Below are positions 1-53,558 of a DNA stretch of 53,558 nucleotides, in pieces. Source of the stretch: a virus. Its lineage: Duplodnaviria; Caudoviricetes. The stretch's first letter is position 1. Each line of letters opens with the position of its first letter. The notes under the pieces were generated by a model. The model ran no database searches and was not told the origin of the DNA. It saw only the letters and a list, made by a program, of their open reading frames with translations. Where the stretch lies: positions 1-53,558 of IMG/VR virus record IMGVR_UViG_3300033562_000211; one strand, given 5' to 3'. The position numbers and the translations under genes are program-made.

Positions 1-1
1 G

Positions 2-676
2 ATATTGACCATGAGAAGAGAATACAGCATTCTGTCCACTTGTTTCATGATCTGAATATTGTAATGAAGTAGCAGCTACTAGATTATCAGAATCTCCAGT
101 GGTTGCATTATAATCAACAGTATTTGTAGCAGTACCACCAGCTGCAACATCTGCCTGAACAGCTGCATCCTTAGCGCCTCCTGCACTTGTACGATTGATA
201 AGATATGAAATATTAGTAGAAGAACCAGCTGTAAGGTCTGTAACATTTACTCTACAACCTCTTAAAGGCATTCTACCACCATAGTAAGCTGAATTATCTG
301 GAGAAACCTGTACATAAGAAGAATTGAATACCGGACTAGACTCAGTTTGTCTCAATCTCATGTTATTCCACTTAATCCAAATAGAATCATCTCCTTCTTT
401 ACCTTCAGCATAAGAATAGAGTTGATCATTGATGCTTTCAGTACCAACATCTTCCAATAACCTAAGTAATGGAAATTCTTCTGGCATTATTTTTCTGACA
501 TCATCATAAATATCTACAATGAATGAACCCATGTGTTCATCCCAGATAGCTTCTGTTGCTCCGATACCTTGTGTTTGTGGCATTAAAGGAGAAGTACCAG
601 AGCGGTTGAAATCCTTATAACCTGCCGTTGTTGCTAACCCATTATATTTGGGAGCATTAGTTGTATAACCAGCCAT
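2..676 (-). CDS. Major capsid protein (SU10/DUF5309-like), 5' part only; runs off the window edge
   Basis: Not in the ORF track. ATG at 676 with GAGG RBS. Translated by hand: MAGYTTNAPKY...VDIYDDVRKIMPEEFPLLRLLEDVGTESINDQLYSYAE, resembling the D-x-I-x-P-x-E-x-P-L N-terminal motif of these capsids. Follows portal and scaffold. Confidence 0.7.
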   Translation of the reverse strand, partial: MAGYTTNAPKYNGLATTAGYKDFNRSGTSPLMPQTQGIGATEAIWDEHMGSFIVDIYDDVRKIMPEEFPLLRLLEDVGTESINDQLYSYAEGKEGDDSIWIKWNNMRLRQTESSPVFNSSYVQVSPDNSAYYGGRMPLRGCRVNVTDLTAGSSTNISYLINRTSAGGAKDAAVQADVAAGGTATNTVDYNATTGDSDNLVAATSLQYSDHETSGQNAVFSSHGQY

Positions 677-691
677 ATTATTTACCTCTTA

Positions 692-1318
692 TTATAATAA
701 TGAACCTAAATTAACTCTCTTCTCTGCCTTTATAAAATCATCATAGCGAGAAGTATTTTGTGCAACACTTACAGGAGGTTGCGAACCATTTAGTTTGTTA
801 GCTGCAAAAGCAACCTGTTCTTTTATGGAAGTTTTGTTTAGAATGCCTATTACATCTTCTGCTTTCAATCCGTATCTACTAGCTTCTACACTTAGTTCTC
901 TCAAAGCATTTACAGCTTGAGGATCCAATTGCTGTTGCTCTTGTCTTGGTTGTACTCTCTGTTCTTGATTCGATTGCTGATTAGGCTGAGAATTAGTACC
1001 TAGAGTATCACCTAACAATGTGTCAAGAAAGTCGTTAGACTCTTGATCATTCGTCTGTGCAGGAGCTTGATATTTCTGCTGTTCTGCAACAGGTTGTCTG
1101 TATTGTTCTTCATACTGTCTAACAAGATTTTCATTATTGTTAAACGCTAGTGCAGCATCAAGTTGACTTTGTAACTGCTCATTCTTAATCATTAGATCAT
1201 TCGCATCAACTTGTGGTTCTTCAAAGATACCTAGTTGAGCTTTTGCGTTTCTTCCTTGTTGTTCCCAAGACGGTAGTGTATTCACTATACCTCTTCCAGG
1301 AATCCATGCATTAGACAT
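692..1318 (-). CDS. Putative capsid scaffolding protein
   Basis: Q/E/N-rich, low complexity, lies between portal and capsid genes. Confidence 0.55.
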   Translation of the reverse strand: MSNAWIPGRGIVNTLPSWEQQGRNAKAQLGIFEEPQVDANDLMIKNEQLQSQLDAALAFNNNENLVRQYEEQYRQPVAEQQKYQAPAQTNDQESNDFLDTLLGDTLGTNSQPNQQSNQEQRVQPRQEQQQLDPQAVNALRELSVEASRYGLKAEDVIGILNKTSIKEQVAFAANKLNGSQPPVSVAQNTSRYDDFIKAEKRVNLGSLL

Positions 1319-3365
1319 TGTTTACCTCCATTATATTTAGTAAGTCATTTAATGTAACCTTATCCTTCGCTACTTCTCCAACAAGTTCTTGTAGCTTATC
1401 TATTTCTTTTTCTTTAGCTGTCAACTCTATATTATGGTTTACATCCTTAACTTTACCCATAACATTAGCATTAGCCATAATTTTCTGTACTCTAAGAGCT
1501 GCTCTAGTATCTCCATATTGCTTATCTAACTTAGCTTTATGCTCTGTAGTAAGTACCGTTACGCCCATGTCTTCTAATTTCTTTTTCATCTGTTTTAATT
1601 CTTGATCTTTCTCTTCTAGAGCCTGTTGTAATGATTCCGACTGTTGTGCTAAGTTAGCAATCAAATCTTCTCTCTCAAACAACTCATCTTTATTATCTAT
1701 AGGAGCATATCTCAATACAGATTTAACATCCTTAATTAAACCAGTTTGATAGAAGTCGTACATCAAACTAAACTTATGTGCATTAAAGCTAGGTTCATAA
1801 CTACCTGCAACAATACAAATATCTTCACTTAAATCCTTAGTAGAGTTGATGATTCCTGTAGCAGCCTTAGCATACTTAAATTTACTCTTCATCTCTAATA
1901 CTTTAGCTTGTGCTTTAATATCACCAATCTGTTTAGCTAATGTAGCTTTATACTGTTCAATGCTAGCATCATTTTCAAAGTTAACTTGATTATTAAGACT
2001 TATAACATCTTTAATCTTATCAGCATCTACAACAGAAAGAATAGTCTCTCCAGGAATATAAGCCTTAACAAACTGTATTACTATAGTACCTATTAGAGAT
2101 AAAGCCTCTTCCATAATTACAGAAATATTCTTCAACCTATTCATAGCCATATCATAATACTGTTCCATCTCTAACTTCTCTTGCATACCTTGATTACCAA
2201 AAGATGCTTGTTCTGGTATTGTATTAGCTCTAATCTGATTCTGAGCATCTTGATACAATGTAAAGAAACTCTGATTCAATGGTTGTCCACTGATAACAGT
2301 AGGAGGCATACTATTTTGACTATCTCCTGCTAATATAATTAAGTTACCTGGACCGTTATATTCTCTCTGTAACTTACCTCTATCATTACCAATAATATCA
2401 GCTTCTCTTAAGAATACCTTTGAGCTACTTGTATTCATAGCATTAAGTAATACAACACCATAAGTCTTATTTGTAAATTTCTGTAACTGTTGGAGAAAGT
2501 AAGCCTCGCCTAATGGATAAGGAGTTCCTGTTGCTTCAGAGAAGAATGGAACTAAAGGTATGTTAGTGATACTCTTATCCATATCTTGTCTAATAACATG
2601 GGAAGTACCTATAATGGTTTCCATTATAATCTTGTCCTTAATTTCTCCATCATCATCCTTATACGACTCTTTTCTAAATCCTTCAAACACTTTGAAATAT
2701 CTTTTCTCTTCATCATATAAGGCATTAAGCTGTATAACATAACCTGTATCAGAGTTCATTCCTCTAGCTTTTTCAGGTAATCCATATGCTAATCCATCTA
2801 TTCCATAAGTAGCCTTAAGAACATCCTCTGGAAGATATTTCTCAACATACATAAATCTTGCATCTCTCATCATAATGTCAGTGCTTGTCTTATCAACAAT
2901 CACTTCATTATAATTCAACTTCTTCAACAAGATCTTCTTGCCTTCAACATATACATAACACCAAGAGATATTATCTCTTAATCCACTCTTAATATAATCC
3001 CTAAAGAATAGATTACCCTTACTATTATTAAATACCCATTTTAACAACCTATTATAAATATCACTCTCTATTGTATCATTCTCTCCCATTGGATTAGCCT
3101 TAAACTCTGGAAGATTACTTGTTAATAGAGAAGCCATGTCATTGATACTTGTTCTAATCTTATTAATAGTAATGATAAATTGATTTCTATCTTTCATCAT
3201 TTGTTCTTCTTCATCTGTCAACTGTTGCCCAAAGAACATATCTCTACATCCAGATGAACACTCACAATACTTCTTAAACTCTCTACCATAAGAACCAAAT
3301 AGATTTTGATACAGAATGGTTAACTCTTTCTCAGACATAGTTTGTATGCTTTTTATATCCATCAT
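1311..3365 (-). CDS. Portal protein (P22-like)
   Basis: 684 aa directly after terminase. FFGQQLT...RNQFIITINKIR...PEFKANP N-terminus, IPLVPF motif, C-terminal coiled coil. Confidence 0.8.
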   Translation of the reverse strand: MMDIKSIQTMSEKELTILYQNLFGSYGREFKKYCECSSGCRDMFFGQQLTDEEEQMMKDRNQFIITINKIRTSINDMASLLTSNLPEFKANPMGENDTIESDIYNRLLKWVFNNSKGNLFFRDYIKSGLRDNISWCYVYVEGKKILLKKLNYNEVIVDKTSTDIMMRDARFMYVEKYLPEDVLKATYGIDGLAYGLPEKARGMNSDTGYVIQLNALYDEEKRYFKVFEGFRKESYKDDDGEIKDKIIMETIIGTSHVIRQDMDKSITNIPLVPFFSEATGTPYPLGEAYFLQQLQKFTNKTYGVVLLNAMNTSSSKVFLREADIIGNDRGKLQREYNGPGNLIILAGDSQNSMPPTVISGQPLNQSFFTLYQDAQNQIRANTIPEQASFGNQGMQEKLEMEQYYDMAMNRLKNISVIMEEALSLIGTIVIQFVKAYIPGETILSVVDADKIKDVISLNNQVNFENDASIEQYKATLAKQIGDIKAQAKVLEMKSKFKYAKAATGIINSTKDLSEDICIVAGSYEPSFNAHKFSLMYDFYQTGLIKDVKSVLRYAPIDNKDELFEREDLIANLAQQSESLQQALEEKDQELKQMKKKLEDMGVTVLTTEHKAKLDKQYGDTRAALRVQKIMANANVMGKVKDVNHNIELTAKEKEIDKLQELVGEVAKDKVTLNDLLNIMEVNNV

Positions 3366-4927
3366 AATGTTACCCAGCTTTCGTTATACCCAACATTTTT
3401 TTCTACGAATCTCATCTCTTCTATTTGTTTCTGAACATCTATGTTAAAAGGTTTTCTTCCATGTATAACACTCAAATACATTCCATCTAAAGTATCATCA
3501 TGTTCTGTTAATCCACCACTAAATCCTGCACCCTCTTCTTTCAACAACCCTATATTTGGACAACCTTTAATATATGATACCTGTCTAGTATTAATTGGAA
3601 CACTTAAACCTTCTTTAAACTTATTGCCTTTATTGATCTTCTTATCAAATTTATTTATTGGAAAGAATTTACCTTGTCTCATCTGTTCGCTTCTAACTAA
3701 CTGTAATAAAGCTAATTGATAGGCTACTGTCTCTATTGTAACTCCATTAAAGTGATATTTCTCATGCAATTTAAATACAGTATCTCTCTGTTTCTCGACA
3801 TCCATTCTATCAGCTATTATATCTAATATTATGTAACTACCATTAGGAAATATTCCCATAACAAAGAATATGCTTCTATCACTTTTATCAGTAAGGGCTA
3901 TTGCAGGATCACAACCAAGAAACGTATTAACAGGTAAACAAGTTCCATTACTAAACTTAATATATTTAAAGGTCTCATACTTTTTGAATATACAGTCCAT
4001 TTCAACTATGGCTTCCATATTCAGTACTGGTGCTCCAGCAAGTCTAGGTATATTATAATACTCTTGCCAGAACTCCCACATGTTAGCTCCACCATTGATC
4101 TGTTCGTAATATTGCTTCTTAGCTTTAATTACGTCAATAGGGAATCTTTTCTTCCATGTAGGTTCACCTATATTAAGGTGATCACTAGATATACCTCTCT
4201 CAAAGTAATAACCATTAGGTTCTTTAAACAAATCAGGTCTTGTCTTATCGTTCTTTATATTAGCTAAGAAACTATCCGGATGAACTATAGTACCTTGAAA
4301 TATTAACTTATAATTAACATCACCTGCTGGTAGTAAAGCAGAATTAATTCTGTTCAACACATCTTCTCTCTGCTCTTGAGTCTTAGTATTTAATTCAGAT
4401 TCAAAGTCATCTGCTACAACTTTACTAGGTCTATTATGTCCAAACTTAATACCCCTAATTCTAGACCTAAAACCTTTAGCTGTTAAATAACAACCATTGC
4501 TAAACAATGCCTCATGCTGATTCCAAATCTTACCTTTATTAACTCCATATAATCTACCTAATATTTCATTTTCTAATATTTCATTCTGAATTGTCATAAG
4601 ATCTCGCATACACTGATCTTCAGCTTCAGAAGTAAATACTGATACCTTCTCTAATCTATAACTAATGTCATGTGAACTACTTATAGTCTTAATCGTACTC
4701 TTTGCTGCACCTCTAAATAAAACTAATGCTGCATAAGTTCCATTTCCTCTTGCTAATTGATCATGTATATTATATATATCACTATGAAACTGAGGTACTT
4801 CTGTAACAACATGTGGATAACAAACTCTAGCATACAATTCCTTAGAATGAAACATATCTCTTTTAAGTGTTGCTATCTCTGGTTTACTTAATGAATTGAG
4901 TTTATTATACATGGAGATCATTGACAT
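3362..4927 (-). CDS. terL: Terminase large subunit
   Basis: Walker A FRGAAKST, Walker B VVADDFE, GTIVH coupling motif, RNase H-like nuclease LGCDPA...HDDTLD. Confidence 0.93.
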   Translation of the reverse strand: MSMISMYNKLNSLSKPEIATLKRDMFHSKELYARVCYPHVVTEVPQFHSDIYNIHDQLARGNGTYAALVLFRGAAKSTIKTISSSHDISYRLEKVSVFTSEAEDQCMRDLMTIQNEILENEILGRLYGVNKGKIWNQHEALFSNGCYLTAKGFRSRIRGIKFGHNRPSKVVADDFESELNTKTQEQREDVLNRINSALLPAGDVNYKLIFQGTIVHPDSFLANIKNDKTRPDLFKEPNGYYFERGISSDHLNIGEPTWKKRFPIDVIKAKKQYYEQINGGANMWEFWQEYYNIPRLAGAPVLNMEAIVEMDCIFKKYETFKYIKFSNGTCLPVNTFLGCDPAIALTDKSDRSIFFVMGIFPNGSYIILDIIADRMDVEKQRDTVFKLHEKYHFNGVTIETVAYQLALLQLVRSEQMRQGKFFPINKFDKKINKGNKFKEGLSVPINTRQVSYIKGCPNIGLLKEEGAGFSGGLTEHDDTLDGMYLSVIHGRKPFNIDVQKQIEEMRFVEKNVGYNESWVTL

Positions 4928-5703
4928 AGATTAGTCTCCGCTAACTCTTCTGTTGTAAACAACTTTCTAGCTACACTACTTATCTGTTTACTTGTAGGTA
5001 GTACAATCTCAACTGCTGTTTGGCATTCTATTTGTTGGGCTTCAATAACAACAGCCTCTTCTGTATCTTCTCCAAACATTTTTCTTCCCACATCTGAGTT
5101 CTTTTCAGATCTTTCAACTGCTCTGGGGCTAACCCCTAAGAGGTCTCCTAAATCATTGTTAGCACTGTATGCTATCTGGTTATTTCCGTTTGCCCATTTA
5201 ACTAAATTAAGTAGATACATATCTTCACTGAATCCCATATCTCTTACTTTAGTAGCAACTATATTATTCATGATTGCCCTCAATCTTGGTGAACCTTTTA
5301 TTATATTACCATTAGGATCGCACTTATCTCCTCTTATCTTAGCAGTTGCCTGTATCTCTTCTTTCTTAGTGCTCATCCTAACCAATAAATGCTCTTCTTT
5401 GTAATCTATTCCAGAATATGATCCAGAAGGCATCTTAGGTATAGTTTGTATAAAATAGTCTCCATAATGAAACATTCCAGTATTCATCTTAATCAAACCA
5501 GTATCTTTATGTTTTCTACTAGCAATAGTCTTATATACCTTAGCAAATAACTTACTACCATCATTAAACCTAAAATAGTCTCCTTCTTTGATACTCTTGA
5601 ATGGAGTATTATGATCTACTATAGTCTTTCCAACTATATCCCATTCATGATAATACTCAACTAAATAAGTCTTTCCTCTAGGTTTTAATTCGTAGTATAA
5701 CAT
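4918..5703 (-). CDS. Hypothetical protein, possible terminase small subunit
   Basis: Immediately upstream of terL and overlapping it; called on position only. Confidence 0.4.
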   Translation of the reverse strand: MLYYELKPRGKTYLVEYYHEWDIVGKTIVDHNTPFKSIKEGDYFRFNDGSKLFAKVYKTIASRKHKDTGLIKMNTGMFHYGDYFIQTIPKMPSGSYSGIDYKEEHLLVRMSTKKEEIQATAKIRGDKCDPNGNIIKGSPRLRAIMNNIVATKVRDMGFSEDMYLLNLVKWANGNNQIAYSANNDLGDLLGVSPRAVERSEKNSDVGRKMFGEDTEEAVVIEAQQIECQTAVEIVLPTSKQISSVARKLFTTEELAETNLCQ

Positions 5704-5717
5704 TAGTTAAGTAACTC

Positions 5718-6131
5718 CTAAACTACAGCTTGACATTCATAATCATAACATGTCTCATTAATTGTAGGAACTTCAGCATGACCTATAGCTCCTTCTTTTA
5801 CATTGAAATCTATACTCTTCAATCTTATCTTCTCATAGTTCTCTATCTCAATGTAAACTGTATAATAAGGTTTGCAATTTATCTTTATTATACTTACTGC
5901 TTCTACAGTTAAATAAGCATTAGGTCTTAGTGGATCAACTGGATACTCTAATGTAAATGAATTTATAAGGTTTGTCAAGCCCAAATGTTTTTCATTTATG
6001 CCATAGATATTGATCTTAGCAAGTGTATCATCACCATCTCCACACTCTTTATAATTATACTTAACTATAACCTTATCCGAGAGATACAATTTGTTTTCTA
6101 ACATACTAAAATAACCCAAACTCTTTGTCAT
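5718..6131 (-). CDS. Small virion-module protein, diverged member of the 'SKPISL...LKIYG' paralog family
   Basis: VKYNYK...KINIYGIN...GLTNLINSFTLEYP aligns with the ORFs at 10658-12196. Confidence 0.55.
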   Translation of the reverse strand: MTKSLGYFSMLENKLYLSDKVIVKYNYKECGDGDDTLAKINIYGINEKHLGLTNLINSFTLEYPVDPLRPNAYLTVEAVSIIKINCKPYYTVYIEIENYEKIRLKSIDFNVKEGAIGHAEVPTINETCYDYECQAVV

Positions 6132-9100
6132 AGCTCAACCTCAAATAAAGATACAAATAATTGTAACTGCTTATCAATTTTTAAATCATTAGCCGGTAAT
6201 CCATTCTTTGGAGCTCCTTCACCAGGATCGTTATAATCAGTTGCTGAGATAGAAATTGATATATCGCCTAGCTTTATATTATCATTTAATGTGCAATCAA
6301 ACAATGTCATTACACCAGATGTGTCTATGCCAGTCTGATAAAAATATATTGTAGATGGCGAAGATGTTTTATATATTGTTATAGTAGATGTAGATAAATT
6401 ACAAGATAATCTAATAAATACCTTTTGAATATAATAATCAATCATATCCTTAAACATTACCATATTTGAAAGTATTATTATAGTTTGATTAGCCATACTT
6501 CCATCATCTACAATTACAGTAGAATTAGTAAATGTATAGTTAACATTTGTATCTATAATGGTTCCAAAGTTATTGCTTCTATTAGATATTGATATATCAC
6601 CAGTAACGCTTAATACTATACTATACGTATCATAAATAATCTCTACACTATTATTATCTTTAGATATATATTTTTTAAACACATATCCCTTTGTACTAAA
6701 TATCTTATCGACTCTATCGCTTATGCAATATATTCCATTTAAGCAAATACAATACATTCTATTTGCTAATTGTATTGGTTGACAAATAATTTGATCGAAT
6801 AATGTCGTTAATTGCTCCATTCCATTCTTAGTTATTCTAAGTATTATAGATTTATTCTTATAAGCTATTGCACTGATTCCATCTGAATAAAATACATCAA
6901 TTACAGAAAACAATAGACTCTCATTTGATGGAATCATATTGAACATTGCTGACTTATATAATATACTATCTTTTAGAATAGCTTTAAATGTATCATAATA
7001 TATATAATTGTTATTAAAATCATAATTTGATTTATAATTAACTTTATATACATTCTTGAAAAACTCTGGTATAGATACATAGTTTCTAGTAATTGCATCT
7101 ATTGTTAAACAATTAATTATTGACATAAAGTTTTTAGGAGTTAAATTCATTGTTATATCAGTTTCAGATAATGGGGCTGACATATCTGCAATGATATGAT
7201 AAGCACTTGGCATATTTAAGTAGAATCCATATGATTCCATAATAGCATTGCCATTGTCATTACAAACTCCAACAGCGTTATCTAAGTGGGTCGATGTTGG
7301 ATATAGGATACTCCATTGAGTATTAAACCTAACATTAACTTTAGATAATGTTATAAATATATCATCATTATAAGAACATATGTTTACCCACATTTGTTTA
7401 TTGTATTTTTCATTTGTAGTAATACCTGAATAATCATTTGTAATATTACTATATATTATATTTTCAAATATATGCATATCTGATGTATTTTGGTGCATTA
7501 ATGGAGCAGTATTTATTTCACTAACCTTAATCCATTGTAAGTATTTAGTTAATTCTTCAGAAGCCACCGTTTCTTTATATTTAACTACTAAACTAATATT
7601 AGACACACTCATTTTAGATACAAATATACTAGTAATTATTGGATAATCTATATTTAAAGAAGTTAATCCATCATTAATTAAGAGACCATTTAATATTATC
7701 TTCTCATTATCAAATGGTTTTAACATAAATGTATAACATGTATTACCAGAAACAAATTGATCAACTAATTTAATTAAATATAAATCAACATCATCTGATA
7801 ATGTAAACTTTTTATATGCCAATGAAGATGCTAAATCACTTATCCCATACCTCTTTCTATATGTATTCCTAACAGTATATAATTCTGGTTGAGTTGGATA
7901 CAATGTAACTATGGAATTATTTGCATCATGAGTAGTCTCAGTTGTAATAGACATGTCTATACCAAGTATTGCTGTATTAGCTTGAACTGAATTAAAGTAA
8001 CATCCAATATTCTTTGTAGTACTAGCACCATATAGTTGAATTAATGAAACTTTAAAACATGAAGCATAATTATAAATTGTTTTTACATCATCATTATACA
8101 AATAAGATTGTGCATTGTTATACGAACTTTCAACTAATCCTCCTGTTGTGGTTAGATCATTCGAAGCTCTATGTAGTGGATTGATATAAGAATTATCAAG
8201 TAAAGATGATGTTGTTGGAGCTGAGTTATCTCCAATAGATGAATTTAATCTAAAGGATGTAAAGTATAGATTTTCTTTATTATTTATAGTGATATATGAA
8301 AATGTTTTAGTTTTAGATGGCAATCCAAGTGCAAAGTCGATTGATACCTGTTCGCTTACATGATCCGTTGTTAATTTTTCTGTTGATAGAATCTTTATTC
8401 CTTCTATACAAACAAAGTCTCCATTCGATGAAATAGCTGGAGAGCTAATGTTCAACGACATATATCCATCATCCCCAGCTGCATATGCAGTCCATGTTAC
8501 CTTATCGTAATTGTCTATACGATATACAGTATTAGCAGCTGTCTTTACTAACTTTCTTATAGATACTTGAATTAAACTTTCTCCAAGATATATAGCACCT
8601 CCAGCAGTATATCCTTCAAACTTAATTTGAATTGAAGAAATGTCCCCTACAACAATATTTTTATATTGCATCTTTGGATTACTTGTACTAAAATTAGCTA
8701 TCTCAGCATATAATGATAAATCATATTCATACAATACTTGTGTTGTACCAAATACATCTTTACTCATTGTACCTATATTTGAAGAAGAAGTCAATATTGT
8801 ATCTAGCGTAATAAAATCACCTTCTACTTTAGCATTATTTATTTCACTAATGCATACGTCTTTTCTATTAATTAAGTCAGTATAGCCAATGTTATTATCT
8901 GAGACATCAAATATTTTAAAACTATTTTTTAAATCTATGGCATTCGTATTTGTTTGAATGTCTAAACTATTCTTTTGAAATACTTCCATATCTAAACTAT
9001 TAGTATTCGTCTGAATGTCTAAGCTGCTCTTATTTTGAACCTCTAACTCAATACTATTTGTATTCATTTGAATATCAAAACTATTCTTATTAGCTATCTC

Positions 9101-10645
9101 CATGTCCACTGAGTTAGTGTTTACTTGAATATCTAAGCTATTCTTATTGAACAATTCCATATCTAAGGAATTTGTATTCACTTGTACGTCTAGACTGTTC
9201 TTATTAAATAATTCAAGTTCAATAGAATTTGTATTTAGTTGAACATCCAGACTATTCTTCTGAGTTACATCCATATCAATAGATTGCTTATTGATGCCAT
9301 CCAACTCTATAGATTGCTTATTAACACCTTCTAGTTCAATACTATTTGTATTAACCTGCACATCTAAGCTATTCTTTTGATTAGTCTCTAAGTCTATGCT
9401 ATTAGTATTCATTTGTATATCTAAAGAGTTCTTTTGATTCATATCCATATCAATAGAGTTGGTATTAACCTGAATATCCAAAGAGTTCTTCTGGTTAATA
9501 TCCATATCTATTGAATTTGTATTTAACTGTACATCTAAAGAATTTTTTTGAAACACATCTAAATCTAATGTATTTGTAATAACTTGTATATCTAAACTAT
9601 TCTTAGGAGACACTTCCATATCTATAGATTGTTTATTCAAACCCTCTAACTCAATAGACTGTTTCTGCATTCCTTCAAGATCAATACTTTGCTTATTAAT
9701 TACTTCAAGTTCTATACTTTGCTTATTTACACCTTCTAATTCAATTGATTGCTTCTGAATTCCTTCTAAATCAATGGATTGTTTTTGTATTACATCTATA
9801 TCAATAGATTGTTTACTGGTTCCTTCCATATCTAAACTATTTTTATTCTGTACTTCAAGATCAATAGACTGTTTAGATATTCCTTCAATATCGATAGACT
9901 GTTTTTGAGTACCTTCTAACTCTAAAGTATTCTTATTTATAACCTCAAAGTCTATACTTTGTTTTGTAGCACCTTCCATATCTAAAGATTGCTTATTAGT
10001 TGTCTCTAAGTCAATACTCTGTTTATCAACTCCCTCTATATCTATAGACTGTTTACTTGTTCCTTCCATATCAATAGATTGTTTTTGAGTAGTCTCTAAA
10101 TCTATTGTATTCTTACTAACACCTTCCATGTCAATAGATTGCTTAGACACTCCTTCAAGATCAACTGTATTCTTATTTATTACTTCAAAGTCAATAGATT
10201 GTTTATTCGTACCTTCCATATCCATAGAACTCTTATTCATAGTTTCCATGTCTATAGTATTCTTTGACACTCCTTCTATATCTATTGATTGCTTATTAGT
10301 ACCTTCCATGTCGATACTATTCTTTGTAGCAATATCAATATCGAGAGTGTTCTTTTGAACACCCTCCATATCAATACTATTCTTAGTAGTACCTTCTAAA
10401 TCAACAGTATTTTTATTTATAACTTCAAAATCAATACTCTGTTTCTGAGTACCTTCTAGATCAATAGTATTCTTCTCTACTCCAACCATATCTATAGAAT
10501 TCTTTCCAGTACCCTCCATATCTATAGTAGTCTTAGATATTGTTTCTATATCTATAGAATTAAGATTCTCTTTATAAACATTGAGTACAAATTGTTTTTC
10601 ATCTATTGGATTTCCAATTTGTTCATCTACTCTTGATTTCTGCAT
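6128..10645 (-). CDS. Large putative tail/virion protein with an N-terminal tandem-repeat domain
   Basis: 1505 aa. About 550 aa of KQSIDMEGxx-type repeats, then a non-repetitive beta-rich region. Lies in the structural module. Confidence 0.65.
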   Translation of the reverse strand: MQKSRVDEQIGNPIDEKQFVLNVYKENLNSIDIETISKTTIDMEGTGKNSIDMVGVEKNTIDLEGTQKQSIDFEVINKNTVDLEGTTKNSIDMEGVQKNTLDIDIATKNSIDMEGTNKQSIDIEGVSKNTIDMETMNKSSMDMEGTNKQSIDFEVINKNTVDLEGVSKQSIDMEGVSKNTIDLETTQKQSIDMEGTSKQSIDIEGVDKQSIDLETTNKQSLDMEGATKQSIDFEVINKNTLELEGTQKQSIDIEGISKQSIDLEVQNKNSLDMEGTSKQSIDIDVIQKQSIDLEGIQKQSIELEGVNKQSIELEVINKQSIDLEGMQKQSIELEGLNKQSIDMEVSPKNSLDIQVITNTLDLDVFQKNSLDVQLNTNSIDMDINQKNSLDIQVNTNSIDMDMNQKNSLDIQMNTNSIDLETNQKNSLDVQVNTNSIELEGVNKQSIELDGINKQSIDMDVTQKNSLDVQLNTNSIELELFNKNSLDVQVNTNSLDMELFNKNSLDIQVNTNSVDMEIANKNSFDIQMNTNSIELEVQNKSSLDIQTNTNSLDMEVFQKNSLDIQTNTNAIDLKNSFKIFDVSDNNIGYTDLINRKDVCISEINNAKVEGDFITLDTILTSSSNIGTMSKDVFGTTQVLYEYDLSLYAEIANFSTSNPKMQYKNIVVGDISSIQIKFEGYTAGGAIYLGESLIQVSIRKLVKTAANTVYRIDNYDKVTWTAYAAGDDGYMSLNISSPAISSNGDFVCIEGIKILSTEKLTTDHVSEQVSIDFALGLPSKTKTFSYITINNKENLYFTSFRLNSSIGDNSAPTTSSLLDNSYINPLHRASNDLTTTGGLVESSYNNAQSYLYNDDVKTIYNYASCFKVSLIQLYGASTTKNIGCYFNSVQANTAILGIDMSITTETTHDANNSIVTLYPTQPELYTVRNTYRKRYGISDLASSLAYKKFTLSDDVDLYLIKLVDQFVSGNTCYTFMLKPFDNEKIILNGLLINDGLTSLNIDYPIITSIFVSKMSVSNISLVVKYKETVASEELTKYLQWIKVSEINTAPLMHQNTSDMHIFENIIYSNITNDYSGITTNEKYNKQMWVNICSYNDDIFITLSKVNVRFNTQWSILYPTSTHLDNAVGVCNDNGNAIMESYGFYLNMPSAYHIIADMSAPLSETDITMNLTPKNFMSIINCLTIDAITRNYVSIPEFFKNVYKVNYKSNYDFNNNYIYYDTFKAILKDSILYKSAMFNMIPSNESLLFSVIDVFYSDGISAIAYKNKSIILRITKNGMEQLTTLFDQIICQPIQLANRMYCICLNGIYCISDRVDKIFSTKGYVFKKYISKDNNSVEIIYDTYSIVLSVTGDISISNRSNNFGTIIDTNVNYTFTNSTVIVDDGSMANQTIIILSNMVMFKDMIDYYIQKVFIRLSCNLSTSTITIYKTSSPSTIYFYQTGIDTSGVMTLFDCTLNDNIKLGDISISISATDYNDPGEGAPKNGLPANDLKIDKQLQLFVSLFEVEL
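8930..10570 (-). repeat. Degenerate coding tandem repeat: 30-bp units changing to alternating 30/27-bp units, about 55 copies
   Basis: Protein units K[QN]S[IL][DE][MIL]EGxx, then KNSLD[IV]QxNT plus NSI[DE][ML]Exxx. Confidence 0.9.
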
Positions 10646-10657
10646 AGTTATTCCTTA

Positions 10658-11062
10658 TTAAGATAAATCAGAATTATCATACAATACTCTGTCAACTTTA
10701 TCAACATCAAACAATACTTTAAAGTCATGTATCTTACAAAACTTTTGATAGTTTAAAGTATTGTAAGAATCTCCGCTATGAGGTAATACTTCATAAAATA
10801 TAGTTTCTACTGTATCATTAGCGGTGGGTGGAGTTAATAGAAATATATTCCCAACAATCTCATTCTTTTCATGTCCAATAGTTGGTCTAGTTAATTCAAT
10901 AACTGTACGAGTACTAGTTCCATCTAGATTTGAACAATAGATAAAAAGATCTACAATTCCAAGATTGTCTACTGGTGTTCCACTATAATTCCACATAATT
11001 GATACAGCATAAGGAATTAGTCTAGATGAGCCATTGATTAAAGAGATGTTTTGTGATTTCAT
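10658..11062 (-). CDS. Paralog family protein (MKSQNISLINGSS)
   Basis: Shared N-terminus, WNY and LFIY motifs with the three neighbours. Confidence 0.7.
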   Translation of the reverse strand: MKSQNISLINGSSRLIPYAVSIMWNYSGTPVDNLGIVDLFIYCSNLDGTSTRTVIELTRPTIGHEKNEIVGNIFLLTPPTANDTVETIFYEVLPHSGDSYNTLNYQKFCKIHDFKVLFDVDKVDRVLYDNSDLS

Positions 11063-11409
11063 TACATACTCCTCTCTTGAGCCATAAATAAAGGATCATT
11101 ATCTGTTATATACTTCAATGAAGTGATAACACATGAGCATCCAGCATTGTATAACAATTCACTTCTAACGCCTACAAATTGAACAAGTCTTTCTGTTTCA
11201 TCGTTATCAATGATAAATGTTTTATGTGCTCTTCCAGTATCATCAATTTTTAAACTACATGACTTAATTAACGTTTCACCAGAAGCATTTACACCATATA
11301 CAAGTAATGCACAATCTATACTAGAGCCTTTATATATATAGTTTACATCAATAGCAACTAAAGTAGCTATCGAATCTCCTTGTACTAAACTAATAGGTTT
11401 ACTTCTCAT
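11062..11409 (-). CDS. Paralog family protein (MRSKPISLVQGDS)
   Basis: LLVYGVNASGETLIKSCSL motif; GGAGG RBS. Confidence 0.7.
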   Translation of the reverse strand: MRSKPISLVQGDSIATLVAIDVNYIYKGSSIDCALLVYGVNASGETLIKSCSLKIDDTGRAHKTFIIDNDETERLVQFVGVRSELLYNAGCSCVITSLKYITDNDPLFMAQERSM

Positions 11410-11418
11410 ATAAACCTC

Positions 11419-11787
11419 CTAGGTCATTACTTCTACATTATCGCTCTGTAATAGAACATCAATATGCTGAACATCAACAACAGCTTTAACACCATATAAT
11501 GCACAGAATTTCATAGCTGCTGTTACGGTTAATTCATAACAAACAGCAGAATAGTCGCTCAAATTTGTGATAACAAAAGCCTTTGCACATATCTCTCCAG
11601 ATGTTGCACTTGTAGGCTTATTTAATTCACATTCACAAATCTCTGTTTCTCCAGTAGGTTTTATGCCATATATCTTAAGACTTGCCAAACCAGTTCCTGC
11701 AACTTTCATATAATTCCACATTGGTACAAAAGCTACTGAACTAAGAATGCTATCTCCATTCACAAGGCTTATCGGTTTACTTTTCAT
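11419..11787 (-). CDS. Paralog family protein (MKSKPISLVNGDS)
   Basis: LKIYGIKPTGETEICECEL motif; GGAG RBS. Confidence 0.7.
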   Translation of the reverse strand: MKSKPISLVNGDSILSSVAFVPMWNYMKVAGTGLASLKIYGIKPTGETEICECELNKPTSATSGEICAKAFVITNLSDYSAVCYELTVTAAMKFCALYGVKAVVDVQHIDVLLQSDNVEVMT

Positions 11788-11797
11788 TTCATACTCC

Positions 11798-12196
11798 TTA
11801 GTAAGTTAATACATTCTCAACTTTTTGTACGTTAGTAATAGCTTTAACACTATGAATAACACCGAAGTTACAATCTGCGAAATCATTTCCAGTGGCTTCA
11901 GATAATTCCCACCTCAACGCTAATGATGTTGAAGGTGTAGCATACATATATGTAGCAGTACAATTATCTTTAATATGTCCAACTACGGGATCGCCTGTTC
12001 CAGGAAATTTCAAAGTACACGTACCTAATAATGTTTCTCCTAAAGCTCCAATGCCATATATCTTCAATACAGCCTCATTATCTGGAATGGCAACTGTCCA
12101 ATCTACTGGTATATCTCTATAATTATACAATACAGACACACCTATACATTCACTAATATTCTCCCCTTGAATAAGGGACACTGGTCTACTTTTCAT
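11798..12196 (-). CDS. Paralog family protein (MKSRPVSLIQGEN)
   Basis: LKIYGIGALGETLLGTCTL motif; AAGGAG RBS. Confidence 0.7.
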   Translation of the reverse strand: MKSRPVSLIQGENISECIGVSVLYNYRDIPVDWTVAIPDNEAVLKIYGIGALGETLLGTCTLKFPGTGDPVVGHIKDNCTATYMYATPSTSLALRWELSEATGNDFADCNFGVIHSVKAITNVQKVENVLTY

Positions 12197-12212
12197 AACT
12201 TACTCCTTATTA

Positions 12213-13253
12213 TTAATATGCCCATTCTTGTTCTGGTTCTTTTTTACCATTTATTAACTTATCTCCCCAACGCCAACCTAATTGAACTCCTTTACCCATT
12301 GCTAAAGAAGAGAAAATATTAGGTATATTTCCATTTCCTAAAGGATTGAATGTATTTAATGGATTCATCAAAGAACCTATCATCCCACCTTTAGAATATG
12401 GATTAGGCATAACATATCCTAACCATCTATTGTCTGATCTCCAATTCTTATACAGCTCTTTTCTAGTCGCATTTTTTAATGCTTTAGCTTCTTTAGCACC
12501 ACTATTTATAGCTAGATTCTTAATTATATCAGATATTACATCTTTTGATTTAACTCCATCAGCAGTACTAGAAAATTTTAACACTTCATCCATAATAGAT
12601 TTTTTATCATAATGCTCCATTAAATCTGGATATTTTGATAAAGAAGTTAACTTATCTTTTATAGTGCTCTTACCAGTGTTAGACATTAATCTAGTTAGCT
12701 TATTTACAATTCTAGAATCAGTAAATTTGTTGGCTATTTCTAATGATTCATCTACTGAAAAATGTGGACTTTTATCAATTATATTAGTCATCATATTTTT
12801 AAATCCATCTACCATTTTAGATTTGTTAACAAACTCTCCGACCTCACCTAAGACTTTCTTACCAATAGTTTGAGTACCTTTAACAGTTTTTAAAGTACCA
12901 GCCATAGGCATTAACATAAGTGCAGACCATCCCTTTGACATAGAAGATGCATTAGAATTAGGATTGACATTAGACACATCTTCTGGATTAGGTAAAACTA
13001 ACTTAGCAACATTATTTATACCGTTTAAATTATTATAGTACTCTTTATAAGATTCGGTATAACGAGAAGGTTCTAAAAAAGAATCATCTTTCCAATCTGA
13101 TGTTCCAATTGATCCTTGTTTATATCTCTTCTCTCTATTTATCTCATTTAATCTATCTTGCATTATCTGATTACTATAATTCAATTGGTCTCTTGTAGAA
13201 GGATTGAATCCAAATTGATTCTCCATGTTACACCCCTTTTCTAAATTTACCAC
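12213..13253 (-). CDS. Hypothetical protein, possibly an internal virion protein; start may be ATG 13226
   Basis: Long ORF in the late module with no recognisable motif. Confidence 0.5.
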   Translation of the reverse strand: MVNLEKGCNMENQFGFNPSTRDQLNYSNQIMQDRLNEINREKRYKQGSIGTSDWKDDSFLEPSRYTESYKEYYNNLNGINNVAKLVLPNPEDVSNVNPNSNASSMSKGWSALMLMPMAGTLKTVKGTQTIGKKVLGEVGEFVNKSKMVDGFKNMMTNIIDKSPHFSVDESLEIANKFTDSRIVNKLTRLMSNTGKSTIKDKLTSLSKYPDLMEHYDKKSIMDEVLKFSSTADGVKSKDVISDIIKNLAINSGAKEAKALKNATRKELYKNWRSDNRWLGYVMPNPYSKGGMIGSLMNPLNTFNPLGNGNIPNIFSSLAMGKGVQLGWRWGDKLINGKKEPEQEWAY

Positions 13254-13302
13254 TTCTTAGCCATTTTGAGCCACTTTCTCAATCTCATGATAATTCCTTC
13301 AT
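13244..13302 (-). repeat. Dispersed gapped motif, copy 1
   Basis: ATGAAGGAATTATCATGA-N17-AAAATGGCT-N8-GTAAATT on the - strand. Confidence 0.8.
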
Positions 13303-13336
13303 GAAACTTTTAAAACCCATGTAGATCACTTCATTT

Positions 13337-13492
13337 TTAGACCCTGATCCGCTCTTTCCGAAATTTCTTTTCCCGTTTGTCAATAAACTGGACATCACAC
13401 TCTTCAATCTTTGAACAATTTGTGCAGTTTCTATTTTTGCACTCTAAAATCGGTTTCCTGACGATTTCTTGTTCTGATGATACTTTCTTCAT
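13337..13492 (-). CDS. 51-aa Cys-rich protein
   Basis: Hand-translated MKKVSSEQ...ECKNRNCTNCSKIEEC; GGAG RBS. Confidence 0.45.
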   Translation of the reverse strand: MKKVSSEQEIVRKPILECKNRNCTNCSKIEECDVQFIDKREKKFRKERIRV

Positions 13493-13509
13493 GAACTTTC
13501 TCCGATGCT

Positions 13510-13701
13510 TTAATTCGCTTTGCTTTCAATGGAAAATAAACAAACTTTTCCATTTTTGCTAATCAATTTCGACATTTCGTAATTCTCAACCTCTTTCCGG
13601 TTACAATTACACACAAAATTAAACTTTTCATGTAGCGTTACTAACTTATTGCATACCTGACATCTATACTTACCATTCAAGTCTTTTGTTATACTGATCA
13701 T
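13510..13701 (-). CDS. Small zinc-ribbon-like protein
   Basis: CQVC...CNC; ATGA-coupled to the upstream ORF. Confidence 0.5.
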   Translation of the reverse strand: MISITKDLNGKYRCQVCNKLVTLHEKFNFVCNCNRKEVENYEMSKLISKNGKVCLFSIESKAN

Positions 13702-13793
13702 ATATCTTTCCTTTTAATCTGTTCTATAATACACCATGCTACAAACACCATAATAAACAATATCAGAATAGATTCAACAAAATCTTTACTCAT
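13698..13793 (-). CDS. 31-aa single-TM peptide
   Basis: MSKDFVESILILFIMVFVAWCIIEQIKRKDI; ATGA overlaps at both ends. Confidence 0.5.
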   Translation of the reverse strand: MSKDFVESILILFIMVFVAWCIIEQIKRKDI

Positions 13794-14305
13794 TTAACTA
13801 ACCAAATAGTTCCACCTAAGAACACTAATATTACAACAGCACCAATCCATGCTCTATCCCACTCTGGTCTTTGTTCTATATTTCCAGCATTAATCCCATT
13901 ATAAGTTGTTTGTGCAGGATACATATAACCATTAACATCAACCATAGAACTAGGAATACCTCTCCATTGCATAACTATATGTTTAATTGTGTCTGGAGCA
14001 CTTAAATACTTTAAATTATAATATGAGCTTCCTTTACTAGACCAATAAGTAGTACATCCAATGTCTATATATCTATCTTTATACTTAAATCCTACCTTAT
14101 ATGTAGTATCTTCTTTAATTATCCTTGCAATATGTTTAATATGATAAACAGTAGTATCAACACTCTTTACCCTAGTAACCACACTATCCTTCCATAATAT
14201 CCTAGTACTAACATCAACTTGTCTTAACTTATAGTTATCATATCCTAAATATAAACATCCAATAACCAACATTGTAAATATAAAGACATATACTTGTTTA
14301 ATCAT
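13790..14305 (-). CDS. Membrane protein of the lysis cassette (spanin-like)
   Basis: N-terminal and C-terminal hydrophobic helices; downstream of the endolysin. Confidence 0.45.
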   Translation of the reverse strand: MIKQVYVFIFTMLVIGCLYLGYDNYKLRQVDVSTRILWKDSVVTRVKSVDTTVYHIKHIARIIKEDTTYKVGFKYKDRYIDIGCTTYWSSKGSSYYNLKYLSAPDTIKHIVMQWRGIPSSMVDVNGYMYPAQTTYNGINAGNIEQRPEWDRAWIGAVVILVFLGGTIWLVK

Positions 14306-14486
14306 TCTTTCCTCGCTTAAATTAAATCCCTCCTCTTGACTTTCACAAGCCCTAATAACATTACAGCATGTATATAATTAGGTGGTTTTTCTGCACTACG
14401 GAGAGCGCTGAGACTCTATGTGACTTCGCTTGTTAAGCGTAGAGCTACCTCAACTATTATACCTTAGTAAATGCAAACAAAACAAC

Positions 14487-14585
14487 CTAATTCTCCTTAA
14501 TATATCCATATGCAAATCCCCAACCGAACAATACACCAAATAAGAAAGCCATTATATACATCATATCAATACCTACTATGTTCAT
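14487..14585 (-). CDS. 32-aa hydrophobic peptide
   Basis: MNIVGIDMMYIMAFLFGVLFGWGFAYGYIKEN; overlaps the endolysin 3' end. Confidence 0.3.
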   Translation of the reverse strand: MNIVGIDMMYIMAFLFGVLFGWGFAYGYIKEN

Positions 14586-15090
14586 AAGTCCAATTCAGAT
14601 ACTGCTTATCATCTATGTAGTAATTCCCAGTCTTGAATAATCTAGCTTCACATGATCTTCTACCTATAATCTCAGGAGGATTCTTCCACATCATAATAGC
14701 ATCAACTATCTCATCTACATCTTCTCCAGCTATAATCCTCTTGACAAATGTGCTAGGTTTAGTTGTAAATGCTGTTCTTCCTATATTAATACAGATACTT
14801 ACCAATGCATCGAACTGATGTTGATTAACCAAATGCCCAACCTTATCTGCTACTGGTTTACTATATCTCTCTAAATCTTGTTGAGTTAACTCTTCTAATT
14901 CAGCATCAGATAACTTATCCATCATAAGATTGATAGTTCTATTGCATAATGTAATATACTCATATCCAGGGAAGATTCTATGCCCTACACCTATAGTAGG
15001 AAATCCTCTTGTATCAAAATACATCTTCTTCTTCTTACCCTCTAATCCATGTAAGAATTGTATTCCCTGTAAGCTAACTTCTTGAATCAT
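14566..15090 (-). CDS. Endolysin, GH24 phage lysozyme
   Basis: Catalytic E-x8-D-x5-T in LEGKKKKMYFDTRGFPTIGVGH; NQHQFDALVSICINIG; RRSCEARLF. Confidence 0.92.
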   Translation of the reverse strand: MIQEVSLQGIQFLHGLEGKKKKMYFDTRGFPTIGVGHRIFPGYEYITLCNRTINLMMDKLSDAELEELTQQDLERYSKPVADKVGHLVNQHQFDALVSICINIGRTAFTTKPSTFVKRIIAGEDVDEIVDAIMMWKNPPEIIGRRSCEARLFKTGNYYIDDKQYLNWTYEHSRY

Positions 15091-15980
15091 ATCTTTTCCT
15101 TTCTATCTAATTCTTCATCGTGTGTATGTCTAAGATCATCTATCTGCATCTCTCTCCATACTCCATATGCTTGAACCATTTCACTAAGAAACTGCTGTAA
15201 ATACGACATACTCTCATCTACAAATCTAAACTTCTTATCATTTACCATATCAGTGTTGATAAACTTCAACTTAGAAAAGTAATCCATAGTACTCTTTTGA
15301 TGAAACTTCTCATAGAATAGATCAGTAAACTCTTTACCTGCTAGATTATAACCTTCATTTTTAACTGTATCATATAGAGTAGATACGACATTCATAGCAT
15401 TAGTAAAACTATCTTCATCTCTAAATATACTATCTCTGTAAGACATAATGAAATCAAAGAATGCATTAGCCTTATAAATAGCAAACTTCCTAATAGATTC
15501 ATTACTAAAGAATCTAAGTGCATTATTAGACACTCTAATAAACTTATCTTTAATCCCTATTTCTGCACTCTTATTCCTCATCTGCTCAGTAAGTTCGTTC
15601 TTCATATTCTCTATCTTATTTGCTATATCTGATATGCAAACTACTATATCATTATGAGCAGATTCAGCTTCTTTGATCTTCTTATCGGCTAAAGTCATTA
15701 GTTTAGCTTCTAACTCACCATGTATTTTAGCACAATTAGGCATCTTAGTCTCTATGATTAGAGCTATCTTATCCATTGATTCTAGATGAACAGCATTTGC
15801 ATTACTGATCAGTTCTTGTTTCTCCATTTCTAACTTAGCTATCCTTTCCTGATCTTTCTCTTTAGCTTTGATATTATCCTTGTTTATCCTCCACTGCCAA
15901 AGTCCACCCCATACACCTCCAAGACCTAATCCACCAAGTAATATGCCAGCAGCTGGCAATAAAGACATTATAAGATCCAT
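15087..15980 (-). CDS. Membrane-anchored coiled-coil protein, holin-position gene
   Basis: Gly-rich N-terminal TM helix; ATGA-coupled to the endolysin. Confidence 0.45.
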   Translation of the reverse strand: MDLIMSLLPAAGILLGGLGLGGVWGGLWQWRINKDNIKAKEKDQERIAKLEMEKQELISNANAVHLESMDKIALIIETKMPNCAKIHGELEAKLMTLADKKIKEAESAHNDIVVCISDIANKIENMKNELTEQMRNKSAEIGIKDKFIRVSNNALRFFSNESIRKFAIYKANAFFDFIMSYRDSIFRDEDSFTNAMNVVSTLYDTVKNEGYNLAGKEFTDLFYEKFHQKSTMDYFSKLKFINTDMVNDKKFRFVDESMSYLQQFLSEMVQAYGVWREMQIDDLRHTHDEELDRKEKI

Positions 15981-16079
15981 CTCAATCCCTCTTGTCCACC
16001 GATAAGGAATAGAAACCCTGCTATTATCTGCTCTGTTGTAAATCCTGCTATCATAAGCTATCCTTTCTTCCTAAAGGAA

Positions 16080-16101
16080 AGAGGGTATATTTCAACCCTC
16101 T
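16080..16101 (-). terminator. Intrinsic terminator after the tail fibre gene
   Basis: AGAGGGT-N8-ACCCTCT stem followed by a short T run on the - strand. Confidence 0.5.
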
Positions 16102-16155
16102 GTTGTTTGTTAAGCACCTACTTCTGTTAGTTCTAACCTTACTGTCCAATGTATA

Positions 16156-17772
16156 TTAATAATTACCTAATACCTTTGTGTTCATAATAGCATGCCACTT
16201 AATCGTTGTAGATGCCAACCCTGTTACTTTTATAAGTATCGTAGATCCACCAGTTACAGTAATAGATATACCTGTCAATCCAGAAGATATTAAATCAGTG
16301 CCTATTGTAGTAGTTGACAATAAACCTCCTGAAGAGTTTACAACTCTGCGATTAAACACAGCGTACTCAACGGCTGGATATTGCTTAACTGCATATATTG
16401 ATATATCGTTTATATATATCTGTTGACCATTGTTCTGATTGATTGTTTCTGCTGTAGTAGTTGGAGACATATTTGTTTGTGTAGCATTAGTTGTTACTAT
16501 ACCAAGCATCAATTCTCTTGTTCCCCAATATAAGGCAGCTGCTCCACTTGCATTACCATTCCACCCTACAGAATGCTCACCGGTATTTAGTGTTAACCAA
16601 TTATAACCATAAAGTCTTGAATATGGCTTTGTAGCATTTAATGTTTTACCAAAGATTATGGAATAATTACTTGATGCTGACAGTGTGTTTGATTCGCCAA
16701 TTACTATAGCACTATTACTACCTACTGTATTACTATAACCGCTTACTAAAGAATATGATCCATTACATGTATTATAATATCCAGAGACAAGATTATGTGT
16801 CCAACTATTTGTATTCCCTTCACCAAATGCAGCTGAATAATTACCTGAAACAACATTATCTTTACAGGCAACAAAAGAACATATACCGCTTGCAGTATTA
16901 TTTTGTCCAACCGCAAATGAATAACTACCACTTGAAACCATTGTATTAGCAGTTCTACTCATCTGTAAATCAACTGCCTTTAATCCTCGTTTATTACCAC
17001 CAGTAGCAGTATTATCAGGTATTTGTGCTAAAATAGAACCAGTTCCTTTAGCAACTATAGCAAAATCTACATTGGTAGCAGCATTGGTAGCAGTTAAACT
17101 AACTACAGGAACAGTACCGTTAGGAGCACTCGTATTAACAGCTTCAGTAAAGTTAGTCAATCCAGAAACATCTTGCCAACTTGGTAACCCACTAACTAAT
17201 TTCAAATACTTACCATCAGTACTCTTAGCTAATGTAGTTGCTGCACCACTTGTTCCACCATAAATAATATCTCCACTTGCTGACATTGGATTAGTTAGCT
17301 TACCATTGAATATATTCCAGTCCGTAGAACTTAAATAACCATCAGAATCGGTATCTGCTGCACCTAATGTATTCTTAATAGTAGTAACAGTCTCATCTCC
17401 AGTATTAGTTCCACTAACAGCATTCAATGCAGTTATGTTACTATGAATATCTGTAGAGTAAGTACCAGCCGCTTGTTTTCCACCTAATGCTGTATCTATA
17501 CCAGCTAAATGAGCTTCAACATCTGGAGTTGCTGCAACATAGTTAGTTGAAATACCAGTAACATTGATAATATTAGCATTGTGCCCTGATGTAGCTGTAT
17601 CAGTTAACCCAGCATGTAGAGTAGTACCAGGATCACCAGTATCACCCTTATCACCCTTATCACCCTCATCACCCTTATCACCTTTATCACCTTTTAAGGC
17701 AACAAGATCCTTAGCAAGACTGCTCTCAGTCATTATACCATTAGTATCTCTATATAATAATTTATCTGCCAT
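16156..17772 (-). CDS. Tail fibre / receptor-binding protein
   Basis: Collagen-like (GDK)n; MSASGDIIYG fibre motif; ~14-aa YadA-head-like beta-roll repeats (SFAVGQNNTASG, SAAFGEGNT, SLVSGYSNT). Confidence 0.85.
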   Translation of the reverse strand: MADKLLYRDTNGIMTESSLAKDLVALKGDKGDKGDEGDKGDKGDTGDPGTTLHAGLTDTATSGHNANIINVTGISTNYVAATPDVEAHLAGIDTALGGKQAAGTYSTDIHSNITALNAVSGTNTGDETVTTIKNTLGAADTDSDGYLSSTDWNIFNGKLTNPMSASGDIIYGGTSGAATTLAKSTDGKYLKLVSGLPSWQDVSGLTNFTEAVNTSAPNGTVPVVSLTATNAATNVDFAIVAKGTGSILAQIPDNTATGGNKRGLKAVDLQMSRTANTMVSSGSYSFAVGQNNTASGICSFVACKDNVVSGNYSAAFGEGNTNSWTHNLVSGYYNTCNGSYSLVSGYSNTVGSNSAIVIGESNTLSASSNYSIIFGKTLNATKPYSRLYGYNWLTLNTGEHSVGWNGNASGAAALYWGTRELMLGIVTTNATQTNMSPTTTAETINQNNGQQIYINDISIYAVKQYPAVEYAVFNRRVVNSSGGLLSTTTIGTDLISSGLTGISITVTGGSTILIKVTGLASTTIKWHAIMNTKVLGNY

Positions 17773-17780
17773 CTTTTACC

Positions 17781-18293
17781 TTAAGCTAAGATAGTTATTT
17801 CACCATATTCAACATCGAAACTAGATGTTTTCTCTACATAACCAATAGACTGCAATATTTTACCTGCACCTGTTGAAACTGTAACAGTTGCTAATCCAGG
17901 AGTAGATACACTCAAAAACACTGGTTTACCAATATCTGCTTCTACAAATGTAACTGGACAACTACCTGCTTTATATATTGTAGCTGGATTACCAGTACTA
18001 ACACTTGTCTTTACATACCCATGAGCAGCAAACTTATTAGTTCCTCCATCAGCTTTTCTACAACTAGCTGTACCAGTATTATTATAGAAATTAACCTGAT
18101 CTCCTGCACTTAAGCTCTCTGTAGCAGGTAATACTACAGTATCCGAACCAACTCCATCTGGCAGCATAGCAGCAGCTAATTTACCACCTGCATCCAACTG
18201 AGGAATAGCATTAGCATCACCAGAACCACCTATAGTAGCTCCATTTACCATCTCCTGTATTCCTTCTGCATTTCTTGTTATATATTTAGCCAT
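17781..18293 (-). CDS. Fibre-associated or decoration protein (DUF2190-like)
   Basis: IPQLDAGGKL fibre motif; ATESLSAGDQV...AHGYV...G pattern. Confidence 0.55.
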   Translation of the reverse strand: MAKYITRNAEGIQEMVNGATIGGSGDANAIPQLDAGGKLAAAMLPDGVGSDTVVLPATESLSAGDQVNFYNNTGTASCRKADGGTNKFAAHGYVKTSVSTGNPATIYKAGSCPVTFVEADIGKPVFLSVSTPGLATVTVSTGAGKILQSIGYVEKTSSFDVEYGEITILA

Positions 18294-18415
18294 ATTCTAT
18301 TCCTTTCTTGTTTAACCATTTGTGTTGTCCAGTACGGAGTACTGGAAAACGTGAATCTCATTGAGTGAAGCGAAATGAGAGAGGAAAGGCTAGTCTCTAA
18401 CAAATGAAGACAACC

Positions 18416-18943
18416 TTATCCCTCTAATATTGGTTCCTCTATCTTAATTAACATTGTATATTCATTAACCATAATGCCCAACCTTACAGCATAGTTACCT
18501 TCATTAAAGTTTAAATTTGTATAAGGGACCATCTCTCCGTCTAATCCTAGAAACAAAACAGTTCCTATATTCCAATGTAAACCATTATTAGTAAATATAC
18601 CTGCTGTTTTAACATCTACTTCATTTAATGCATCCCCTGCATTCATTGTAATACCTAACACATTAGGATGATCAACATAATCAGCTTTATGAACAATATT
18701 ACTAAATTGAGTAACAGTCTTACAAGCTCCTATAGCAGTATCACAGAAGTATCTATATATTAACTCATCTCCTGTATTGATACCACTAGTATTCTCTATT
18801 TTCTCTTTTTCATCGCTATTTACAAAATATCTATCAACAGATTCAATTATTTTATCTGTAATAGCTGTGAATGAAGAATCTAATTCACTTTCAATAAGTA
18901 TATCTTCTCCATCCACATTATCAATATAAAGCATCTTTTTCAT
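18416..18943 (-). CDS. Structural protein related to the neighbouring decoration-like gene
   Basis: HKAD...VLGIT..AGD...V.VKTAG...LFLG..G parallels 17781-18293. Confidence 0.5.
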   Translation of the reverse strand: MKKMLYIDNVDGEDILIESELDSSFTAITDKIIESVDRYFVNSDEKEKIENTSGINTGDELIYRYFCDTAIGACKTVTQFSNIVHKADYVDHPNVLGITMNAGDALNEVDVKTAGIFTNNGLHWNIGTVLFLGLDGEMVPYTNLNFNEGNYAVRLGIMVNEYTMLIKIEEPILEG

Positions 18944-19974
18944 TAAATATCCTCGATACCTTCACCAGAACAAACAGTATCAGTTATATCGTCAGTTGTA
19001 GCAGCAGTAAACAATGCTGAATAAGCCTTAATCTCTGTTGGTCTAAAGATATAGTAAATTGTAGCATCTATAACTCCTTCAACAGGAGTTAACACTATGT
19101 CTTCAACGTCATATCCTTCACCAGTAATTTCAGATATTAAGAAATCTTCTGGAGTTCCTATTGTAACAGAATCAATAATATTAGTACCAGTTATAGTAAA
19201 TGTACCTTCTGCACTGTCTGCACCAACTATTACCTGTCCTCTATCAATTGTAGAACTAAGTGTTAATTCTGCTTTAACCCCTTCTCCACTAACAGCTATC
19301 TCTTCTGTTACCATGTCTGTAGATGAGAATGATATATTACCACTATAGGTATCTACAATACTAGGAGTAAATACGATATGAAATGATTGAGTCAGCATTC
19401 CAAGAGTAGGATAAAGGTAGAATTCACTAGACCATGTATCATTTTCAACCATTTTAATCAAGAATCCATCAGGAACAGCAACTAATACTCTCTCTTTAAG
19501 ATTATAACACTCTATGGCAAATTGTTTAACATCAGATAAGGTCCCATAATAAGTATCATCGAAAGCACTAACAGATCCAATAACTGTAATCTTAGGAGTA
19601 ATATCTCTAGTTCTAGCTATTTCACCTCTGACAGTATTGAAAATCACATTAATCTTATCTCCATTACCACCCTTTAAATAAAAATAACCACTATTTATAA
19701 GTGGTACTTCTATATCCCTGGTAATTAACCCTCCTCCATAAGTAACTCCATCCAATACTTCTACATCTGATTCAGAGAATGTAAAGTCTTGAGCAGCAAC
19801 TATTCTTGCACTTAATGTACCTAAAGGAACTAATATCTTATTATTACTCGTTCCAATTAAAGTAACCTCTCTAGTTAATGCTCTTGTAGGCATCCCTAGA
19901 CCAAGGAAGTTTGCTTCTTGTCCATTCATTCTGTTAATTGTCCTATCAAAAGGAAATGGTCTATTATCTGCCAT
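18943..19974 (-). CDS. Structural protein with two Ig-like (ASH-type) repeats
   Basis: Repeated FTP...YSGNISFSS...EIAVSGEG and FRP...YSALFTA...VCSGEG. Confidence 0.6.
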   Translation of the reverse strand: MADNRPFPFDRTINRMNGQEANFLGLGMPTRALTREVTLIGTSNNKILVPLGTLSARIVAAQDFTFSESDVEVLDGVTYGGGLITRDIEVPLINSGYFYLKGGNGDKINVIFNTVRGEIARTRDITPKITVIGSVSAFDDTYYGTLSDVKQFAIECYNLKERVLVAVPDGFLIKMVENDTWSSEFYLYPTLGMLTQSFHIVFTPSIVDTYSGNISFSSTDMVTEEIAVSGEGVKAELTLSSTIDRGQVIVGADSAEGTFTITGTNIIDSVTIGTPEDFLISEITGEGYDVEDIVLTPVEGVIDATIYYIFRPTEIKAYSALFTAATTDDITDTVCSGEGIEDI

Positions 19975-20091
19975 TTGTAGTCTCCTTTATTCTTTAATCT
20001 CAATGCCCCAAAGTTCCCTCATCGTGCTTCGCCTTGCCTGACGGCAGGCACGCACTAAGGAACAGGTATGGTAAGTTTGTTTATTGTTTAT

Positions 20092-20415
20092 CTATTTAAG
20101 TCTAGGTTCTAATTCTACCTCTGACTCATATATACCTAATATCAAATGATTAGGCACGTACCTTAATGATCCAAATTTAAACTTTCCTTCAAACTCTGAG
20201 CTTCTGTTATACATGATTATCTGTCCTTTAGCAATCATATTGCTTGTAACATCCTCTCCTATAACTCTACCTAGCACTAATTCATCGAATCCAGTACTTA
20301 TATCACCCAGATATAGCTCTTTACCGTTAGCCCCGATATACTTTTCCTTAACAGGCTCAACGAATACAGTACGAACACCTTTAATTGTTCTACATTCTTT
20401 TGTAATTGCTTCCAT
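20092..20415 (-). CDS. GroES/Cpn10-like co-chaperonin
   Basis: RTVFVEP...G(KE)LYLGD...GRVIG...IAKGQIIMY...YVPNHLILGI follows the Cpn10 pattern. Confidence 0.6.
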   Translation of the reverse strand: MEAITKECRTIKGVRTVFVEPVKEKYIGANGKELYLGDISTGFDELVLGRVIGEDVTSNMIAKGQIIMYNRSSEFEGKFKFGSLRYVPNHLILGIYESEVELEPRLK

Positions 20416-20692
20416 TGTTCATGATCTCCCATTTAAAAGATTCATTCTTACATTTAAACTCTATTTCTATAATATCTTTATCCATTATACACATACATTC
20501 ATACTCATACCATATTTCCTTGATTTCATCCACATTTTCATAGGTATTAGGAGTAATTCTCTTCTTTTTCTTACCATAAAATGTAGCTCCAGATGATACG
20601 ATAGACCATTTTTCATCATCAAGCTCACATTGAACAGTAACCTTGAACGTACCATTAGCTAAATCATAAGGAAAGTAGTATCGAATATTCAT
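20390..20692 (-). CDS. Hypothetical protein
   Basis: First ORF after the leftward promoter. Confidence 0.5.
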   Translation of the reverse strand: MNIRYYFPYDLANGTFKVTVQCELDDEKWSIVSSGATFYGKKKKRITPNTYENVDEIKEIWYEYECMCIMDKDIIEIEFKCKNESFKWEIMNNGSNYKRM

Positions 20693-20741
20693 TTGTGAGC
20701 CTTATGGATAGATTTTTAAGAAATAAAAAACTTATAATGGT

Positions 20742-20770
20742 ATGTTACTCAAGATAAGACCCAATGTCAA
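20742..20770 (-). promoter_or_regulatory. Sigma70-like leftward promoter
   Basis: TTGACA-17 nt-TAACAT on the - strand, upstream of the whole left arm. Confidence 0.6.
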
Positions 20771-21147
20771 GAGATTTATTTCCAGATTTTAGCTTAGAAT
20801 AGGGCTACTTCTTACCGAATTACTGTAAATTTTTAGAAAATTTTTATAATTTGATTCATTTTTCTTTTCTGATTTATTCTTTTCTCTTATATAGGATCAA
20901 TATAGAGCTAATGATAAGTAATATTATAAGAATTATAGTTTTTATGGGTTATATAAGGAAATATCTAAAAATAGTAGAAAATTGTACGCTGTGTCAATAT
21001 TACTCAAAGAGACCCATACCAAACGGTATTTGAGTTGATTCATTTATCAGTAGATAAAAGAATGCTTATTTGTGGAGAGTTAGACTGTGGGGTAATGTTA
21101 ATGGTGACATTGTCCTAATTATTTAATCAATATGTCTGGAGGACATT

Positions 21148-21303
21148 ATGGATAAGTATGAAGAGATTATTTACAGACCAAAGAGAACAGTTAAAGATGT
21201 ATTGGAAACAACTGTTTTGTTTATTATTGCATCTGTTGGATTTGGATGTTCATTTGGGTTAATAGCTTATGCTATTAAGTTGTATGTTATGATACATCAG
21301 TGA
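21148..21303 (+). CDS. 51-aa membrane peptide
   Basis: GGAGG RBS; MDKYEEIIYRPKR...VLFIIASVGFGCSFGLIAYAIKLYVMIHQ. Confidence 0.5.
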   Translation: MDKYEEIIYRPKRTVKDVLETTVLFIIASVGFGCSFGLIAYAIKLYVMIHQ

Positions 21304-21503
21304 TGTATTCTTATAGGTATATAGGGCTTTAATTAGCCTTATATACTTATATTTATTTCTTTTTTATTTATGTTTATATATACTTAACCAGGACTCCCGT
21401 ATTTAACGATATACCGTGGGGTAGTAGTAGTGAGTCTATGAGTCTGGTAGATAATGGTGTCTATGCTATGCTATCCTAAATTAATCTCTTGAAAGGAGAT
21501 TAT

Positions 21504-21785
21504 ATGAATTTTGATATGATTATCAAGAGCTTCGGGAAGCTGCTGCTTCAAACCGAAGCTCTAAGGGTATTAGCTTCTGGTAATACAGAAGCGTATCCCC
21601 TAATATTGTTATCGCTAATGGCGATGATAGCAGAGGATATGGGTAAGACCATACCCGAAGTCTGCACAATGCTGGTAGATTTTGCTGCTTCCTGGGAGGA
21701 AGTATCAGCAAAGTTCACCAATATTGCTATGTCTGGTAAAATGATGGAGGCGATGATCAAGATGATCACTGCTACCCTCAAATAG
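21504..21785 (+). CDS. Hypothetical helical protein, GC-richer than the flanks
   Basis: AAGGAG RBS before ATG 21504; followed by a terminator. Confidence 0.6.
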   Translation: MNFDMIIKSFGKLLLQTEALRVLASGNTEAYPLILLSLMAMIAEDMGKTIPEVCTMLVDFAASWEEVSAKFTNIAMSGKMMEAMIKMITATLK

Positions 21786-21796
21786 CCATCATGTTT

Positions 21797-21823
21797 AAAG
21801 GGAGTATAATAGCTCCCTTTTTT
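21797..21823 (+). terminator. Intrinsic terminator
   Basis: AAAGGGAG-tataatag-CTCCCTTTTTTT. Confidence 0.75.
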
Positions 21824-22029
21824 CCTTATTTTTTCCCCTATTAGGTAGAGAGAACGAATTTAGATCCCATAATTAAACCTTGATTCTCATTAAATACTAC
21901 AATTAAACACCATAAACGGTATTTTATGAGTCCTGGTTAAATATCACAGACTGTGGGGTTTCTTTGGGGTAAAGAAAGGAAGGAAAGAAACTCTAAAGAG
22001 TATATAAAAAGGTTATTATTAAAATATAA

Positions 22030-23200
22030 TGATCTTCTTATGTATTTTACAAAGATGTAACTGTCGTCGTATGGATAGTTACACACCTGAGAACAGGTAA
22101 ACACAAAGAAGTCCAGAGTGATTAACTGGATGAGCAGTATACGATGCAACACAATATCCTTATTGTGCTATCTACGTTAAAAGATAGATGATCTCCTTGA
22201 ATAAGAGACATTTGTAGCCTAATAGTAATATAAGGCAAAATGGAATTAACGATTCCAACACTGGAGAGCCAGTGAGATTGGCTTGACAACCATGTATAGC
22301 ATGTATCCTTAGTAGGGCTCTACAACTATATAAAGAGGTCAAAAACAATTAAGCTCATTACTCTAACATGAGCAGTTATAGGTTATCTATAAACCTAATG
22401 CATGTAACTGTTATTCATAACATGCAATCATCTAATCTCAATTGAGATGTGACAATTAGATGAAACAAAGAATATGAGCATATAACTTGATTGCCGTGAA
22501 AGCTTAATCAGAGCTTAGCGATCAACTATATCAACTCTATACTGTCTAGTTAAGACATAAACTAACTCATGTAAGCTATGTAAAGCTAGTGTCACTACTC
22601 TCTAGTAAAGAGATATACACAACTCAAAGATTACATATAAGAACTCACGTTCAGAGTAATAAAAACTCTGAAGGATAGTTGTGAGACGTATGTATATTGG
22701 GAAAAGAAAAGTAGCGTTGTGTCAAGTATGCAGCCGTTGAAAGAGGCGACATACAAGGAGATAACAATCCGTAAATTGTAAAATCGAAGAAGAGAAACAC
22801 TCTAAGGAGTGTGTATCTAATCAGGGTTTAATAGACAACTAGACAGCACACTAAAGCTGTGGTTGCATAAAATCCAATACTAAGCAATGAGGAGTCTGAG
22901 GACTTATGTCAAACTCATGATAGCTTTGAGGATATAATTCTATATAGGTTCATCACCTACTGAATGTTACTGAAGTATCATCTTTTAACATAGAGGATCC
23001 TTAAAAAGGCTCTCCTCATACTTGCAAGTATGTTAAACTGATATGAATGTCTGAGAGTAAACTCAGTAAACAAATCATTGGTTGTTAGTTATCCAATAGA
23101 TGAAAAACTAACTAGGAAGGTCACTCCGAATATCAACAGTTGTTGACTGATGAATTGCAAAGTGCTATTGAATCAATGCAAGATTCAGGTGATCAAATCT
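22030..23200 (+). ncRNA. Candidate large structured non-coding RNA (~1.15 kb)
   Basis: No + strand ORF of 60 aa or more. More than 20 back-to-back hairpins with A-rich loops, G-U pairs on the + strand, and long-range complementarities. Confidence 0.65.
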
Positions 23201-23213
23201 CTTAATCTTCCAA

Positions 23214-24137
23214 ATGAAGGAGGTACTAATGGAAGACATGAGAGCATCATACAAAGATGCCAAATCTAAAATATATTTTCACAAAAGTGATTGTGATAAT
23301 GTATGTAAATTTGTTATCGAAGATGATGCATTCATGAAAATTAAGAGATTTGGAGAACACAAGCAGAAGAAACTAAGGTCTCTTCTTCCTGAATATGGTG
23401 AAAAATTCATATTCGTTTGTTATGATGAAATCATTATCAGTAAAGTGGCAACACTTACTAAGTATGGATGGATTCAGAATGAACAGATGAATTTCACCAA
23501 AGAAGGAAGAACGCTTAAGTTCAACAAAGCCTGTAAAAAAGAAAATATTGATATAACTGAAAGAGACAATCTATCATACGGTGATTCCGTATATAGAATG
23601 TTCTTCTCACTTCGGTTAGAAGATATGATCTTATCTGGAACAGGCTCTGCTCGCTCTTGTTATCAACCTACAGGTGCATATTTCCAAGGTAATATTACAT
23701 ATTACACATCTGGATATGCTATATTAGTAGGTTTGAAAAGCAGAAGCGGTGAACTTATAGCAAGATCTTGGATCCAGTTCTCTAAAAGTCTCAATTCCTT
23801 AGGTCACACATGTGGCTATGGAAATGAGACATATAACACTAACCTTCTCAGGAAGAAACTGCGTAACTTTGTGCAGTCTTTCATGAATAAAGGAAAGTGG
23901 ATCTCATCAGAGATGATAAGTACCCGTATAAAGGGAAAATTCATTAAAGATGGAAAGAGAACTGGACATTCGACGTGGTCGTGTGGAGGCTATTACAATG
24001 ATCTTTATCATAAGACAAGTGTTTGTACATTTGCTTATGTAAAAGGAATTGCAAAGCCTAGCGAGTTCTGTTTTAAGCATGGAGTTAACTTTAGCTTAAA
24101 AACAGGAAAGCTCACAGACTGTGGAAGGATATGCTAG
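23214..24137 (+). CDS. Hypothetical early protein; start probably ATG 23229
   Basis: AGGAGG RBS; SCY...G.Y...IARSW pattern. Confidence 0.6.
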   Translation: MKEVLMEDMRASYKDAKSKIYFHKSDCDNVCKFVIEDDAFMKIKRFGEHKQKKLRSLLPEYGEKFIFVCYDEIIISKVATLTKYGWIQNEQMNFTKEGRTLKFNKACKKENIDITERDNLSYGDSVYRMFFSLRLEDMILSGTGSARSCYQPTGAYFQGNITYYTSGYAILVGLKSRSGELIARSWIQFSKSLNSLGHTCGYGNETYNTNLLRKKLRNFVQSFMNKGKWISSEMISTRIKGKFIKDGKRTGHSTWSCGGYYNDLYHKTSVCTFAYVKGIAKPSEFCFKHGVNFSLKTGKLTDCGRIC

Positions 24138-24209
24138 TGTTTCCCAACACCAGGGAGAGGCATATAAAGATGGAGAAGCCTCTCCTGTGGTCTCCATTAA
24201 GGAGTAATT

Positions 24210-24971
24210 ATGGTAGATATTAAAAAAATACTGACCATGAGTGAAATAGAACTACAGAAATTAATAATAAGAACAGCTAAAAAAGCTGGTCTATTAATAA
24301 TAAACTGTAGTGAATATATCATTTGTTATTCCAATGAAACAAGATTAACGCTCTGTTCGCATTGGGATACAGTGCTAGACATACCAAAAAGAATAACAGA
24401 AGTCAATGATTTCATATTCTCAGGTATTGGTCTTGGTGCTGATGATAAAGCAGGTGTTTATATCATGCTGTCGCTCATGGAACAAATGCCAGAATCATTT
24501 CATTTCGCATTCTTCAATCATGAAGAAACAGGAATGATTGGTTCATCTATGTTTACTAAGCTACATAAAGAGCTACCGTTCAACACGGGAGGCTTTATTG
24601 GTCTTGATAGACATGGAGACAAACAGTTCGTTACCTATGGACAAGGAAATAAAAAACTTGAGAAAAAATTAGGTAACGAATACAAGAAAGAAACAGGTTC
24701 ATGTTCAGACTGTAAGAAACTATCTAAAGAGTACAGTCTAGCTATGGTCAATATCTCTGTTGGATTCTATAATGAACATACGACAGAAGAATATTTAGAT
24801 CTAATAGCTATGAACAGAACACTGAATCTGGTAAGAGATAAGTTAGCTGATTGCTCAGTTACTTATATGATAACAGAAAAAGAAGCGTTTGACTACAATA
24901 AATGGAGATCATCATACAAATACAATGATGATAGTAATTTGAACGAATATTATAATAATTTCGGAGGATAA
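24210..24971 (+). CDS. M28/M20-like zinc peptidase
   Basis: SHWDTV, LGADDKAG, EETG, LDR, YNEH metal-ligand motifs. Confidence 0.85.
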   Translation: MVDIKKILTMSEIELQKLIIRTAKKAGLLIINCSEYIICYSNETRLTLCSHWDTVLDIPKRITEVNDFIFSGIGLGADDKAGVYIMLSLMEQMPESFHFAFFNHEETGMIGSSMFTKLHKELPFNTGGFIGLDRHGDKQFVTYGQGNKKLEKKLGNEYKKETGSCSDCKKLSKEYSLAMVNISVGFYNEHTTEEYLDLIAMNRTLNLVRDKLADCSVTYMITEKEAFDYNKWRSSYKYNDDSNLNEYYNNFGG

Positions 24972-24972
24972 C

Positions 24973-25335
24973 ATGTTAGATTTAAGACTTAAGCTAAAAC
25001 AAAAAAACTTAAAGTCCGTTGAGTTTTACTTAACTGAAGAACCTTCAGTTAGTGATATTGTCGATTTAGACGATATTGAAATTGAAGAAGACTCGCTGGA
25101 AACACAGGTCATTGATTTAGAAGTTTCAGCTATGGCTGCTGGGCTTTTACATCACATAAGCCATGCAACAGGTAATGATTCACGCTCTAATTGTGGCAAT
25201 GTCCAATCTAATGGAGATGAATTCTGGCAATGGGTAGGAAAAGGACATTCATTCGTATTTAGAGCCTATTACATAAGTCAGAAAGGAACAAAGGTAATAA
25301 TACCTAGTTCCATTTCATATGTTCAAAATCTATAA
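24973..25335 (+). CDS. Hypothetical protein
   Basis: GGAGG RBS; acidic N-terminal half. Confidence 0.55.
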   Translation: MLDLRLKLKQKNLKSVEFYLTEEPSVSDIVDLDDIEIEEDSLETQVIDLEVSAMAAGLLHHISHATGNDSRSNCGNVQSNGDEFWQWVGKGHSFVFRAYYISQKGTKVIIPSSISYVQNL

Positions 25336-25439
25336 TTAAGAACCGAAACAAGAGCTGTATATGATCCAGATTATGACCATTGTGTGTCTTCGGCTCTCAT
25401 ATATAGCTCTTCCATAGGTTCTATTTGAAAGAAGGTATT

Positions 25440-25760
25440 ATGTTAAGGTTGATGAACAGTGCTATGATGCCAGATGAAGGTACTTATAAGTGCCATCGTA
25501 TAGGTAAAGTGGCATTTATAAACATGTTGAACTCCACTGAATTTGAATCATATATTGGGTACGAAAGTACTGCAAACATGATTAAACAAATGGGTTGTTT
25601 TAAAAAAATAAATATTTCAAGAGAACAAACCATCGTACAGGATGGAGATGTTCTTCTTATTATTAAATTGAAATATAGGGTTGGCAACCCTAACGACAAG
25701 AGACACTTGGAGCCATCAGAAGATGACTTTGAGTTCTTCGTTATTCAGTACAACACCTGA
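25440..25760 (+). CDS. DUF1874 (STIV B116 / AcrIII-1 ring nuclease)-like protein
   Basis: LMNSAMM...FESYIGYESTANMI...NISRE...GD.LLIIKLKYRV matches the family pattern LLN...F.SAIGH..TA...NR...GD...L..R. Confidence 0.65.
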   Translation: MLRLMNSAMMPDEGTYKCHRIGKVAFINMLNSTEFESYIGYESTANMIKQMGCFKKINISREQTIVQDGDVLLIIKLKYRVGNPNDKRHLEPSEDDFEFFVIQYNT

Positions 25761-26110
25761 CTACAATGGAATGAGAAAAAGGAAGATAAACCAAACATAT
25801 ATCAGGATTTGTTAAACTCTGAATTTATTTTAGGAAGTGTATGTATAACATAGAGCATATGAATTTTATAGTATTGTATTGTAGATTAATGGGTAAATAT
25901 GTTCCCCGACATATCGAACCTTACAATCACGACAATGCATACCATGCTCCTACGGTTAAGACAAGGAGGATATACCCTGCATCAACAGGGGAGACCTGAC
26001 ATAGGAGATTAATTGATTTATTTATATTATATAACTTATAAAGCACAATAGCCTGAGCATGCTATAACAACTACTCATTTAAATAATGGATTTTTTGTTA
26101 AATAAAGTAA

Positions 26111-26177
26111 CTCCCATAAAGAGTTAGGCTCACACAGTCAATGGATGAGTTACGTTCAAATCGTAATATGGGAGCAA
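26111..26177 (+). tRNA. tRNA-like element (pseudo-tRNA lacking a D arm)
   Basis: 8-bp acceptor CTCCCATA/TATGGGAG and perfect T arm TTACG-TTCAAAT-CGTAA. No D arm, no canonical anticodon loop, ends in CAA. Confidence 0.5.
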
Positions 26178-26271
26178 TTTAGAGATACTCTCTTGTAATC
26201 GTAGGTGTGACACCATTAACACTTTGGTTACAAGAGGGATTATCTCACGTATAATTAAATAAGGGGCAACT

Positions 26272-26472
26272 ATGATAATTGATATAAGGGGTACATTATA
26301 TAGTTATCATAAGCCTAGGTTATCAACTATATTGTATCTTCAGACTAAAAAGAAATACAATAAAACTAAAATAAATAAAATTGAAACTAACGAGTGGTTA
26401 TCTTACCATAAGTCTAACAATGGTATAGAAAACTATTCCAATTTCACAATTATAGGAGGTCACCGTGTTTAA
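26272..26472 (+). CDS. Hypothetical protein
   Basis: AAGGGG RBS. Confidence 0.45.
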   Translation: MIIDIRGTLYSYHKPRLSTILYLQTKKKYNKTKINKIETNEWLSYHKSNNGIENYSNFTIIGGHRV

Positions 26473-26637
26473 AATTAAAAAACAAACTAAAACAAGAGCT
26501 TTAGATATACTTGGTTATTCAACCAATTATCAACAAGCTCTAGCATTGGTTAATGAAGTAGAAGAAGAACACCAGGAACTTATGTTCTCTTCTAAGACAT
26601 ACCAAAACGAGTTCAATAAAACTATGAGGAGAACAGA

Positions 26638-26853
26638 ATGAAAACAGTGTTGCAGGTAAGAGCCACTTATCAAGGCTCTTACCTTAATGTAGATATGTTA
26701 ATACTTAATTTAATTAAAATAGGAAAACTAACGAACGAAGCTGGGAAACAATTTTTGAATCTAAGTCTAAGATGTATAGATAAAACATCTGAAGACTTTG
26801 AAGATTTAATTAATGAATTAAATAAAATAACGAGAGGAGAACGGATTGAATAA
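26638..26853 (+). CDS. Hypothetical protein
   Basis: GAGGAG RBS. Confidence 0.5.
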   Translation: MKTVLQVRATYQGSYLNVDMLILNLIKIGKLTNEAGKQFLNLSLRCIDKTSEDFEDLINELNKITRGERIE

Positions 26854-27025
26854 CGAAACAAAGCATGTAACTGTATCATGGATATGGAAGACTCTCCTTA
26901 TCCTGATAATTATGTTTGCTATTTATGGTGTTGGCTCACTATTAAAGCAATCGTATAACCAACCAAGTATTAAGATTGTAACAGATTCAATTTATGTTAC
27001 AATAGATTCGAGTAAGGAAAAATAA
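26846..27025 (+). CDS. 59-aa single-TM protein
   Basis: TTG start with GAGGAG RBS; WIWKTLLILIIMFAIYGVG. Confidence 0.4.
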   Translation: MNNETKHVTVSWIWKTLLILIIMFAIYGVGSLLKQSYNQPSIKIVTDSIYVTIDSSKEK

Positions 27026-27105
27026 ATTGTTAAAAAAAGGATTGGAAAGATAACTAAAATGATTTATCTTTTTAGTCCAAATCTTAATTAACGAAAGGAA
27101 TTACG

Positions 27106-27630
27106 ATGAGACTAAAAATTGTAATTGGTGAAAACACGCTAAACGGTATCACTACTGACTCATTAGAGTCAATGGAACCTATGTTAGTATCTATTGGTAA
27201 AACTAATGAAATGGTAGCAACAGTTACAGAAATATTTCAAGAAACTATTATTGAATGGGATGATGATGAAGACGATGAGGCAGAAAGAACAGTAACCTCA
27301 ACAAGAAGAATCTCAGTAGCAGACATGCAAGCTAATGGAGATTATTCAGTAGTCTTTGCCGTACCTCCTCCTCCAAAACCAATTAAGTTCTGTAAACTTG
27401 TAGGTGAACAAGCAGAAGTTGAGTTTGCAACCGAACCAGGGATGACAGTCAATACAGCTATTGAAAAAGCCATGGACTTATTAGGCTTCTCAATGGATTT
27501 ATCACAAGTGACAGTTGTTGTTGATGCAGACAATCAAACAATGCAATATCCAGAATCTATTAGAAATGAACCGATAAGAGAAGGTTCAATCATTTCGATT
27601 TTAGCAATAGGTAAACCATCAAGGGGTTAA
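27106..27630 (+). CDS. Ubiquitin-like (beta-grasp) modifier protein
   Basis: C-terminal domain VEFATEPGMTVNTAIE...VTVVVD...PIREGSIISIL ends in KPSRG-stop; first gene of the E2/JAB/E1 cluster. Confidence 0.7.
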   Translation: MRLKIVIGENTLNGITTDSLESMEPMLVSIGKTNEMVATVTEIFQETIIEWDDDEDDEAERTVTSTRRISVADMQANGDYSVVFAVPPPPKPIKFCKLVGEQAEVEFATEPGMTVNTAIEKAMDLLGFSMDLSQVTVVVDADNQTMQYPESIRNEPIREGSIISILAIGKPSRG

Positions 27631-27634
27631 TCTT

Positions 27635-28708
27635 ATGGCTATTTCTAACAGAGTAAAGCCTTCGTTTGTAATAACAACAGATGAAGGATTGCTAAAATCA
27701 TCACCATACCAAATGGTAATATCAGGTCAACAATGTATTCCAGAATTGGAATTACAGAAATCAATACCTGAGTTATCTATGTCAAACAAGTTAGAAAGAA
27801 TCAAGAGATATATAGTAGATGAAGCAGTAGAAATATCTGGAGTTATTAAAAAGAAAATAACAATAATTCCAGCTAATTATACATTCAATATAGATTCTCT
27901 TGATAAAACAATAATAAGAAATGTTCTCTATTATTCACTAGATTATCCAAATGTTTGGTTTAATGTGCAAAAAGAAAATGCCATTACAATGAGACAAGCT
28001 ATAAATATATATATAAATTCAAATGTATATAAAACTATCTATGGTTGTAATCTAGCTGGATTGAAAGACAAGATATTCCTTAAATCATATGATGAATATC
28101 TTGAAGAAGAAGAAGAGAAAAATAAAGCGGTTATATTGGAGCTAATCAATGCAAACAATAAGAAATTAGAGAATCGAATTGCAAATGCATATTCTCAAAT
28201 TAAAAGTAATGAAGATTCTACGTTAGTTCATTTCAAGAATATATATGATTGGAAAAAGTTAATAGAAACTAAAAGAGAAACATTAGACTTACCTAAAGGT
28301 GTAAGAATACAAAGTGAAAACCTAGTGATGAATACGAATGATATAATTGTATCATTTGCAAGTAAACGGATATACTTTGGTAAATTTGAAGTAACCTATA
28401 AGGTATCTGAGAGACAAATATTCATAAGAAATACAGAATTTAAAACACATAATGTTTGTCATCCTCACATATCATCTTATATATGTTGGGGAGGATTCAA
28501 AGAGAAGATTACTACAGCAATAGAGGATAATGATTTTAATAAAATGTTTGCTATTGTAATGGTATTCTTATCAGAACACTCAGATATATCAACATTTGTA
28601 AAAGCGTTGCTATTTCCTCATATAGATGAGAATGGTAAACTAACTAACTTAGCTAATACTAAATTCCATGATGGAAAGAGAGCAGAAGATTATGATTTCA
28701 ATAGATAG
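27635..28708 (+). CDS. Prokaryotic E2-like conjugating enzyme with N-terminal coiled coil
   Basis: CHPHISSYICWG corresponds to the E2 HP[NH]...IC active-site motif; followed by helices. Confidence 0.7.
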   Translation: MAISNRVKPSFVITTDEGLLKSSPYQMVISGQQCIPELELQKSIPELSMSNKLERIKRYIVDEAVEISGVIKKKITIIPANYTFNIDSLDKTIIRNVLYYSLDYPNVWFNVQKENAITMRQAINIYINSNVYKTIYGCNLAGLKDKIFLKSYDEYLEEEEEKNKAVILELINANNKKLENRIANAYSQIKSNEDSTLVHFKNIYDWKKLIETKRETLDLPKGVRIQSENLVMNTNDIIVSFASKRIYFGKFEVTYKVSERQIFIRNTEFKTHNVCHPHISSYICWGGFKEKITTAIEDNDFNKMFAIVMVFLSEHSDISTFVKALLFPHIDENGKLTNLANTKFHDGKRAEDYDFNR

Positions 28709-29282
28709 AACATGCTATGAGAAAATGCGTATTCTATGCGAGTATTCCAAGATTGAAGTATGTGGCACTGCATTATATAAGAGTGATCTTATTTATGGAT
28801 TCTCTCTTACAGAATATGTAGGCGCTCATAACATAGGTAATGATCGTTGGGATTTAGCAACAGGAGTACATGTAGTATCTGATGTTCTTCTCTTAGCAAA
28901 AAAACAACAAGAAGCTAGAAAGCAACAAGCAGTACTGGTAGATTGGCATTCACACAACTCTATGGCTGCATTCTGGAGTGGAACAGATGAAAATAACATT
29001 AGAACATTCCCTAATGAATATCAACTAATATCAATAGTTACTAATCATAAGGGAGATATCTTATTAAGGAAAGATACTTCATACTTTACTGGAATAGAGA
29101 CAAGACATTATAAAGAGTTTGCTCTTACAGGTAAAGGTATGGGTGAAAAGAAACGGTTAGATTATCTTAAAGAGATAGAGAAATACTATTCTAAAAGAAA
29201 GGAGTTCATGCAACAATGGACAAAACAAGACAAAAGGATCTCCTCAGAGAAGAAGAATGCTCAAGACCTATATCTATTATAG
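28668..29282 (+). CDS. JAB/MPN+ metallo-isopeptidase
   Basis: N-terminal E (IEVCG) and HSH-x7-S-x2-D in DWHSHNSMAAFWSGTD. Confidence 0.88.
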   Translation: MMEREQKIMISIDRTCYEKMRILCEYSKIEVCGTALYKSDLIYGFSLTEYVGAHNIGNDRWDLATGVHVVSDVLLLAKKQQEARKQQAVLVDWHSHNSMAAFWSGTDENNIRTFPNEYQLISIVTNHKGDILLRKDTSYFTGIETRHYKEFALTGKGMGEKKRLDYLKEIEKYYSKRKEFMQQWTKQDKRISSEKKNAQDLYLL

Positions 29283-29854
29283 GTGTTGGAGGAATTGGTT
29301 CGCCTGTTGCTCTTTGTTTAGCAAAGATGGGATTTGATAACATCACTGTTTATGACTTTGATACTATTGAACCACACAATATACCTAATCAATTCCATTA
29401 TCCTCATAATATGGGAAGACCTAAAGTTGATTCTATGTGTGAATTAGTAGAAGACTTAACAAACTCTACTCTTCATACAAAGAATACTAAACTGACACTA
29501 GACTCTCCTGACTTATATGGTATTGTAATCTGTGCAATAGACAATATGCCAGAGAGAAAAGTAATCCTTAACCTATGTGACATGGCTGAACTATTCATTG
29601 ATGCAAGAATGTCAGCAGAAAAGTACTCAGTTACAACAATCAATCCTCGTCTTAGTCAAGACATAGATTTCTTCAATGAAGGATACTATGAAGAGGGAGA
29701 TCAAGAACCATGTACTGCTAGAGCAATTATGTATTGTCCAATGGCAATAGCAGGAGACATAGGTTCAATAGTCAAAAGACACATAATGAGTCAGAAGTAT
29801 CCACGGTTTATGTATCGTGATTTACTTGCTGATAAACAAATAATAAGATACTAG
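29216..29854 (+). CDS. E1/ThiF-family adenylyltransferase
   Basis: RQ, IIGVGGIGS, DFDTIEPHNIPNQ, PKV, AIDN, DARM, candidate catalytic Cys in EPCTA. Confidence 0.92.
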   Translation: MDKTRQKDLLREEECSRPISIIGVGGIGSPVALCLAKMGFDNITVYDFDTIEPHNIPNQFHYPHNMGRPKVDSMCELVEDLTNSTLHTKNTKLTLDSPDLYGIVICAIDNMPERKVILNLCDMAELFIDARMSAEKYSVTTINPRLSQDIDFFNEGYYEEGDQEPCTARAIMYCPMAIAGDIGSIVKRHIMSQKYPRFMYRDLLADKQIIRY

Positions 29855-29866
29855 AAAGGAACTACT

Positions 29867-30340
29867 ATGCCAACACCTGCTAAAGAAATCATTACAGAAC
29901 AAGTCGGAGAACTAACTGTAGAACTACTACCAGAGACTGAGTACAAAAGAACTGAAGAAGGAGTACTAATCCTTAAAGATGGTAAACCACAGAAGTTAAT
30001 CACACGTGATGTCTATTGGACAAACGAAAGACTAGAAGAGACAACCCCAAAGGAATACGTTACCAGAGAGTTGATCAATTCACTCACAACTTACAAGGCA
30101 AACAAGCTCCGCATTGGGCTCATTCAAGGCGTTTTAAAGTTTATCAATGATTCCATGCCAAACAATGCAAAACCTCACAAATGCCCTGTTTGTAAACAAA
30201 CTGAGCTGATTAAAATTGAACTTGATGGAGACCGGTACAAAATCTATTGCTCCAATCCAGCTCACGCTTCACTTCAGATGCAACTTCAGGGAGTTGGAAA
30301 CGAAGAAGAGGCAATCAAGAACTGGAACATAGTCATGTAG
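29867..30340 (+). CDS. Protein with a C-terminal Lar-like zinc finger
   Basis: KCPVCK...YKIYCSNPAH...EEEAIKNWN. Confidence 0.55.
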   Translation: MPTPAKEIITEQVGELTVELLPETEYKRTEEGVLILKDGKPQKLITRDVYWTNERLEETTPKEYVTRELINSLTTYKANKLRIGLIQGVLKFINDSMPNNAKPHKCPVCKQTELIKIELDGDRYKIYCSNPAHASLQMQLQGVGNEEEAIKNWNIVM

Positions 30341-30368
30341 TCACTTTTGAGACAATCCCTTACCATTC

Positions 30369-30417
30369 TATCATGGTGAGGGAGAATCTCAATTAAACGC
30401 AAGTTTGACAGCAAATT
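30369..30417 (+). repeat. Dispersed gapped motif, weak copy
   Basis: TATCATG, TAAACG at offset +25 and GCAAATT at +42, the same offsets as the strong copies. Confidence 0.45.
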
Positions 30418-30429
30418 TAGAGGTCGAAA

Positions 30430-31293
30430 ATGAATGTCGATAAAATTTCCAGACTAATGAATATAAGGAAACTCTTTGTCCTATTATACACACGAGCAGG
30501 ATTTGGAAAAACTACATCCTTATTAAACTTAGAATGGGAAAGAGTACTATATATAACAACAGAATCTGGATTCAGAGTTTTACAAGGTATGTTAGTTCTC
30601 ATAGAGAAACTTTATGATGAAGCTATACTCACATCTAAAGAAGAGACTCTGGCTAAATTCAAATCAGAAAGACCAGACATGTCTGATCAGTTATTGGAGA
30701 CCTATAATACAGCATTAACACATAGGTTAAGTAAACCTAAAGACTATCTATTAGAGATAGACCACATTAGTGTTGACTGTCAACAGGATCTCTTCTCAAA
30801 GACTATATGGGATGCTTATAATGAAAAAGCAATGTTCCATGGTATAGACATGTCAAAGAAAGATATCATAGTAGTCGATACAATCACATACTATTCAGAT
30901 ATTGTAGTAAAGGAAAGACAGATAGCAAATGCAAACAATAATAACAAATTTGCAACATGGGCAGAACATGCTACAGCTATTAAAACCTTACTAGACAATC
31001 TAGTAGTATTAAGAGGTATTAAAGTAGTAATTGGTCATGAAGGTTACGATAAAGACTTAAAGAAGAGAACATTAGCTCTTCAAGGTGATGCTGTTAAGAC
31101 AGATATCTCAGGTAGATTTAACGTAGTCCTATATGGCACAGAACTAAAAGATGAAGATACAAACAAGACAACTCGTGTCTTTATAACTAATCCAGACATC
31201 ATCCAAGAAAAGGTTGATGCTAAATCACAGGATCCAAGACTTAGTGAAATTGAAGATATGGATCTAGCTAAAATATTATATAAACTCTCATAA
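30430..31293 (+). CDS. AAA_24 / Sak4-like ATPase (recombinase)
   Basis: LYTRAGFGKTT Walker A, IIVVDTIT Walker B, VIGHE. Confidence 0.8.
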   Translation: MNVDKISRLMNIRKLFVLLYTRAGFGKTTSLLNLEWERVLYITTESGFRVLQGMLVLIEKLYDEAILTSKEETLAKFKSERPDMSDQLLETYNTALTHRLSKPKDYLLEIDHISVDCQQDLFSKTIWDAYNEKAMFHGIDMSKKDIIVVDTITYYSDIVVKERQIANANNNNKFATWAEHATAIKTLLDNLVVLRGIKVVIGHEGYDKDLKKRTLALQGDAVKTDISGRFNVVLYGTELKDEDTNKTTRVFITNPDIIQEKVDAKSQDPRLSEIEDMDLAKILYKLS

Positions 31294-31302
31294 GGAGAAA
31301 TT

Positions 31303-31788
31303 ATGCCTTCAGTTTACGTACCTAAATACTATTTTCCAATTACTCTAGTTGGATACATTGTTGAATCATCTAAAGACGGTAAATATAGCTTTGAAAAGCT
31401 ACTTTATACCACAGTAAAGAAAGATGGAACAGTATCCAAAGACTGTAAATTAACAATCACAGATGGAAACCGTGCTTGTCTAAAAGGAATTGAAATCTCA
31501 TTAACACCAATCCTGGGAGCAATCTCTACATGGGAAGCTCGTATTGGTACAAGATTCTCTATTCAATGTAAAGCTATGCTTATGGCAAGTAAACTTGATC
31601 CAGAAGGAATGCGTGAATTAGCTCTTCATGCAACTAAACCTACAATTCTGTTAGCTGATACTCCAGATGTAGCTTGGACAGAAGCAGAAGTTGAAGCAAT
31701 TAGACCAGTAGGTAGAAAGCCTTCAGAAAAAGGAGCGGCTCCAGATGCATCAGCTCCACCAGTAGTAAACAATTCAAGTGACTACTAG
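31303..31788 (+). CDS. Hypothetical protein, possible ssDNA-binding protein
   Basis: Follows the Sak4-like gene; flexible C-terminal tail; called on position. Confidence 0.35.
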   Translation: MPSVYVPKYYFPITLVGYIVESSKDGKYSFEKLLYTTVKKDGTVSKDCKLTITDGNRACLKGIEISLTPILGAISTWEARIGTRFSIQCKAMLMASKLDPEGMRELALHATKPTILLADTPDVAWTEAEVEAIRPVGRKPSEKGAAPDASAPPVVNNSSDY

Positions 31789-31801
31789 ATAATTCTCGTA
31801 T

Positions 31802-31829
31802 AAGGAGTACTTAGGTACTCCTTCTTTTT
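31802..31829 (+). terminator. Intrinsic terminator
   Basis: AAGGAGTAC-ttag-GTACTCCTT-CTTTTT. Confidence 0.7.
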
Positions 31830-31848
31830 ATTTAAATAAGGAGAAGAT

Positions 31849-33822
31849 ATGAGAATATTCTCACCTAATCTATATGATCGTTCTATTAAAACTATAGAAG
31901 AAATAGCTCACTATTTATATTCAGGAGATAAACCTTTAACAGGACATATCTCTATTGGAGCATATACAGATGAGTTAATACAATATTCAGCTTCTAATGG
32001 TAATTCAGTAGCTCAATATAATGGGGTTATGAATGGAACAATCATACCAATAGACTTTGATCTAAGAATAGATAAGCTAGAAGAAGAAGCAGTTAAAGTA
32101 AATTGTCTCTCTGGTGATCTATTACCAAGATACTTGGATCAATCAATGTTAATTCTACAACCTATACTTGAAGAATGGGATACATTAGGAATAGAATATT
32201 ATTACTTCTTCTCAGGTAATAAAGGATTTACAATATATCTCTCATCTGCTCATTTAATGAACAAAGAAATATATGAAGAAAGATTTGATTTATTATGTAA
32301 ATCTACAATAGACTTATTAAGAAGTAAGTATCCTACATTAAACAATAATTATTTTTTAATAGATACTCAACCATATAACAGAGTAGGAATGCTAAGAGCA
32401 CCCTTCACTGAACATGAGAAGTCTAAAAAGAATAAGTATATGTTAATACCTAAAGTTCCTAAGACTCACGGTCTAATGTCATCTTATAATCAAGTAGGTA
32501 AAGTATGGCAAGAGTCTAAGAAGATATATCCTCAAATACTTAAACAAATCTTTTCAGAGAAACAACCATCTTCTATAATACTAGGTGTGTTGCAAGACGT
32601 AAGAGCAACAACAGTTACACAAGAGATTAAAGTTTACACTAAACCATACTTAATGGAACATTGTATATGGACTATGTGGAAAAATTCTCTCTCATCTTCA
32701 CAAGGAAGAGAAGTAACGGGAATGCGTATTGCATCATGGGCTAGTAAAAGAGGGTTGACACCAGCTATGGCTATGCAACAACTACAAGAATGGAATCAAG
32801 GACTATCAGGTAAAGGATCATTAGGCAAGCCTGAACTTGATAACATAATGAAGAAGTATGGTAAGTATAGCTATAATTTCTGTAAAGATGATTTATCATT
32901 AGAATTCTGTTGTAAATCTAAAGAATGTCAATATTGGCAAGCAGCAGAAGGAACTAAAGATATAGAATCTACGGAAAACAATATAAAGCTATTAGACCAA
33001 TTTGATCATGCAGACAAATCAGATGCAATACAATGGAACTCTATATTCCCTGGATTAAGAGGTATATTCTATCCTCAATTTGGTCATATAGGAACTATAG
33101 GTGCTGCATCAGGAGTAGGCAAAACAGAAGCCCTCTTAACTCTCATGTTAGAGAACTCTCATGTATATTGGATATTCTGGTCTTATGAACAACCAATAAT
33201 AGAGTTAATGGGTAGAGCAAGAGATATTCTTGGGCTTAATGGAGTAAACAATTGGATGGAGATACTCCATGAAAAGACTAAGCATATATTCTTTATTCGT
33301 AATGGATCTATATGTTTACAAGATCAAATGATAATAAAGAGAAATTTAGAACAAATACACAATATTCGTATCAAAGCTATGGGATCAGATTACATGGGTA
33401 TTATACCAGTACGTAATCTTGATACGGGAAAGATAATGAATAATGAAGAAAACTCTATTCCAGCAGCAGCTAAGATTATAAAAGATGAAGCATTCAGAGA
33501 GCAAGTATGTCACTTTGTTACAGTACAACCTACAAAGGAATACTCAGCTCATGGAGCTCTACTCTTAGAACCAGAACATATAAAATATGGTCAAAGTATC
33601 CAGAGTATGTCTGATGGACAGGTAACACTATCCAGACCAAACATATTAAAAGATAATGATTGTATGTGTGCTTTTGAAACTAAGTCTAGAGGTGCTAAAT
33701 CTAGATCAATATCTGTTGTAGAACTAAAAGATAATCATATAATTATGCCAATACTTTACACTAAGCCATTCAAGCTATTCAGAACAATAGAAGAGTGGAA
33801 CAAAGCATTAAAGGCGTTATAA
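31849..33822 (+). CDS. Primase-helicase (AEP/PrimPol, PriCT and SF4-like helicase)
   Basis: PIDFD, FSGNKGF, LRAPFTEHEKS; Cys cluster; GAASGVGKT; SYEQ; DYMG. Confidence 0.8.
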   Translation: MRIFSPNLYDRSIKTIEEIAHYLYSGDKPLTGHISIGAYTDELIQYSASNGNSVAQYNGVMNGTIIPIDFDLRIDKLEEEAVKVNCLSGDLLPRYLDQSMLILQPILEEWDTLGIEYYYFFSGNKGFTIYLSSAHLMNKEIYEERFDLLCKSTIDLLRSKYPTLNNNYFLIDTQPYNRVGMLRAPFTEHEKSKKNKYMLIPKVPKTHGLMSSYNQVGKVWQESKKIYPQILKQIFSEKQPSSIILGVLQDVRATTVTQEIKVYTKPYLMEHCIWTMWKNSLSSSQGREVTGMRIASWASKRGLTPAMAMQQLQEWNQGLSGKGSLGKPELDNIMKKYGKYSYNFCKDDLSLEFCCKSKECQYWQAAEGTKDIESTENNIKLLDQFDHADKSDAIQWNSIFPGLRGIFYPQFGHIGTIGAASGVGKTEALLTLMLENSHVYWIFWSYEQPIIELMGRARDILGLNGVNNWMEILHEKTKHIFFIRNGSICLQDQMIIKRNLEQIHNIRIKAMGSDYMGIIPVRNLDTGKIMNNEENSIPAAAKIIKDEAFREQVCHFVTVQPTKEYSAHGALLLEPEHIKYGQSIQSMSDGQVTLSRPNILKDNDCMCAFETKSRGAKSRSISVVELKDNHIIMPILYTKPFKLFRTIEEWNKALKAL

Positions 33823-34193
33823 TGAATGAATTAGTCTATACTAAAATACCTATGGTTATAGAGTCTCCTAATGATCTAACATTTGAACAATGTAAATCCA
33901 TAATGGAGACTAACAGCCTATATTATATCATAGTTGATCCAATAAGAAACTATGCAGAATTAAAAGCATTATTCTATACAGAAGGATATAAATGGATTAA
34001 AGAACAATCATTTACATCTTTCTATTTAGATGAAGTAAAAGCATTCAAATGTTCATGGGATTTTAAATGGATACAAATCAACCCTACTTTAGGAGACAAT
34101 CAACTCATATTGACTACAATTAATAAATGCTTTCCAGAAGGATTTATCTTCTATGTGGGAAATGAGATATTGGACAGAAAGGGAATAATATGA
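33822..34193 (+). CDS. Hypothetical protein
   Basis: ATG coupled to the primase-helicase stop. Confidence 0.55.
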   Translation: MNELVYTKIPMVIESPNDLTFEQCKSIMETNSLYYIIVDPIRNYAELKALFYTEGYKWIKEQSFTSFYLDEVKAFKCSWDFKWIQINPTLGDNQLILTTINKCFPEGFIFYVGNEILDRKGII

Positions 34194-34507
34194 CACTTGA
34201 TTATGTAATAGCAAAAAAAATAATAGAGTCTTCTAGAACAATTGAAGAAGCAAGCCTATCAATTAAAGATAGAGGATATGAAGTTGATCAAAAAACACTA
34301 ATATCTCTATGGGATGCTATTAAAGGAACTGAAACTAGAATGAAACAACCAAAGATAACAAAGAGTAAGCCTAAGACTACACAGATGGTTACAGGTTTAC
34401 TAAACGTACACTCACACCTATTAGCACTTCTATCAGAAATTAAACCAATTCCAGAATGTAAAGCAATCTTTGACAAATATTTGAAAATAGTCAAAGAGGA
34501 ATTTTAG
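34190..34507 (+). CDS. Hypothetical protein
   Basis: ATGA-coupled ORF. Confidence 0.55.
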   Translation: MTLDYVIAKKIIESSRTIEEASLSIKDRGYEVDQKTLISLWDAIKGTETRMKQPKITKSKPKTTQMVTGLLNVHSHLLALLSEIKPIPECKAIFDKYLKIVKEEF

Positions 34508-34545
34508 TCAAAACTCAAAGCCATGCGGGGCAATTTGAAAACTTT

Positions 34546-34604
34546 ATGGAGTATTTATCATGAACTAATCAAATGCCCTCAAAATGGCTAAAAAGGGGCA
34601 AATT
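34546..34604 (+). repeat. Dispersed gapped motif, copy 2, within a phased A-tract region
   Basis: ATGGAGTATTTATCATGA-N17-AAAATGGCT-N8-GCAAATT. Confidence 0.8.
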
Positions 34605-34852
34605 CAAAAAATCAAAATCTGAACTTTTGAAACCGAAAATCTGGAAAATCAAAATTGGATAAATTCAAAAGGGAATGCCTCAAATCAATCAAATTTCAGC
34701 AAAATTCAGAATCCGCAAGCAATCTGTCACAAAATTTCAAAACAGCTAAAAACAGCCCAAAATTGATCTAATCTAAGAGGTGATAAAAAGTATGGTAATG
34801 CATACACCTTTATGCGTTACAATAATTTTTCCAACATCTTCAATAAGAAAAG

Positions 34853-34881
34853 TTGACAAACATAAAAAAATATTGTATCTT
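34853..34881 (+). promoter_or_regulatory. Sigma70-like promoter
   Basis: TTGACA-17 nt-TATCTT, upstream of AGGAG RBS and ATG 34907. Confidence 0.7.
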
Positions 34882-34906
34882 TCATTAAATTAACCAGGAG
34901 TGAAAA

Positions 34907-36343
34907 ATGAATATATGGATTAGCGATCGTATTCCTATTTCTCTAATGAAAGAATGGAATATTAATAAAGTAATTACCATAAAAGCAGGAACAGGAAGAG
35001 GAAAATCAGTATGGGCTATGAAGCAATTATATGAACATGCTAAACAAATGAATAGAAGAATACTTATATTGCAGAATAGAAGAGCAGCAGAAAGTCAATT
35101 CATAAGAACTATAATAAAAGACTCTAAACAAGATGTTATAACAGTATCTAAATATCAAAATCTCGAAATGAAACTGATAAGTTTAGAACCTTATTATTAT
35201 ATAGTATGTGATGAAGCTCATTACTTTGCAACAGACTGTGCATTTAATCCTAAAACAGATATATCTTACAAAGAAATAATAAAACATGTAGGATTAAAAC
35301 AAATAATATTTATGACTGCAACTGGAGAAGGGATATTTGAAATGGTTAAAAAAGAATTTGAAGTTATATCTTATGATTTTGGATCTGATTATTCTGGAAT
35401 AAATGGAATAACAATGTTTAATACAAAAGATTACATTGAAAACAAGTTATCTACATTAACACAAACAGGTGGTAAAGCATTAATATTTTTAGATAAATTA
35501 GAGAATCTAATTGAAATGTTTGGAATATTTAAAGACAGGTCAATGCTAGTATGTGCTCAATCAAGACCAGAATACAAAGATTTAATAGATGAATCATTAG
35601 TCGAATCAATGACAAATACAGCAAAAATGCAAAAACAATTCTTATTCGCTACATCAGCATTAGATACTGGATTTAATTTAGAAGATGATACTATAACAGA
35701 TGTATTTTGTGCTTCTCCAGATATATTTAAAATAGTACAATGGATTGGTAGAGTGAGAATACAGCAAGGACAAAAAATACATGTGCATATTAAACATGTA
35801 AACAAATATCAAGCAATAGCAAAATTGAAAGATTTGCAAGAAACAAAAGCAAAATTAGATGCTTTATACAGAGATATTGATGAATGGAAAGAAATGGTTT
35901 ATAAAACACAAATAGATCATAAAATGTTCTCGCTTCCACCTAGATCAAATGAAATAGAAATAAATATAATGGCTGAAGCAAGATTATTAAGGCAAATAGA
36001 ATTCTATACAATGATTATTAAAAAAGATAATTTTATAGAAGAAATAGAAAAAGAATTTAAAATAAAAATAAAATTCTATGAAAGAATACAAGAGAATAAT
36101 AATCTAAAAGAAGTATTGCATAGCTATTTATATCTAAAACTTATTGGAAAAGAAACAACAAAAGAGTTCTATAATAAACTAGGATTGAAAAAAAAGTATC
36201 AAGATGGAAGTTATACTTTAATAGTAAAACCAAATGAAGCAAATGAAAGAATAGATGAGCTTGGATATAAAATAATCAAAGGAACATCTAGGAAAGGCAA
36301 TTATATTCAAGTAGTAAAACTAAGAGAGGAAGAAAATGGATAA
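34907..36343 (+). CDS. SF2 DExH helicase
   Basis: AGTGRGKS, VCDEAH, MTAT, ATSALDTG, QWIGRVR. Confidence 0.88.
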   Translation: MNIWISDRIPISLMKEWNINKVITIKAGTGRGKSVWAMKQLYEHAKQMNRRILILQNRRAAESQFIRTIIKDSKQDVITVSKYQNLEMKLISLEPYYYIVCDEAHYFATDCAFNPKTDISYKEIIKHVGLKQIIFMTATGEGIFEMVKKEFEVISYDFGSDYSGINGITMFNTKDYIENKLSTLTQTGGKALIFLDKLENLIEMFGIFKDRSMLVCAQSRPEYKDLIDESLVESMTNTAKMQKQFLFATSALDTGFNLEDDTITDVFCASPDIFKIVQWIGRVRIQQGQKIHVHIKHVNKYQAIAKLKDLQETKAKLDALYRDIDEWKEMVYKTQIDHKMFSLPPRSNEIEINIMAEARLLRQIEFYTMIIKKDNFIEEIEKEFKIKIKFYERIQENNNLKEVLHSYLYLKLIGKETTKEFYNKLGLKKKYQDGSYTLIVKPNEANERIDELGYKIIKGTSRKGNYIQVVKLREEENG

Positions 36344-36463
36344 ATGTATCGAATGTATCAATTTCAGAGGACCAGATGGATAATTTTGAAGAACGATTAA
36401 ACAATATCTATTTAGCCATTATAATTTTATTAGTAATGAGTCTTATGTCAAGATAGGAGTAAT

Positions 36464-36892
36464 ATGAAAATAAGAGAGATAGTAAATAAAGAGTTATTTG
36501 AAAAACTTCTCTTATTAAGACCAGCATATTATGATGGTTCTGTAGAAGAAGGTTATAGAGATAAGCTCTTTAAGAAGATTAAATCACTATTAACACCAGA
36601 GTATAAAATAGAGTTTTATCATCATAATAAGAAACATGAAAGAATAGAATTGTATTTCTTCAATAAAAAAAGTGGATACAATAGTGACTGGATAGAAGTG
36701 TATAAGACTCAACCAATACATAAAGGTGAGGATATAGACGATACAGAGATTAAGTTCAGAAACAACAACTCTGGTAAATTACCTAATCCAATAAGAATAA
36801 GAAAAGATTTAATAGTAAATAACAAACCATTCTCTATCCATGATATAATGGATGAGATAACCTATAATGCAGACGATGATCTGCCATTCTAA
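36464..36892 (+). CDS. Hypothetical protein with an SSB-like C-terminal tip
   Basis: Ends in DDDLPF. Confidence 0.55.
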   Translation: MKIREIVNKELFEKLLLLRPAYYDGSVEEGYRDKLFKKIKSLLTPEYKIEFYHHNKKHERIELYFFNKKSGYNSDWIEVYKTQPIHKGEDIDDTEIKFRNNNSGKLPNPIRIRKDLIVNNKPFSIHDIMDEITYNADDDLPF

Positions 36893-36901
36893 GGAGAATA
36901 T

Positions 36902-37165
36902 ATGCAAGAAGAACAAATAGTAGAAGCACCAGAAACAAAGATCCATTCTAGTGGAGAGATTGCAATGTGGATCATCGAAAAGATGAGAACATTAGGAGCT
37001 AAGAAGTCAACACTTCAACAAACAAAAGAAGTGTTGGCGTACCTAAGAGGGGCATTCTATAGAGAATGGAAAGAGGAGTTTGTAAGGGTAGCTAAAGAAA
37101 GAGAAACTCAACAAGAACTAAAACCAGAAGAGGTCGTTCATGGCGAAACCATTATTAATCAATGA
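36902..37165 (+). CDS. Hypothetical protein
   Basis: AAGGAG RBS. Confidence 0.55.
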   Translation: MQEEQIVEAPETKIHSSGEIAMWIIEKMRTLGAKKSTLQQTKEVLAYLRGAFYREWKEEFVRVAKERETQQELKPEEVVHGETIINQ

Positions 37166-38234
37166 TATTCAATTACCAAGACCTCTATATGATGCAATGA
37201 GTAATGATGAATACAGTCCAGGAAACTCTGATTATACACCATCTTCTTTATGTCAAGGAACAAAAGAATATTGGGGTAAAAGAAGAAACAAAGGATTAAA
37301 AAGATATGCATCTAAATTATGGGCTTCATTTACTGGAACAGCAATGCATAAAGGATTAGAATACATGTTAAGATCAATCTATAAGTGTGACTTATATGGA
37401 AAGATCTTTGAAAGTATGGATCCTTGCAGAGAAGCAATATCTAAGAATATTACAAATTGTAAAGAATGTCCTTATATAAAGGTAATCAAGTTATCAGTAT
37501 ATAAGACAGAGGTTCACCTAGAAGTAAAATTCAATCAAACAGCTAAAACTCTAAGATTGCCTGAAGAAAAGATCATTGGTGGAACAATAGACTTAATAGA
37601 GGTTGACAATGAAATAATCATCTGGGATTATAAAACAATGTCAACCACACAGTACATTGATGATAACAAAATTGCAGAATGGACAATCAAAGGTAATATA
37701 TATGTATGGCTACTAATGATGACTAAGACAATAGGTAAAATAAACCATCTTAGATACATACCTATATTTAAAGATTGGACAACAACTAAAGCAGAAAGAT
37801 CAAGAGATGTGACAGACATACCGGCTCCTACAATTCCATTAGAAATATGGAGTAGAGCAAAGGTTGAAGAATTTATCTATACTCAAGTAATGAGACATGA
37901 AGCATCTAAAGATACTCCATTAGATGAAATACCTTACTGTACAATGGAAGAGAGATGGGAAAAACCAACTCAATATAAAGCTCTTAAGTTTACTGATGGT
38001 GTACCAGGAAAGAAAGCATCAGCAGTTAAAGCAACACAAGATGAGATCATAGACTTCATAAACAGTAAGAAACCAAAGAAGAATGAATGCTATATGTGTC
38101 AAGAATTTAAAGGAAGACCAACAAGATGTATGGGTTGGTGTGATTTAGGAAACAATGGTTTATGTGACTATAAACAATTATACCTAGATTCACTTAAGGC
38201 AACTCCATTTGATGAAGACGATTCAGAAGAATAG
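37140..38234 (+). CDS. PD-(D/E)XK (Cas4/RecB-like) nuclease
   Basis: TPSSL, GTAMH, GTIDLI...IWDYKT, C-terminal RC..WC...C. Confidence 0.82.
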   Translation: MAKPLLINDIQLPRPLYDAMSNDEYSPGNSDYTPSSLCQGTKEYWGKRRNKGLKRYASKLWASFTGTAMHKGLEYMLRSIYKCDLYGKIFESMDPCREAISKNITNCKECPYIKVIKLSVYKTEVHLEVKFNQTAKTLRLPEEKIIGGTIDLIEVDNEIIIWDYKTMSTTQYIDDNKIAEWTIKGNIYVWLLMMTKTIGKINHLRYIPIFKDWTTTKAERSRDVTDIPAPTIPLEIWSRAKVEEFIYTQVMRHEASKDTPLDEIPYCTMEERWEKPTQYKALKFTDGVPGKKASAVKATQDEIIDFINSKKPKKNECYMCQEFKGRPTRCMGWCDLGNNGLCDYKQLYLDSLKATPFDEDDSEE

Positions 38235-38319
38235 ATAAATAGCCTTAGTTTTTGTTACGCTTAATGGTTTTACTACCTGTACCATTATGAAAGACTAAGG
38301 CTTAACTTTAGGAGAACAA

Positions 38320-38544
38320 ATGGAAGAAAACAATAAGTATTTCCTAATATCTGAAACAAACTATCGTAAAGATATGCAACAGCTACAGAACAGATTATTG
38401 GGAATAATGTTAAAGAATTCAATGGAGAATTCATCTAAAAGAGATGAAACATTAGTCAAATCATTAAGACAACTAATGAATGACATAGAAGAGAATGTTA
38501 TGAAAAGTAAATTTGCTAAACCGGAGGAAGTATGCCAAACATAA
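38320..38544 (+). CDS. Hypothetical protein
   Basis: AGGAG RBS. Confidence 0.5.
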   Translation: MEENNKYFLISETNYRKDMQQLQNRLLGIMLKNSMENSSKRDETLVKSLRQLMNDIEENVMKSKFAKPEEVCQT

Positions 38545-38771
38545 ATCTTAATCAAGGAGCAGAATATTTCTGTGATCAACAAATGATAGATCTAGAATAT
38601 GATTCTGATTCATGCTATATTAATCCACATGTAGATAAATGCAGACAATGTTATGCATTCTGCAAGCAAGATTATACAGCTAAGATAAGAGATGAAAAAC
38701 AGAAACAATTCATTAGCCCAGATAGTATGAAATGGGAAAAAATAACTATATGGGAACAAGAAAGGGAATAA
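38532..38771 (+). CDS. Hypothetical Cys-rich protein
   Basis: GGAGG RBS. Confidence 0.5.
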   Translation: MPNINLNQGAEYFCDQQMIDLEYDSDSCYINPHVDKCRQCYAFCKQDYTAKIRDEKQKQFISPDSMKWEKITIWEQERE

Positions 38772-38772
38772 T

Positions 38773-39138
38773 ATGAATTACTTATTCTTATACCTACTAA
38801 CAATATTAGATTCAATTTTATTATTTATATCATTTGTATTTGTATTTACTTTAACATTTGAAATATTAAAGTTTTTCCTATACGTGATGGGAGAACAAGA
38901 TAATAAAATGTATTTAGTACTAAAATCAAAAACCATACTAACAAGAATATTGTTAGCGATATCCATATTGATAATAACGTTTGTTCCAAGTAAAAACGAC
39001 ACAATTACAATATTGGTAGAAGGGAAAACATTAAACTATGTTCAACAAGATTCTACATTACAAAAGATACCAGAACAGTCAACTAAATTAGTTTATGAGT
39101 TTATTAATAAACAAATAAAGGAATTAGAAAGGAAATAA
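38773..39138 (+). CDS. Two-TM membrane protein
   Basis: Two hydrophobic segments; FVPSK motif. Confidence 0.55.
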   Translation: MNYLFLYLLTILDSILLFISFVFVFTLTFEILKFFLYVMGEQDNKMYLVLKSKTILTRILLAISILIITFVPSKNDTITILVEGKTLNYVQQDSTLQKIPEQSTKLVYEFINKQIKELERK

Positions 39139-39139
39139 T

Positions 39140-39376
39140 ATGGAAGATCCATTAAGATCAACAGGAAGAACGATTAGAATAATTGATGAATTAATACAGA
39201 AATTATTTACTACAGGCAAATGTGTTTGTAGAGATCATTGGGACACTCCTGATACGTCAAGATTTCTAGCAGAAATGGTTGTAAGAAGAATGACCTATGA
39301 GCATTCACAGAAAGTGATTGTGATCTACAAAAGGAAAAGAGCTTACATTGAATTAAACAAAGGAAGTATAAAATGA
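39140..39376 (+). CDS. Hypothetical protein
   Basis: Coupled ORF; RSTGRT. Confidence 0.5.
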   Translation: MEDPLRSTGRTIRIIDELIQKLFTTGKCVCRDHWDTPDTSRFLAEMVVRRMTYEHSQKVIVIYKRKRAYIELNKGSIK

Positions 39377-39533
39377 AACAATATCTACTAACAGAAGATG
39401 ACCTTGATAAGATTATATTTAATCTAATACAAATGAGGCTAACAACAAGTGAAACAAAACAAGAATATCTTTCACAAGAAATAAATGATATAATCTTGTG
39501 TAAGGAAGTAATAAAGAATTAAAAAGATTATAG

Positions 39534-39914
39534 ATGTTTGAAATCTTACTGATCATATTCACCATTCATGCTGAGGCTGGCAACCAAAGCATGAGTGGTA
39601 AGATAGGAGTATACTGTGTCATACGTAATAGATACGACACTGGTAAGTATGCTAACTATATGGAGATTATCCTAGAACCTAAACAGTTTAGTTGCTATAA
39701 TAATCCTCATATAATATATGCTTATTGGAAAACATTCAATTGGCAAAGCATACTTGATGGATTAAAAGTAATAGCAACAAATAAAGACATAACTCATGGT
39801 GCTACATATTATGCTCAAAAGCAAATCAAACGTAAATACCATGGCAAACTAACAGTTAAGATTGGTAATCACAAATTCTATAAGGAGAAGAGATGGGAAA
39901 GTATGAAGAAATGA
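39534..39914 (+). CDS. Cell wall hydrolase, SleB/Hydrolase_2 family
   Basis: TIHAEAGNQ, VIRNR, QFSCYN, DITHGATYY, IGNHKFY. Confidence 0.88.
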   Translation: MFEILLIIFTIHAEAGNQSMSGKIGVYCVIRNRYDTGKYANYMEIILEPKQFSCYNNPHIIYAYWKTFNWQSILDGLKVIATNKDITHGATYYAQKQIKRKYHGKLTVKIGNHKFYKEKRWESMKK

Positions 39915-40417
39915 TGCATAATATATATGCAAAAATAAGAGCGAATATAGCACCAGGAGACAGTTGCAAATCAAAACAAGGAACATGCATCTATTTAGAT
40001 GATCTATTTCATAGAGAAAGAACAAGATCATGTACTATATTTATGGGAAAGATAGAACTCTATGAAATGAAAAAGTTACCTAGATGTAAAGAGTTCTGTG
40101 ATTATATAGGTGATAAAGAATATGAACATCAAAAGGTAAGTATGACAATACAAGAATACTGGGCTAAACTTGTAGCAGCAGGATTGACTCCAGAATCTAA
40201 ATATGCATGGGCTGATAGTTCTCAATACAAAGATGGAATACGCATTAAAGTATGGATTGGGAAAGATGAATACATAATTTTACCTACAACTTTAATAGAC
40301 AGAATAGACAAACCAATTCAACTCCGCAAAGACGGTATCGACTTAGTTTATCTTGAATGGCGAAAACTAACCAAGCAGGATAAATGGAAAGAGGAGACTT
40401 ATGATAACAATAATTAA
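39893..40417 (+). CDS. Hypothetical protein
   Basis: AAGGAG RBS; Cys-containing N-terminus. Confidence 0.55.
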   Translation: MGKYEEMMHNIYAKIRANIAPGDSCKSKQGTCIYLDDLFHRERTRSCTIFMGKIELYEMKKLPRCKEFCDYIGDKEYEHQKVSMTIQEYWAKLVAAGLTPESKYAWADSSQYKDGIRIKVWIGKDEYIILPTTLIDRIDKPIQLRKDGIDLVYLEWRKLTKQDKWKEETYDNNN

Positions 40418-40649
40418 GAATAAAGAAGGTAAAGGATTAACCTTCCAAACACAACAGTATGAGACAGGATTATATGTCATTATTAATGATAGACCAGACT
40501 CTCAATACTGTGTAAATAAAACAGAAGAGAAATATCATAAAGGTTTAATTAAGACTGCTGTCACTATAGGAGATACAGTAACCTATACTCCATATCCAGA
40601 AGTGCTAGTAAGAGCATTAAAGAAGAAAGCCAAGAAGGAGGACACATGA
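40401..40649 (+). CDS. Hypothetical protein
   Basis: GAGGAG RBS. Confidence 0.55.
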   Translation: MITIIKNKEGKGLTFQTQQYETGLYVIINDRPDSQYCVNKTEEKYHKGLIKTAVTIGDTVTYTPYPEVLVRALKKKAKKEDT

Positions 40650-41404
40650 AATACATCAAACTAATACAAGAGCAACCTCTATGGAATGCTGGCTACTGTC
40701 AACACTACGATTTCTCGTTAGCTAACTCATGTGAAGAATCTAGGATCGAAGCCATAATTGAGATCGCTAAAGTATGCAGAGGTGATAAGCCTATTGCTAA
40801 TCCAGAGAAACTATACCAACAACTGTTGACAGAGCATGCTGGTAAACCAGGAGAGATATTCCAATTCATACCTTGCATAAGAACAGAATATTCACCACAA
40901 GTAGTAAGATTCGGTTATACAAACGAACATAATGAAATACTCACAAACCTAAGAGCATGTTTAGAAGATGGTATAGATTATGATTTTGACAAACAGATCA
41001 AAGGTTTCCATGTCTTCAAGCTAAAGATACCTCTCATGATAGTACCACAAATACTGAGGCATGGACAGCTAAGCTTTATGCAACAGAGTGAAAGACATTG
41101 TAAGTTAAGAGAGTATTACTATTGTGAAGACTTCAAACAGTTGCATATGCCAGACTATAAATGGAACTGGTTTTGCAATGAAACAGCACAAGTAAGATGG
41201 GATGAGATTCAACACCATTTTGACATTAGGCAAGAACTCACCAACAAAGGCTCTCATGGTCTAGCCTATACTACTCTATGGATAGCGGGTTGGGAAAAAG
41301 ATCCTTCTCAATGGAAGAACTTCTTCGATGTAAGAACAGTAAATCCAACACAAATAGAGCTACAACAAGTAGCTAAAGTAATGAAGGAGATGATGTATGA
41401 ATGA
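40646..41404 (+). CDS. thyX: ThyX-like flavin-dependent thymidylate synthase
   Basis: QILRHGQLSFMQQSERH matches the spacing of the RHR-x7-S-x-R motif; W.NFFDVR...TQIELQ.VA. Confidence 0.7.
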   Translation: MKYIKLIQEQPLWNAGYCQHYDFSLANSCEESRIEAIIEIAKVCRGDKPIANPEKLYQQLLTEHAGKPGEIFQFIPCIRTEYSPQVVRFGYTNEHNEILTNLRACLEDGIDYDFDKQIKGFHVFKLKIPLMIVPQILRHGQLSFMQQSERHCKLREYYYCEDFKQLHMPDYKWNWFCNETAQVRWDEIQHHFDIRQELTNKGSHGLAYTTLWIAGWEKDPSQWKNFFDVRTVNPTQIELQQVAKVMKEMMYE

Positions 41405-41606
41405 CTGGGTAAGAGATTTAACATCTGTAACAAAAGTATTGATAAAAGACAATAAGCGTTTATGGAATACAGGGTACTTTGCTAATTATCCGTATCCAGA
41501 AATATCAGTATGGCATGAACACTGGACTGTAGCAGATTTGATTAACAATCACTATTGTAATCATAGGAGTTATAATAGCCTAGAAGAAGCAATAGAAGGA
41601 GAGTAA
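41397..41606 (+). CDS. Hypothetical protein
   Basis: Coupled ORF. Confidence 0.5.
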   Translation: MNDWVRDLTSVTKVLIKDNKRLWNTGYFANYPYPEISVWHEHWTVADLINNHYCNHRSYNSLEEAIEGE

Positions 41607-41608
41607 CT

Positions 41609-41677
41609 ATGACAACACAAGAAATAATAGATGTAACACACGAAGATGGTTCACCTTGTGGTATGTTGGAGGAATGA
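41609..41677 (+). pseudogene. Internally deleted remnant of the 42017/42997 gene family
   Basis: MTTQEIIDV-THEDGSPCGMLEE; 20-bp identity with 42368-42387. Confidence 0.6.
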
Positions 41678-41679
41678 TA

Positions 41680-41946
41680 ATGACACTAGAAGAAGCAGAT
41701 GAGATAGTAAAACACAACTTCGGTAATAACTGGCTTAACACAGATTATGCAGAAGGTAAAGCGTTTGAAGCTATATGTACTTGTGCAACAGATTATGAAA
41801 GAGATATGACAAGAGGTAATATCTATCAAATAAAAATGATTGGTAGAATATTGCCATGTAATCCATTATGTAGTTTAAAAGGAAACACAGATAGGAGAGC
41901 AACTTGTCATGCAGATAGATTTGTAAAGATAAGAGAGATAACATGA
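41680..41946 (+). CDS. Hypothetical protein
   Basis: GGAGG RBS before ATG 41680. Confidence 0.5.
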   Translation: MTLEEADEIVKHNFGNNWLNTDYAEGKAFEAICTCATDYERDMTRGNIYQIKMIGRILPCNPLCSLKGNTDRRATCHADRFVKIREIT

Positions 41947-42016
41947 GTGGTTATTGCAATAATTGTTGTGTCAAACTAATAACTAGTATGAAAACATTAA
42001 ATATGGAAGACAAATC

Positions 42017-42406
42017 ATGGATAAAAAACTTACATACGAAATAATCAAGAAAACAAAATACAGGCAAACTGTAATGCAAGCATACCTAGATGGCGAAACT
42101 ATACAAGGTTATGATCTGCAATTCAATGAATGGCGTGATCTTACAATAGAACCAGGATGGAATTGGCAATCAACAGATTATCGTATTAAACCAAAACCTA
42201 AGTATAGACCATACAACATACATGAAATAGATATGTTAAAAGGCAAATGGTTAGTAAGGAAATATGATAGAATAAATGCTATGGTCGTAACAATAGAAAA
42301 AGAAACCATACATTTCTGTCAAGAAGGATCTTATTCATTACAAGGAATATTGACATCGTGGACATATGAAGATGGTTCACCTTGTGGAATACTAATTGAG
42401 GAGTGA
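42017..42406 (+). CDS. Conserved phage protein, paralog of 42997-43386
   Basis: MQAYLDGETIQ...P.WNW...YRIKP...YRPY...DGSPCG. Confidence 0.65.
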   Translation: MDKKLTYEIIKKTKYRQTVMQAYLDGETIQGYDLQFNEWRDLTIEPGWNWQSTDYRIKPKPKYRPYNIHEIDMLKGKWLVRKYDRINAMVVTIEKETIHFCQEGSYSLQGILTSWTYEDGSPCGILIEE

Positions 42407-42728
42407 CATGACAGACTACAGACAACCTCCAACTCAGGAAGACCTGGAGATAATATATGATCTTCCTGATGAGGAAAGCAAATGGTGTCCTTGGTGTAAG
42501 GCATACTACTTCAAGGATGAACAAGAGGAGCATAACCATGAAGTTTAATGTGAAAACCTGAAGGTAGCCACCCTCTTAAAGGCGAATGGCTATCATGCGT
42601 AAACTATATCAAGGAGAACTAAATGAGTGACTTAATGCAAGATACTCTAATAATGACACTACTAGGATTCGCCATAGGAGATATGGCGTATAAATTAGCA
42701 AGTATATTTCTTAAAAGAAAGGATAAGC

Positions 42729-43007
42729 ATGACTAAGTTTGAACTACTAGTCTTCTCATCAGAGAACTGCAAACCATGTCAACTCTACATACCAACGGTT
42801 AAACAGATATGTGAGAAGATGCAGATCAACTGCAAGATCATCAAACGAGAAACAGACAAAGACCTCTTCGAGTGTTATCAAGTGTTAAGTGTACCAACAA
42901 CATTACTGTTAGCAAATAATAAAGCAGTATGGTCAACACCAGGAGCAACAAGTTATACAAGGCTAATAGACAAGTTAATTGAGTTAAAGGAAAAATATGG
43001 AAACTAA
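42729..43007 (+). CDS. Thioredoxin-like protein
   Basis: CKPC active site; cis-Pro motif SVPT. Confidence 0.85.
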   Translation: MTKFELLVFSSENCKPCQLYIPTVKQICEKMQINCKIIKRETDKDLFECYQVLSVPTTLLLANNKAVWSTPGATSYTRLIDKLIELKEKYGN

Positions 43008-43386
43008 AGAAATAATACCATTGCTAATAGCATATGATGAAGGAAAGATAATAGAGTTCAAGGGAGCAAATGGATGGGAGACATCTTATGCACATCCTTC
43101 AACATGGGCTTGGGTAATAGAACGTAGAATCAAACAATCACCAATGTATAGGAAATTTGAAGAAAGTGAAACCCATCTATTAATAGGTAAATCAATATGG
43201 AGAGAACTTAATTCAGAAGGATCCAGACAATTAATATTCATAACTCATATTAATCAATTTAAAACACATCAAGTAATCTTTGCAGCATATGCTTGGTCAT
43301 TAGAAGATCTATTTACAGAATGGAAGTTCTATGATCAAACAACTAATACGTTTACTCTTAATCCAGTAGGCATATTGGTAGAATAA
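42997..43386 (+). CDS. Conserved phage protein, paralog of 42017-42406
   Basis: AYDEGKIIE...PSTWAW...RIK...YRKF...PVGILVE. Confidence 0.6.
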   Translation: METKEIIPLLIAYDEGKIIEFKGANGWETSYAHPSTWAWVIERRIKQSPMYRKFEESETHLLIGKSIWRELNSEGSRQLIFITHINQFKTHQVIFAAYAWSLEDLFTEWKFYDQTTNTFTLNPVGILVE

Positions 43387-44144
43387 TGGATATAGTTTTA
43401 GAAGTAACTCGTAAGTGCAATCTCCAATGCACACATTGTTTGAGAGGTTGTGCTCAGAATAAGACCATAGATGACTATGTGCTATATAGGTTAGCACAAG
43501 AGAAGATTCAATCCCTACAAATAACAGGAGGAGAACCAACCCTTGTGCCTAATCTTATGCAAAGATTCAGACAAGCAGGATTATATCCAGATGATGTATG
43601 GGTATGCACTAATGGAGCAATATACAAAGAGAAGTGGGTTAGAGACTTCTTTGAGTATAGAAGCCAATTAGATTATAAAGATATAGAAGGATTATCAGTA
43701 TCAGTAGATGCATTTCATCCAAGTATATCTAAAGAAAACTATAAAAGATATAGTAAATTAGCAGCAGATATGGGAGAAGAAGTATTAGAGCATTCTAAAT
43801 ATCTTGATTATCACAATGTGATACCATTGGGTAAAGGAGAGCAAATAGGTGGAGGATGGTGTAGAACATACGAATGTGAATGGAAAGGTAAACCAAAAAC
43901 AGAGGAAGGATATGACAGAAAGATTTATATAACAGTAGATGGAGATGTTATATATGGTAGTAATTGGTCTTACAAAAGAATGCAATATCTTTCTCTGGGA
44001 AACATTAAAGAGTATTCAATCTCATACATACTAGAACAAGCAGAATCATGGTATCGTAGTATTTACTCTCGTATTGTAAAGAAAACAGAATCTGAACTTA
44101 AATGGAAGAGAGGTAAGTGTGACAAAAACAGAAATAGCAACTAA
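43386..44144 (+). CDS. Radical SAM protein
   Basis: EVTRKCNLQCTHC, TGGEP, TNG, SVD. Confidence 0.92.
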   Translation: MDIVLEVTRKCNLQCTHCLRGCAQNKTIDDYVLYRLAQEKIQSLQITGGEPTLVPNLMQRFRQAGLYPDDVWVCTNGAIYKEKWVRDFFEYRSQLDYKDIEGLSVSVDAFHPSISKENYKRYSKLAADMGEEVLEHSKYLDYHNVIPLGKGEQIGGGWCRTYECEWKGKPKTEEGYDRKIYITVDGDVIYGSNWSYKRMQYLSLGNIKEYSISYILEQAESWYRSIYSRIVKKTESELKWKRGKCDKNRNSN

Positions 44145-44296
44145 GATAAGACTTCTTAAACTTAATCTATTAGATTCAGAGAGAAGAATGAAACTTGGTA
44201 AGTTATCCAAAGAACATTATAAATCAATGGAAATTGATGTGAACAACAGAATTAAAGAACTAAGAAGAGAGCAAGGTAAATAACAAAGGAGTATTC

Positions 44297-44668
44297 ATGT
44301 GGAAAGCACTGAAGTGGCTAATTGGATTATTTGATCCACCAATAGAACAAAAGAAAATAGAGAAATCTATTGACAAAATAGAGAAAGATGGTTACATTAC
44401 TAATATAACACTACAAGATGTTATACAACCTGAAGTAACCATACCTGTTGAACAAACAGATTGCGAACAGGTCTCGAAAGAAATAAGTGTCAGAGAATTT
44501 CTAAATGTAAAACAAAGAGGTTTGACGAATGCAGAATGTAAATCAGTTCTAGGAGTAGCTTGGGTCTCAATAAGACAGGGAGCTACTCCAAAAGAACTAC
44601 TAGAATACAATGCATTAGTTAAACAAGACAAAATCAACAGATTAAACATAAACAGGAGAAGTATATGA
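44297..44668 (+). CDS. Hypothetical protein
   Basis: AAGGAG RBS. Confidence 0.55.
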   Translation: MWKALKWLIGLFDPPIEQKKIEKSIDKIEKDGYITNITLQDVIQPEVTIPVEQTDCEQVSKEISVREFLNVKQRGLTNAECKSVLGVAWVSIRQGATPKELLEYNALVKQDKINRLNINRRSI

Positions 44669-45267
44669 AACCAGAAAGATTCAAAGAAGTTTATGAAAGT
44701 ATCACAGCAACAAAACCAAAAGCAGACCTATTTGACTACGCTGTAAAGAATCTATTTACAACAACGAAAGCAATAGACTTATCCTTAGCTTGTTATACAG
44801 TAATGTCGTTTTGTGAATCTATGGCTAATGGGTATTCTCTTAACCTTAGAGAGCTATCTAAGAAAACACTTACAGAAAAAGCAAAAGAATACGCTGTAAA
44901 TGATGATAGATTGTGGAACTTTAAAGACAACTACGCTTTCACAAGTGCTTCTCCAATAAAGAATCTATTAGGATATATCAGAAAACAAGCAACAAGCTGT
45001 ATGGATGTATTAACCGATAGATTACAGCCTACAAAGGCATTAGTTCAAGAGAAGTTTGGAGATGTATATAATTACTGCATTCTTCTATTAGCAATCATTA
45101 AGGAGATGGATGATGACCTTTGCAAAGGAATTAGCCCTGAAGGCTCTTCAGATGAAAAAGATGAGTCAACCGATAACAACGATTGTAAAGACTGTAAAGA
45201 TGAAGGAGAGTGCAATTCTGAAAGAGCTAGACTCCTTGCAAAGCTTATTATGGCAAGACTATCCTAA
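44665..45267 (+). CDS. DUF1599/Nmad1-like protein (all-alpha nucleotide pyrophosphatase fold)
   Basis: KAKEYA..DDRLWNF...K...EKFGDVYNYCILL. Confidence 0.6.
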   Translation: MKPERFKEVYESITATKPKADLFDYAVKNLFTTTKAIDLSLACYTVMSFCESMANGYSLNLRELSKKTLTEKAKEYAVNDDRLWNFKDNYAFTSASPIKNLLGYIRKQATSCMDVLTDRLQPTKALVQEKFGDVYNYCILLLAIIKEMDDDLCKGISPEGSSDEKDESTDNNDCKDCKDEGECNSERARLLAKLIMARLS

Positions 45268-45415
45268 TATCTATGAATACACAATATTCTACAATGATAA
45301 GGAAATAGGAATATTATGGGCACAGGAAGATGACTTAAAAATAACAGAACACATAACACAACAAATAATGAGCAACATTAAGTTGAGGAGAAGCGATGAA
45401 CATCCCGATAGATAG
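45110..45415 (+). CDS. Possible ORF overlapping the 3' end of the previous gene
   Basis: AAGGAG upstream of the start; 158-nt overlap. Confidence 0.35.
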   Translation: MMTFAKELALKALQMKKMSQPITTIVKTVKMKESAILKELDSLQSLLWQDYPNIYEYTIFYNDKEIGILWAQEDDLKITEHITQQIMSNIKLRRSDEHPDR

Positions 45416-46088
45416 ACCCAGATCATCAATAAGACTATTCTGTGAAAAGTGTGGATATAAGAAATCCATAGACGACTTTCAGAAACTCAATGGCAAGCGT
45501 TTAGATATATGTACTGAATGCTTTAGTGAACAACAAAATAAACAAATGGAGACTAAAATGGCTAAGAAAAAAGCAGACAAACAAGTAGAAGCTACTGAAA
45601 CACCTAAGGTTAAAATTGTAAGAAACTGTGTATCAGGTGCTATGAGTGCTAACATTGAAGCAATCATGGAAAAAGTAAAAGCTGAATATGACATTACTCA
45701 GTATGTTCTCGCATCCTCTATTGCTAAAAGAGATGTAGTTCAACTATTACTTGGTAAAACAGACAAAGGCTGGGTAAAGATTCTGAATACAATGTACTTT
45801 GGTGGTGAATACACTGTTAAATCAGGTATCAAAAGAGAAGGTATTGATACTCTATCTTATGAGAAAGTAGCTCTTCCTTCACTTAAAGCAGAGATTGATG
45901 CTATTTATGAAGCAATTCCTAATAAGAAAGTACATAACATTGAAGATGAGAAACTTCAAGAATGTTTCGTATCAGGACTGTCAATTAACCAGGTATGCAA
46001 ATTCTTCCCTAGATACAAAAGAGAAAAGGTTGAATTGTTCTATGCACAGCGTACAGTAGAACCAGAGACAGAAGTAGCTGAAGATTAA
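45396..46088 (+). CDS. Hypothetical protein with an N-terminal CxxC...CxxC
   Basis: GAGGAG RBS; a second RBS and ATG lie before MAKKK. Confidence 0.6.
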   Translation: MNIPIDRPRSSIRLFCEKCGYKKSIDDFQKLNGKRLDICTECFSEQQNKQMETKMAKKKADKQVEATETPKVKIVRNCVSGAMSANIEAIMEKVKAEYDITQYVLASSIAKRDVVQLLLGKTDKGWVKILNTMYFGGEYTVKSGIKREGIDTLSYEKVALPSLKAEIDAIYEAIPNKKVHNIEDEKLQECFVSGLSINQVCKFFPRYKREKVELFYAQRTVEPETEVAED

Positions 46089-46107
46089 ACAATAACTAAT
46101 ACAGAAC

Positions 46108-46138
46108 AAAAAGAGTGGTATAAAAGCCACTCTTTTTT
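46108..46138 (+). terminator. Intrinsic terminator
   Basis: AAAAAGAGTGG-N8-CCACTCTTTTT. Confidence 0.75.
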
Positions 46139-46186
46139 ATTTATATTAAACTCTTATAAAATAAGAAGGTTATTATTCAGAACTTC

Positions 46187-46351
46187 ATGATATTTATATT
46201 TACTTTATTAGCAGTATGGATGGGATCACAATGGGATGGAAAAGGAATGGCATTCTGGGGATGTTTAGTAATAATAATAGGCTTTATATTCCCATTTATA
46301 GGTTTAGCATTAGTAATAGGAATGTTATTTTCCAGACATGGATTTACATAA
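46187..46351 (+). CDS. 54-aa very hydrophobic membrane protein
   Basis: MIFIFTLLAVWMGSQWDGKGMAFWGCLVIIIGFIFPFIGLALVIGMLFSRHGFT. Confidence 0.5.
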   Translation: MIFIFTLLAVWMGSQWDGKGMAFWGCLVIIIGFIFPFIGLALVIGMLFSRHGFT

Positions 46352-46386
46352 AAAAGGGAGCTTAATTGCTCCCATTTATTTTTTTT
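46350..46386. terminator. Bidirectional terminator where the two arms converge
   Basis: A-run, GGGAGC-ttaatt-GCTCCC, T-rich tail. Confidence 0.75.
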
Positions 46387-46792
46387 AACTTATTCTAAGT
46401 ATCTTATATATATTTTTATTAGAATAAATAAATTTTCTTTTTTTAGTAGAATAATACAAACTAACGATCCCTTTATCCATATTAATTACTACACTACATT
46501 GATATAAATCTAACAATCTATGTCCTAACCCCAAAGCATTCTGTTCATTAAAATCATCCCAAGTAAAACTAATAGCATTACCAGTAGCATGATTTAAATC
46601 TAATCCTTTTCTACAATCTTCAGTTAATTTGCTTCTACTAACAAATCCTTCTACAATAGTAATAGGTCTATTAACATTAGTAGATATAATCATACCAATA
46701 GTAAGTAAATTATCTATATAATCATTCTTTAATGCAAAGTTCATTGGATTAAGACTCTGCATATCAACACCTTCACTCAACATAAAATTCAT
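46385..46792 (-). CDS. Peptidase M15-like protein, probably degenerate
   Basis: PITIVEGF...NHATGNAISF resembles SGYR...H..G.A.DI, but the metal-ligand Asp is absent. Confidence 0.45.
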   Translation of the reverse strand: MNFMLSEGVDMQSLNPMNFALKNDYIDNLLTIGMIISTNVNRPITIVEGFVSRSKLTEDCRKGLDLNHATGNAISFTWDDFNEQNALGLGHRLLDLYQCSVVINMDKGIVSLYYSTKKRKFIYSNKNIYKILRIS

Positions 46793-46802
46793 TCTTTACT
46801 CC

Positions 46803-47261
46803 TTAGTTAAACATGGATTCTGTTTTTATTTTTCTAGGCATTAAATTATTGAGATAACTATTATTTTTTACATACCTATCAGACTGAATATCATCTAACA
46901 ACGATTGTAATTGTAAATTTTGTTCTCCGGTTCCTTTATAGCCAGTAATCATTTGTTTACCTAATTCAACTCTTTCACTATTTAACATATTCATTCCAGA
47001 TAGTGTGTTCATTCTATCGGTAGTTGCTTGATCCCAACCATTCTTAGCATAATATTCTTCAAGATACCTTCCAGACATTCTAGGAGTATCGCCTCTTTCA
47101 TCTAAAGCATACTTTACGATATAGTTATTCTGATCTTTAGTTCCATGATAAGCGTTACCAAATAGTCTTCTTCCTAAATCAACTCTCTCTTTAGTAGAAA
47201 ATTGAACTCCAGTTCGAGCTGAAATATCTTTAGTTTCGTCGTCATTCCATTTTCCATACAT
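46803..47261 (-). CDS. Protein with two DUF3597-like (putative cell-wall-binding) repeats
   Basis: ERVDLGRRLFGNAYHGTKDQN and ERVELGKQMITGYKGTGEQN. Confidence 0.5.
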   Translation of the reverse strand: MYGKWNDDETKDISARTGVQFSTKERVDLGRRLFGNAYHGTKDQNNYIVKYALDERGDTPRMSGRYLEEYYAKNGWDQATTDRMNTLSGMNMLNSERVELGKQMITGYKGTGEQNLQLQSLLDDIQSDRYVKNNSYLNNLMPRKIKTESMFN

Positions 47262-47462
47262 TTTAAACCTCTTTTCAACCGTTTATTTAACTTCATAATA
47301 CTTTCTCCATAAATCAAATCGAATACGCCCTAAAGCCCTGTTTGATGCCTCCATTCCTTTTCAAACTAAATTGTCAATCTGGAAAAATGGAGTCAAACCA
47401 AATTGAGATCCAGAGACTTGAAACTTAGTGCCAAACAAGGCATTTAAAGCGATTTGATCAGT

Positions 47463-47660
47463 TTATGATGATTCCCAGGTTGGTCTTTTATTTTGCTGAA
47501 ATTCATAGTCATTTGAATTGAAAACGACTACTTCAACACCGCCGGCAAACAATCCTAAACGATTTTTCAAAAGTTCAGGTCTGCTTAAAATAAAATCCAG
47601 AATCTCATCATTAGGAATTGCCACTTTACAAGCCATTTTAGAGGGGTTCTTTAACTTCAT
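47463..47660 (-). CDS. Possible 65-aa protein beginning inside the dispersed motif
   Basis: GGAGG RBS; lies in a TpA-poor island. Confidence 0.35.
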   Translation of the reverse strand: MKLKNPSKMACKVAIPNDEILDFILSRPELLKNRLGLFAGGVEVVVFNSNDYEFQQNKRPTWESS

Positions 47661-47674
47661 GATAATTCCTCCAT
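47616..47674 (-). repeat. Dispersed gapped motif, copy 3
   Basis: ATGGAGGAATTATCATGA-N17-AAAATGGCT-N9-GCAATT on the - strand. Confidence 0.8.
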
Positions 47675-47725
47675 TATTTCAATCAAATTTCAATTCCTGA
47701 CAACTCTGATACTAAATTCAAACGA

Positions 47726-47917
47726 TTAAGCAAACATAGATTGTTGACCCTGAGCTTGCTGTTCCTGACCACCACCGCCTTCACCTGCCATGGCTTGAAG
47801 CATTTGCTGTAACTGTTCTGGATTTTCCTGAGCCATCTTTAATACTACCTGTGCAATAGCTAAGAATTGTTCTCCTGATACACCTAACTGTTGTAACATT
47901 TGTTGTACTTGTTCCAT
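47726..47917 (-). CDS. Small Gln-rich protein
   Basis: AAGGAG RBS. Confidence 0.6.
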   Translation of the reverse strand: MEQVQQMLQQLGVSGEQFLAIAQVVLKMAQENPEQLQQMLQAMAGEGGGGQEQQAQGQQSMFA

Positions 47918-47927
47918 GTTGTTCTCC

Positions 47928-48884
47928 TTATTTATTTTTAATTACTTTATTACCTAACTTCATAGTAGAGAAGTCAAGCCCTTTGGTTAAAGTTATTGCA
48001 GATTGAGCATCTTTAGCTAAATGAAATAAGAATATTTGTTTCTCTCTATCAACAGGAGATAAGTTACTCATATATTCTCCTACTTTAGCTTGTTTATCTT
48101 TATCAGGTAATTGAGCTATCTCTGGATTGTTTATAAAATAATTCGCAGCTATTAACTTGTTATCATTAAGGGAAATCCCTCTATTGATAAACATCTGTCC
48201 TAAGACTTCATCAGCATTTACATCTCTAATTATTGTATAATCTTTTTCAGTAACTAACTCTTTCCATTTATTAATATTCTTTCCACCATTGTCTTTGCTG
48301 GATATGTTATAATAAATAGATGTGGCTTCTTGTGCTTGGTAAGGATGTTTTTTACCATCAGACTCATAAGTCATACTTATTTTTCTAAACTTAGCAGGTA
48401 TTACAGTAAGTCTTGACTCACCATAAGTATCTACATTCTTCTCAAACTCTCCTTCTATAATCCTAGCATAAGCATTCCTATTAGCTTCTCCATTATAAAA
48501 TACGATATTGCCTTGAAGATCAGCTACATTCTTACCATTATCAGCTTCAAACCAAGCTCGCTTTATTAGGTGAGTCTTATCTACACCAGCCTTAGAACCA
48601 CCTTTAACATAATCCATGTCAACACCTTGTTCTGATTGTGGATACCTAGGATCTTGTTGATAATTTCTTTCACCAGAGAATTGACGATTAGTACCAGTAA
48701 GTAAAGAGTTACGAAATTTATTCAATTGATCTACATTCATAACAACAGATGAATATATTGCTTCCTTATCCACTGATGCAATAGCTGTTCTAATTGCTGG
48801 ATTTGTAACACCAGAAGCAGGGAATATAGATAAATCAGTAAATGATAAATCCAATAAGTCATGATCTCCAATATTAGTTCGCAT
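47928..48884 (-). CDS. Hypothetical virion-module protein
   Basis: 318-aa ORF with AGGAG RBS. Confidence 0.6.
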   Translation of the reverse strand: MRTNIGDHDLLDLSFTDLSIFPASGVTNPAIRTAIASVDKEAIYSSVVMNVDQLNKFRNSLLTGTNRQFSGERNYQQDPRYPQSEQGVDMDYVKGGSKAGVDKTHLIKRAWFEADNGKNVADLQGNIVFYNGEANRNAYARIIEGEFEKNVDTYGESRLTVIPAKFRKISMTYESDGKKHPYQAQEATSIYYNISSKDNGGKNINKWKELVTEKDYTIIRDVNADEVLGQMFINRGISLNDNKLIAANYFINNPEIAQLPDKDKQAKVGEYMSNLSPVDREKQIFLFHLAKDAQSAITLTKGLDFSTMKLGNKVIKNK

Positions 48885-49073
48885 AAAATCTCCTTGAAAT
48901 AGATATTATTATATCTAACATATTGTTTATATCTTCAGAGTCAGCTTTATTAAAGAAAATATTCATATTGAAATCTGAATTTATCTTTACTTTAATTGCT
49001 TCATCAACTAATCCAACCTTAATGTAATTTACTATTTGATCACACATATTTTCTTGCGTATTATAATACTTAT
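48874..49073 (-). CDS. Hypothetical protein (approximate start)
   Basis: Fills the gap between two long ORFs. Confidence 0.4.
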
Positions 49074-52000
49074 TATTTCTCTCCATAAGAACCACCATCA
49101 TACCAGTTATCTTCTATCTCTGGTTGTAACTTATTAAGCAAAGACATCTTATTACCATATTCATTAGCATTATTATGCCCTCTCTTATCAACCCACATAC
49201 TAACTCCTAAAGGCTGTGTAATCAAACTAAGCATGTTTGCAATAGTTTCATTCTTTGTAGCAGGGGCTCCTGTTTGCATATATGATATACCAGAAGCTGC
49301 CGTCAATGTAAGATTTTTACTAAGAGTCATGATGTCAGAAGAACCATTTGCAAATGCTATTGGAGATGACAACAATTTGGTCCAATTCTTTTTCATATCA
49401 TAATATTCTTCTGTTTGCAATGTTAGACCATCACCCATAAATGGACTTACTATTTTAAATGTTTTAGCGTATAAATTCATTTGATTCTTAAGAGCTGTTT
49501 CATAAGTTGGATCTTGCACATTAGAGATAAGCCTACTTAACGCACTAATTCCAGGATCAGGTTTTAAGAAGTAACCAGCCATATTAGAAACGACTCCACC
49601 AAGTGGAACTCCACCAACCCATCTACTAGCATTCTTACCTACCTTATCCCATGCTTTCTTAGAATCTTCTTCATTACTATTTAATGCTTTAGCTAAATCA
49701 ATAATACTAGTAGCAGAAGAATAAGATGATGTACTAGCTAATATAGGAATATTTAAATCCTCATTTTCAACTAAGTACCAATAAGCAGCATAAGCTAATG
49801 CAGCAAATACAGAGCCTGCACCAACATGTCCTCTACTTGTGTCCATGATATGTTTACCAGATATAATATCTGGAATATCTTTAGCGGCTATACCAAGGTT
49901 TCTAGCATTTCTCATTAAATTCATTCTATTAAAGTTGGCTATCTGTCTAAACATCTGGAATCCTTGAACAGTTCCCCATAATAGAACATCGCTAACAGTT
50001 TTAGCATCTCTTACATTAGTCCATGTTTGAAATGATTTACCCCATTTACTAAAGTTACCAAACATTAGATAAGACTTCTCTCTAGCAAAATCTATTTCTG
50101 GCATCATCCCTTTAAGAACTTTATCTTTATACACTTGTGTAAACACTGTTGAATTGTCTTCAAATACTTTATTTTTAGAATCTTTTAAGAACTCTGTTGT
50201 TTTATTCATTACCATATCTGATACAAGATATTTATTAATACCCCTTATCTTATTCTCAGACCAAGCAAAAGAAAACATCTTATTGTTAATCATTCTATCA
50301 CCAATATTATTAAATGTATTAGCAACACCAAGAATTATTCTATCTGCAGTAGTCTTATCTTCAACATTAAGATTAAGTTTATTTAAACTAATCTCTATAC
50401 TCTTACCGCCAGACATAAGATAGTCTCTAGTAATTATATCAACAGTCTTTTTTAATTCAGAATCAGAAGTGACAGTATCTTTCAATGATTTATACCTTCT
50501 TCTAGCTTCTTTAATATCATGAAATCCACCAACACTAGCAGCAGATTGTATAGCGGCTAATATATTAGAAGTAGCTGTACCAAATAACATTATACTTCCC
50601 ATAGTGAAAGTCAATGCTGAAGCCATAAGATTCTTCATATGTTGTACTGATCTTGATGGAGAGTCTCCAGATAAGTTCTCAGATGACTTTATAATTCTAT
50701 CATAATTCCTTTCTACAACAGCAGCAGCATAAGGATCTCCTTCTAAAGCTCCATTTGCTATAGCATTCTTAACATTTGTAGCAGTTCTTATCTCATACAA
50801 TACATTTGTAACTCTTGCAAAAGCATCTATATTACCTAACATAGCTTCTCTTAATGGAATATAATCATCTGAAGTCGATACAGCAGATTGATGAAACATT
50901 CTTATATCTCCAACAATCTTTCTACCTGCTGAAGACTTTCTAAACGTTTCTAACCAATGATCAGAACTATATTGAGGTATATAATTCTTTTGTATATTCC
51001 ATGTATCAGTTGCTTTCATAAATTGCAACTCTGATTCAGTTGCAGTTTTATCATCAATAGCTTTCTGTATTAGGTCTTTCAATCTATTAATACCAGTAGA
51101 TAAATAATATACCATTGATCCATCTTGAAAGTTCTTTTCAACATCACTAGAATATTCTGATGCACCAAAGTTGAACTTGTTAAACATCTTCATTGCTACA
51201 TCTAATTGATCAAGGACACCTTGATTAAATATAGTTTCATTAGATTCTAATTTAGATAGTGATGGAGACATTTGATTAATTTTAGTCATTATTTGAGATT
51301 TAACATGATCTGCTCTAAGTATAGCATCATTCTTTTCTTGAGATGTACTATCTTTAGCTTCAGAAGTAACTAATGCATCTTTATAATTCTTATACATAGG
51401 CAACAATTTATCAACATGATCATAGTTAAGAGAGAACTTATAATCTTGATCATTACCTAATGTTTTATTTATCTCTCTTTGAAATGTATTAAAAGATTCA
51501 TTTAAATGATTCTTCTGATTCTCATTCCATGATTCCCATAACTCTTGATCTGCTACTATCTTATTAAGAACAAGGTCTCTCTTTTGAAAAGCATCTAAGT
51601 TATAAGATTCTAATTTAAGAAAATTACCAATACCTACGCTAACTTGATTTAGCTTTTTAGTGGTAGCAAATTCCCATGACCATCTTTTAACTATCTCTCC
51701 AAGAAACTTGCCATTAGCCCGTATTTGTCTAAAAGGTAATGGAGTATCAAAGAACCCGATGTCATTCTTAGATAAGTAATCTTGATGCATTACTCTTATA
51801 ATAGCATTAAGTTTATTATCCATGGTAGTTTCAACCTTACTTAACTTACCAAACGATGTCTCTACATCATTATGGTTAATTGGAACTCCATCAAATAGAT
51901 AGCCAAAGAATTGATCTATTCCATTTATATTAAAATAGTCTCTTGTTTGTTTGAAGTCTGAAGAGTCACTTATAATATTCCATAGTTTTGCAACTTCTTC

Positions 52001-52111
52001 TATCTTCTTTTGCATTCTAGGGAAGTCAGTTGTCTTATTAGCTACAAACTTCTTTACGCTATCAGCATATTGATTTAATGCTATTCTACAATTTACAGTA
52101 GTATTGCTCAT
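49073..52111 (-). CDS. Large putative internal virion / DNA-ejection protein
   Basis: 1012 aa, helical, with hydrophobic Gly/Ala segments near the C-terminus; late-strand orientation. Confidence 0.5.
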   Translation of the reverse strand: MSNTTVNCRIALNQYADSVKKFVANKTTDFPRMQKKIEEVAKLWNIISDSSDFKQTRDYFNINGIDQFFGYLFDGVPINHNDVETSFGKLSKVETTMDNKLNAIIRVMHQDYLSKNDIGFFDTPLPFRQIRANGKFLGEIVKRWSWEFATTKKLNQVSVGIGNFLKLESYNLDAFQKRDLVLNKIVADQELWESWNENQKNHLNESFNTFQREINKTLGNDQDYKFSLNYDHVDKLLPMYKNYKDALVTSEAKDSTSQEKNDAILRADHVKSQIMTKINQMSPSLSKLESNETIFNQGVLDQLDVAMKMFNKFNFGASEYSSDVEKNFQDGSMVYYLSTGINRLKDLIQKAIDDKTATESELQFMKATDTWNIQKNYIPQYSSDHWLETFRKSSAGRKIVGDIRMFHQSAVSTSDDYIPLREAMLGNIDAFARVTNVLYEIRTATNVKNAIANGALEGDPYAAAVVERNYDRIIKSSENLSGDSPSRSVQHMKNLMASALTFTMGSIMLFGTATSNILAAIQSAASVGGFHDIKEARRRYKSLKDTVTSDSELKKTVDIITRDYLMSGGKSIEISLNKLNLNVEDKTTADRIILGVANTFNNIGDRMINNKMFSFAWSENKIRGINKYLVSDMVMNKTTEFLKDSKNKVFEDNSTVFTQVYKDKVLKGMMPEIDFAREKSYLMFGNFSKWGKSFQTWTNVRDAKTVSDVLLWGTVQGFQMFRQIANFNRMNLMRNARNLGIAAKDIPDIISGKHIMDTSRGHVGAGSVFAALAYAAYWYLVENEDLNIPILASTSSYSSATSIIDLAKALNSNEEDSKKAWDKVGKNASRWVGGVPLGGVVSNMAGYFLKPDPGISALSRLISNVQDPTYETALKNQMNLYAKTFKIVSPFMGDGLTLQTEEYYDMKKNWTKLLSSPIAFANGSSDIMTLSKNLTLTAASGISYMQTGAPATKNETIANMLSLITQPLGVSMWVDKRGHNNANEYGNKMSLLNKLQPEIEDNWYDGGSYGEK

Positions 52112-52124
52112 TTACGTACTCCAT

Positions 52125-53558
52125 TTAAAAACAAAATGTTAATTCTGTATTGTCTAATATTCCACCAGTCTTTCTACCTACATCACTAAGTAACAAATCT
52201 TTTTTCATTTTGTCAACAGTTGTATTCATAAAAGTTCTAAAAGACTCTTCATTATTAATCAAACTACCTTGCATTGTATCATTATTCTTAAATTGCTTTA
52301 ACGTAACACTATTTATTCCCATGTCAAGCAATTTAGCTTCTGTTACAACATCATTTCCAGAATGACCGATTATTGTAGAAAATATTTTAGATACTAATTT
52401 CTTATTAGAGTCAGCTTGATCATAACTATTATATATCTTAGATGCCTGATTAAATAATGATTCTGTGTTAATTATTTTATTATCACCTAACCCAACAATC
52501 TTATTAACAAAAACATTATTGCCTTTTGCATTAGTCTTATTTTCACCTTGAAACTTAATCTCTAAAGCACCAAGCATTAAACCAACACTTGTAGCAAAGT
52601 CCTTAGTTATATTTAACTCAGGAAACTTTTCTTTCATCTTTAACATTAAGTCATTTGTATCAGATATTCCAATATGAACTAATTCATTAGATTTATCTTT
52701 AATTAAATCAGTAATCAATTTCTTATTAACTATTCTTTTGAACTCTTCATAAGATTTAATAAACTTATGTACAGGAACATTCTTTACTTTTGTGGAACCA
52801 CCAAATGGAGACCTAAGTGCTACTCCATTATATAAAAGATCAGAACTTCTTACAGCAATTTCATTCTTATAATTATCTCTAACTACTCTTAACTGTTCTA
52901 CAAATGGATCATTAACTCCTTCAAGATTATTCAGCTCTTTGTTAATTTGATCAAACGTAAGTTCACTAACATCAAAACTATTAGAAAACCATTTATGGAT
53001 AGTTTTCAATGAGAAAGACACTGGAGATAATTCAGTGGATGCTATAGCATCTCTAATTATGTTCCCGGTAGCGTGATGATTTTCTTTGACTTGTTCATCT
53101 GTAGTTTTACCATTAGCTGTAGTTCTTTTAGTGACATAAGCCTCTAATGAAAACTTTTTATTTTCAGCTTCTGATTCATCAATTCCTACATAAAGTTTAA
53201 CTTTCTCAGAAAAAACCATGCTCTTAGATAACATATTAACATGTTGAATAAGTTCATTTGTCTCATCTTCACTATTAGCTATTAATGCTAACTTCAAATC
53301 CTTAACAATATCTACACCTAATCCAGACATAGCTAACAATGATCCCATCTTATTATAATAGAATAAATCATTATCAATATTCTTAGCAATATATTTTTGC
53401 ACATTATCATAACTAACAGGGTCTTTACTACCAATAACATGTTTTTTATAATCGTCAACATTCATAAAGCCATAAATCTTTTGAGTAAACATCATTTCTT
53501 TAGAATCTTCCTTACTAACTATCATTATCTTATTACCAGCTAATACAGCATTAAAATC
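52125..53558 (-). CDS. C-terminal part of a large virion protein whose start lies outside the window
   Basis: The frame is open to the window end (DFNAVLAGNKIMIVSK...). Confidence 0.6.
   Translation of the reverse strand, partial: DFNAVLAGNKIMIVSKEDSKEMMFTQKIYGFMNVDDYKKHVIGSKDPVSYDNVQKYIAKNIDNDLFYYNKMGSLLAMSGLGVDIVKDLKLALIANSEDETNELIQHVNMLSKSMVFSEKVKLYVGIDESEAENKKFSLEAYVTKRTTANGKTTDEQVKENHHATGNIIRDAIASTELSPVSFSLKTIHKWFSNSFDVSELTFDQINKELNNLEGVNDPFVEQLRVVRDNYKNEIAVRSSDLLYNGVALRSPFGGSTKVKNVPVHKFIKSYEEFKRIVNKKLITDLIKDKSNELVHIGISDTNDLMLKMKEKFPELNITKDFATSVGLMLGALEIKFQGENKTNAKGNNVFVNKIVGLGDNKIINTESLFNQASKIYNSYDQADSNKKLVSKIFSTIIGHSGNDVVTEAKLLDMGINSVTLKQFKNNDTMQGSLINNEESFRTFMNTTVDKMKKDLLLSDVGRKTGGILDNTELTFCF

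Follow-up and report, generated by a model that had tools for sequence, protein, structure and literature searches.

What is the function of a signal of about 70 bases that recurs just ahead of genes in an uncultured phage? The window analyzed here, the entire 53,558-nucleotide stretch of IMG/VR record IMGVR_UViG_3300033562_000211 (Caudoviricetes), holds three well-kept copies and three decayed or weak ones. Most likely the signal helps to switch on the genes that it precedes, and the sequence does not decide at which step control would be exerted. The copies are numbered as follows:

13241..13308, minus strand: copy 1, strong, profile match 52.3 bits
34541..34606, plus strand: copy 2, strong, profile match 57.1 bits
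47613..47677, minus strand: copy 3, strong, profile match 55.5 bits
30346..30429, plus strand: copy 4, candidate, TTGAGA-16-TATCAT at 30347-30374, without Shine-Dalgarno sequence
47272..47313, minus strand: copy 5, partial, profile E = 0.052, also in repeat family D10 (70% over 64 nt)
47435..47475, minus strand: copy 6, decayed, profile E = 0.014

That the strong sites form a repeat is established. The pattern TTATCATGA-N17-AAAATGGCT has three exact matches in the window, with the first ATG at 13288 (minus strand), 34560 (plus strand) and 47660 (minus strand), so that the strong copies lie at the coordinates and on the strands given in the initial annotation. Its significance was also borne out against a shuffled background: when up to three mismatches are allowed four matches are found, 0.12 being expected by chance (three are exact), and none of 100 dinucleotide shuffles reached four. 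The fourth match, at 33817 and with three mismatches, was judged unrelated. Each of the two 9-mers, TTATCATGA and AAAATGGCT, occurs four times in the window, three times inside the copies. Among the aligned columns of the strong copies 37 of 70 are invariant, including two runs of nine, and at least two runs of at least nine invariant columns arose in only 0.05% of 100,000 column permutations (P = 5e-4). The invariant positions thus cluster in two 9-nt blocks, which is not what uniform decay of a duplicate would yield. The first block, TTATCATGA, comprises the spacer, the ATG and a following A and covers TATCAT; the Shine-Dalgarno bases are not invariant (AAGGAA, GGAGTA, GGAGGA).

The strong copies all lie 48-65 nt past the preceding stop codon in gene-poor gaps. 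Three different gene blocks contain copies, and every copy is located where a gene would start. The proposed co-orientation with local genes holds for all three strong copies, which at so few sites is weak evidence. In none of the collections searched was there a relative close enough for comparison of the motif, the closest terminase being 44% identical. The neighboring features are:

12213..13226, minus strand: gene for a 337-aa orphan protein, starting 62 nt after the first ATG of copy 1
34619..34705, plus strand: distal part of the copy 2 unit, with a 14-mer and a 13-mer colinear with copy 3
34795..34881 region, plus strand: terminator-like hairpin with T run, stem 34795-34820, T-rich tail to about 34830
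34853-34881, plus strand: TTGACA-17-TATCTT, a separate promoter-like site belonging to the helicase gene, beyond copy 2
47463..47660, minus strand: 65-aa open frame of copy 3, coding-like codon score 0.349

How do the individual copies differ? The frames that follow the first ATG of copies 1, 2 and 3 are indeed 13, 2 and 65 codons long. In copy 1 a Shine-Dalgarno-like AAGG precedes the ATG at 13288, block 2 occupies 13259-13267, and the frame ends at 13247, 20 nt short of 13226, where the 337-aa gene has its ATG. Beyond its core, copy 1 has flanks without significant similarity to the other copies (p of at least 0.087), indicating that copy 1 is a clean 65-nt insert and not a gene fragment. 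Copy 2 sits in a gap of 399 nt without genes; its ATG at 34560 is followed by AAC and TAA, and the region scores as non-coding in all three frames. Copy 3 carries GGAGG ahead of the ATG at 47660, has block 2 at 47631-47639 and is the only copy that opens a coding-like frame (other small genes score 0.1-0.5), for which the sole homologue is a 98% identical variant. Colinearity between copies 2 and 3 extends for about 145 nt. The downstream 14-mer CTGAACTTTTGAAA noted in both occurs exactly twice, at 34619-34632 (plus strand) and 47565-47578 (minus strand), and the first reading missed a second exact block, the 13-mer ATTTCAGCAAAAT, which is colinear in the two copies (34693-34705 and, beginning at 47502 on the minus strand, 47490-47502). 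Both blocks lie within the 65-aa frame of copy 3, and the shared blocks are read in different frames in copies 2 and 3. Since the frames differ and conservation is clustered, neither protein-level nor neutral conservation accounts for the pattern.

Copies 5 and 6 follow copy 3 in tandem; the initial annotation missed them and they are new here. In copy 6 the ATG is replaced by ATA at 47466 and one base is gone from block 2; it shares with copy 2 the stop at codon 3 and 12 of the 17 spacer bases. Copy 5 has GGAG and then an ATG at 47296, lacks block 2, and opens a frame of 40 codons with a non-coding score that overlaps the ATG (47261) of a 152-aa gene located 35 nt downstream. These two decayed copies exemplify what loss of a block looks like. 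Copy 4 is plausible but weak as a genuine copy. Of the fourth site proposed at 30369-30416 (plus strand), TATCATG and GCAAAT are indeed present at the same offset, but the site is absent from the 34 matches that a profile of the three strong copies gives at E of 100 or below. The pattern TATCATG-N35/36-GYAAWT has four matches with 0.08 expected, and the chance probability of one extra site is therefore about 0.08. Copy 4 keeps the -35, the -10 and the third box, and GCAAATTTAGA, beginning at 30411, runs into the Shine-Dalgarno sequence and ATG (30430) of a Sak4-like gene, 58 nt after the ATG of the copy's mini-frame.

By which mechanism could such an element act? Our best reading, held tentatively, is a duplicated promoter-plus-leader cassette in which the -10 overlaps the start of a mini-ORF, and we infer that transcription would be driven from TATCAT with the downstream boxes acting in the leader. 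Briefly, the motif would be the core of an expression-signal cassette of 70-110 nt that spread to several gene heads by intragenomic duplication. The invariant TATCAT would serve as the -10 of a host-type promoter, a TTGA-type hexamer 15-16 nt upstream as the -35, and the transcript may start within the variable 17-nt spacer, which would place AAAATGGCT and the GGYAAWT box in its first 15-40 nt, either as a common 5' leader or as an operator or pause site for some factor. In copies 1 and 4 this leader would pass directly to a real gene with its Shine-Dalgarno sequence and ATG, and in copies 2 and 3 it would extend into another 110 nt or so of common leader. The Shine-Dalgarno-ATG over the -10 would then be inherited from a small gene once headed by the cassette and perhaps still intact in copy 3.

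The promoter-like geometry is observed in all four copies concerned: a TT-starting hexamer lies 16 nt before TATCAT, as claimed (TTTAAA, TTTGAA, TTGATT and TTGAGA), and the best arrangements are TTTAAA-16-TATCAT in copy 1, TTGAAA-15-TATCAT in copy 2, TTGATT-16-TATCAT in copy 3 and TTGAGA-16-TATCAT, matching at 10 of 12 positions, in copy 4. A -35-like hexamer with at least 4 of 6 matches is found 16 nt upstream in three of the four copies, against a background of 14% of positions (16-18 nt), giving a binomial P of about 0.01 in which independence is overstated because the copies are related. The suggestion of a promoter or activator site gains from the invariance of TATCAT beside varying Shine-Dalgarno bases, from copy 4, in which the promoter-like elements stand without a Shine-Dalgarno sequence, from the -35-like hexamer and from the distances of 62 and 58 nt to genes, none of which is decisive. 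Against it, 9-of-12 matches near the copies number 12, 7 and 16 versus 7.8, 9.3 and 11.6 in shuffles, so that promoter-like matches are no commoner there than by chance. Moreover, the 15-nt spacer of copy 2 is poor for the sigma-70 type, a start within the spacer would remove the start codon of the coding-like frame of copy 3, and a plain promoter gives no reason for an invariant AAAATGGCT at a fixed distance of 17 nt. In host-type sigma-70 promoters of phages and in phage-specific promoters of two blocks, such as the MotA-dependent middle promoters of T4, two conserved blocks are likewise held at a fixed distance by a variable spacer, and the motif resembles them in having TTGA 15-16 nt before TATCAT and in lying 55-62 nt ahead of gene starts. 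It differs in that conservation is best in the -10 region and in a second box some 19 nt beyond it, not in the -35, and in that an ATG and a Shine-Dalgarno sequence are built in. Neither a sigma factor nor a phage RNA polymerase was detected in the window of this record, which is only about 59% complete, and this removes support for a phage-specific class of promoter.

A well-spaced Shine-Dalgarno sequence and ATG within the spacer and -10 of four of the six copies would be an odd coincidence for a promoter, and their presence inside the element fits better with a translation start. An element acting at the level of translation, either a common initiation region on the mRNA or a leader ORF or operator, is the strongest rival, if still an unlikely one. 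Block 1 would be the Shine-Dalgarno spacer and start codon, block 2 (+21 to +29) a second contact for a sequence-specific translational regulator or the ribosome, and copies 1 and 5 would have in their short frames leader ORFs by which translation of the following gene is coupled or gated. Copies 1, 2, 3 and 5 carry GGAG or AAGG 7-9 nt ahead of the ATG, as do ordinary gene starts of this phage, and copy 3 begins a coding-like frame; the earlier statement that translation initiation does not explain the motif was in these respects only half right. As the frame of copy 1 stops 20 nt before the next ATG, a terminating ribosome would cover the Shine-Dalgarno sequence of that gene. An element on the RNA also accounts for the strict co-orientation with genes, and the motif is A/U-rich, unstructured and overlaps the AUG, as described for T4 RegA operators (PMC3014915). 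Yet conservation is lower in the Shine-Dalgarno bases than in the spacer, the frames of copies 2 and 6 end at codon 3, and an ATG is missing from copy 6 and a Shine-Dalgarno sequence from copy 4. The leader frames are also inconsistent (13 codons and a 20-nt gap in copy 1, 40 codons overlapping the gene in copy 5), and no RegA homologue was found in the window. Somewhat less probable again is that the copies have no present function. They would be what is left of a small gene, the 65-aa frame, after its duplication in tandem and to other places in the genome, and would now be decaying, with identical blocks left by chance or patchy gene conversion. The colinearity of copies 2 and 3, the contrast of a coding-like copy 3 with a non-coding copy 2 region, and the tandem decayed copies 6 and 5, 194 and 170 nt apart, would agree with such an origin, an alternative raised initially that is in part borne out. 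Gene duplication is frequent in this phage (four tandem paralogues at 10658-12196), and a sub-block mosaic suggests recombination: in the spacer, 12 of 17 positions are identical between copies 2 and 6 and 11 of 17 between copies 3 and 5, and the stretch after block 2 matches at 13 of 17 between copies 1 and 2. Against it stand the clustering of invariant columns, the differing frames and the dissimilar flanks of copy 1. In addition, divergence is not greatest in the non-coding copy 2 (pair identities 0.69 for copies 1-2 and 0.66 for copies 2-3 versus 0.60 for copies 1-3), and copies 2 and 3 have kept exact 14- and 13-mers in spite of indels and altered frames, for which the estimated probability is about 0.01 under 60% uniform identity.

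It is improbable that the motif is bound as double-stranded DNA by a protein of replication, recombination or packaging (origin, invertase or recombinase site, pac-like site). Two conserved blocks with a variable spacer of fixed length would suit a protein with two contacts, block 1 includes TCATGA, a palindrome of 6 nt, the gap that holds copy 2, immediately before the helicase gene, is A-rich and has short direct repeats, and an independent assembly has a contig whose end falls exactly at copy 6 (47475/47477). The copies are, on the other hand, dispersed at gene starts in three gene blocks, unlike iteron-type origins and pac sites, which concentrate at a single locus; neither the scan of 58 proteins against PHROGs nor that of 45 against Pfam detected an integrase or recombinase; and copy 2 (34000-44954) and copy 3 (47477-48000) are crossed without a break by contigs of run X1, with no joint listed, leaving the initial proposal of an origin, recombination or packaging site without support. 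Very improbable indeed is a structured non-coding or cis-acting RNA in three paralogous copies, such as an antitermination RNA. The copies are co-oriented with transcription, conservation ignores the reading frame, and an RNA from copy 2 could be about 230-270 nt long if it stopped at the terminator-like hairpin. No Rfam family was found near the copies (the only two matches at E of 1 or below lie elsewhere, far below gathering scores), the consensus fold reaches only -3.2 kcal/mol with 0 of 10 pairs compensated, and folding gave z-scores of -2.3, -1.0 and +0.1 in the three cores and of -0.5 in the copy 2 region of 296 nt.

Do comparable elements exist in other phages? The closest analogues are the start-associated sequences (SAS) and extended SAS of Cluster K mycobacteriophages (Pope et al., 2011; PMC3203893). 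As described there, the SAS is a 13-bp unit with 11-19 copies per genome, confined to the non-structural half and conserved across several related phages, and its authors weigh a role in translation against a site for a DNA-binding protein. Like the motif, the SAS described are short, asymmetric, phage-private repeats over the ribosome-binding position, few bases from the ATG and in one orientation in nearly all copies, in which bases unable to pair with 16S rRNA are conserved as well as the Shine-Dalgarno core. Compared with that description the motif has three strong and three weak copies present in both gene blocks, a conserved part that continues for 30-45 nt within the frame across a gap fixed at 17 nt, and no gene after several copies. 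RegA operators of T4, as reviewed (PMC3014915), are A/U-rich, unstructured, co-oriented and on or directly before the AUG of several mRNAs, as is the motif; the sites described show little sequence conservation across about 30 mRNAs and no second fixed box at +21, which the motif has.

Stoperators resemble the motif as dispersed asymmetric sites oriented with transcription in short intergenic gaps. They are 13-14 bp repressor-binding sites in tens of copies, and, unlike in those systems, no repressor was recognized here; the motif has three strong copies, and these overlap start codons.

The repeat is real, statistically sound and richer than the initial annotation had described. The three strong copies were found at the coordinates proposed for them, and a profile made from them detected two further, weaker sites that lie immediately behind copy 3 and share its strand (copies 5 and 6).

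Copies of the element
13241-13308, minus strand: copy 1, strong
34541-34606, plus strand: copy 2, strong
47613-47677, minus strand: copy 3, strong
30346-30429, plus strand: copy 4, weak, candidate
47313-47272, minus strand: copy 5, partial (E = 0.052); ATG at 47296, without block 2, overlapping the start of a 152-aa gene (47261)
47475-47435, minus strand: copy 6, decayed (E = 0.014); ATG changed to ATA, one base lost from block 2

The core consists of two 9-nt blocks around a 17-nt spacer, followed further downstream by a GYAAWT-type box (box 3). The pattern TTATCATGA-N17-AAAATGGCT has three exact matches in the window and, with up to 3 mismatches, four matches against 0.12 expected, a number reached in none of 100 shuffles; each of the two 9-mers occurs four times in the window, three times within copies. 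The fourth copy proposed initially does keep TATCATG and GCAAAT at the same offset but is missed by the three-copy profile (34 hits at E <= 100). As the reduced pattern TATCATG-N35/36-GYAAWT matches exactly the four sites against 0.08 expected, a genuine fourth copy is plausible, but at no better than p ~0.08. The colinearity of copies 2 and 3 extends far past the 60 nt originally delimited, the core being followed by the downstream 14-mer already recognized, which is exact and confined to these two copies, and by an exact 13-mer, ATTTCAGCAAAAT, at 34693 in copy 2 and 47502 in copy 3. When flanks outside the core were compared with 1,500 random pairs of window segments, only the downstream flanks of copies 2 and 3 stood out (p = 0.005), all remaining comparisons giving p >= 0.087 and every upstream comparison p >= 0.23, which indicates that copy 1 is a clean insert of about 65 nt, whereas the unit common to copies 2 and 3 measures about 145 nt. 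From copy 3 to copy 6 and on to copy 5, successive starts are spaced 194 and 170 nt; distances of 21 and 13 kb separate the strong copies, which belong to different gene blocks, and inside the gap of copy 2 only short repeats of 11-20 nt occur. Judged from its sequence, the element appears to be a repeated cis-acting cassette at gene heads, spread by duplication within the genome and kept block-wise in three places.

The window is linear, about 59% complete (CheckV) and has a GC content of about 32%. Minus-strand genes run from 20692 to 1 and from 53558 to 46385, plus-strand genes from about 20.8 to 46.35 kb, and few of them are recognizable with PHROG or Pfam; an exonuclease, ThyX, a radical-SAM protein and a JAB/ThiF pair are recognized in addition to the following.

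Recognized genes
1311-3365: portal
3362-4927: large terminase (TerL)
14566-15090: endolysin
30430-31293, plus strand: Sak4-like annealing protein
34907-36343, plus strand: SF2 helicase

Genes in the window usually start with TAAGGAG followed after 6-8 nt by ATG, suggesting that strong Shine-Dalgarno (SD) sites are the rule in the host. All strong copies begin in a gene-poor gap, 48-65 nt past the stop codon of the previous frame. The first ATG of copy 1 lies 62 nt ahead of the ATG (13226) of a 337-aa gene (12213-13226, minus strand), and the 13-codon frame that it opens ends 20 nt before that ATG; a frameshift fusion of this frame to the 337-aa gene was rejected, as there is no slippery site. 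In copy 4 the ATG lies 58 nt ahead of the Sak4-like gene start (30430), with box 3 (AAATTTAGA) running directly into the SD of this gene, an arrangement also found in copy 1, and copy 5 is placed 35 nt ahead of the 152-aa gene. Copies 3, 2 and 6 carry a CTG at +60, +59 and +53, in frame in copy 3, which is about the position of the main ATG in copies 1 and 4 (+62 and +58). Behind copy 2 there are about 230 nt of A-rich non-coding DNA, which lead to a terminator-like hairpin (34795-34820) and, beyond it, to the TTGACA-17-TATCTT that belongs to the helicase gene itself.

Is the similarity maintained through a protein? The frames after the first ATG are indeed 13, 2 and 65 codons long in copies 1, 2 and 3, as initially read, and among the strong copies an open frame is kept only at copy 3 (47463-47660, minus strand). 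By a codon-usage score trained on the long genes of the phage, this 65-codon frame scores 0.349, compared to about 0.1-0.5 for other small genes and negative values for off-frames, while the three frames of the copy-2 region score 0.00, -0.13 and -0.32 and the copy-5 frame -0.01. The reading frame of the 14-mer and the 13-mer differs between copies 2 and 3, and copies 2 and 6 have in common a stop at codon 3 and 12 of the 17 spacer bases, both of which argue that the similarity is not maintained via a protein; a version of the element without usable frame seems itself to have been copied or kept. The copies thus do not show the open frame and the similarity following it that characterize a protein-level family of paralogous small genes. 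The 65-aa protein has no match at E <= 10 in Pfam or among PDB sequences, and its single-sequence AlphaFold model, which is poor (pLDDT 63.7), found no Foldseek match at E <= 0.001, so that the guess of an AbrB-like DNA binder has no support from these three sources.

The distribution of the conserved positions bears on the possibility that the copies are inert remnants of a duplicated small gene. In the alignment of the three strong copies 37 of 70 columns are invariant and form two runs of 9, which recurs in only 0.05% of 100,000 column permutations. The run in block 1 comprises the spacer between SD and ATG, the ATG and the next A, whereas the SD bases themselves vary between copies. Pair identities are 0.69 (copies 1-2), 0.66 (copies 2-3) and 0.60 (copies 1-3), so the greatest divergence is not that of the non-coding copy 2. 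A duplicated gene decaying uniformly would not yield such a pattern; copies 5 and 6 are examples of relaxed copies. The remnant explanation is right on the origin of the copies but contradicted by the clustered invariant sites, and we consider it rather unlikely, ranking it third.

The reading ranked first, albeit tentatively and short of an even chance, is that of a promoter plus leader. A hexamer starting with TT had been noted 16 nt before TATCAT, and this is correct, the promoter-like matches being as follows.

Promoter-like matches in the copies
Copy 1: TTTAAA-16-TATCAT, 9/12 against the sigma-70 consensus (promoter scan)
Copy 3: TTGATT-16-TATCAT, 9/12 (promoter scan)
Copy 4: TTGAGA-16-TATCAT, 10/12 (script)
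Copy 2: TTGAAA-15-TATCAT, best match, with a 15-nt spacer (script)

In copies 1, 3 and 4, but not in copy 2, a -35 hexamer that agrees with TTGACA in at least 4 of 6 positions is separated by 16-18 nt from a -10 hexamer whose second base is A and whose sixth is T; matches of this kind do not rise above shuffle level in any scanned region, and 9/12 promoter-like matches near the copies are no commoner than in shuffles. A -35 match of at least 4/6 at 16-18 nt is available to 14% of all window positions, and its presence in three of four copies has a binomial P of about 0.01, but the copies are related. Sigma factor domains PF04542 and PF08281 are not encoded in the window, which represents a record about 59% complete. 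An antisense promoter (TTGAGC-17-GATAAT in copy 1, TTTAGA-18-GATAAT in copy 3) was discarded, being weaker, lacking the final T of the -10 hexamer in copy 2 and having neither an antisense terminator nor a gene behind it. The promoter-plus-leader reading is placed first because TATCAT rather than the SD is invariant, because of the upstream TTGA hexamer, because copy 4 has no SD, because 55-62 nt separate the element from real gene starts, and because the conserved blocks are indifferent to the reading frame. The well-placed SD and ATG would then have been inherited from the small gene of which the cassette formed the 5' end, the sole account of them under a promoter. Neither the constant position of AAAATGGCT, 17 nt downstream, nor the poor 15-nt spacer of copy 2 is explained by a promoter.

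Alternatively, the element could act at the level of translation, as a shared initiation region, an operator or a leader ORF. This would account for the SD-ATG and for the co-orientation, but it leaves copies 2, 4 and 6 unaccounted for, and we regard it as possible yet less probable than a promoter plus leader, in second place. It could also be imagined that the cassette is a composite control point, portable and copied to the heads of unrelated genes, which is read twice by one putative phage factor. The bipartite site TTATCATGA-N17-AAAATGGCT would span the -10 hexamer and the start codon as well as a YAAAAT box that resembles a -10 hexamer and is situated around +12 to +17 of the transcript. 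It would either provide a processive antiterminator-like regulator with a pause or loading site near the promoter or couple promoter use to the translation start; we hold this proposal to be doubtful. A site for DNA replication, recombination or packaging has little support and is improbable, since an iteron-type origin or pac site would be clustered in one non-coding region whereas the strong copies are dispersed. Resemblances to the DnaA-box, IHF-site and CodY-box consensus sequences, judged by eye, were dropped as poor matches. Least probable of all, with little in its favor, is a structured RNA: Rfam 15 gave two matches at E <= 1, both away from the copies and far below gathering scores, the consensus fold has -3.2 kcal/mol with 0 of 10 pairs compensated, and folding z-scores are -2.3, -1.0 and +0.1 for the three cores and -0.5 for the 296-nt copy-2 region, so that this reading is not supported.

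The nearest described analogue is the start-associated sequence (SAS) of Cluster K mycobacteriophages. SAS is a phage-private repeat, asymmetric and uniformly oriented, that occupies the ribosome-binding position, in which bases unable to pair with rRNA are conserved and whose function was left undecided between translation and DNA binding (PMC3203893). Similarly, block 1 of the present element ends in ATGA in three of three strong copies, all co-oriented with local genes. In contrast to SAS, its ATG has no real gene behind it in several copies, only the longest of the three frames being coding-like, and the element has few copies, reaches 30-45 nt past the ATG with a fixed gap and has promoter-like geometry. 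Like the T4 RegA operators (PMC3014915), it is A/U-rich, unstructured and overlaps AUG. However, the RegA homologue family PF01818 has no match at E <= 1 in the window, the record being about 59% complete. L5 stoperators and two-block phage promoters are further analogues. The element may be filed among the dispersed, strand-specific expression signals of phages.

In the collections searched, no relative of the phage is close enough to be informative. Apart from itself, the 337-aa protein had no match among 5.8 billion proteins or in an exhaustive HMMER search of 1.84 billion representatives, and in the ESM Atlas it gave sub-threshold hits only, the Atlas model being poor (pLDDT 0.44). As single queries against viral contigs the 337-aa protein, the helicase and TerL found no relatives. 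The closest TerL relative is 44% identical, and no copy of the motif was detected at the 80 loci (735 kb in total) surrounding TerL relatives whose identity is 34% or less (best E-value 0.9). The exact two-block pattern occurs at one locus in viral contigs, a chance hit within an opposite-strand gene and without flank similarity, and at 81 loci in metagenome contigs, also chance hits, as no locus among the 81 combines the two flank features and profile scores reach at most 19.9 bits, versus 52-57 bits for the copies in the window. The block-1 pattern is present at no fewer than 115 loci in viral contigs, at least; among the matches listed none extends beyond the pattern itself.

Sequencing contigs of four runs were compared with 34000-48000. 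Region 34000-38000, including copy 2, is present in full in one microbial-mat run (X1), which is possibly the source of the window, and in small part in another; no RNA run was listed as containing it. In X1, copy 2 and copy 3 each lie within an uninterrupted contig (34000-44954 and 47477-48000, respectively), neither copy having a joint listed, and for X2, a low-share run, no contig piece is listed over the motif sites. One X1 contig boundary falls exactly at copy 6 (47475/47477). A separate 722-nt X1 contig covers 46754-47475 with a word depth of 8.5 versus 12.5 and 13.3 for its neighbours; 46754-47477 is possibly a polymorphic cassette bounded by the motif, contig depth being a weak measure. 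At position 47612 the X1 contig has C versus T in the window, changing codon 17 of the 65-aa frame from Asn to Asp, which is consistent with the existence of a 98% identical protein variant, the sole match of this frame.

For uncultured phages whose proteins lack homologues, dispersed strand-specific repeats located at gene starts offer one of the few ways of approaching gene regulation. If it is a promoter or leader, the cassette identifies no fewer than three or four units of transcription or translation in an orphan mat phage, and it supplies a short sequence that can be tested in reporter assays and used to capture the factor binding it. The case moreover documents how copies of a gene's 5' control region can spread within a phage genome and persist longer than their source gene. 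Both practically and conceptually its reach is limited, the element being private to one lineage and its function putative.

Several other features of the window deserve mention. The 337-aa gene is followed immediately by a tandem row of four genes (134, 115, 122 and 132 aa; 10658-12196, minus strand) that have similar N-termini, three starting MKS/MRS-K/R-P-I/V-S-L and the fourth MKSQNISL, and thus form a tandem paralogue family. A 1505-aa frame (6128-10645, minus strand) without Pfam or PHROG match contains long internal periodic repeat arrays of 30 and 57 nt (25 and 8 copies, 60-73% identity). Upstream of copy 1 (13337-13701, minus strand) are two small frames, 51 and 63 aa long and rich in Cys, that contain CxxC-type motifs and the reality of which as genes is uncertain because their codon scores are unusually low (-0.12 and 0.02). 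Four gaps (14306-14565, 18294-18415, 19975-20091 and 26000-26271) contain locally GC-rich, self-complementary stretches unlike the genome elsewhere, without Rfam match; the gap at 14.3-14.6 kb also has a perfect TATAAT. No tRNA genes were found in the window. The 2.5 kb between divergent gene blocks (20692-23214), in which 21489-21785 is the sole frame above 77 aa, is possibly a regulatory or origin region. The adjoining, overlapping genes at 28668-29854 (plus strand) encode a prokaryotic JAB domain (24.5 bits, just below the Pfam cut-off of 25) and a ThiF/E1-like domain, and are a pair of the ubiquitin-like conjugation type in a phage. Finally, where the plus and minus gene blocks converge, two symmetric hairpins (46108-46137 and 46356-46373) are terminator-like on either strand.

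What the first reader, a model, noticed from the sequence alone, without database searches (positions are those of the whole stretch)
22030..23200. Candidate giant (~1.15 kb) structured non-coding RNA ahead of the early genes
An otherwise gene-dense genome leaves about 1.4 kb without genes, and it is tiled with hairpins. Examples: TGTAACTGTC/GATAGTTACA (22056-83, G-U on +), ACCTG-AGAA-CAGGT (22085-98), CACAATA/TATTGTG (22150-67), CACTGG-AGAG-CCAGTG (22259-74), TTCAGAGT/ACTCTGAA (22650-72, nested inside CTCAC/GTGAG and TACATA/TATGTA), ACACTC-TAAG-GAGTGT (22797-812), CATACT/AGTATG (23017-32), CTGAG/CTCAG (23051-66). Long-range complements also occur: CTGTCTAGTT 22542-51 with AACTAGACAG 22837-46, and CTCAAAG 22623-29 with CTTTGAG 22924-30. 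The stems share no sequence, so this is not a repeat array. A TATAAT lies at 22025-30 and a terminator insulates it upstream. It resembles the large phage-associated RNAs GOLLD and ROOL in style but is longer; I cannot assign it to a family.
Basis: partly seen in the sequence, partly recalled or inferred. Interest (0 to 1): 0.82.

Follow-up and report, generated by a model that had tools for sequence, protein, structure and literature searches.

The report
Hairpin-rich untranslated stretch before phage early genes
A 1.4 kb gene-free, hairpin-dense stretch really does sit ahead of the early genes of an unknown phage, but the neighbouring protein-coding genes are just as hairpin-dense, so it looks more like a long structured leader of the early transcript than a single giant RNA machine.

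Summary
The sequence-level observation holds. Window 21786-23228 has no coding capacity. All quoted hairpins lie at the stated coordinates. Short hairpins are about 3.4 times commoner than in shuffles (43 vs 12.7), and 22030-23000 folds with z -5.7.

Three results undercut the "giant GOLLD/ROOL-like RNA" reading.
- The excess structure is not specific to the gap. The adjacent coding stretch 23300-24270 gives z -9.3. A gradient of excess folding runs from about 21.2 to 28.4 kb.
- The quoted long-range complements occur at chance frequency.
- No Rfam family matches, even at E<=10. No + strand terminator closes the unit before 31802. The proposed TATAAT lies in a 50-nt hairpin that a ~93% identical relative lacks.

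Covariation and expression could not be tested. The phage is an orphan, no full-length relative could be fetched, and no RNA run was listed.

My best reading (0.45) is an untranslated, locally structured leader of the rightward early transcript, inside a larger hairpin-rich early domain. A discrete large ncRNA, comparable to phage K lnc002, remains possible (~0.12).

The parts
21786..23228 (+). Non-coding gap between the stop of the 93-aa ORF and the likely start (ATG 23229) of the first long early gene. This is the finding itself.
   Evidence: Stops in all frames. No ORF with positive coding score except marginal short ones. No period-3 signal. Hairpins about 3.4 times shuffles. z -5.68.
21797..21820 (+). 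Intrinsic terminator (9-bp stem plus T run) that ends the preceding small-gene unit.
   Evidence: scan. Local fold -12.6 kcal/mol.
21948..21959 (+). Third copy of the motif AGACTGTGGGGT (consensus ACYGTGGGGT). The other copies are at 21082-21093 and 21411-21422. Each lies ahead of a rightward unit, so it is a candidate early promoter or operator element for the unit that contains the gap.
   Evidence: three exact matches, all on +, all within 870 nt, none elsewhere in 53.5 kb without a mismatch. The role is inferred.
21997..22049 (+). It is dispensable in a relative.
   Evidence: Local fold -17.6 kcal/mol. Run X3 replaces 22001-22050 with 3 letters (tables 5 and 5c).
22056..22098 (+). Two adjacent hairpins: TGTAACTGTC/GATAGTTACA, and ACCTG-AGAA-CAGGT.
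   Evidence: The one X3 difference shown here (22091) falls in the loop.
22150..22274 (+). Run of hairpins at 22150-22167, 22168-22187, 22241-22257 and 22259-22274.
22632..22694 (+). Nested hairpin: TTCAGAGT/ACTCTGAA inside CTCAC/GTGAG inside TACATA/TATGTA.
   Evidence: (I1). Of the five X3 differences shown here, one lies in the loop, one turns A-U into G-U on +, and three lie in internal-loop or weakly paired positions. No compensatory pair is seen.
22797..22812 (.). Hairpin ACACTC-TAAG-GAGTGT. Read on the - strand it is followed by a T-rich tail and scores as terminator-like.
23017..23032 (+). Hairpin CATACT-TGCA-AGTATG.
23229..24137 (+). First long early gene (302 aa, orphan), preceded by the Shine-Dalgarno sequence GAAGGAGG. 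It is itself hairpin-dense.
   Evidence: One search finds only itself in 5.8 billion proteins. 23300-24270 gives z -9.28.
21241..28440 (+). Hairpin-rich early domain, coding and non-coding, of which the gap is one part.
   Evidence: Excess fold energy per 120 nt is -8.11+-1.63, -6.41+-1.02 and -3.94+-1.00 in three successive 2.4-kb bins, then -0.8, against -0.89+-0.26 in the structural genes. The + strand folds better than the - strand against paired shuffles in 58 of 89 windows, p 6e-5.
21504..21785 (+). 93-aa orphan ORF just upstream. It is the most structured segment of the whole window.
   Evidence: 21470-21830 gives z -8.28 with 100 shuffles. Codon score +17.2. Orphan.

Best explanation
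The gap is the untranslated, locally structured front part (a long 5' leader, perhaps processed) of the rightward early transcription unit of an uncultured, deeply divergent tailed phage.

Proposed sequence of events: transcription starts after the terminator at 21797-21820, possibly near the third ACYGTGGGGT motif at 21948. It then crosses about 1.2-1.4 kb without translation and continues into the gene at 23229 and its followers.

The many short, unrelated hairpins act one by one. Candidate roles are protecting an untranslated, C-poor RNA from Rho and RNases, or serving as processing or stability sites. They are not parts of one large tertiary fold. The gap shares this property with the first ~5 kb of coding sequence behind it and the two small genes before it.

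Shown: no coding capacity; local hairpin excess; the same excess in the flanking genes, with a gradient; no + strand terminator before 31802; long-range pairing at chance.

Inferred: that the stretch is transcribed on the + strand; where transcription starts; what the hairpins do.
For: - Non-coding.
- Hairpin excess is local: 43 vs 12.7. Summed local excess accounts for the global one: about -6.8 kcal/mol per 120 nt in 10 windows, against a global difference of -54.6.
- The same excess appears in the adjacent genes. Per 100 nt: gap -4.82, early genes -4.58. 971-nt folds: gap z -5.68, coding 23300-24270 z -9.28, later gene z -2.56, structural gene z +0.72.
- A gradient runs along the rightward module.
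- The domain 21241-28440 folds better as + RNA than as - RNA against paired shuffles: 58 of 89 windows, p 6e-5. The control 28441-35640 gives 42 of 89, p 0.58. The gap alone goes the same way, 11 of 16 windows.
- No + strand terminator-like site lies between 21820 and 31802.
- A/G-rich skew matches the + sense genes: AT skew 0.148, GC skew 0.079.
- GC is 33-36%, not the 26-28% of the promoter-type spacer.
- The X3 relative keeps 22051-22693 at 46 differences plus 6 gaps in 643 nt. That is within the range of its coding pieces, 11/427 to 45/301.
Against: - No transcript data: no RNA run was listed, so neither transcription nor its direction is shown.
- In the gap alone the strand asymmetry is not significant: p 0.11 and p 0.13. 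In the early genes 23229-25760 it is absent, 15 vs 16 windows. Raw fold energies of the two strands of the gap are nearly equal, -1014 vs -994.
- No convincing sigma-70-type promoter was found at the proposed start. The role of the ACYGTGGGGT motif is a guess.
- A 1.4-kb leader is unusually long, and I cannot say why the phage keeps it.
- Equal hairpin density in coding and non-coding DNA would also fit a regional mutational or DNA-level cause.
Confidence: 0.45

Rival explanations
1. One reading: a discrete, large (about 1.15-1.4 kb) structured non-coding RNA with a function of its own. It would be comparable in kind to the RNA-seq-detected long ncRNAs of Staphylococcus phage K, or to GOLLD/ROOL.
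For: - z -5.68. Hairpin excess. No coding capacity. GC not depressed. About 93% identity in a relative.
- Precedent: phage K lnc002 is a 1154-nt intergenic RNA (passages of PMC9241854). Its DNA folds with z -7.20 and also has no Rfam family.
Against: - The structure signal is no stronger than in the neighbouring coding genes.
- Long-range complements are at chance.
- No Rfam hit, even at E<=10.
- 0 of 10 tetraloops are GNRA or UNCG.
- No 3' terminator on +.
- The proposed promoter hairpin is absent in the relative.
- The six differences shown for the relative include no compensatory pair.
Confidence: 0.12
2. A functionless spacer. The hairpins are a by-product of a regional process that acts on coding and non-coding DNA alike, either mutational (such as template switching at quasi-palindromes) or a uniform regional constraint. 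The gap itself does nothing.
For: - Hairpin excess in the gap equals that in the coding neighbours and decays smoothly with distance.
- Stop frequency is close to what base composition would predict (the expectation is my own rough arithmetic, not a computed result), with no residual periodicity.
- A whole hairpin module is deleted in the relative.
- No conserved motif or repeat.
Against: - Phage genomes rarely keep 1.4 kb of useless DNA (general knowledge).
- The relative's piece over the gap, at 92.8% identity, is among its better-conserved pieces: 29 of its 54 laid pieces are under 90%.
- GC is not lowered as in the neighbouring true spacer.
- The domain-wide preference for the + strand points to RNA-level selection rather than a DNA-level by-product.
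Confidence: 0.2
3. A DNA-level element: an origin of replication, or another site where single-stranded DNA hairpins matter, placed at the junction of the two divergent gene modules.
For: - It lies next to the switch of GC skew and gene orientation at about 20.7 kb.
- It sits immediately upstream of the replication/recombination module: Sak4-like annealing protein, helicase, exonuclease.
- The hairpins are mostly Watson-Crick, and the two strands of the gap fold about equally.
Against: - No iterons or over-represented k-mers: the top 8-mer occurs 3 times against a shuffle mean maximum of 2.98.
- No DnaA-box-like site inside the gap with one mismatch or fewer.
- No AT-rich unwinding stretch; the AT-rich part is 20600-21199, outside the gap.
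- The hairpin excess extends 5 kb into genes.
- The skew switch is confounded with gene orientation.
Confidence: 0.12
4. A cluster of several independent small RNAs, or antisense or - strand transcripts, rather than one unit.
For: - The hairpins are modular and unrelated.
- Two - strand terminator-like hairpins with T-rich tails lie at 22812->22797 and near 22003->21990. The latter rests on repeat D2 and my own reading of the sequence.
- One module can be lost.
Against: No promoter/terminator pairs delimit units on either strand beyond chance: 22 promoter-like sites against 21.5 expected. No Rfam sRNA hit.
Confidence: 0.08

Closest known systems
Long non-coding RNAs of Staphylococcus phage K (lnc001, lnc002), found by stranded RNA-seq (PMC9241854; I read passages only, not the supplements)
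   Same: A gene-free intergenic stretch of nearly the same size in a lytic phage: lnc002 is 37679-38832, 1154 nt. It folds far better than shuffles (z -7.20), has no Rfam family, and its function is unknown.
   Different: Phage K's RNA is shown to be transcribed and lies beside tRNA genes. Here there is no expression evidence, no tRNA and no sequence similarity to any phage record. The structure signal also continues into the coding genes.
GOLLD, ROOL and OLE large ornate RNAs (Rfam families; cryo-EM paper PMC12286853, of which I saw only the search listing and the start of the abstract)
   Same: Large, non-coding and structured. GOLLD and ROOL are often phage- or prophage-borne (recalled).
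   Different: No match to any of the 4227 Rfam models at the gathering score or at E<=10. No support for long-range helices. No GNRA tetraloops. No covariation evidence available.
Long structured 5' leaders and processed early polycistronic transcripts of phages, such as T7 early mRNA with RNase III hairpins and lambda nut/HK022 put leaders (recalled, not tested here)
   Same: Position directly ahead of the early genes and after a terminator. Local hairpins. No terminator of its own.
   Different: It is much longer than known leaders. It has no recognisable nut- or put-like element, and the hairpin density extends through several kb of coding sequence.

Membership tests
GOLLD / ROOL / OLE / HEARO / raiA / group I and II introns (Rfam 15) | Match to the family covariance model at or above its gathering score | tested here: not met
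   cmscan of the whole window gave 0 matches at the gathering score. On 20600-23400 at E<=10 there were only two chance-level hits, mir-883 and snoR79, at E 2.6 and 3.8.
Large ornate structured RNA (generic) | Long-range helices that organise the molecule, beyond chance | tested here: not met
   Perfect complements of 7, 8, 9 and 10 nt more than 100 nt apart are at shuffle level: 33, 95, 64 and 92 of 300 shuffles reach the observed count.
Large ornate structured RNA (generic) | Covariation that supports the helices across homologues | not testable with these tools
   No relative could be fetched. Only 6 differences of one relative inside the gap were displayed, and none is compensatory.
Large ornate structured RNA (generic) | Structure signal specific to the RNA gene relative to its flanks | tested here: not met
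   The flanking coding stretch gives z -9.28 against -5.68 for the gap. Per-window excess is equal.
Discrete transcription unit | Own promoter and own terminator | tested here: inconclusive
   No + strand terminator-like site between 21820 and 31802. TATAAT at 22025 has no -35 partner and is absent in the relative. The scans cover only sigma-70-type promoters and intrinsic terminators.
Protein-coding region (including recoded stops or decayed genes) | An open frame under some stop reassignment, codon bias, 3-base periodicity | tested here: not met
   All three stop codons occur in all six frames. Codon scores are negative. Period-3 power is below shuffles.
Replication origin | Iterons, DnaA boxes, AT-rich unwinding element | tested here: not met
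   No enriched k-mers and no DnaA-like box in the gap. GC is 33-36% throughout.
Repeat arrays (CRISPR, tandem repeats, ToxI-like) | Repeated units | tested here: not met
   Only tandem-repeat rows with 2.1-2.2 copies of 9-13 nt units. No direct-repeat family beyond two- or three-copy short matches.

The most novel reading that the evidence does not exclude
The phage devotes about 7 kb at the start of its rightward module to RNA that is saturated with short, sequence-unrelated hairpins. This includes 1.4 kb that encodes nothing. It would be an 'armoured' early transcript, or a new phage long ncRNA of the phage K lnc002 kind, whose dense local structure shields it from host RNases, Rho or RNA-targeting defences, or soaks up a host RNA-binding factor. 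Such domain-wide structure spanning genes and a giant leader has, to my knowledge, not been described for a tailed phage. That is recalled knowledge plus two literature searches that did not turn it up; I read none of the papers listed.
Probability: 0.18. Interest if true: 0.65.

Novelty: new variant of a known kind. Interest (0 to 1): 0.38.

Why it matters
If the stretch is a real functional RNA, it adds to the very small set of kilobase-sized non-coding RNAs in phages, none of which has a known function.

The more general point is methodological. In this genome a strongly negative folding z-score does not mark an RNA gene, because the neighbouring early protein genes score even better. Scans that flag "structured gaps" therefore need the flanks as a control.

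The hairpin-saturated early domain is an oddity that could be tested for a role in early-mRNA survival.

Tried and rejected
Relatives for covariation:
- blastn of the gap against 50,697 phage records: no match.
- Neighbour proteins (307 aa, 98 aa) and TerL against IMG/VR: none.
- The 307-aa protein against JGI metagenome contigs: none.
- A hairpin-shaped DNA pattern against IMG/VR and metagenome contigs: none.
- A two-motif pattern against IMG/VR: none.
- The 307-aa and 93-aa proteins are orphans. The two other hits are repeat proteins that I judge spurious.
- The M28 peptidase has only homologues of 28-36% identity.
- TerL has 36-44% relatives. A profile scan gave 80 loci. I examined the gene content of only the best record (G001, 34.5 kb); it shares only terminase and portal genes with the window, so it says nothing about the junction. 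The peptidase query found nothing in the 5 best records. The other 76 loci were not examined.

Expression: no RNA holder was listed among the public runs. This is no evidence either way.

Laying contigs:
- Only 6 of the relative's differences inside the gap were displayed (466 rows hidden). That is too few for a covariation test.
- The X1 joint 19021->22657 (side 21) was disregarded as unreliable.
- X2 had no cover over most of the gap, which I do not interpret.

Strand from mismatch types in stems: counts too small (gap G:T 2, A:C 0).

Shared promoter motif among 20 intergenic segments: none convincing.

Giant proteins of the window and of G001 against PHROGs, looking for a virion RNA polymerase that might use hairpin promoters: nothing. 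The N4-type hairpin-promoter idea was dropped for lack of any support.

Closed or unavailable:
- The look-up of encoding contigs was announced closed and was not called.
- Supplements of PMC9241854 (promoter tables, Fig. S2) were not available. They may bear on how lnc002 is delimited.
Full report
**Context**

The window is a complete IMG/VR virus record of 53,558 bases, estimated 59% complete. Public runs that hold it are labelled microbial mat, and a partial relative is labelled lake water. GC is about 26-37%.

Genes on the - strand from 1 to 20692 include a P22-like portal and a large terminase. Genes on the + strand from 23229 to about 46088 include an M28 peptidase, a Sak4-like annealing protein, a helicase and an exonuclease.

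The terminase is only about 25% identical to any deposited phage and at most 44% identical to any metagenomic protein. The phage is therefore a deep orphan.

The finding sits at the divergent junction of the two modules.

**The observation**

The stretch is non-coding by several tests.
- The six frames of 21790-23213 carry 43, 34, 43, 30, 35 and 34 stops per 474 codons, with TAA, TAG and TGA in every frame. No stop reassignment opens a frame.
- The longest ORF is 71 aa on the - strand, with a codon-usage score of -16.1.
- Period-3 power is 0.32, against 0.75+-0.41 in shuffles and a median of 3.73 for windows of that size.

On a codon-usage ORF map it is the largest gene-free stretch, at 1153 nt. 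The next are 536, 511 and 455 nt.

The genome is gene-dense but not perfectly so. Twenty intergenic segments of 60 nt or more lie in the + module.

Perfect hairpins with loops of 3-10 nt in 22030-23200:
- Stems of 5 bp or more: 43 against 12.7+-4.3, with 0 of 300 shuffles reaching that.
- Stems of 6 bp or more: 13 against 3.6+-2.3, again 0 of 300.

A 971-nt fold gives z -5.68 on + and -5.81 on -.

There are no tandem repeats of note, no iterons and no second copy elsewhere in the window. The upstream terminator (21797-21820) and the TATAAT (22025-22030) exist.

The two long-range complements also exist, but such matches are expected by chance. For 10-mers the count is 2 against 1.15+-1.36, and 92 of 300 shuffles have as many.

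**The structure signal is regional, not a property of the gap**

I compared each 120-nt window with 12 dinucleotide shuffles over the whole record, on both strands. The excess folding energy, in kcal/mol per window on + / -, was:

| Region | Excess (+ / -) | Windows |
|---|---|---|
| Structural genes | -0.70 / -0.89 | 172 |
| AT-rich spacer 20693-21147 | -0.43 / +0.84 | 3 |
| Two small genes, 21148-21830 | -15.95 / -13.42 | 4 |
| The gap | -6.35 / -4.70 | 11 |
| First early genes, 23214-25760 | -6.78 / -4.75 | 20 |
| 25761-30000 | -2.75 / -2.04 | 35 |
| 30000-38000 | -2.05 / -2.29 | 66 |
| 38000-46088 | -1.23 / -1.37 | 67 |

In 2.4-kb bins the + strand values are -8.11+-1.63, -6.41+-1.02, -3.94+-1.00 and -0.77+-0.58, and then between -0.2 and -2.8.

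A repeat with 100-nt windows and 25 paired shuffles gave -4.82 for the gap (26 windows) and -4.58 for the early genes (49 windows).

The fold tool agrees (971 nt, 20 shuffles each):
- Coding 23300-24270: z -9.28.
- Later gene 32000-32970: z -2.56.
- Structural gene 16200-17170, on its sense strand: z +0.72.

A local-fold scan lists 68 non-overlapping hairpins of -7 kcal/mol or better between 21100 and 26000, spread over genes and gap alike.

The most structured piece of the record is not in the gap at all. It is the 93-aa ORF at 21504-21785, with z -8.28 over 21470-21830 (100 shuffles).

But the criterion has no discriminating power here.

**Which strand, and RNA or DNA?**

The raw energies of the two strands of the gap are nearly equal, -1014 vs -994 summed over 52 windows.

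Against paired shuffles, the whole domain 21241-28440 folds better as + strand RNA: 58 of 89 windows, mean difference -1.52, Wilcoxon p 6e-5. The control stretch 28441-35640 shows nothing: 42 of 89, p 0.58.

This signal is carried mainly by 25761-28440 (27 of 32 windows). The gap goes the same way but not significantly (11 of 16, p 0.13). The early genes 23229-25760 show no asymmetry (15 vs 16).

Mismatch types in stems were too few to use.

I take this as moderate evidence that the domain's structure is selected in + strand RNA. For the gap itself it is only suggestive.

**Unit boundaries**

No + strand intrinsic-terminator-like site lies between 21820 and 31802. A + transcript that starts in or before the gap should therefore run into the early genes.

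The proposed TATAAT has no acceptable -35 in the scan. It lies inside an AT-rich hairpin (21997-22049, -17.6 kcal/mol).

A motif ACYGTGGGGT occurs exactly three times, all on +, at 21084, 21413 and 21950. Each copy lies ahead of a rightward unit:
- the small ORF 21148-21303 with its terminator at 21312-21351;
- the ORF 21504-21785 with its terminator at 21797-21820;
- the gap plus the gene at 23229.

Its role as a promoter or operator element is my inference.

**Evidence from a relative**

Contigs of run X3 carry a relative.

| X3 piece | Differences / length |
|---|---|
| Gap, 22051-22693 | 46 + 6 gaps / 643 |
| Coding | 16/276 |
| Coding | 30/484 |
| Coding | 38/269 |
| Coding | 11/427 |
| 20601-20922 (gene end plus left spacer) | 27/322 |
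| Coding | 14/265 |
| Coding | 45/301 |

Of its 54 laid pieces, 29 are under 90% identical. The gap is therefore conserved about as well as the genes.

The relative replaces 22001-22050, almost exactly the hairpin that contains the TATAAT, with three letters. That module and that promoter candidate are dispensable.

Only six differences inside the gap were displayed.
- Two fall in hairpin loops (22091, 22661).
- One turns A-U into G-U on + (22633).
- Three lie in internal-loop or weakly paired positions (22640, 22674, 22679).
- None is compensatory.

This is too little for a covariation verdict.

**Comparison with known RNAs**

Rfam 15 gives no match at the gathering score for the whole window. 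At E<=10 on 20600-23400 there are only two chance-level hits. Membership in GOLLD, ROOL, OLE, HEARO or the intron families therefore fails.

None of the 10 tetraloops in the gap is GNRA or UNCG.

The nearest precedent I found is phage K. Passages of PMC9241854 report lnc002, a 1154-nt intergenic RNA. I fetched that stretch. It folds with z -7.20 and likewise has no Rfam family.

Kilobase-sized phage ncRNAs without a family do exist. The window's gap could be one, but there is no sequence similarity and no expression evidence.

**Other readings tested**

An origin of replication is not favoured.
- There are no iterons or enriched k-mers, and no DnaA-like box in the gap.
- GC is flat at 33-36%, while the AT-rich part (26.5-27.8%) is the separate spacer at 20600-21199.
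- The GC-skew switch at about 20.7 kb coincides with the switch of gene orientation.

A decayed gene is not favoured: stop density is close to what base composition would predict (my rough arithmetic), and there is no periodicity.

A functionless spacer remains possible, because the hairpin density equals that of the coding neighbours. Conservation, GC content and the domain-wide + strand preference argue against it.

**Verdict**

The feature is real and unusual: 1.4 kb of conserved, hairpin-dense, non-coding DNA.

The evidence fits a long, locally structured, untranslated part of the early rightward transcript, embedded in a roughly 7-kb hairpin-rich early domain (confidence 0.45). It fits this better than a single giant ornate RNA (0.12), a functionless spacer (0.20), a DNA-level element (0.12) or a cluster of small RNAs (0.08).

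Covariation and transcription are the decisive tests, and neither could be run with the data reachable here.

Noticed in passing
window 21504-21785 (fold tested on 21470-21830): This 93-aa orphan ORF has a good Shine-Dalgarno sequence and a positive codon score. It is also the most structured segment of the record: about seven consecutive GC-rich hairpins, z -8.28, and GC about 40% against about 32% overall. In the likely source sample a second contig variant differs at 24 of 147 positions (21540-21686). It may be a gene with extreme mRNA structure, or a structured RNA that happens to be open.
   Followed up: partly
window 21082-21093, 21411-21422, 21948-21959: The motif A[GT]AC[TC]GTGGGGT occurs three times, only here and only on the + strand. 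Each copy precedes a rightward unit. A companion AAACGGTATTT lies at 21021 and 21914. It is a candidate early promoter or operator element of unknown type.
   Followed up: partly
window 21380-21396 and 21928-21944: A 17-nt inverted repeat (16 of 17 complementary) brackets the 93-aa ORF and its terminator, 531 nt apart. It is the best inverted repeat of the region. It could be a long-range RNA pairing or a recombination or inversion site.
   Followed up: no
window 23229-25760: The protein-coding early genes (a 302-aa orphan, an M28 peptidase and two small ORFs) fold far better than shuffles (z -9.28 for 23300-24270). That is unusual for coding sequence and is unexplained.
   Followed up: partly
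window 25620-26468: In the likely source run, one contig joins 25620 to 26468 with 40 other letters in between. Part of the population therefore lacks about 848 nt, including the 511-nt gene-free stretch 25761-26271. This is an indel polymorphism or a small mobile insert.
   Followed up: no
window 28668-29282 and 29216-29854: Adjacent, overlapping genes carry a JAB-type deubiquitinase-like domain (E 2.5e-5, 24.5 bits, just under the Pfam cut-off of 25) and a ThiF/E1-like domain (E 1.3e-20). This is a ubiquitin-like conjugation pair in a phage, reminiscent (recalled) of the Cap2/Cap3-type or Bil-type modules of bacterial defence.
   Followed up: no
window 40646-41404 and 43386-44144: A ThyX-type thymidylate synthase domain and a radical SAM domain lie in the + module.
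   Followed up: no
G001 (L083/L084), contig positions 20673-29540: The closest IMG/VR relative by terminase (41% identity) encodes a 2955-aa protein, followed by a 1020-aa protein. Neither has a PHROG match. The window's right end has a 1012-aa ORF preceded by an ORF that runs off the record.
   Followed up: partly
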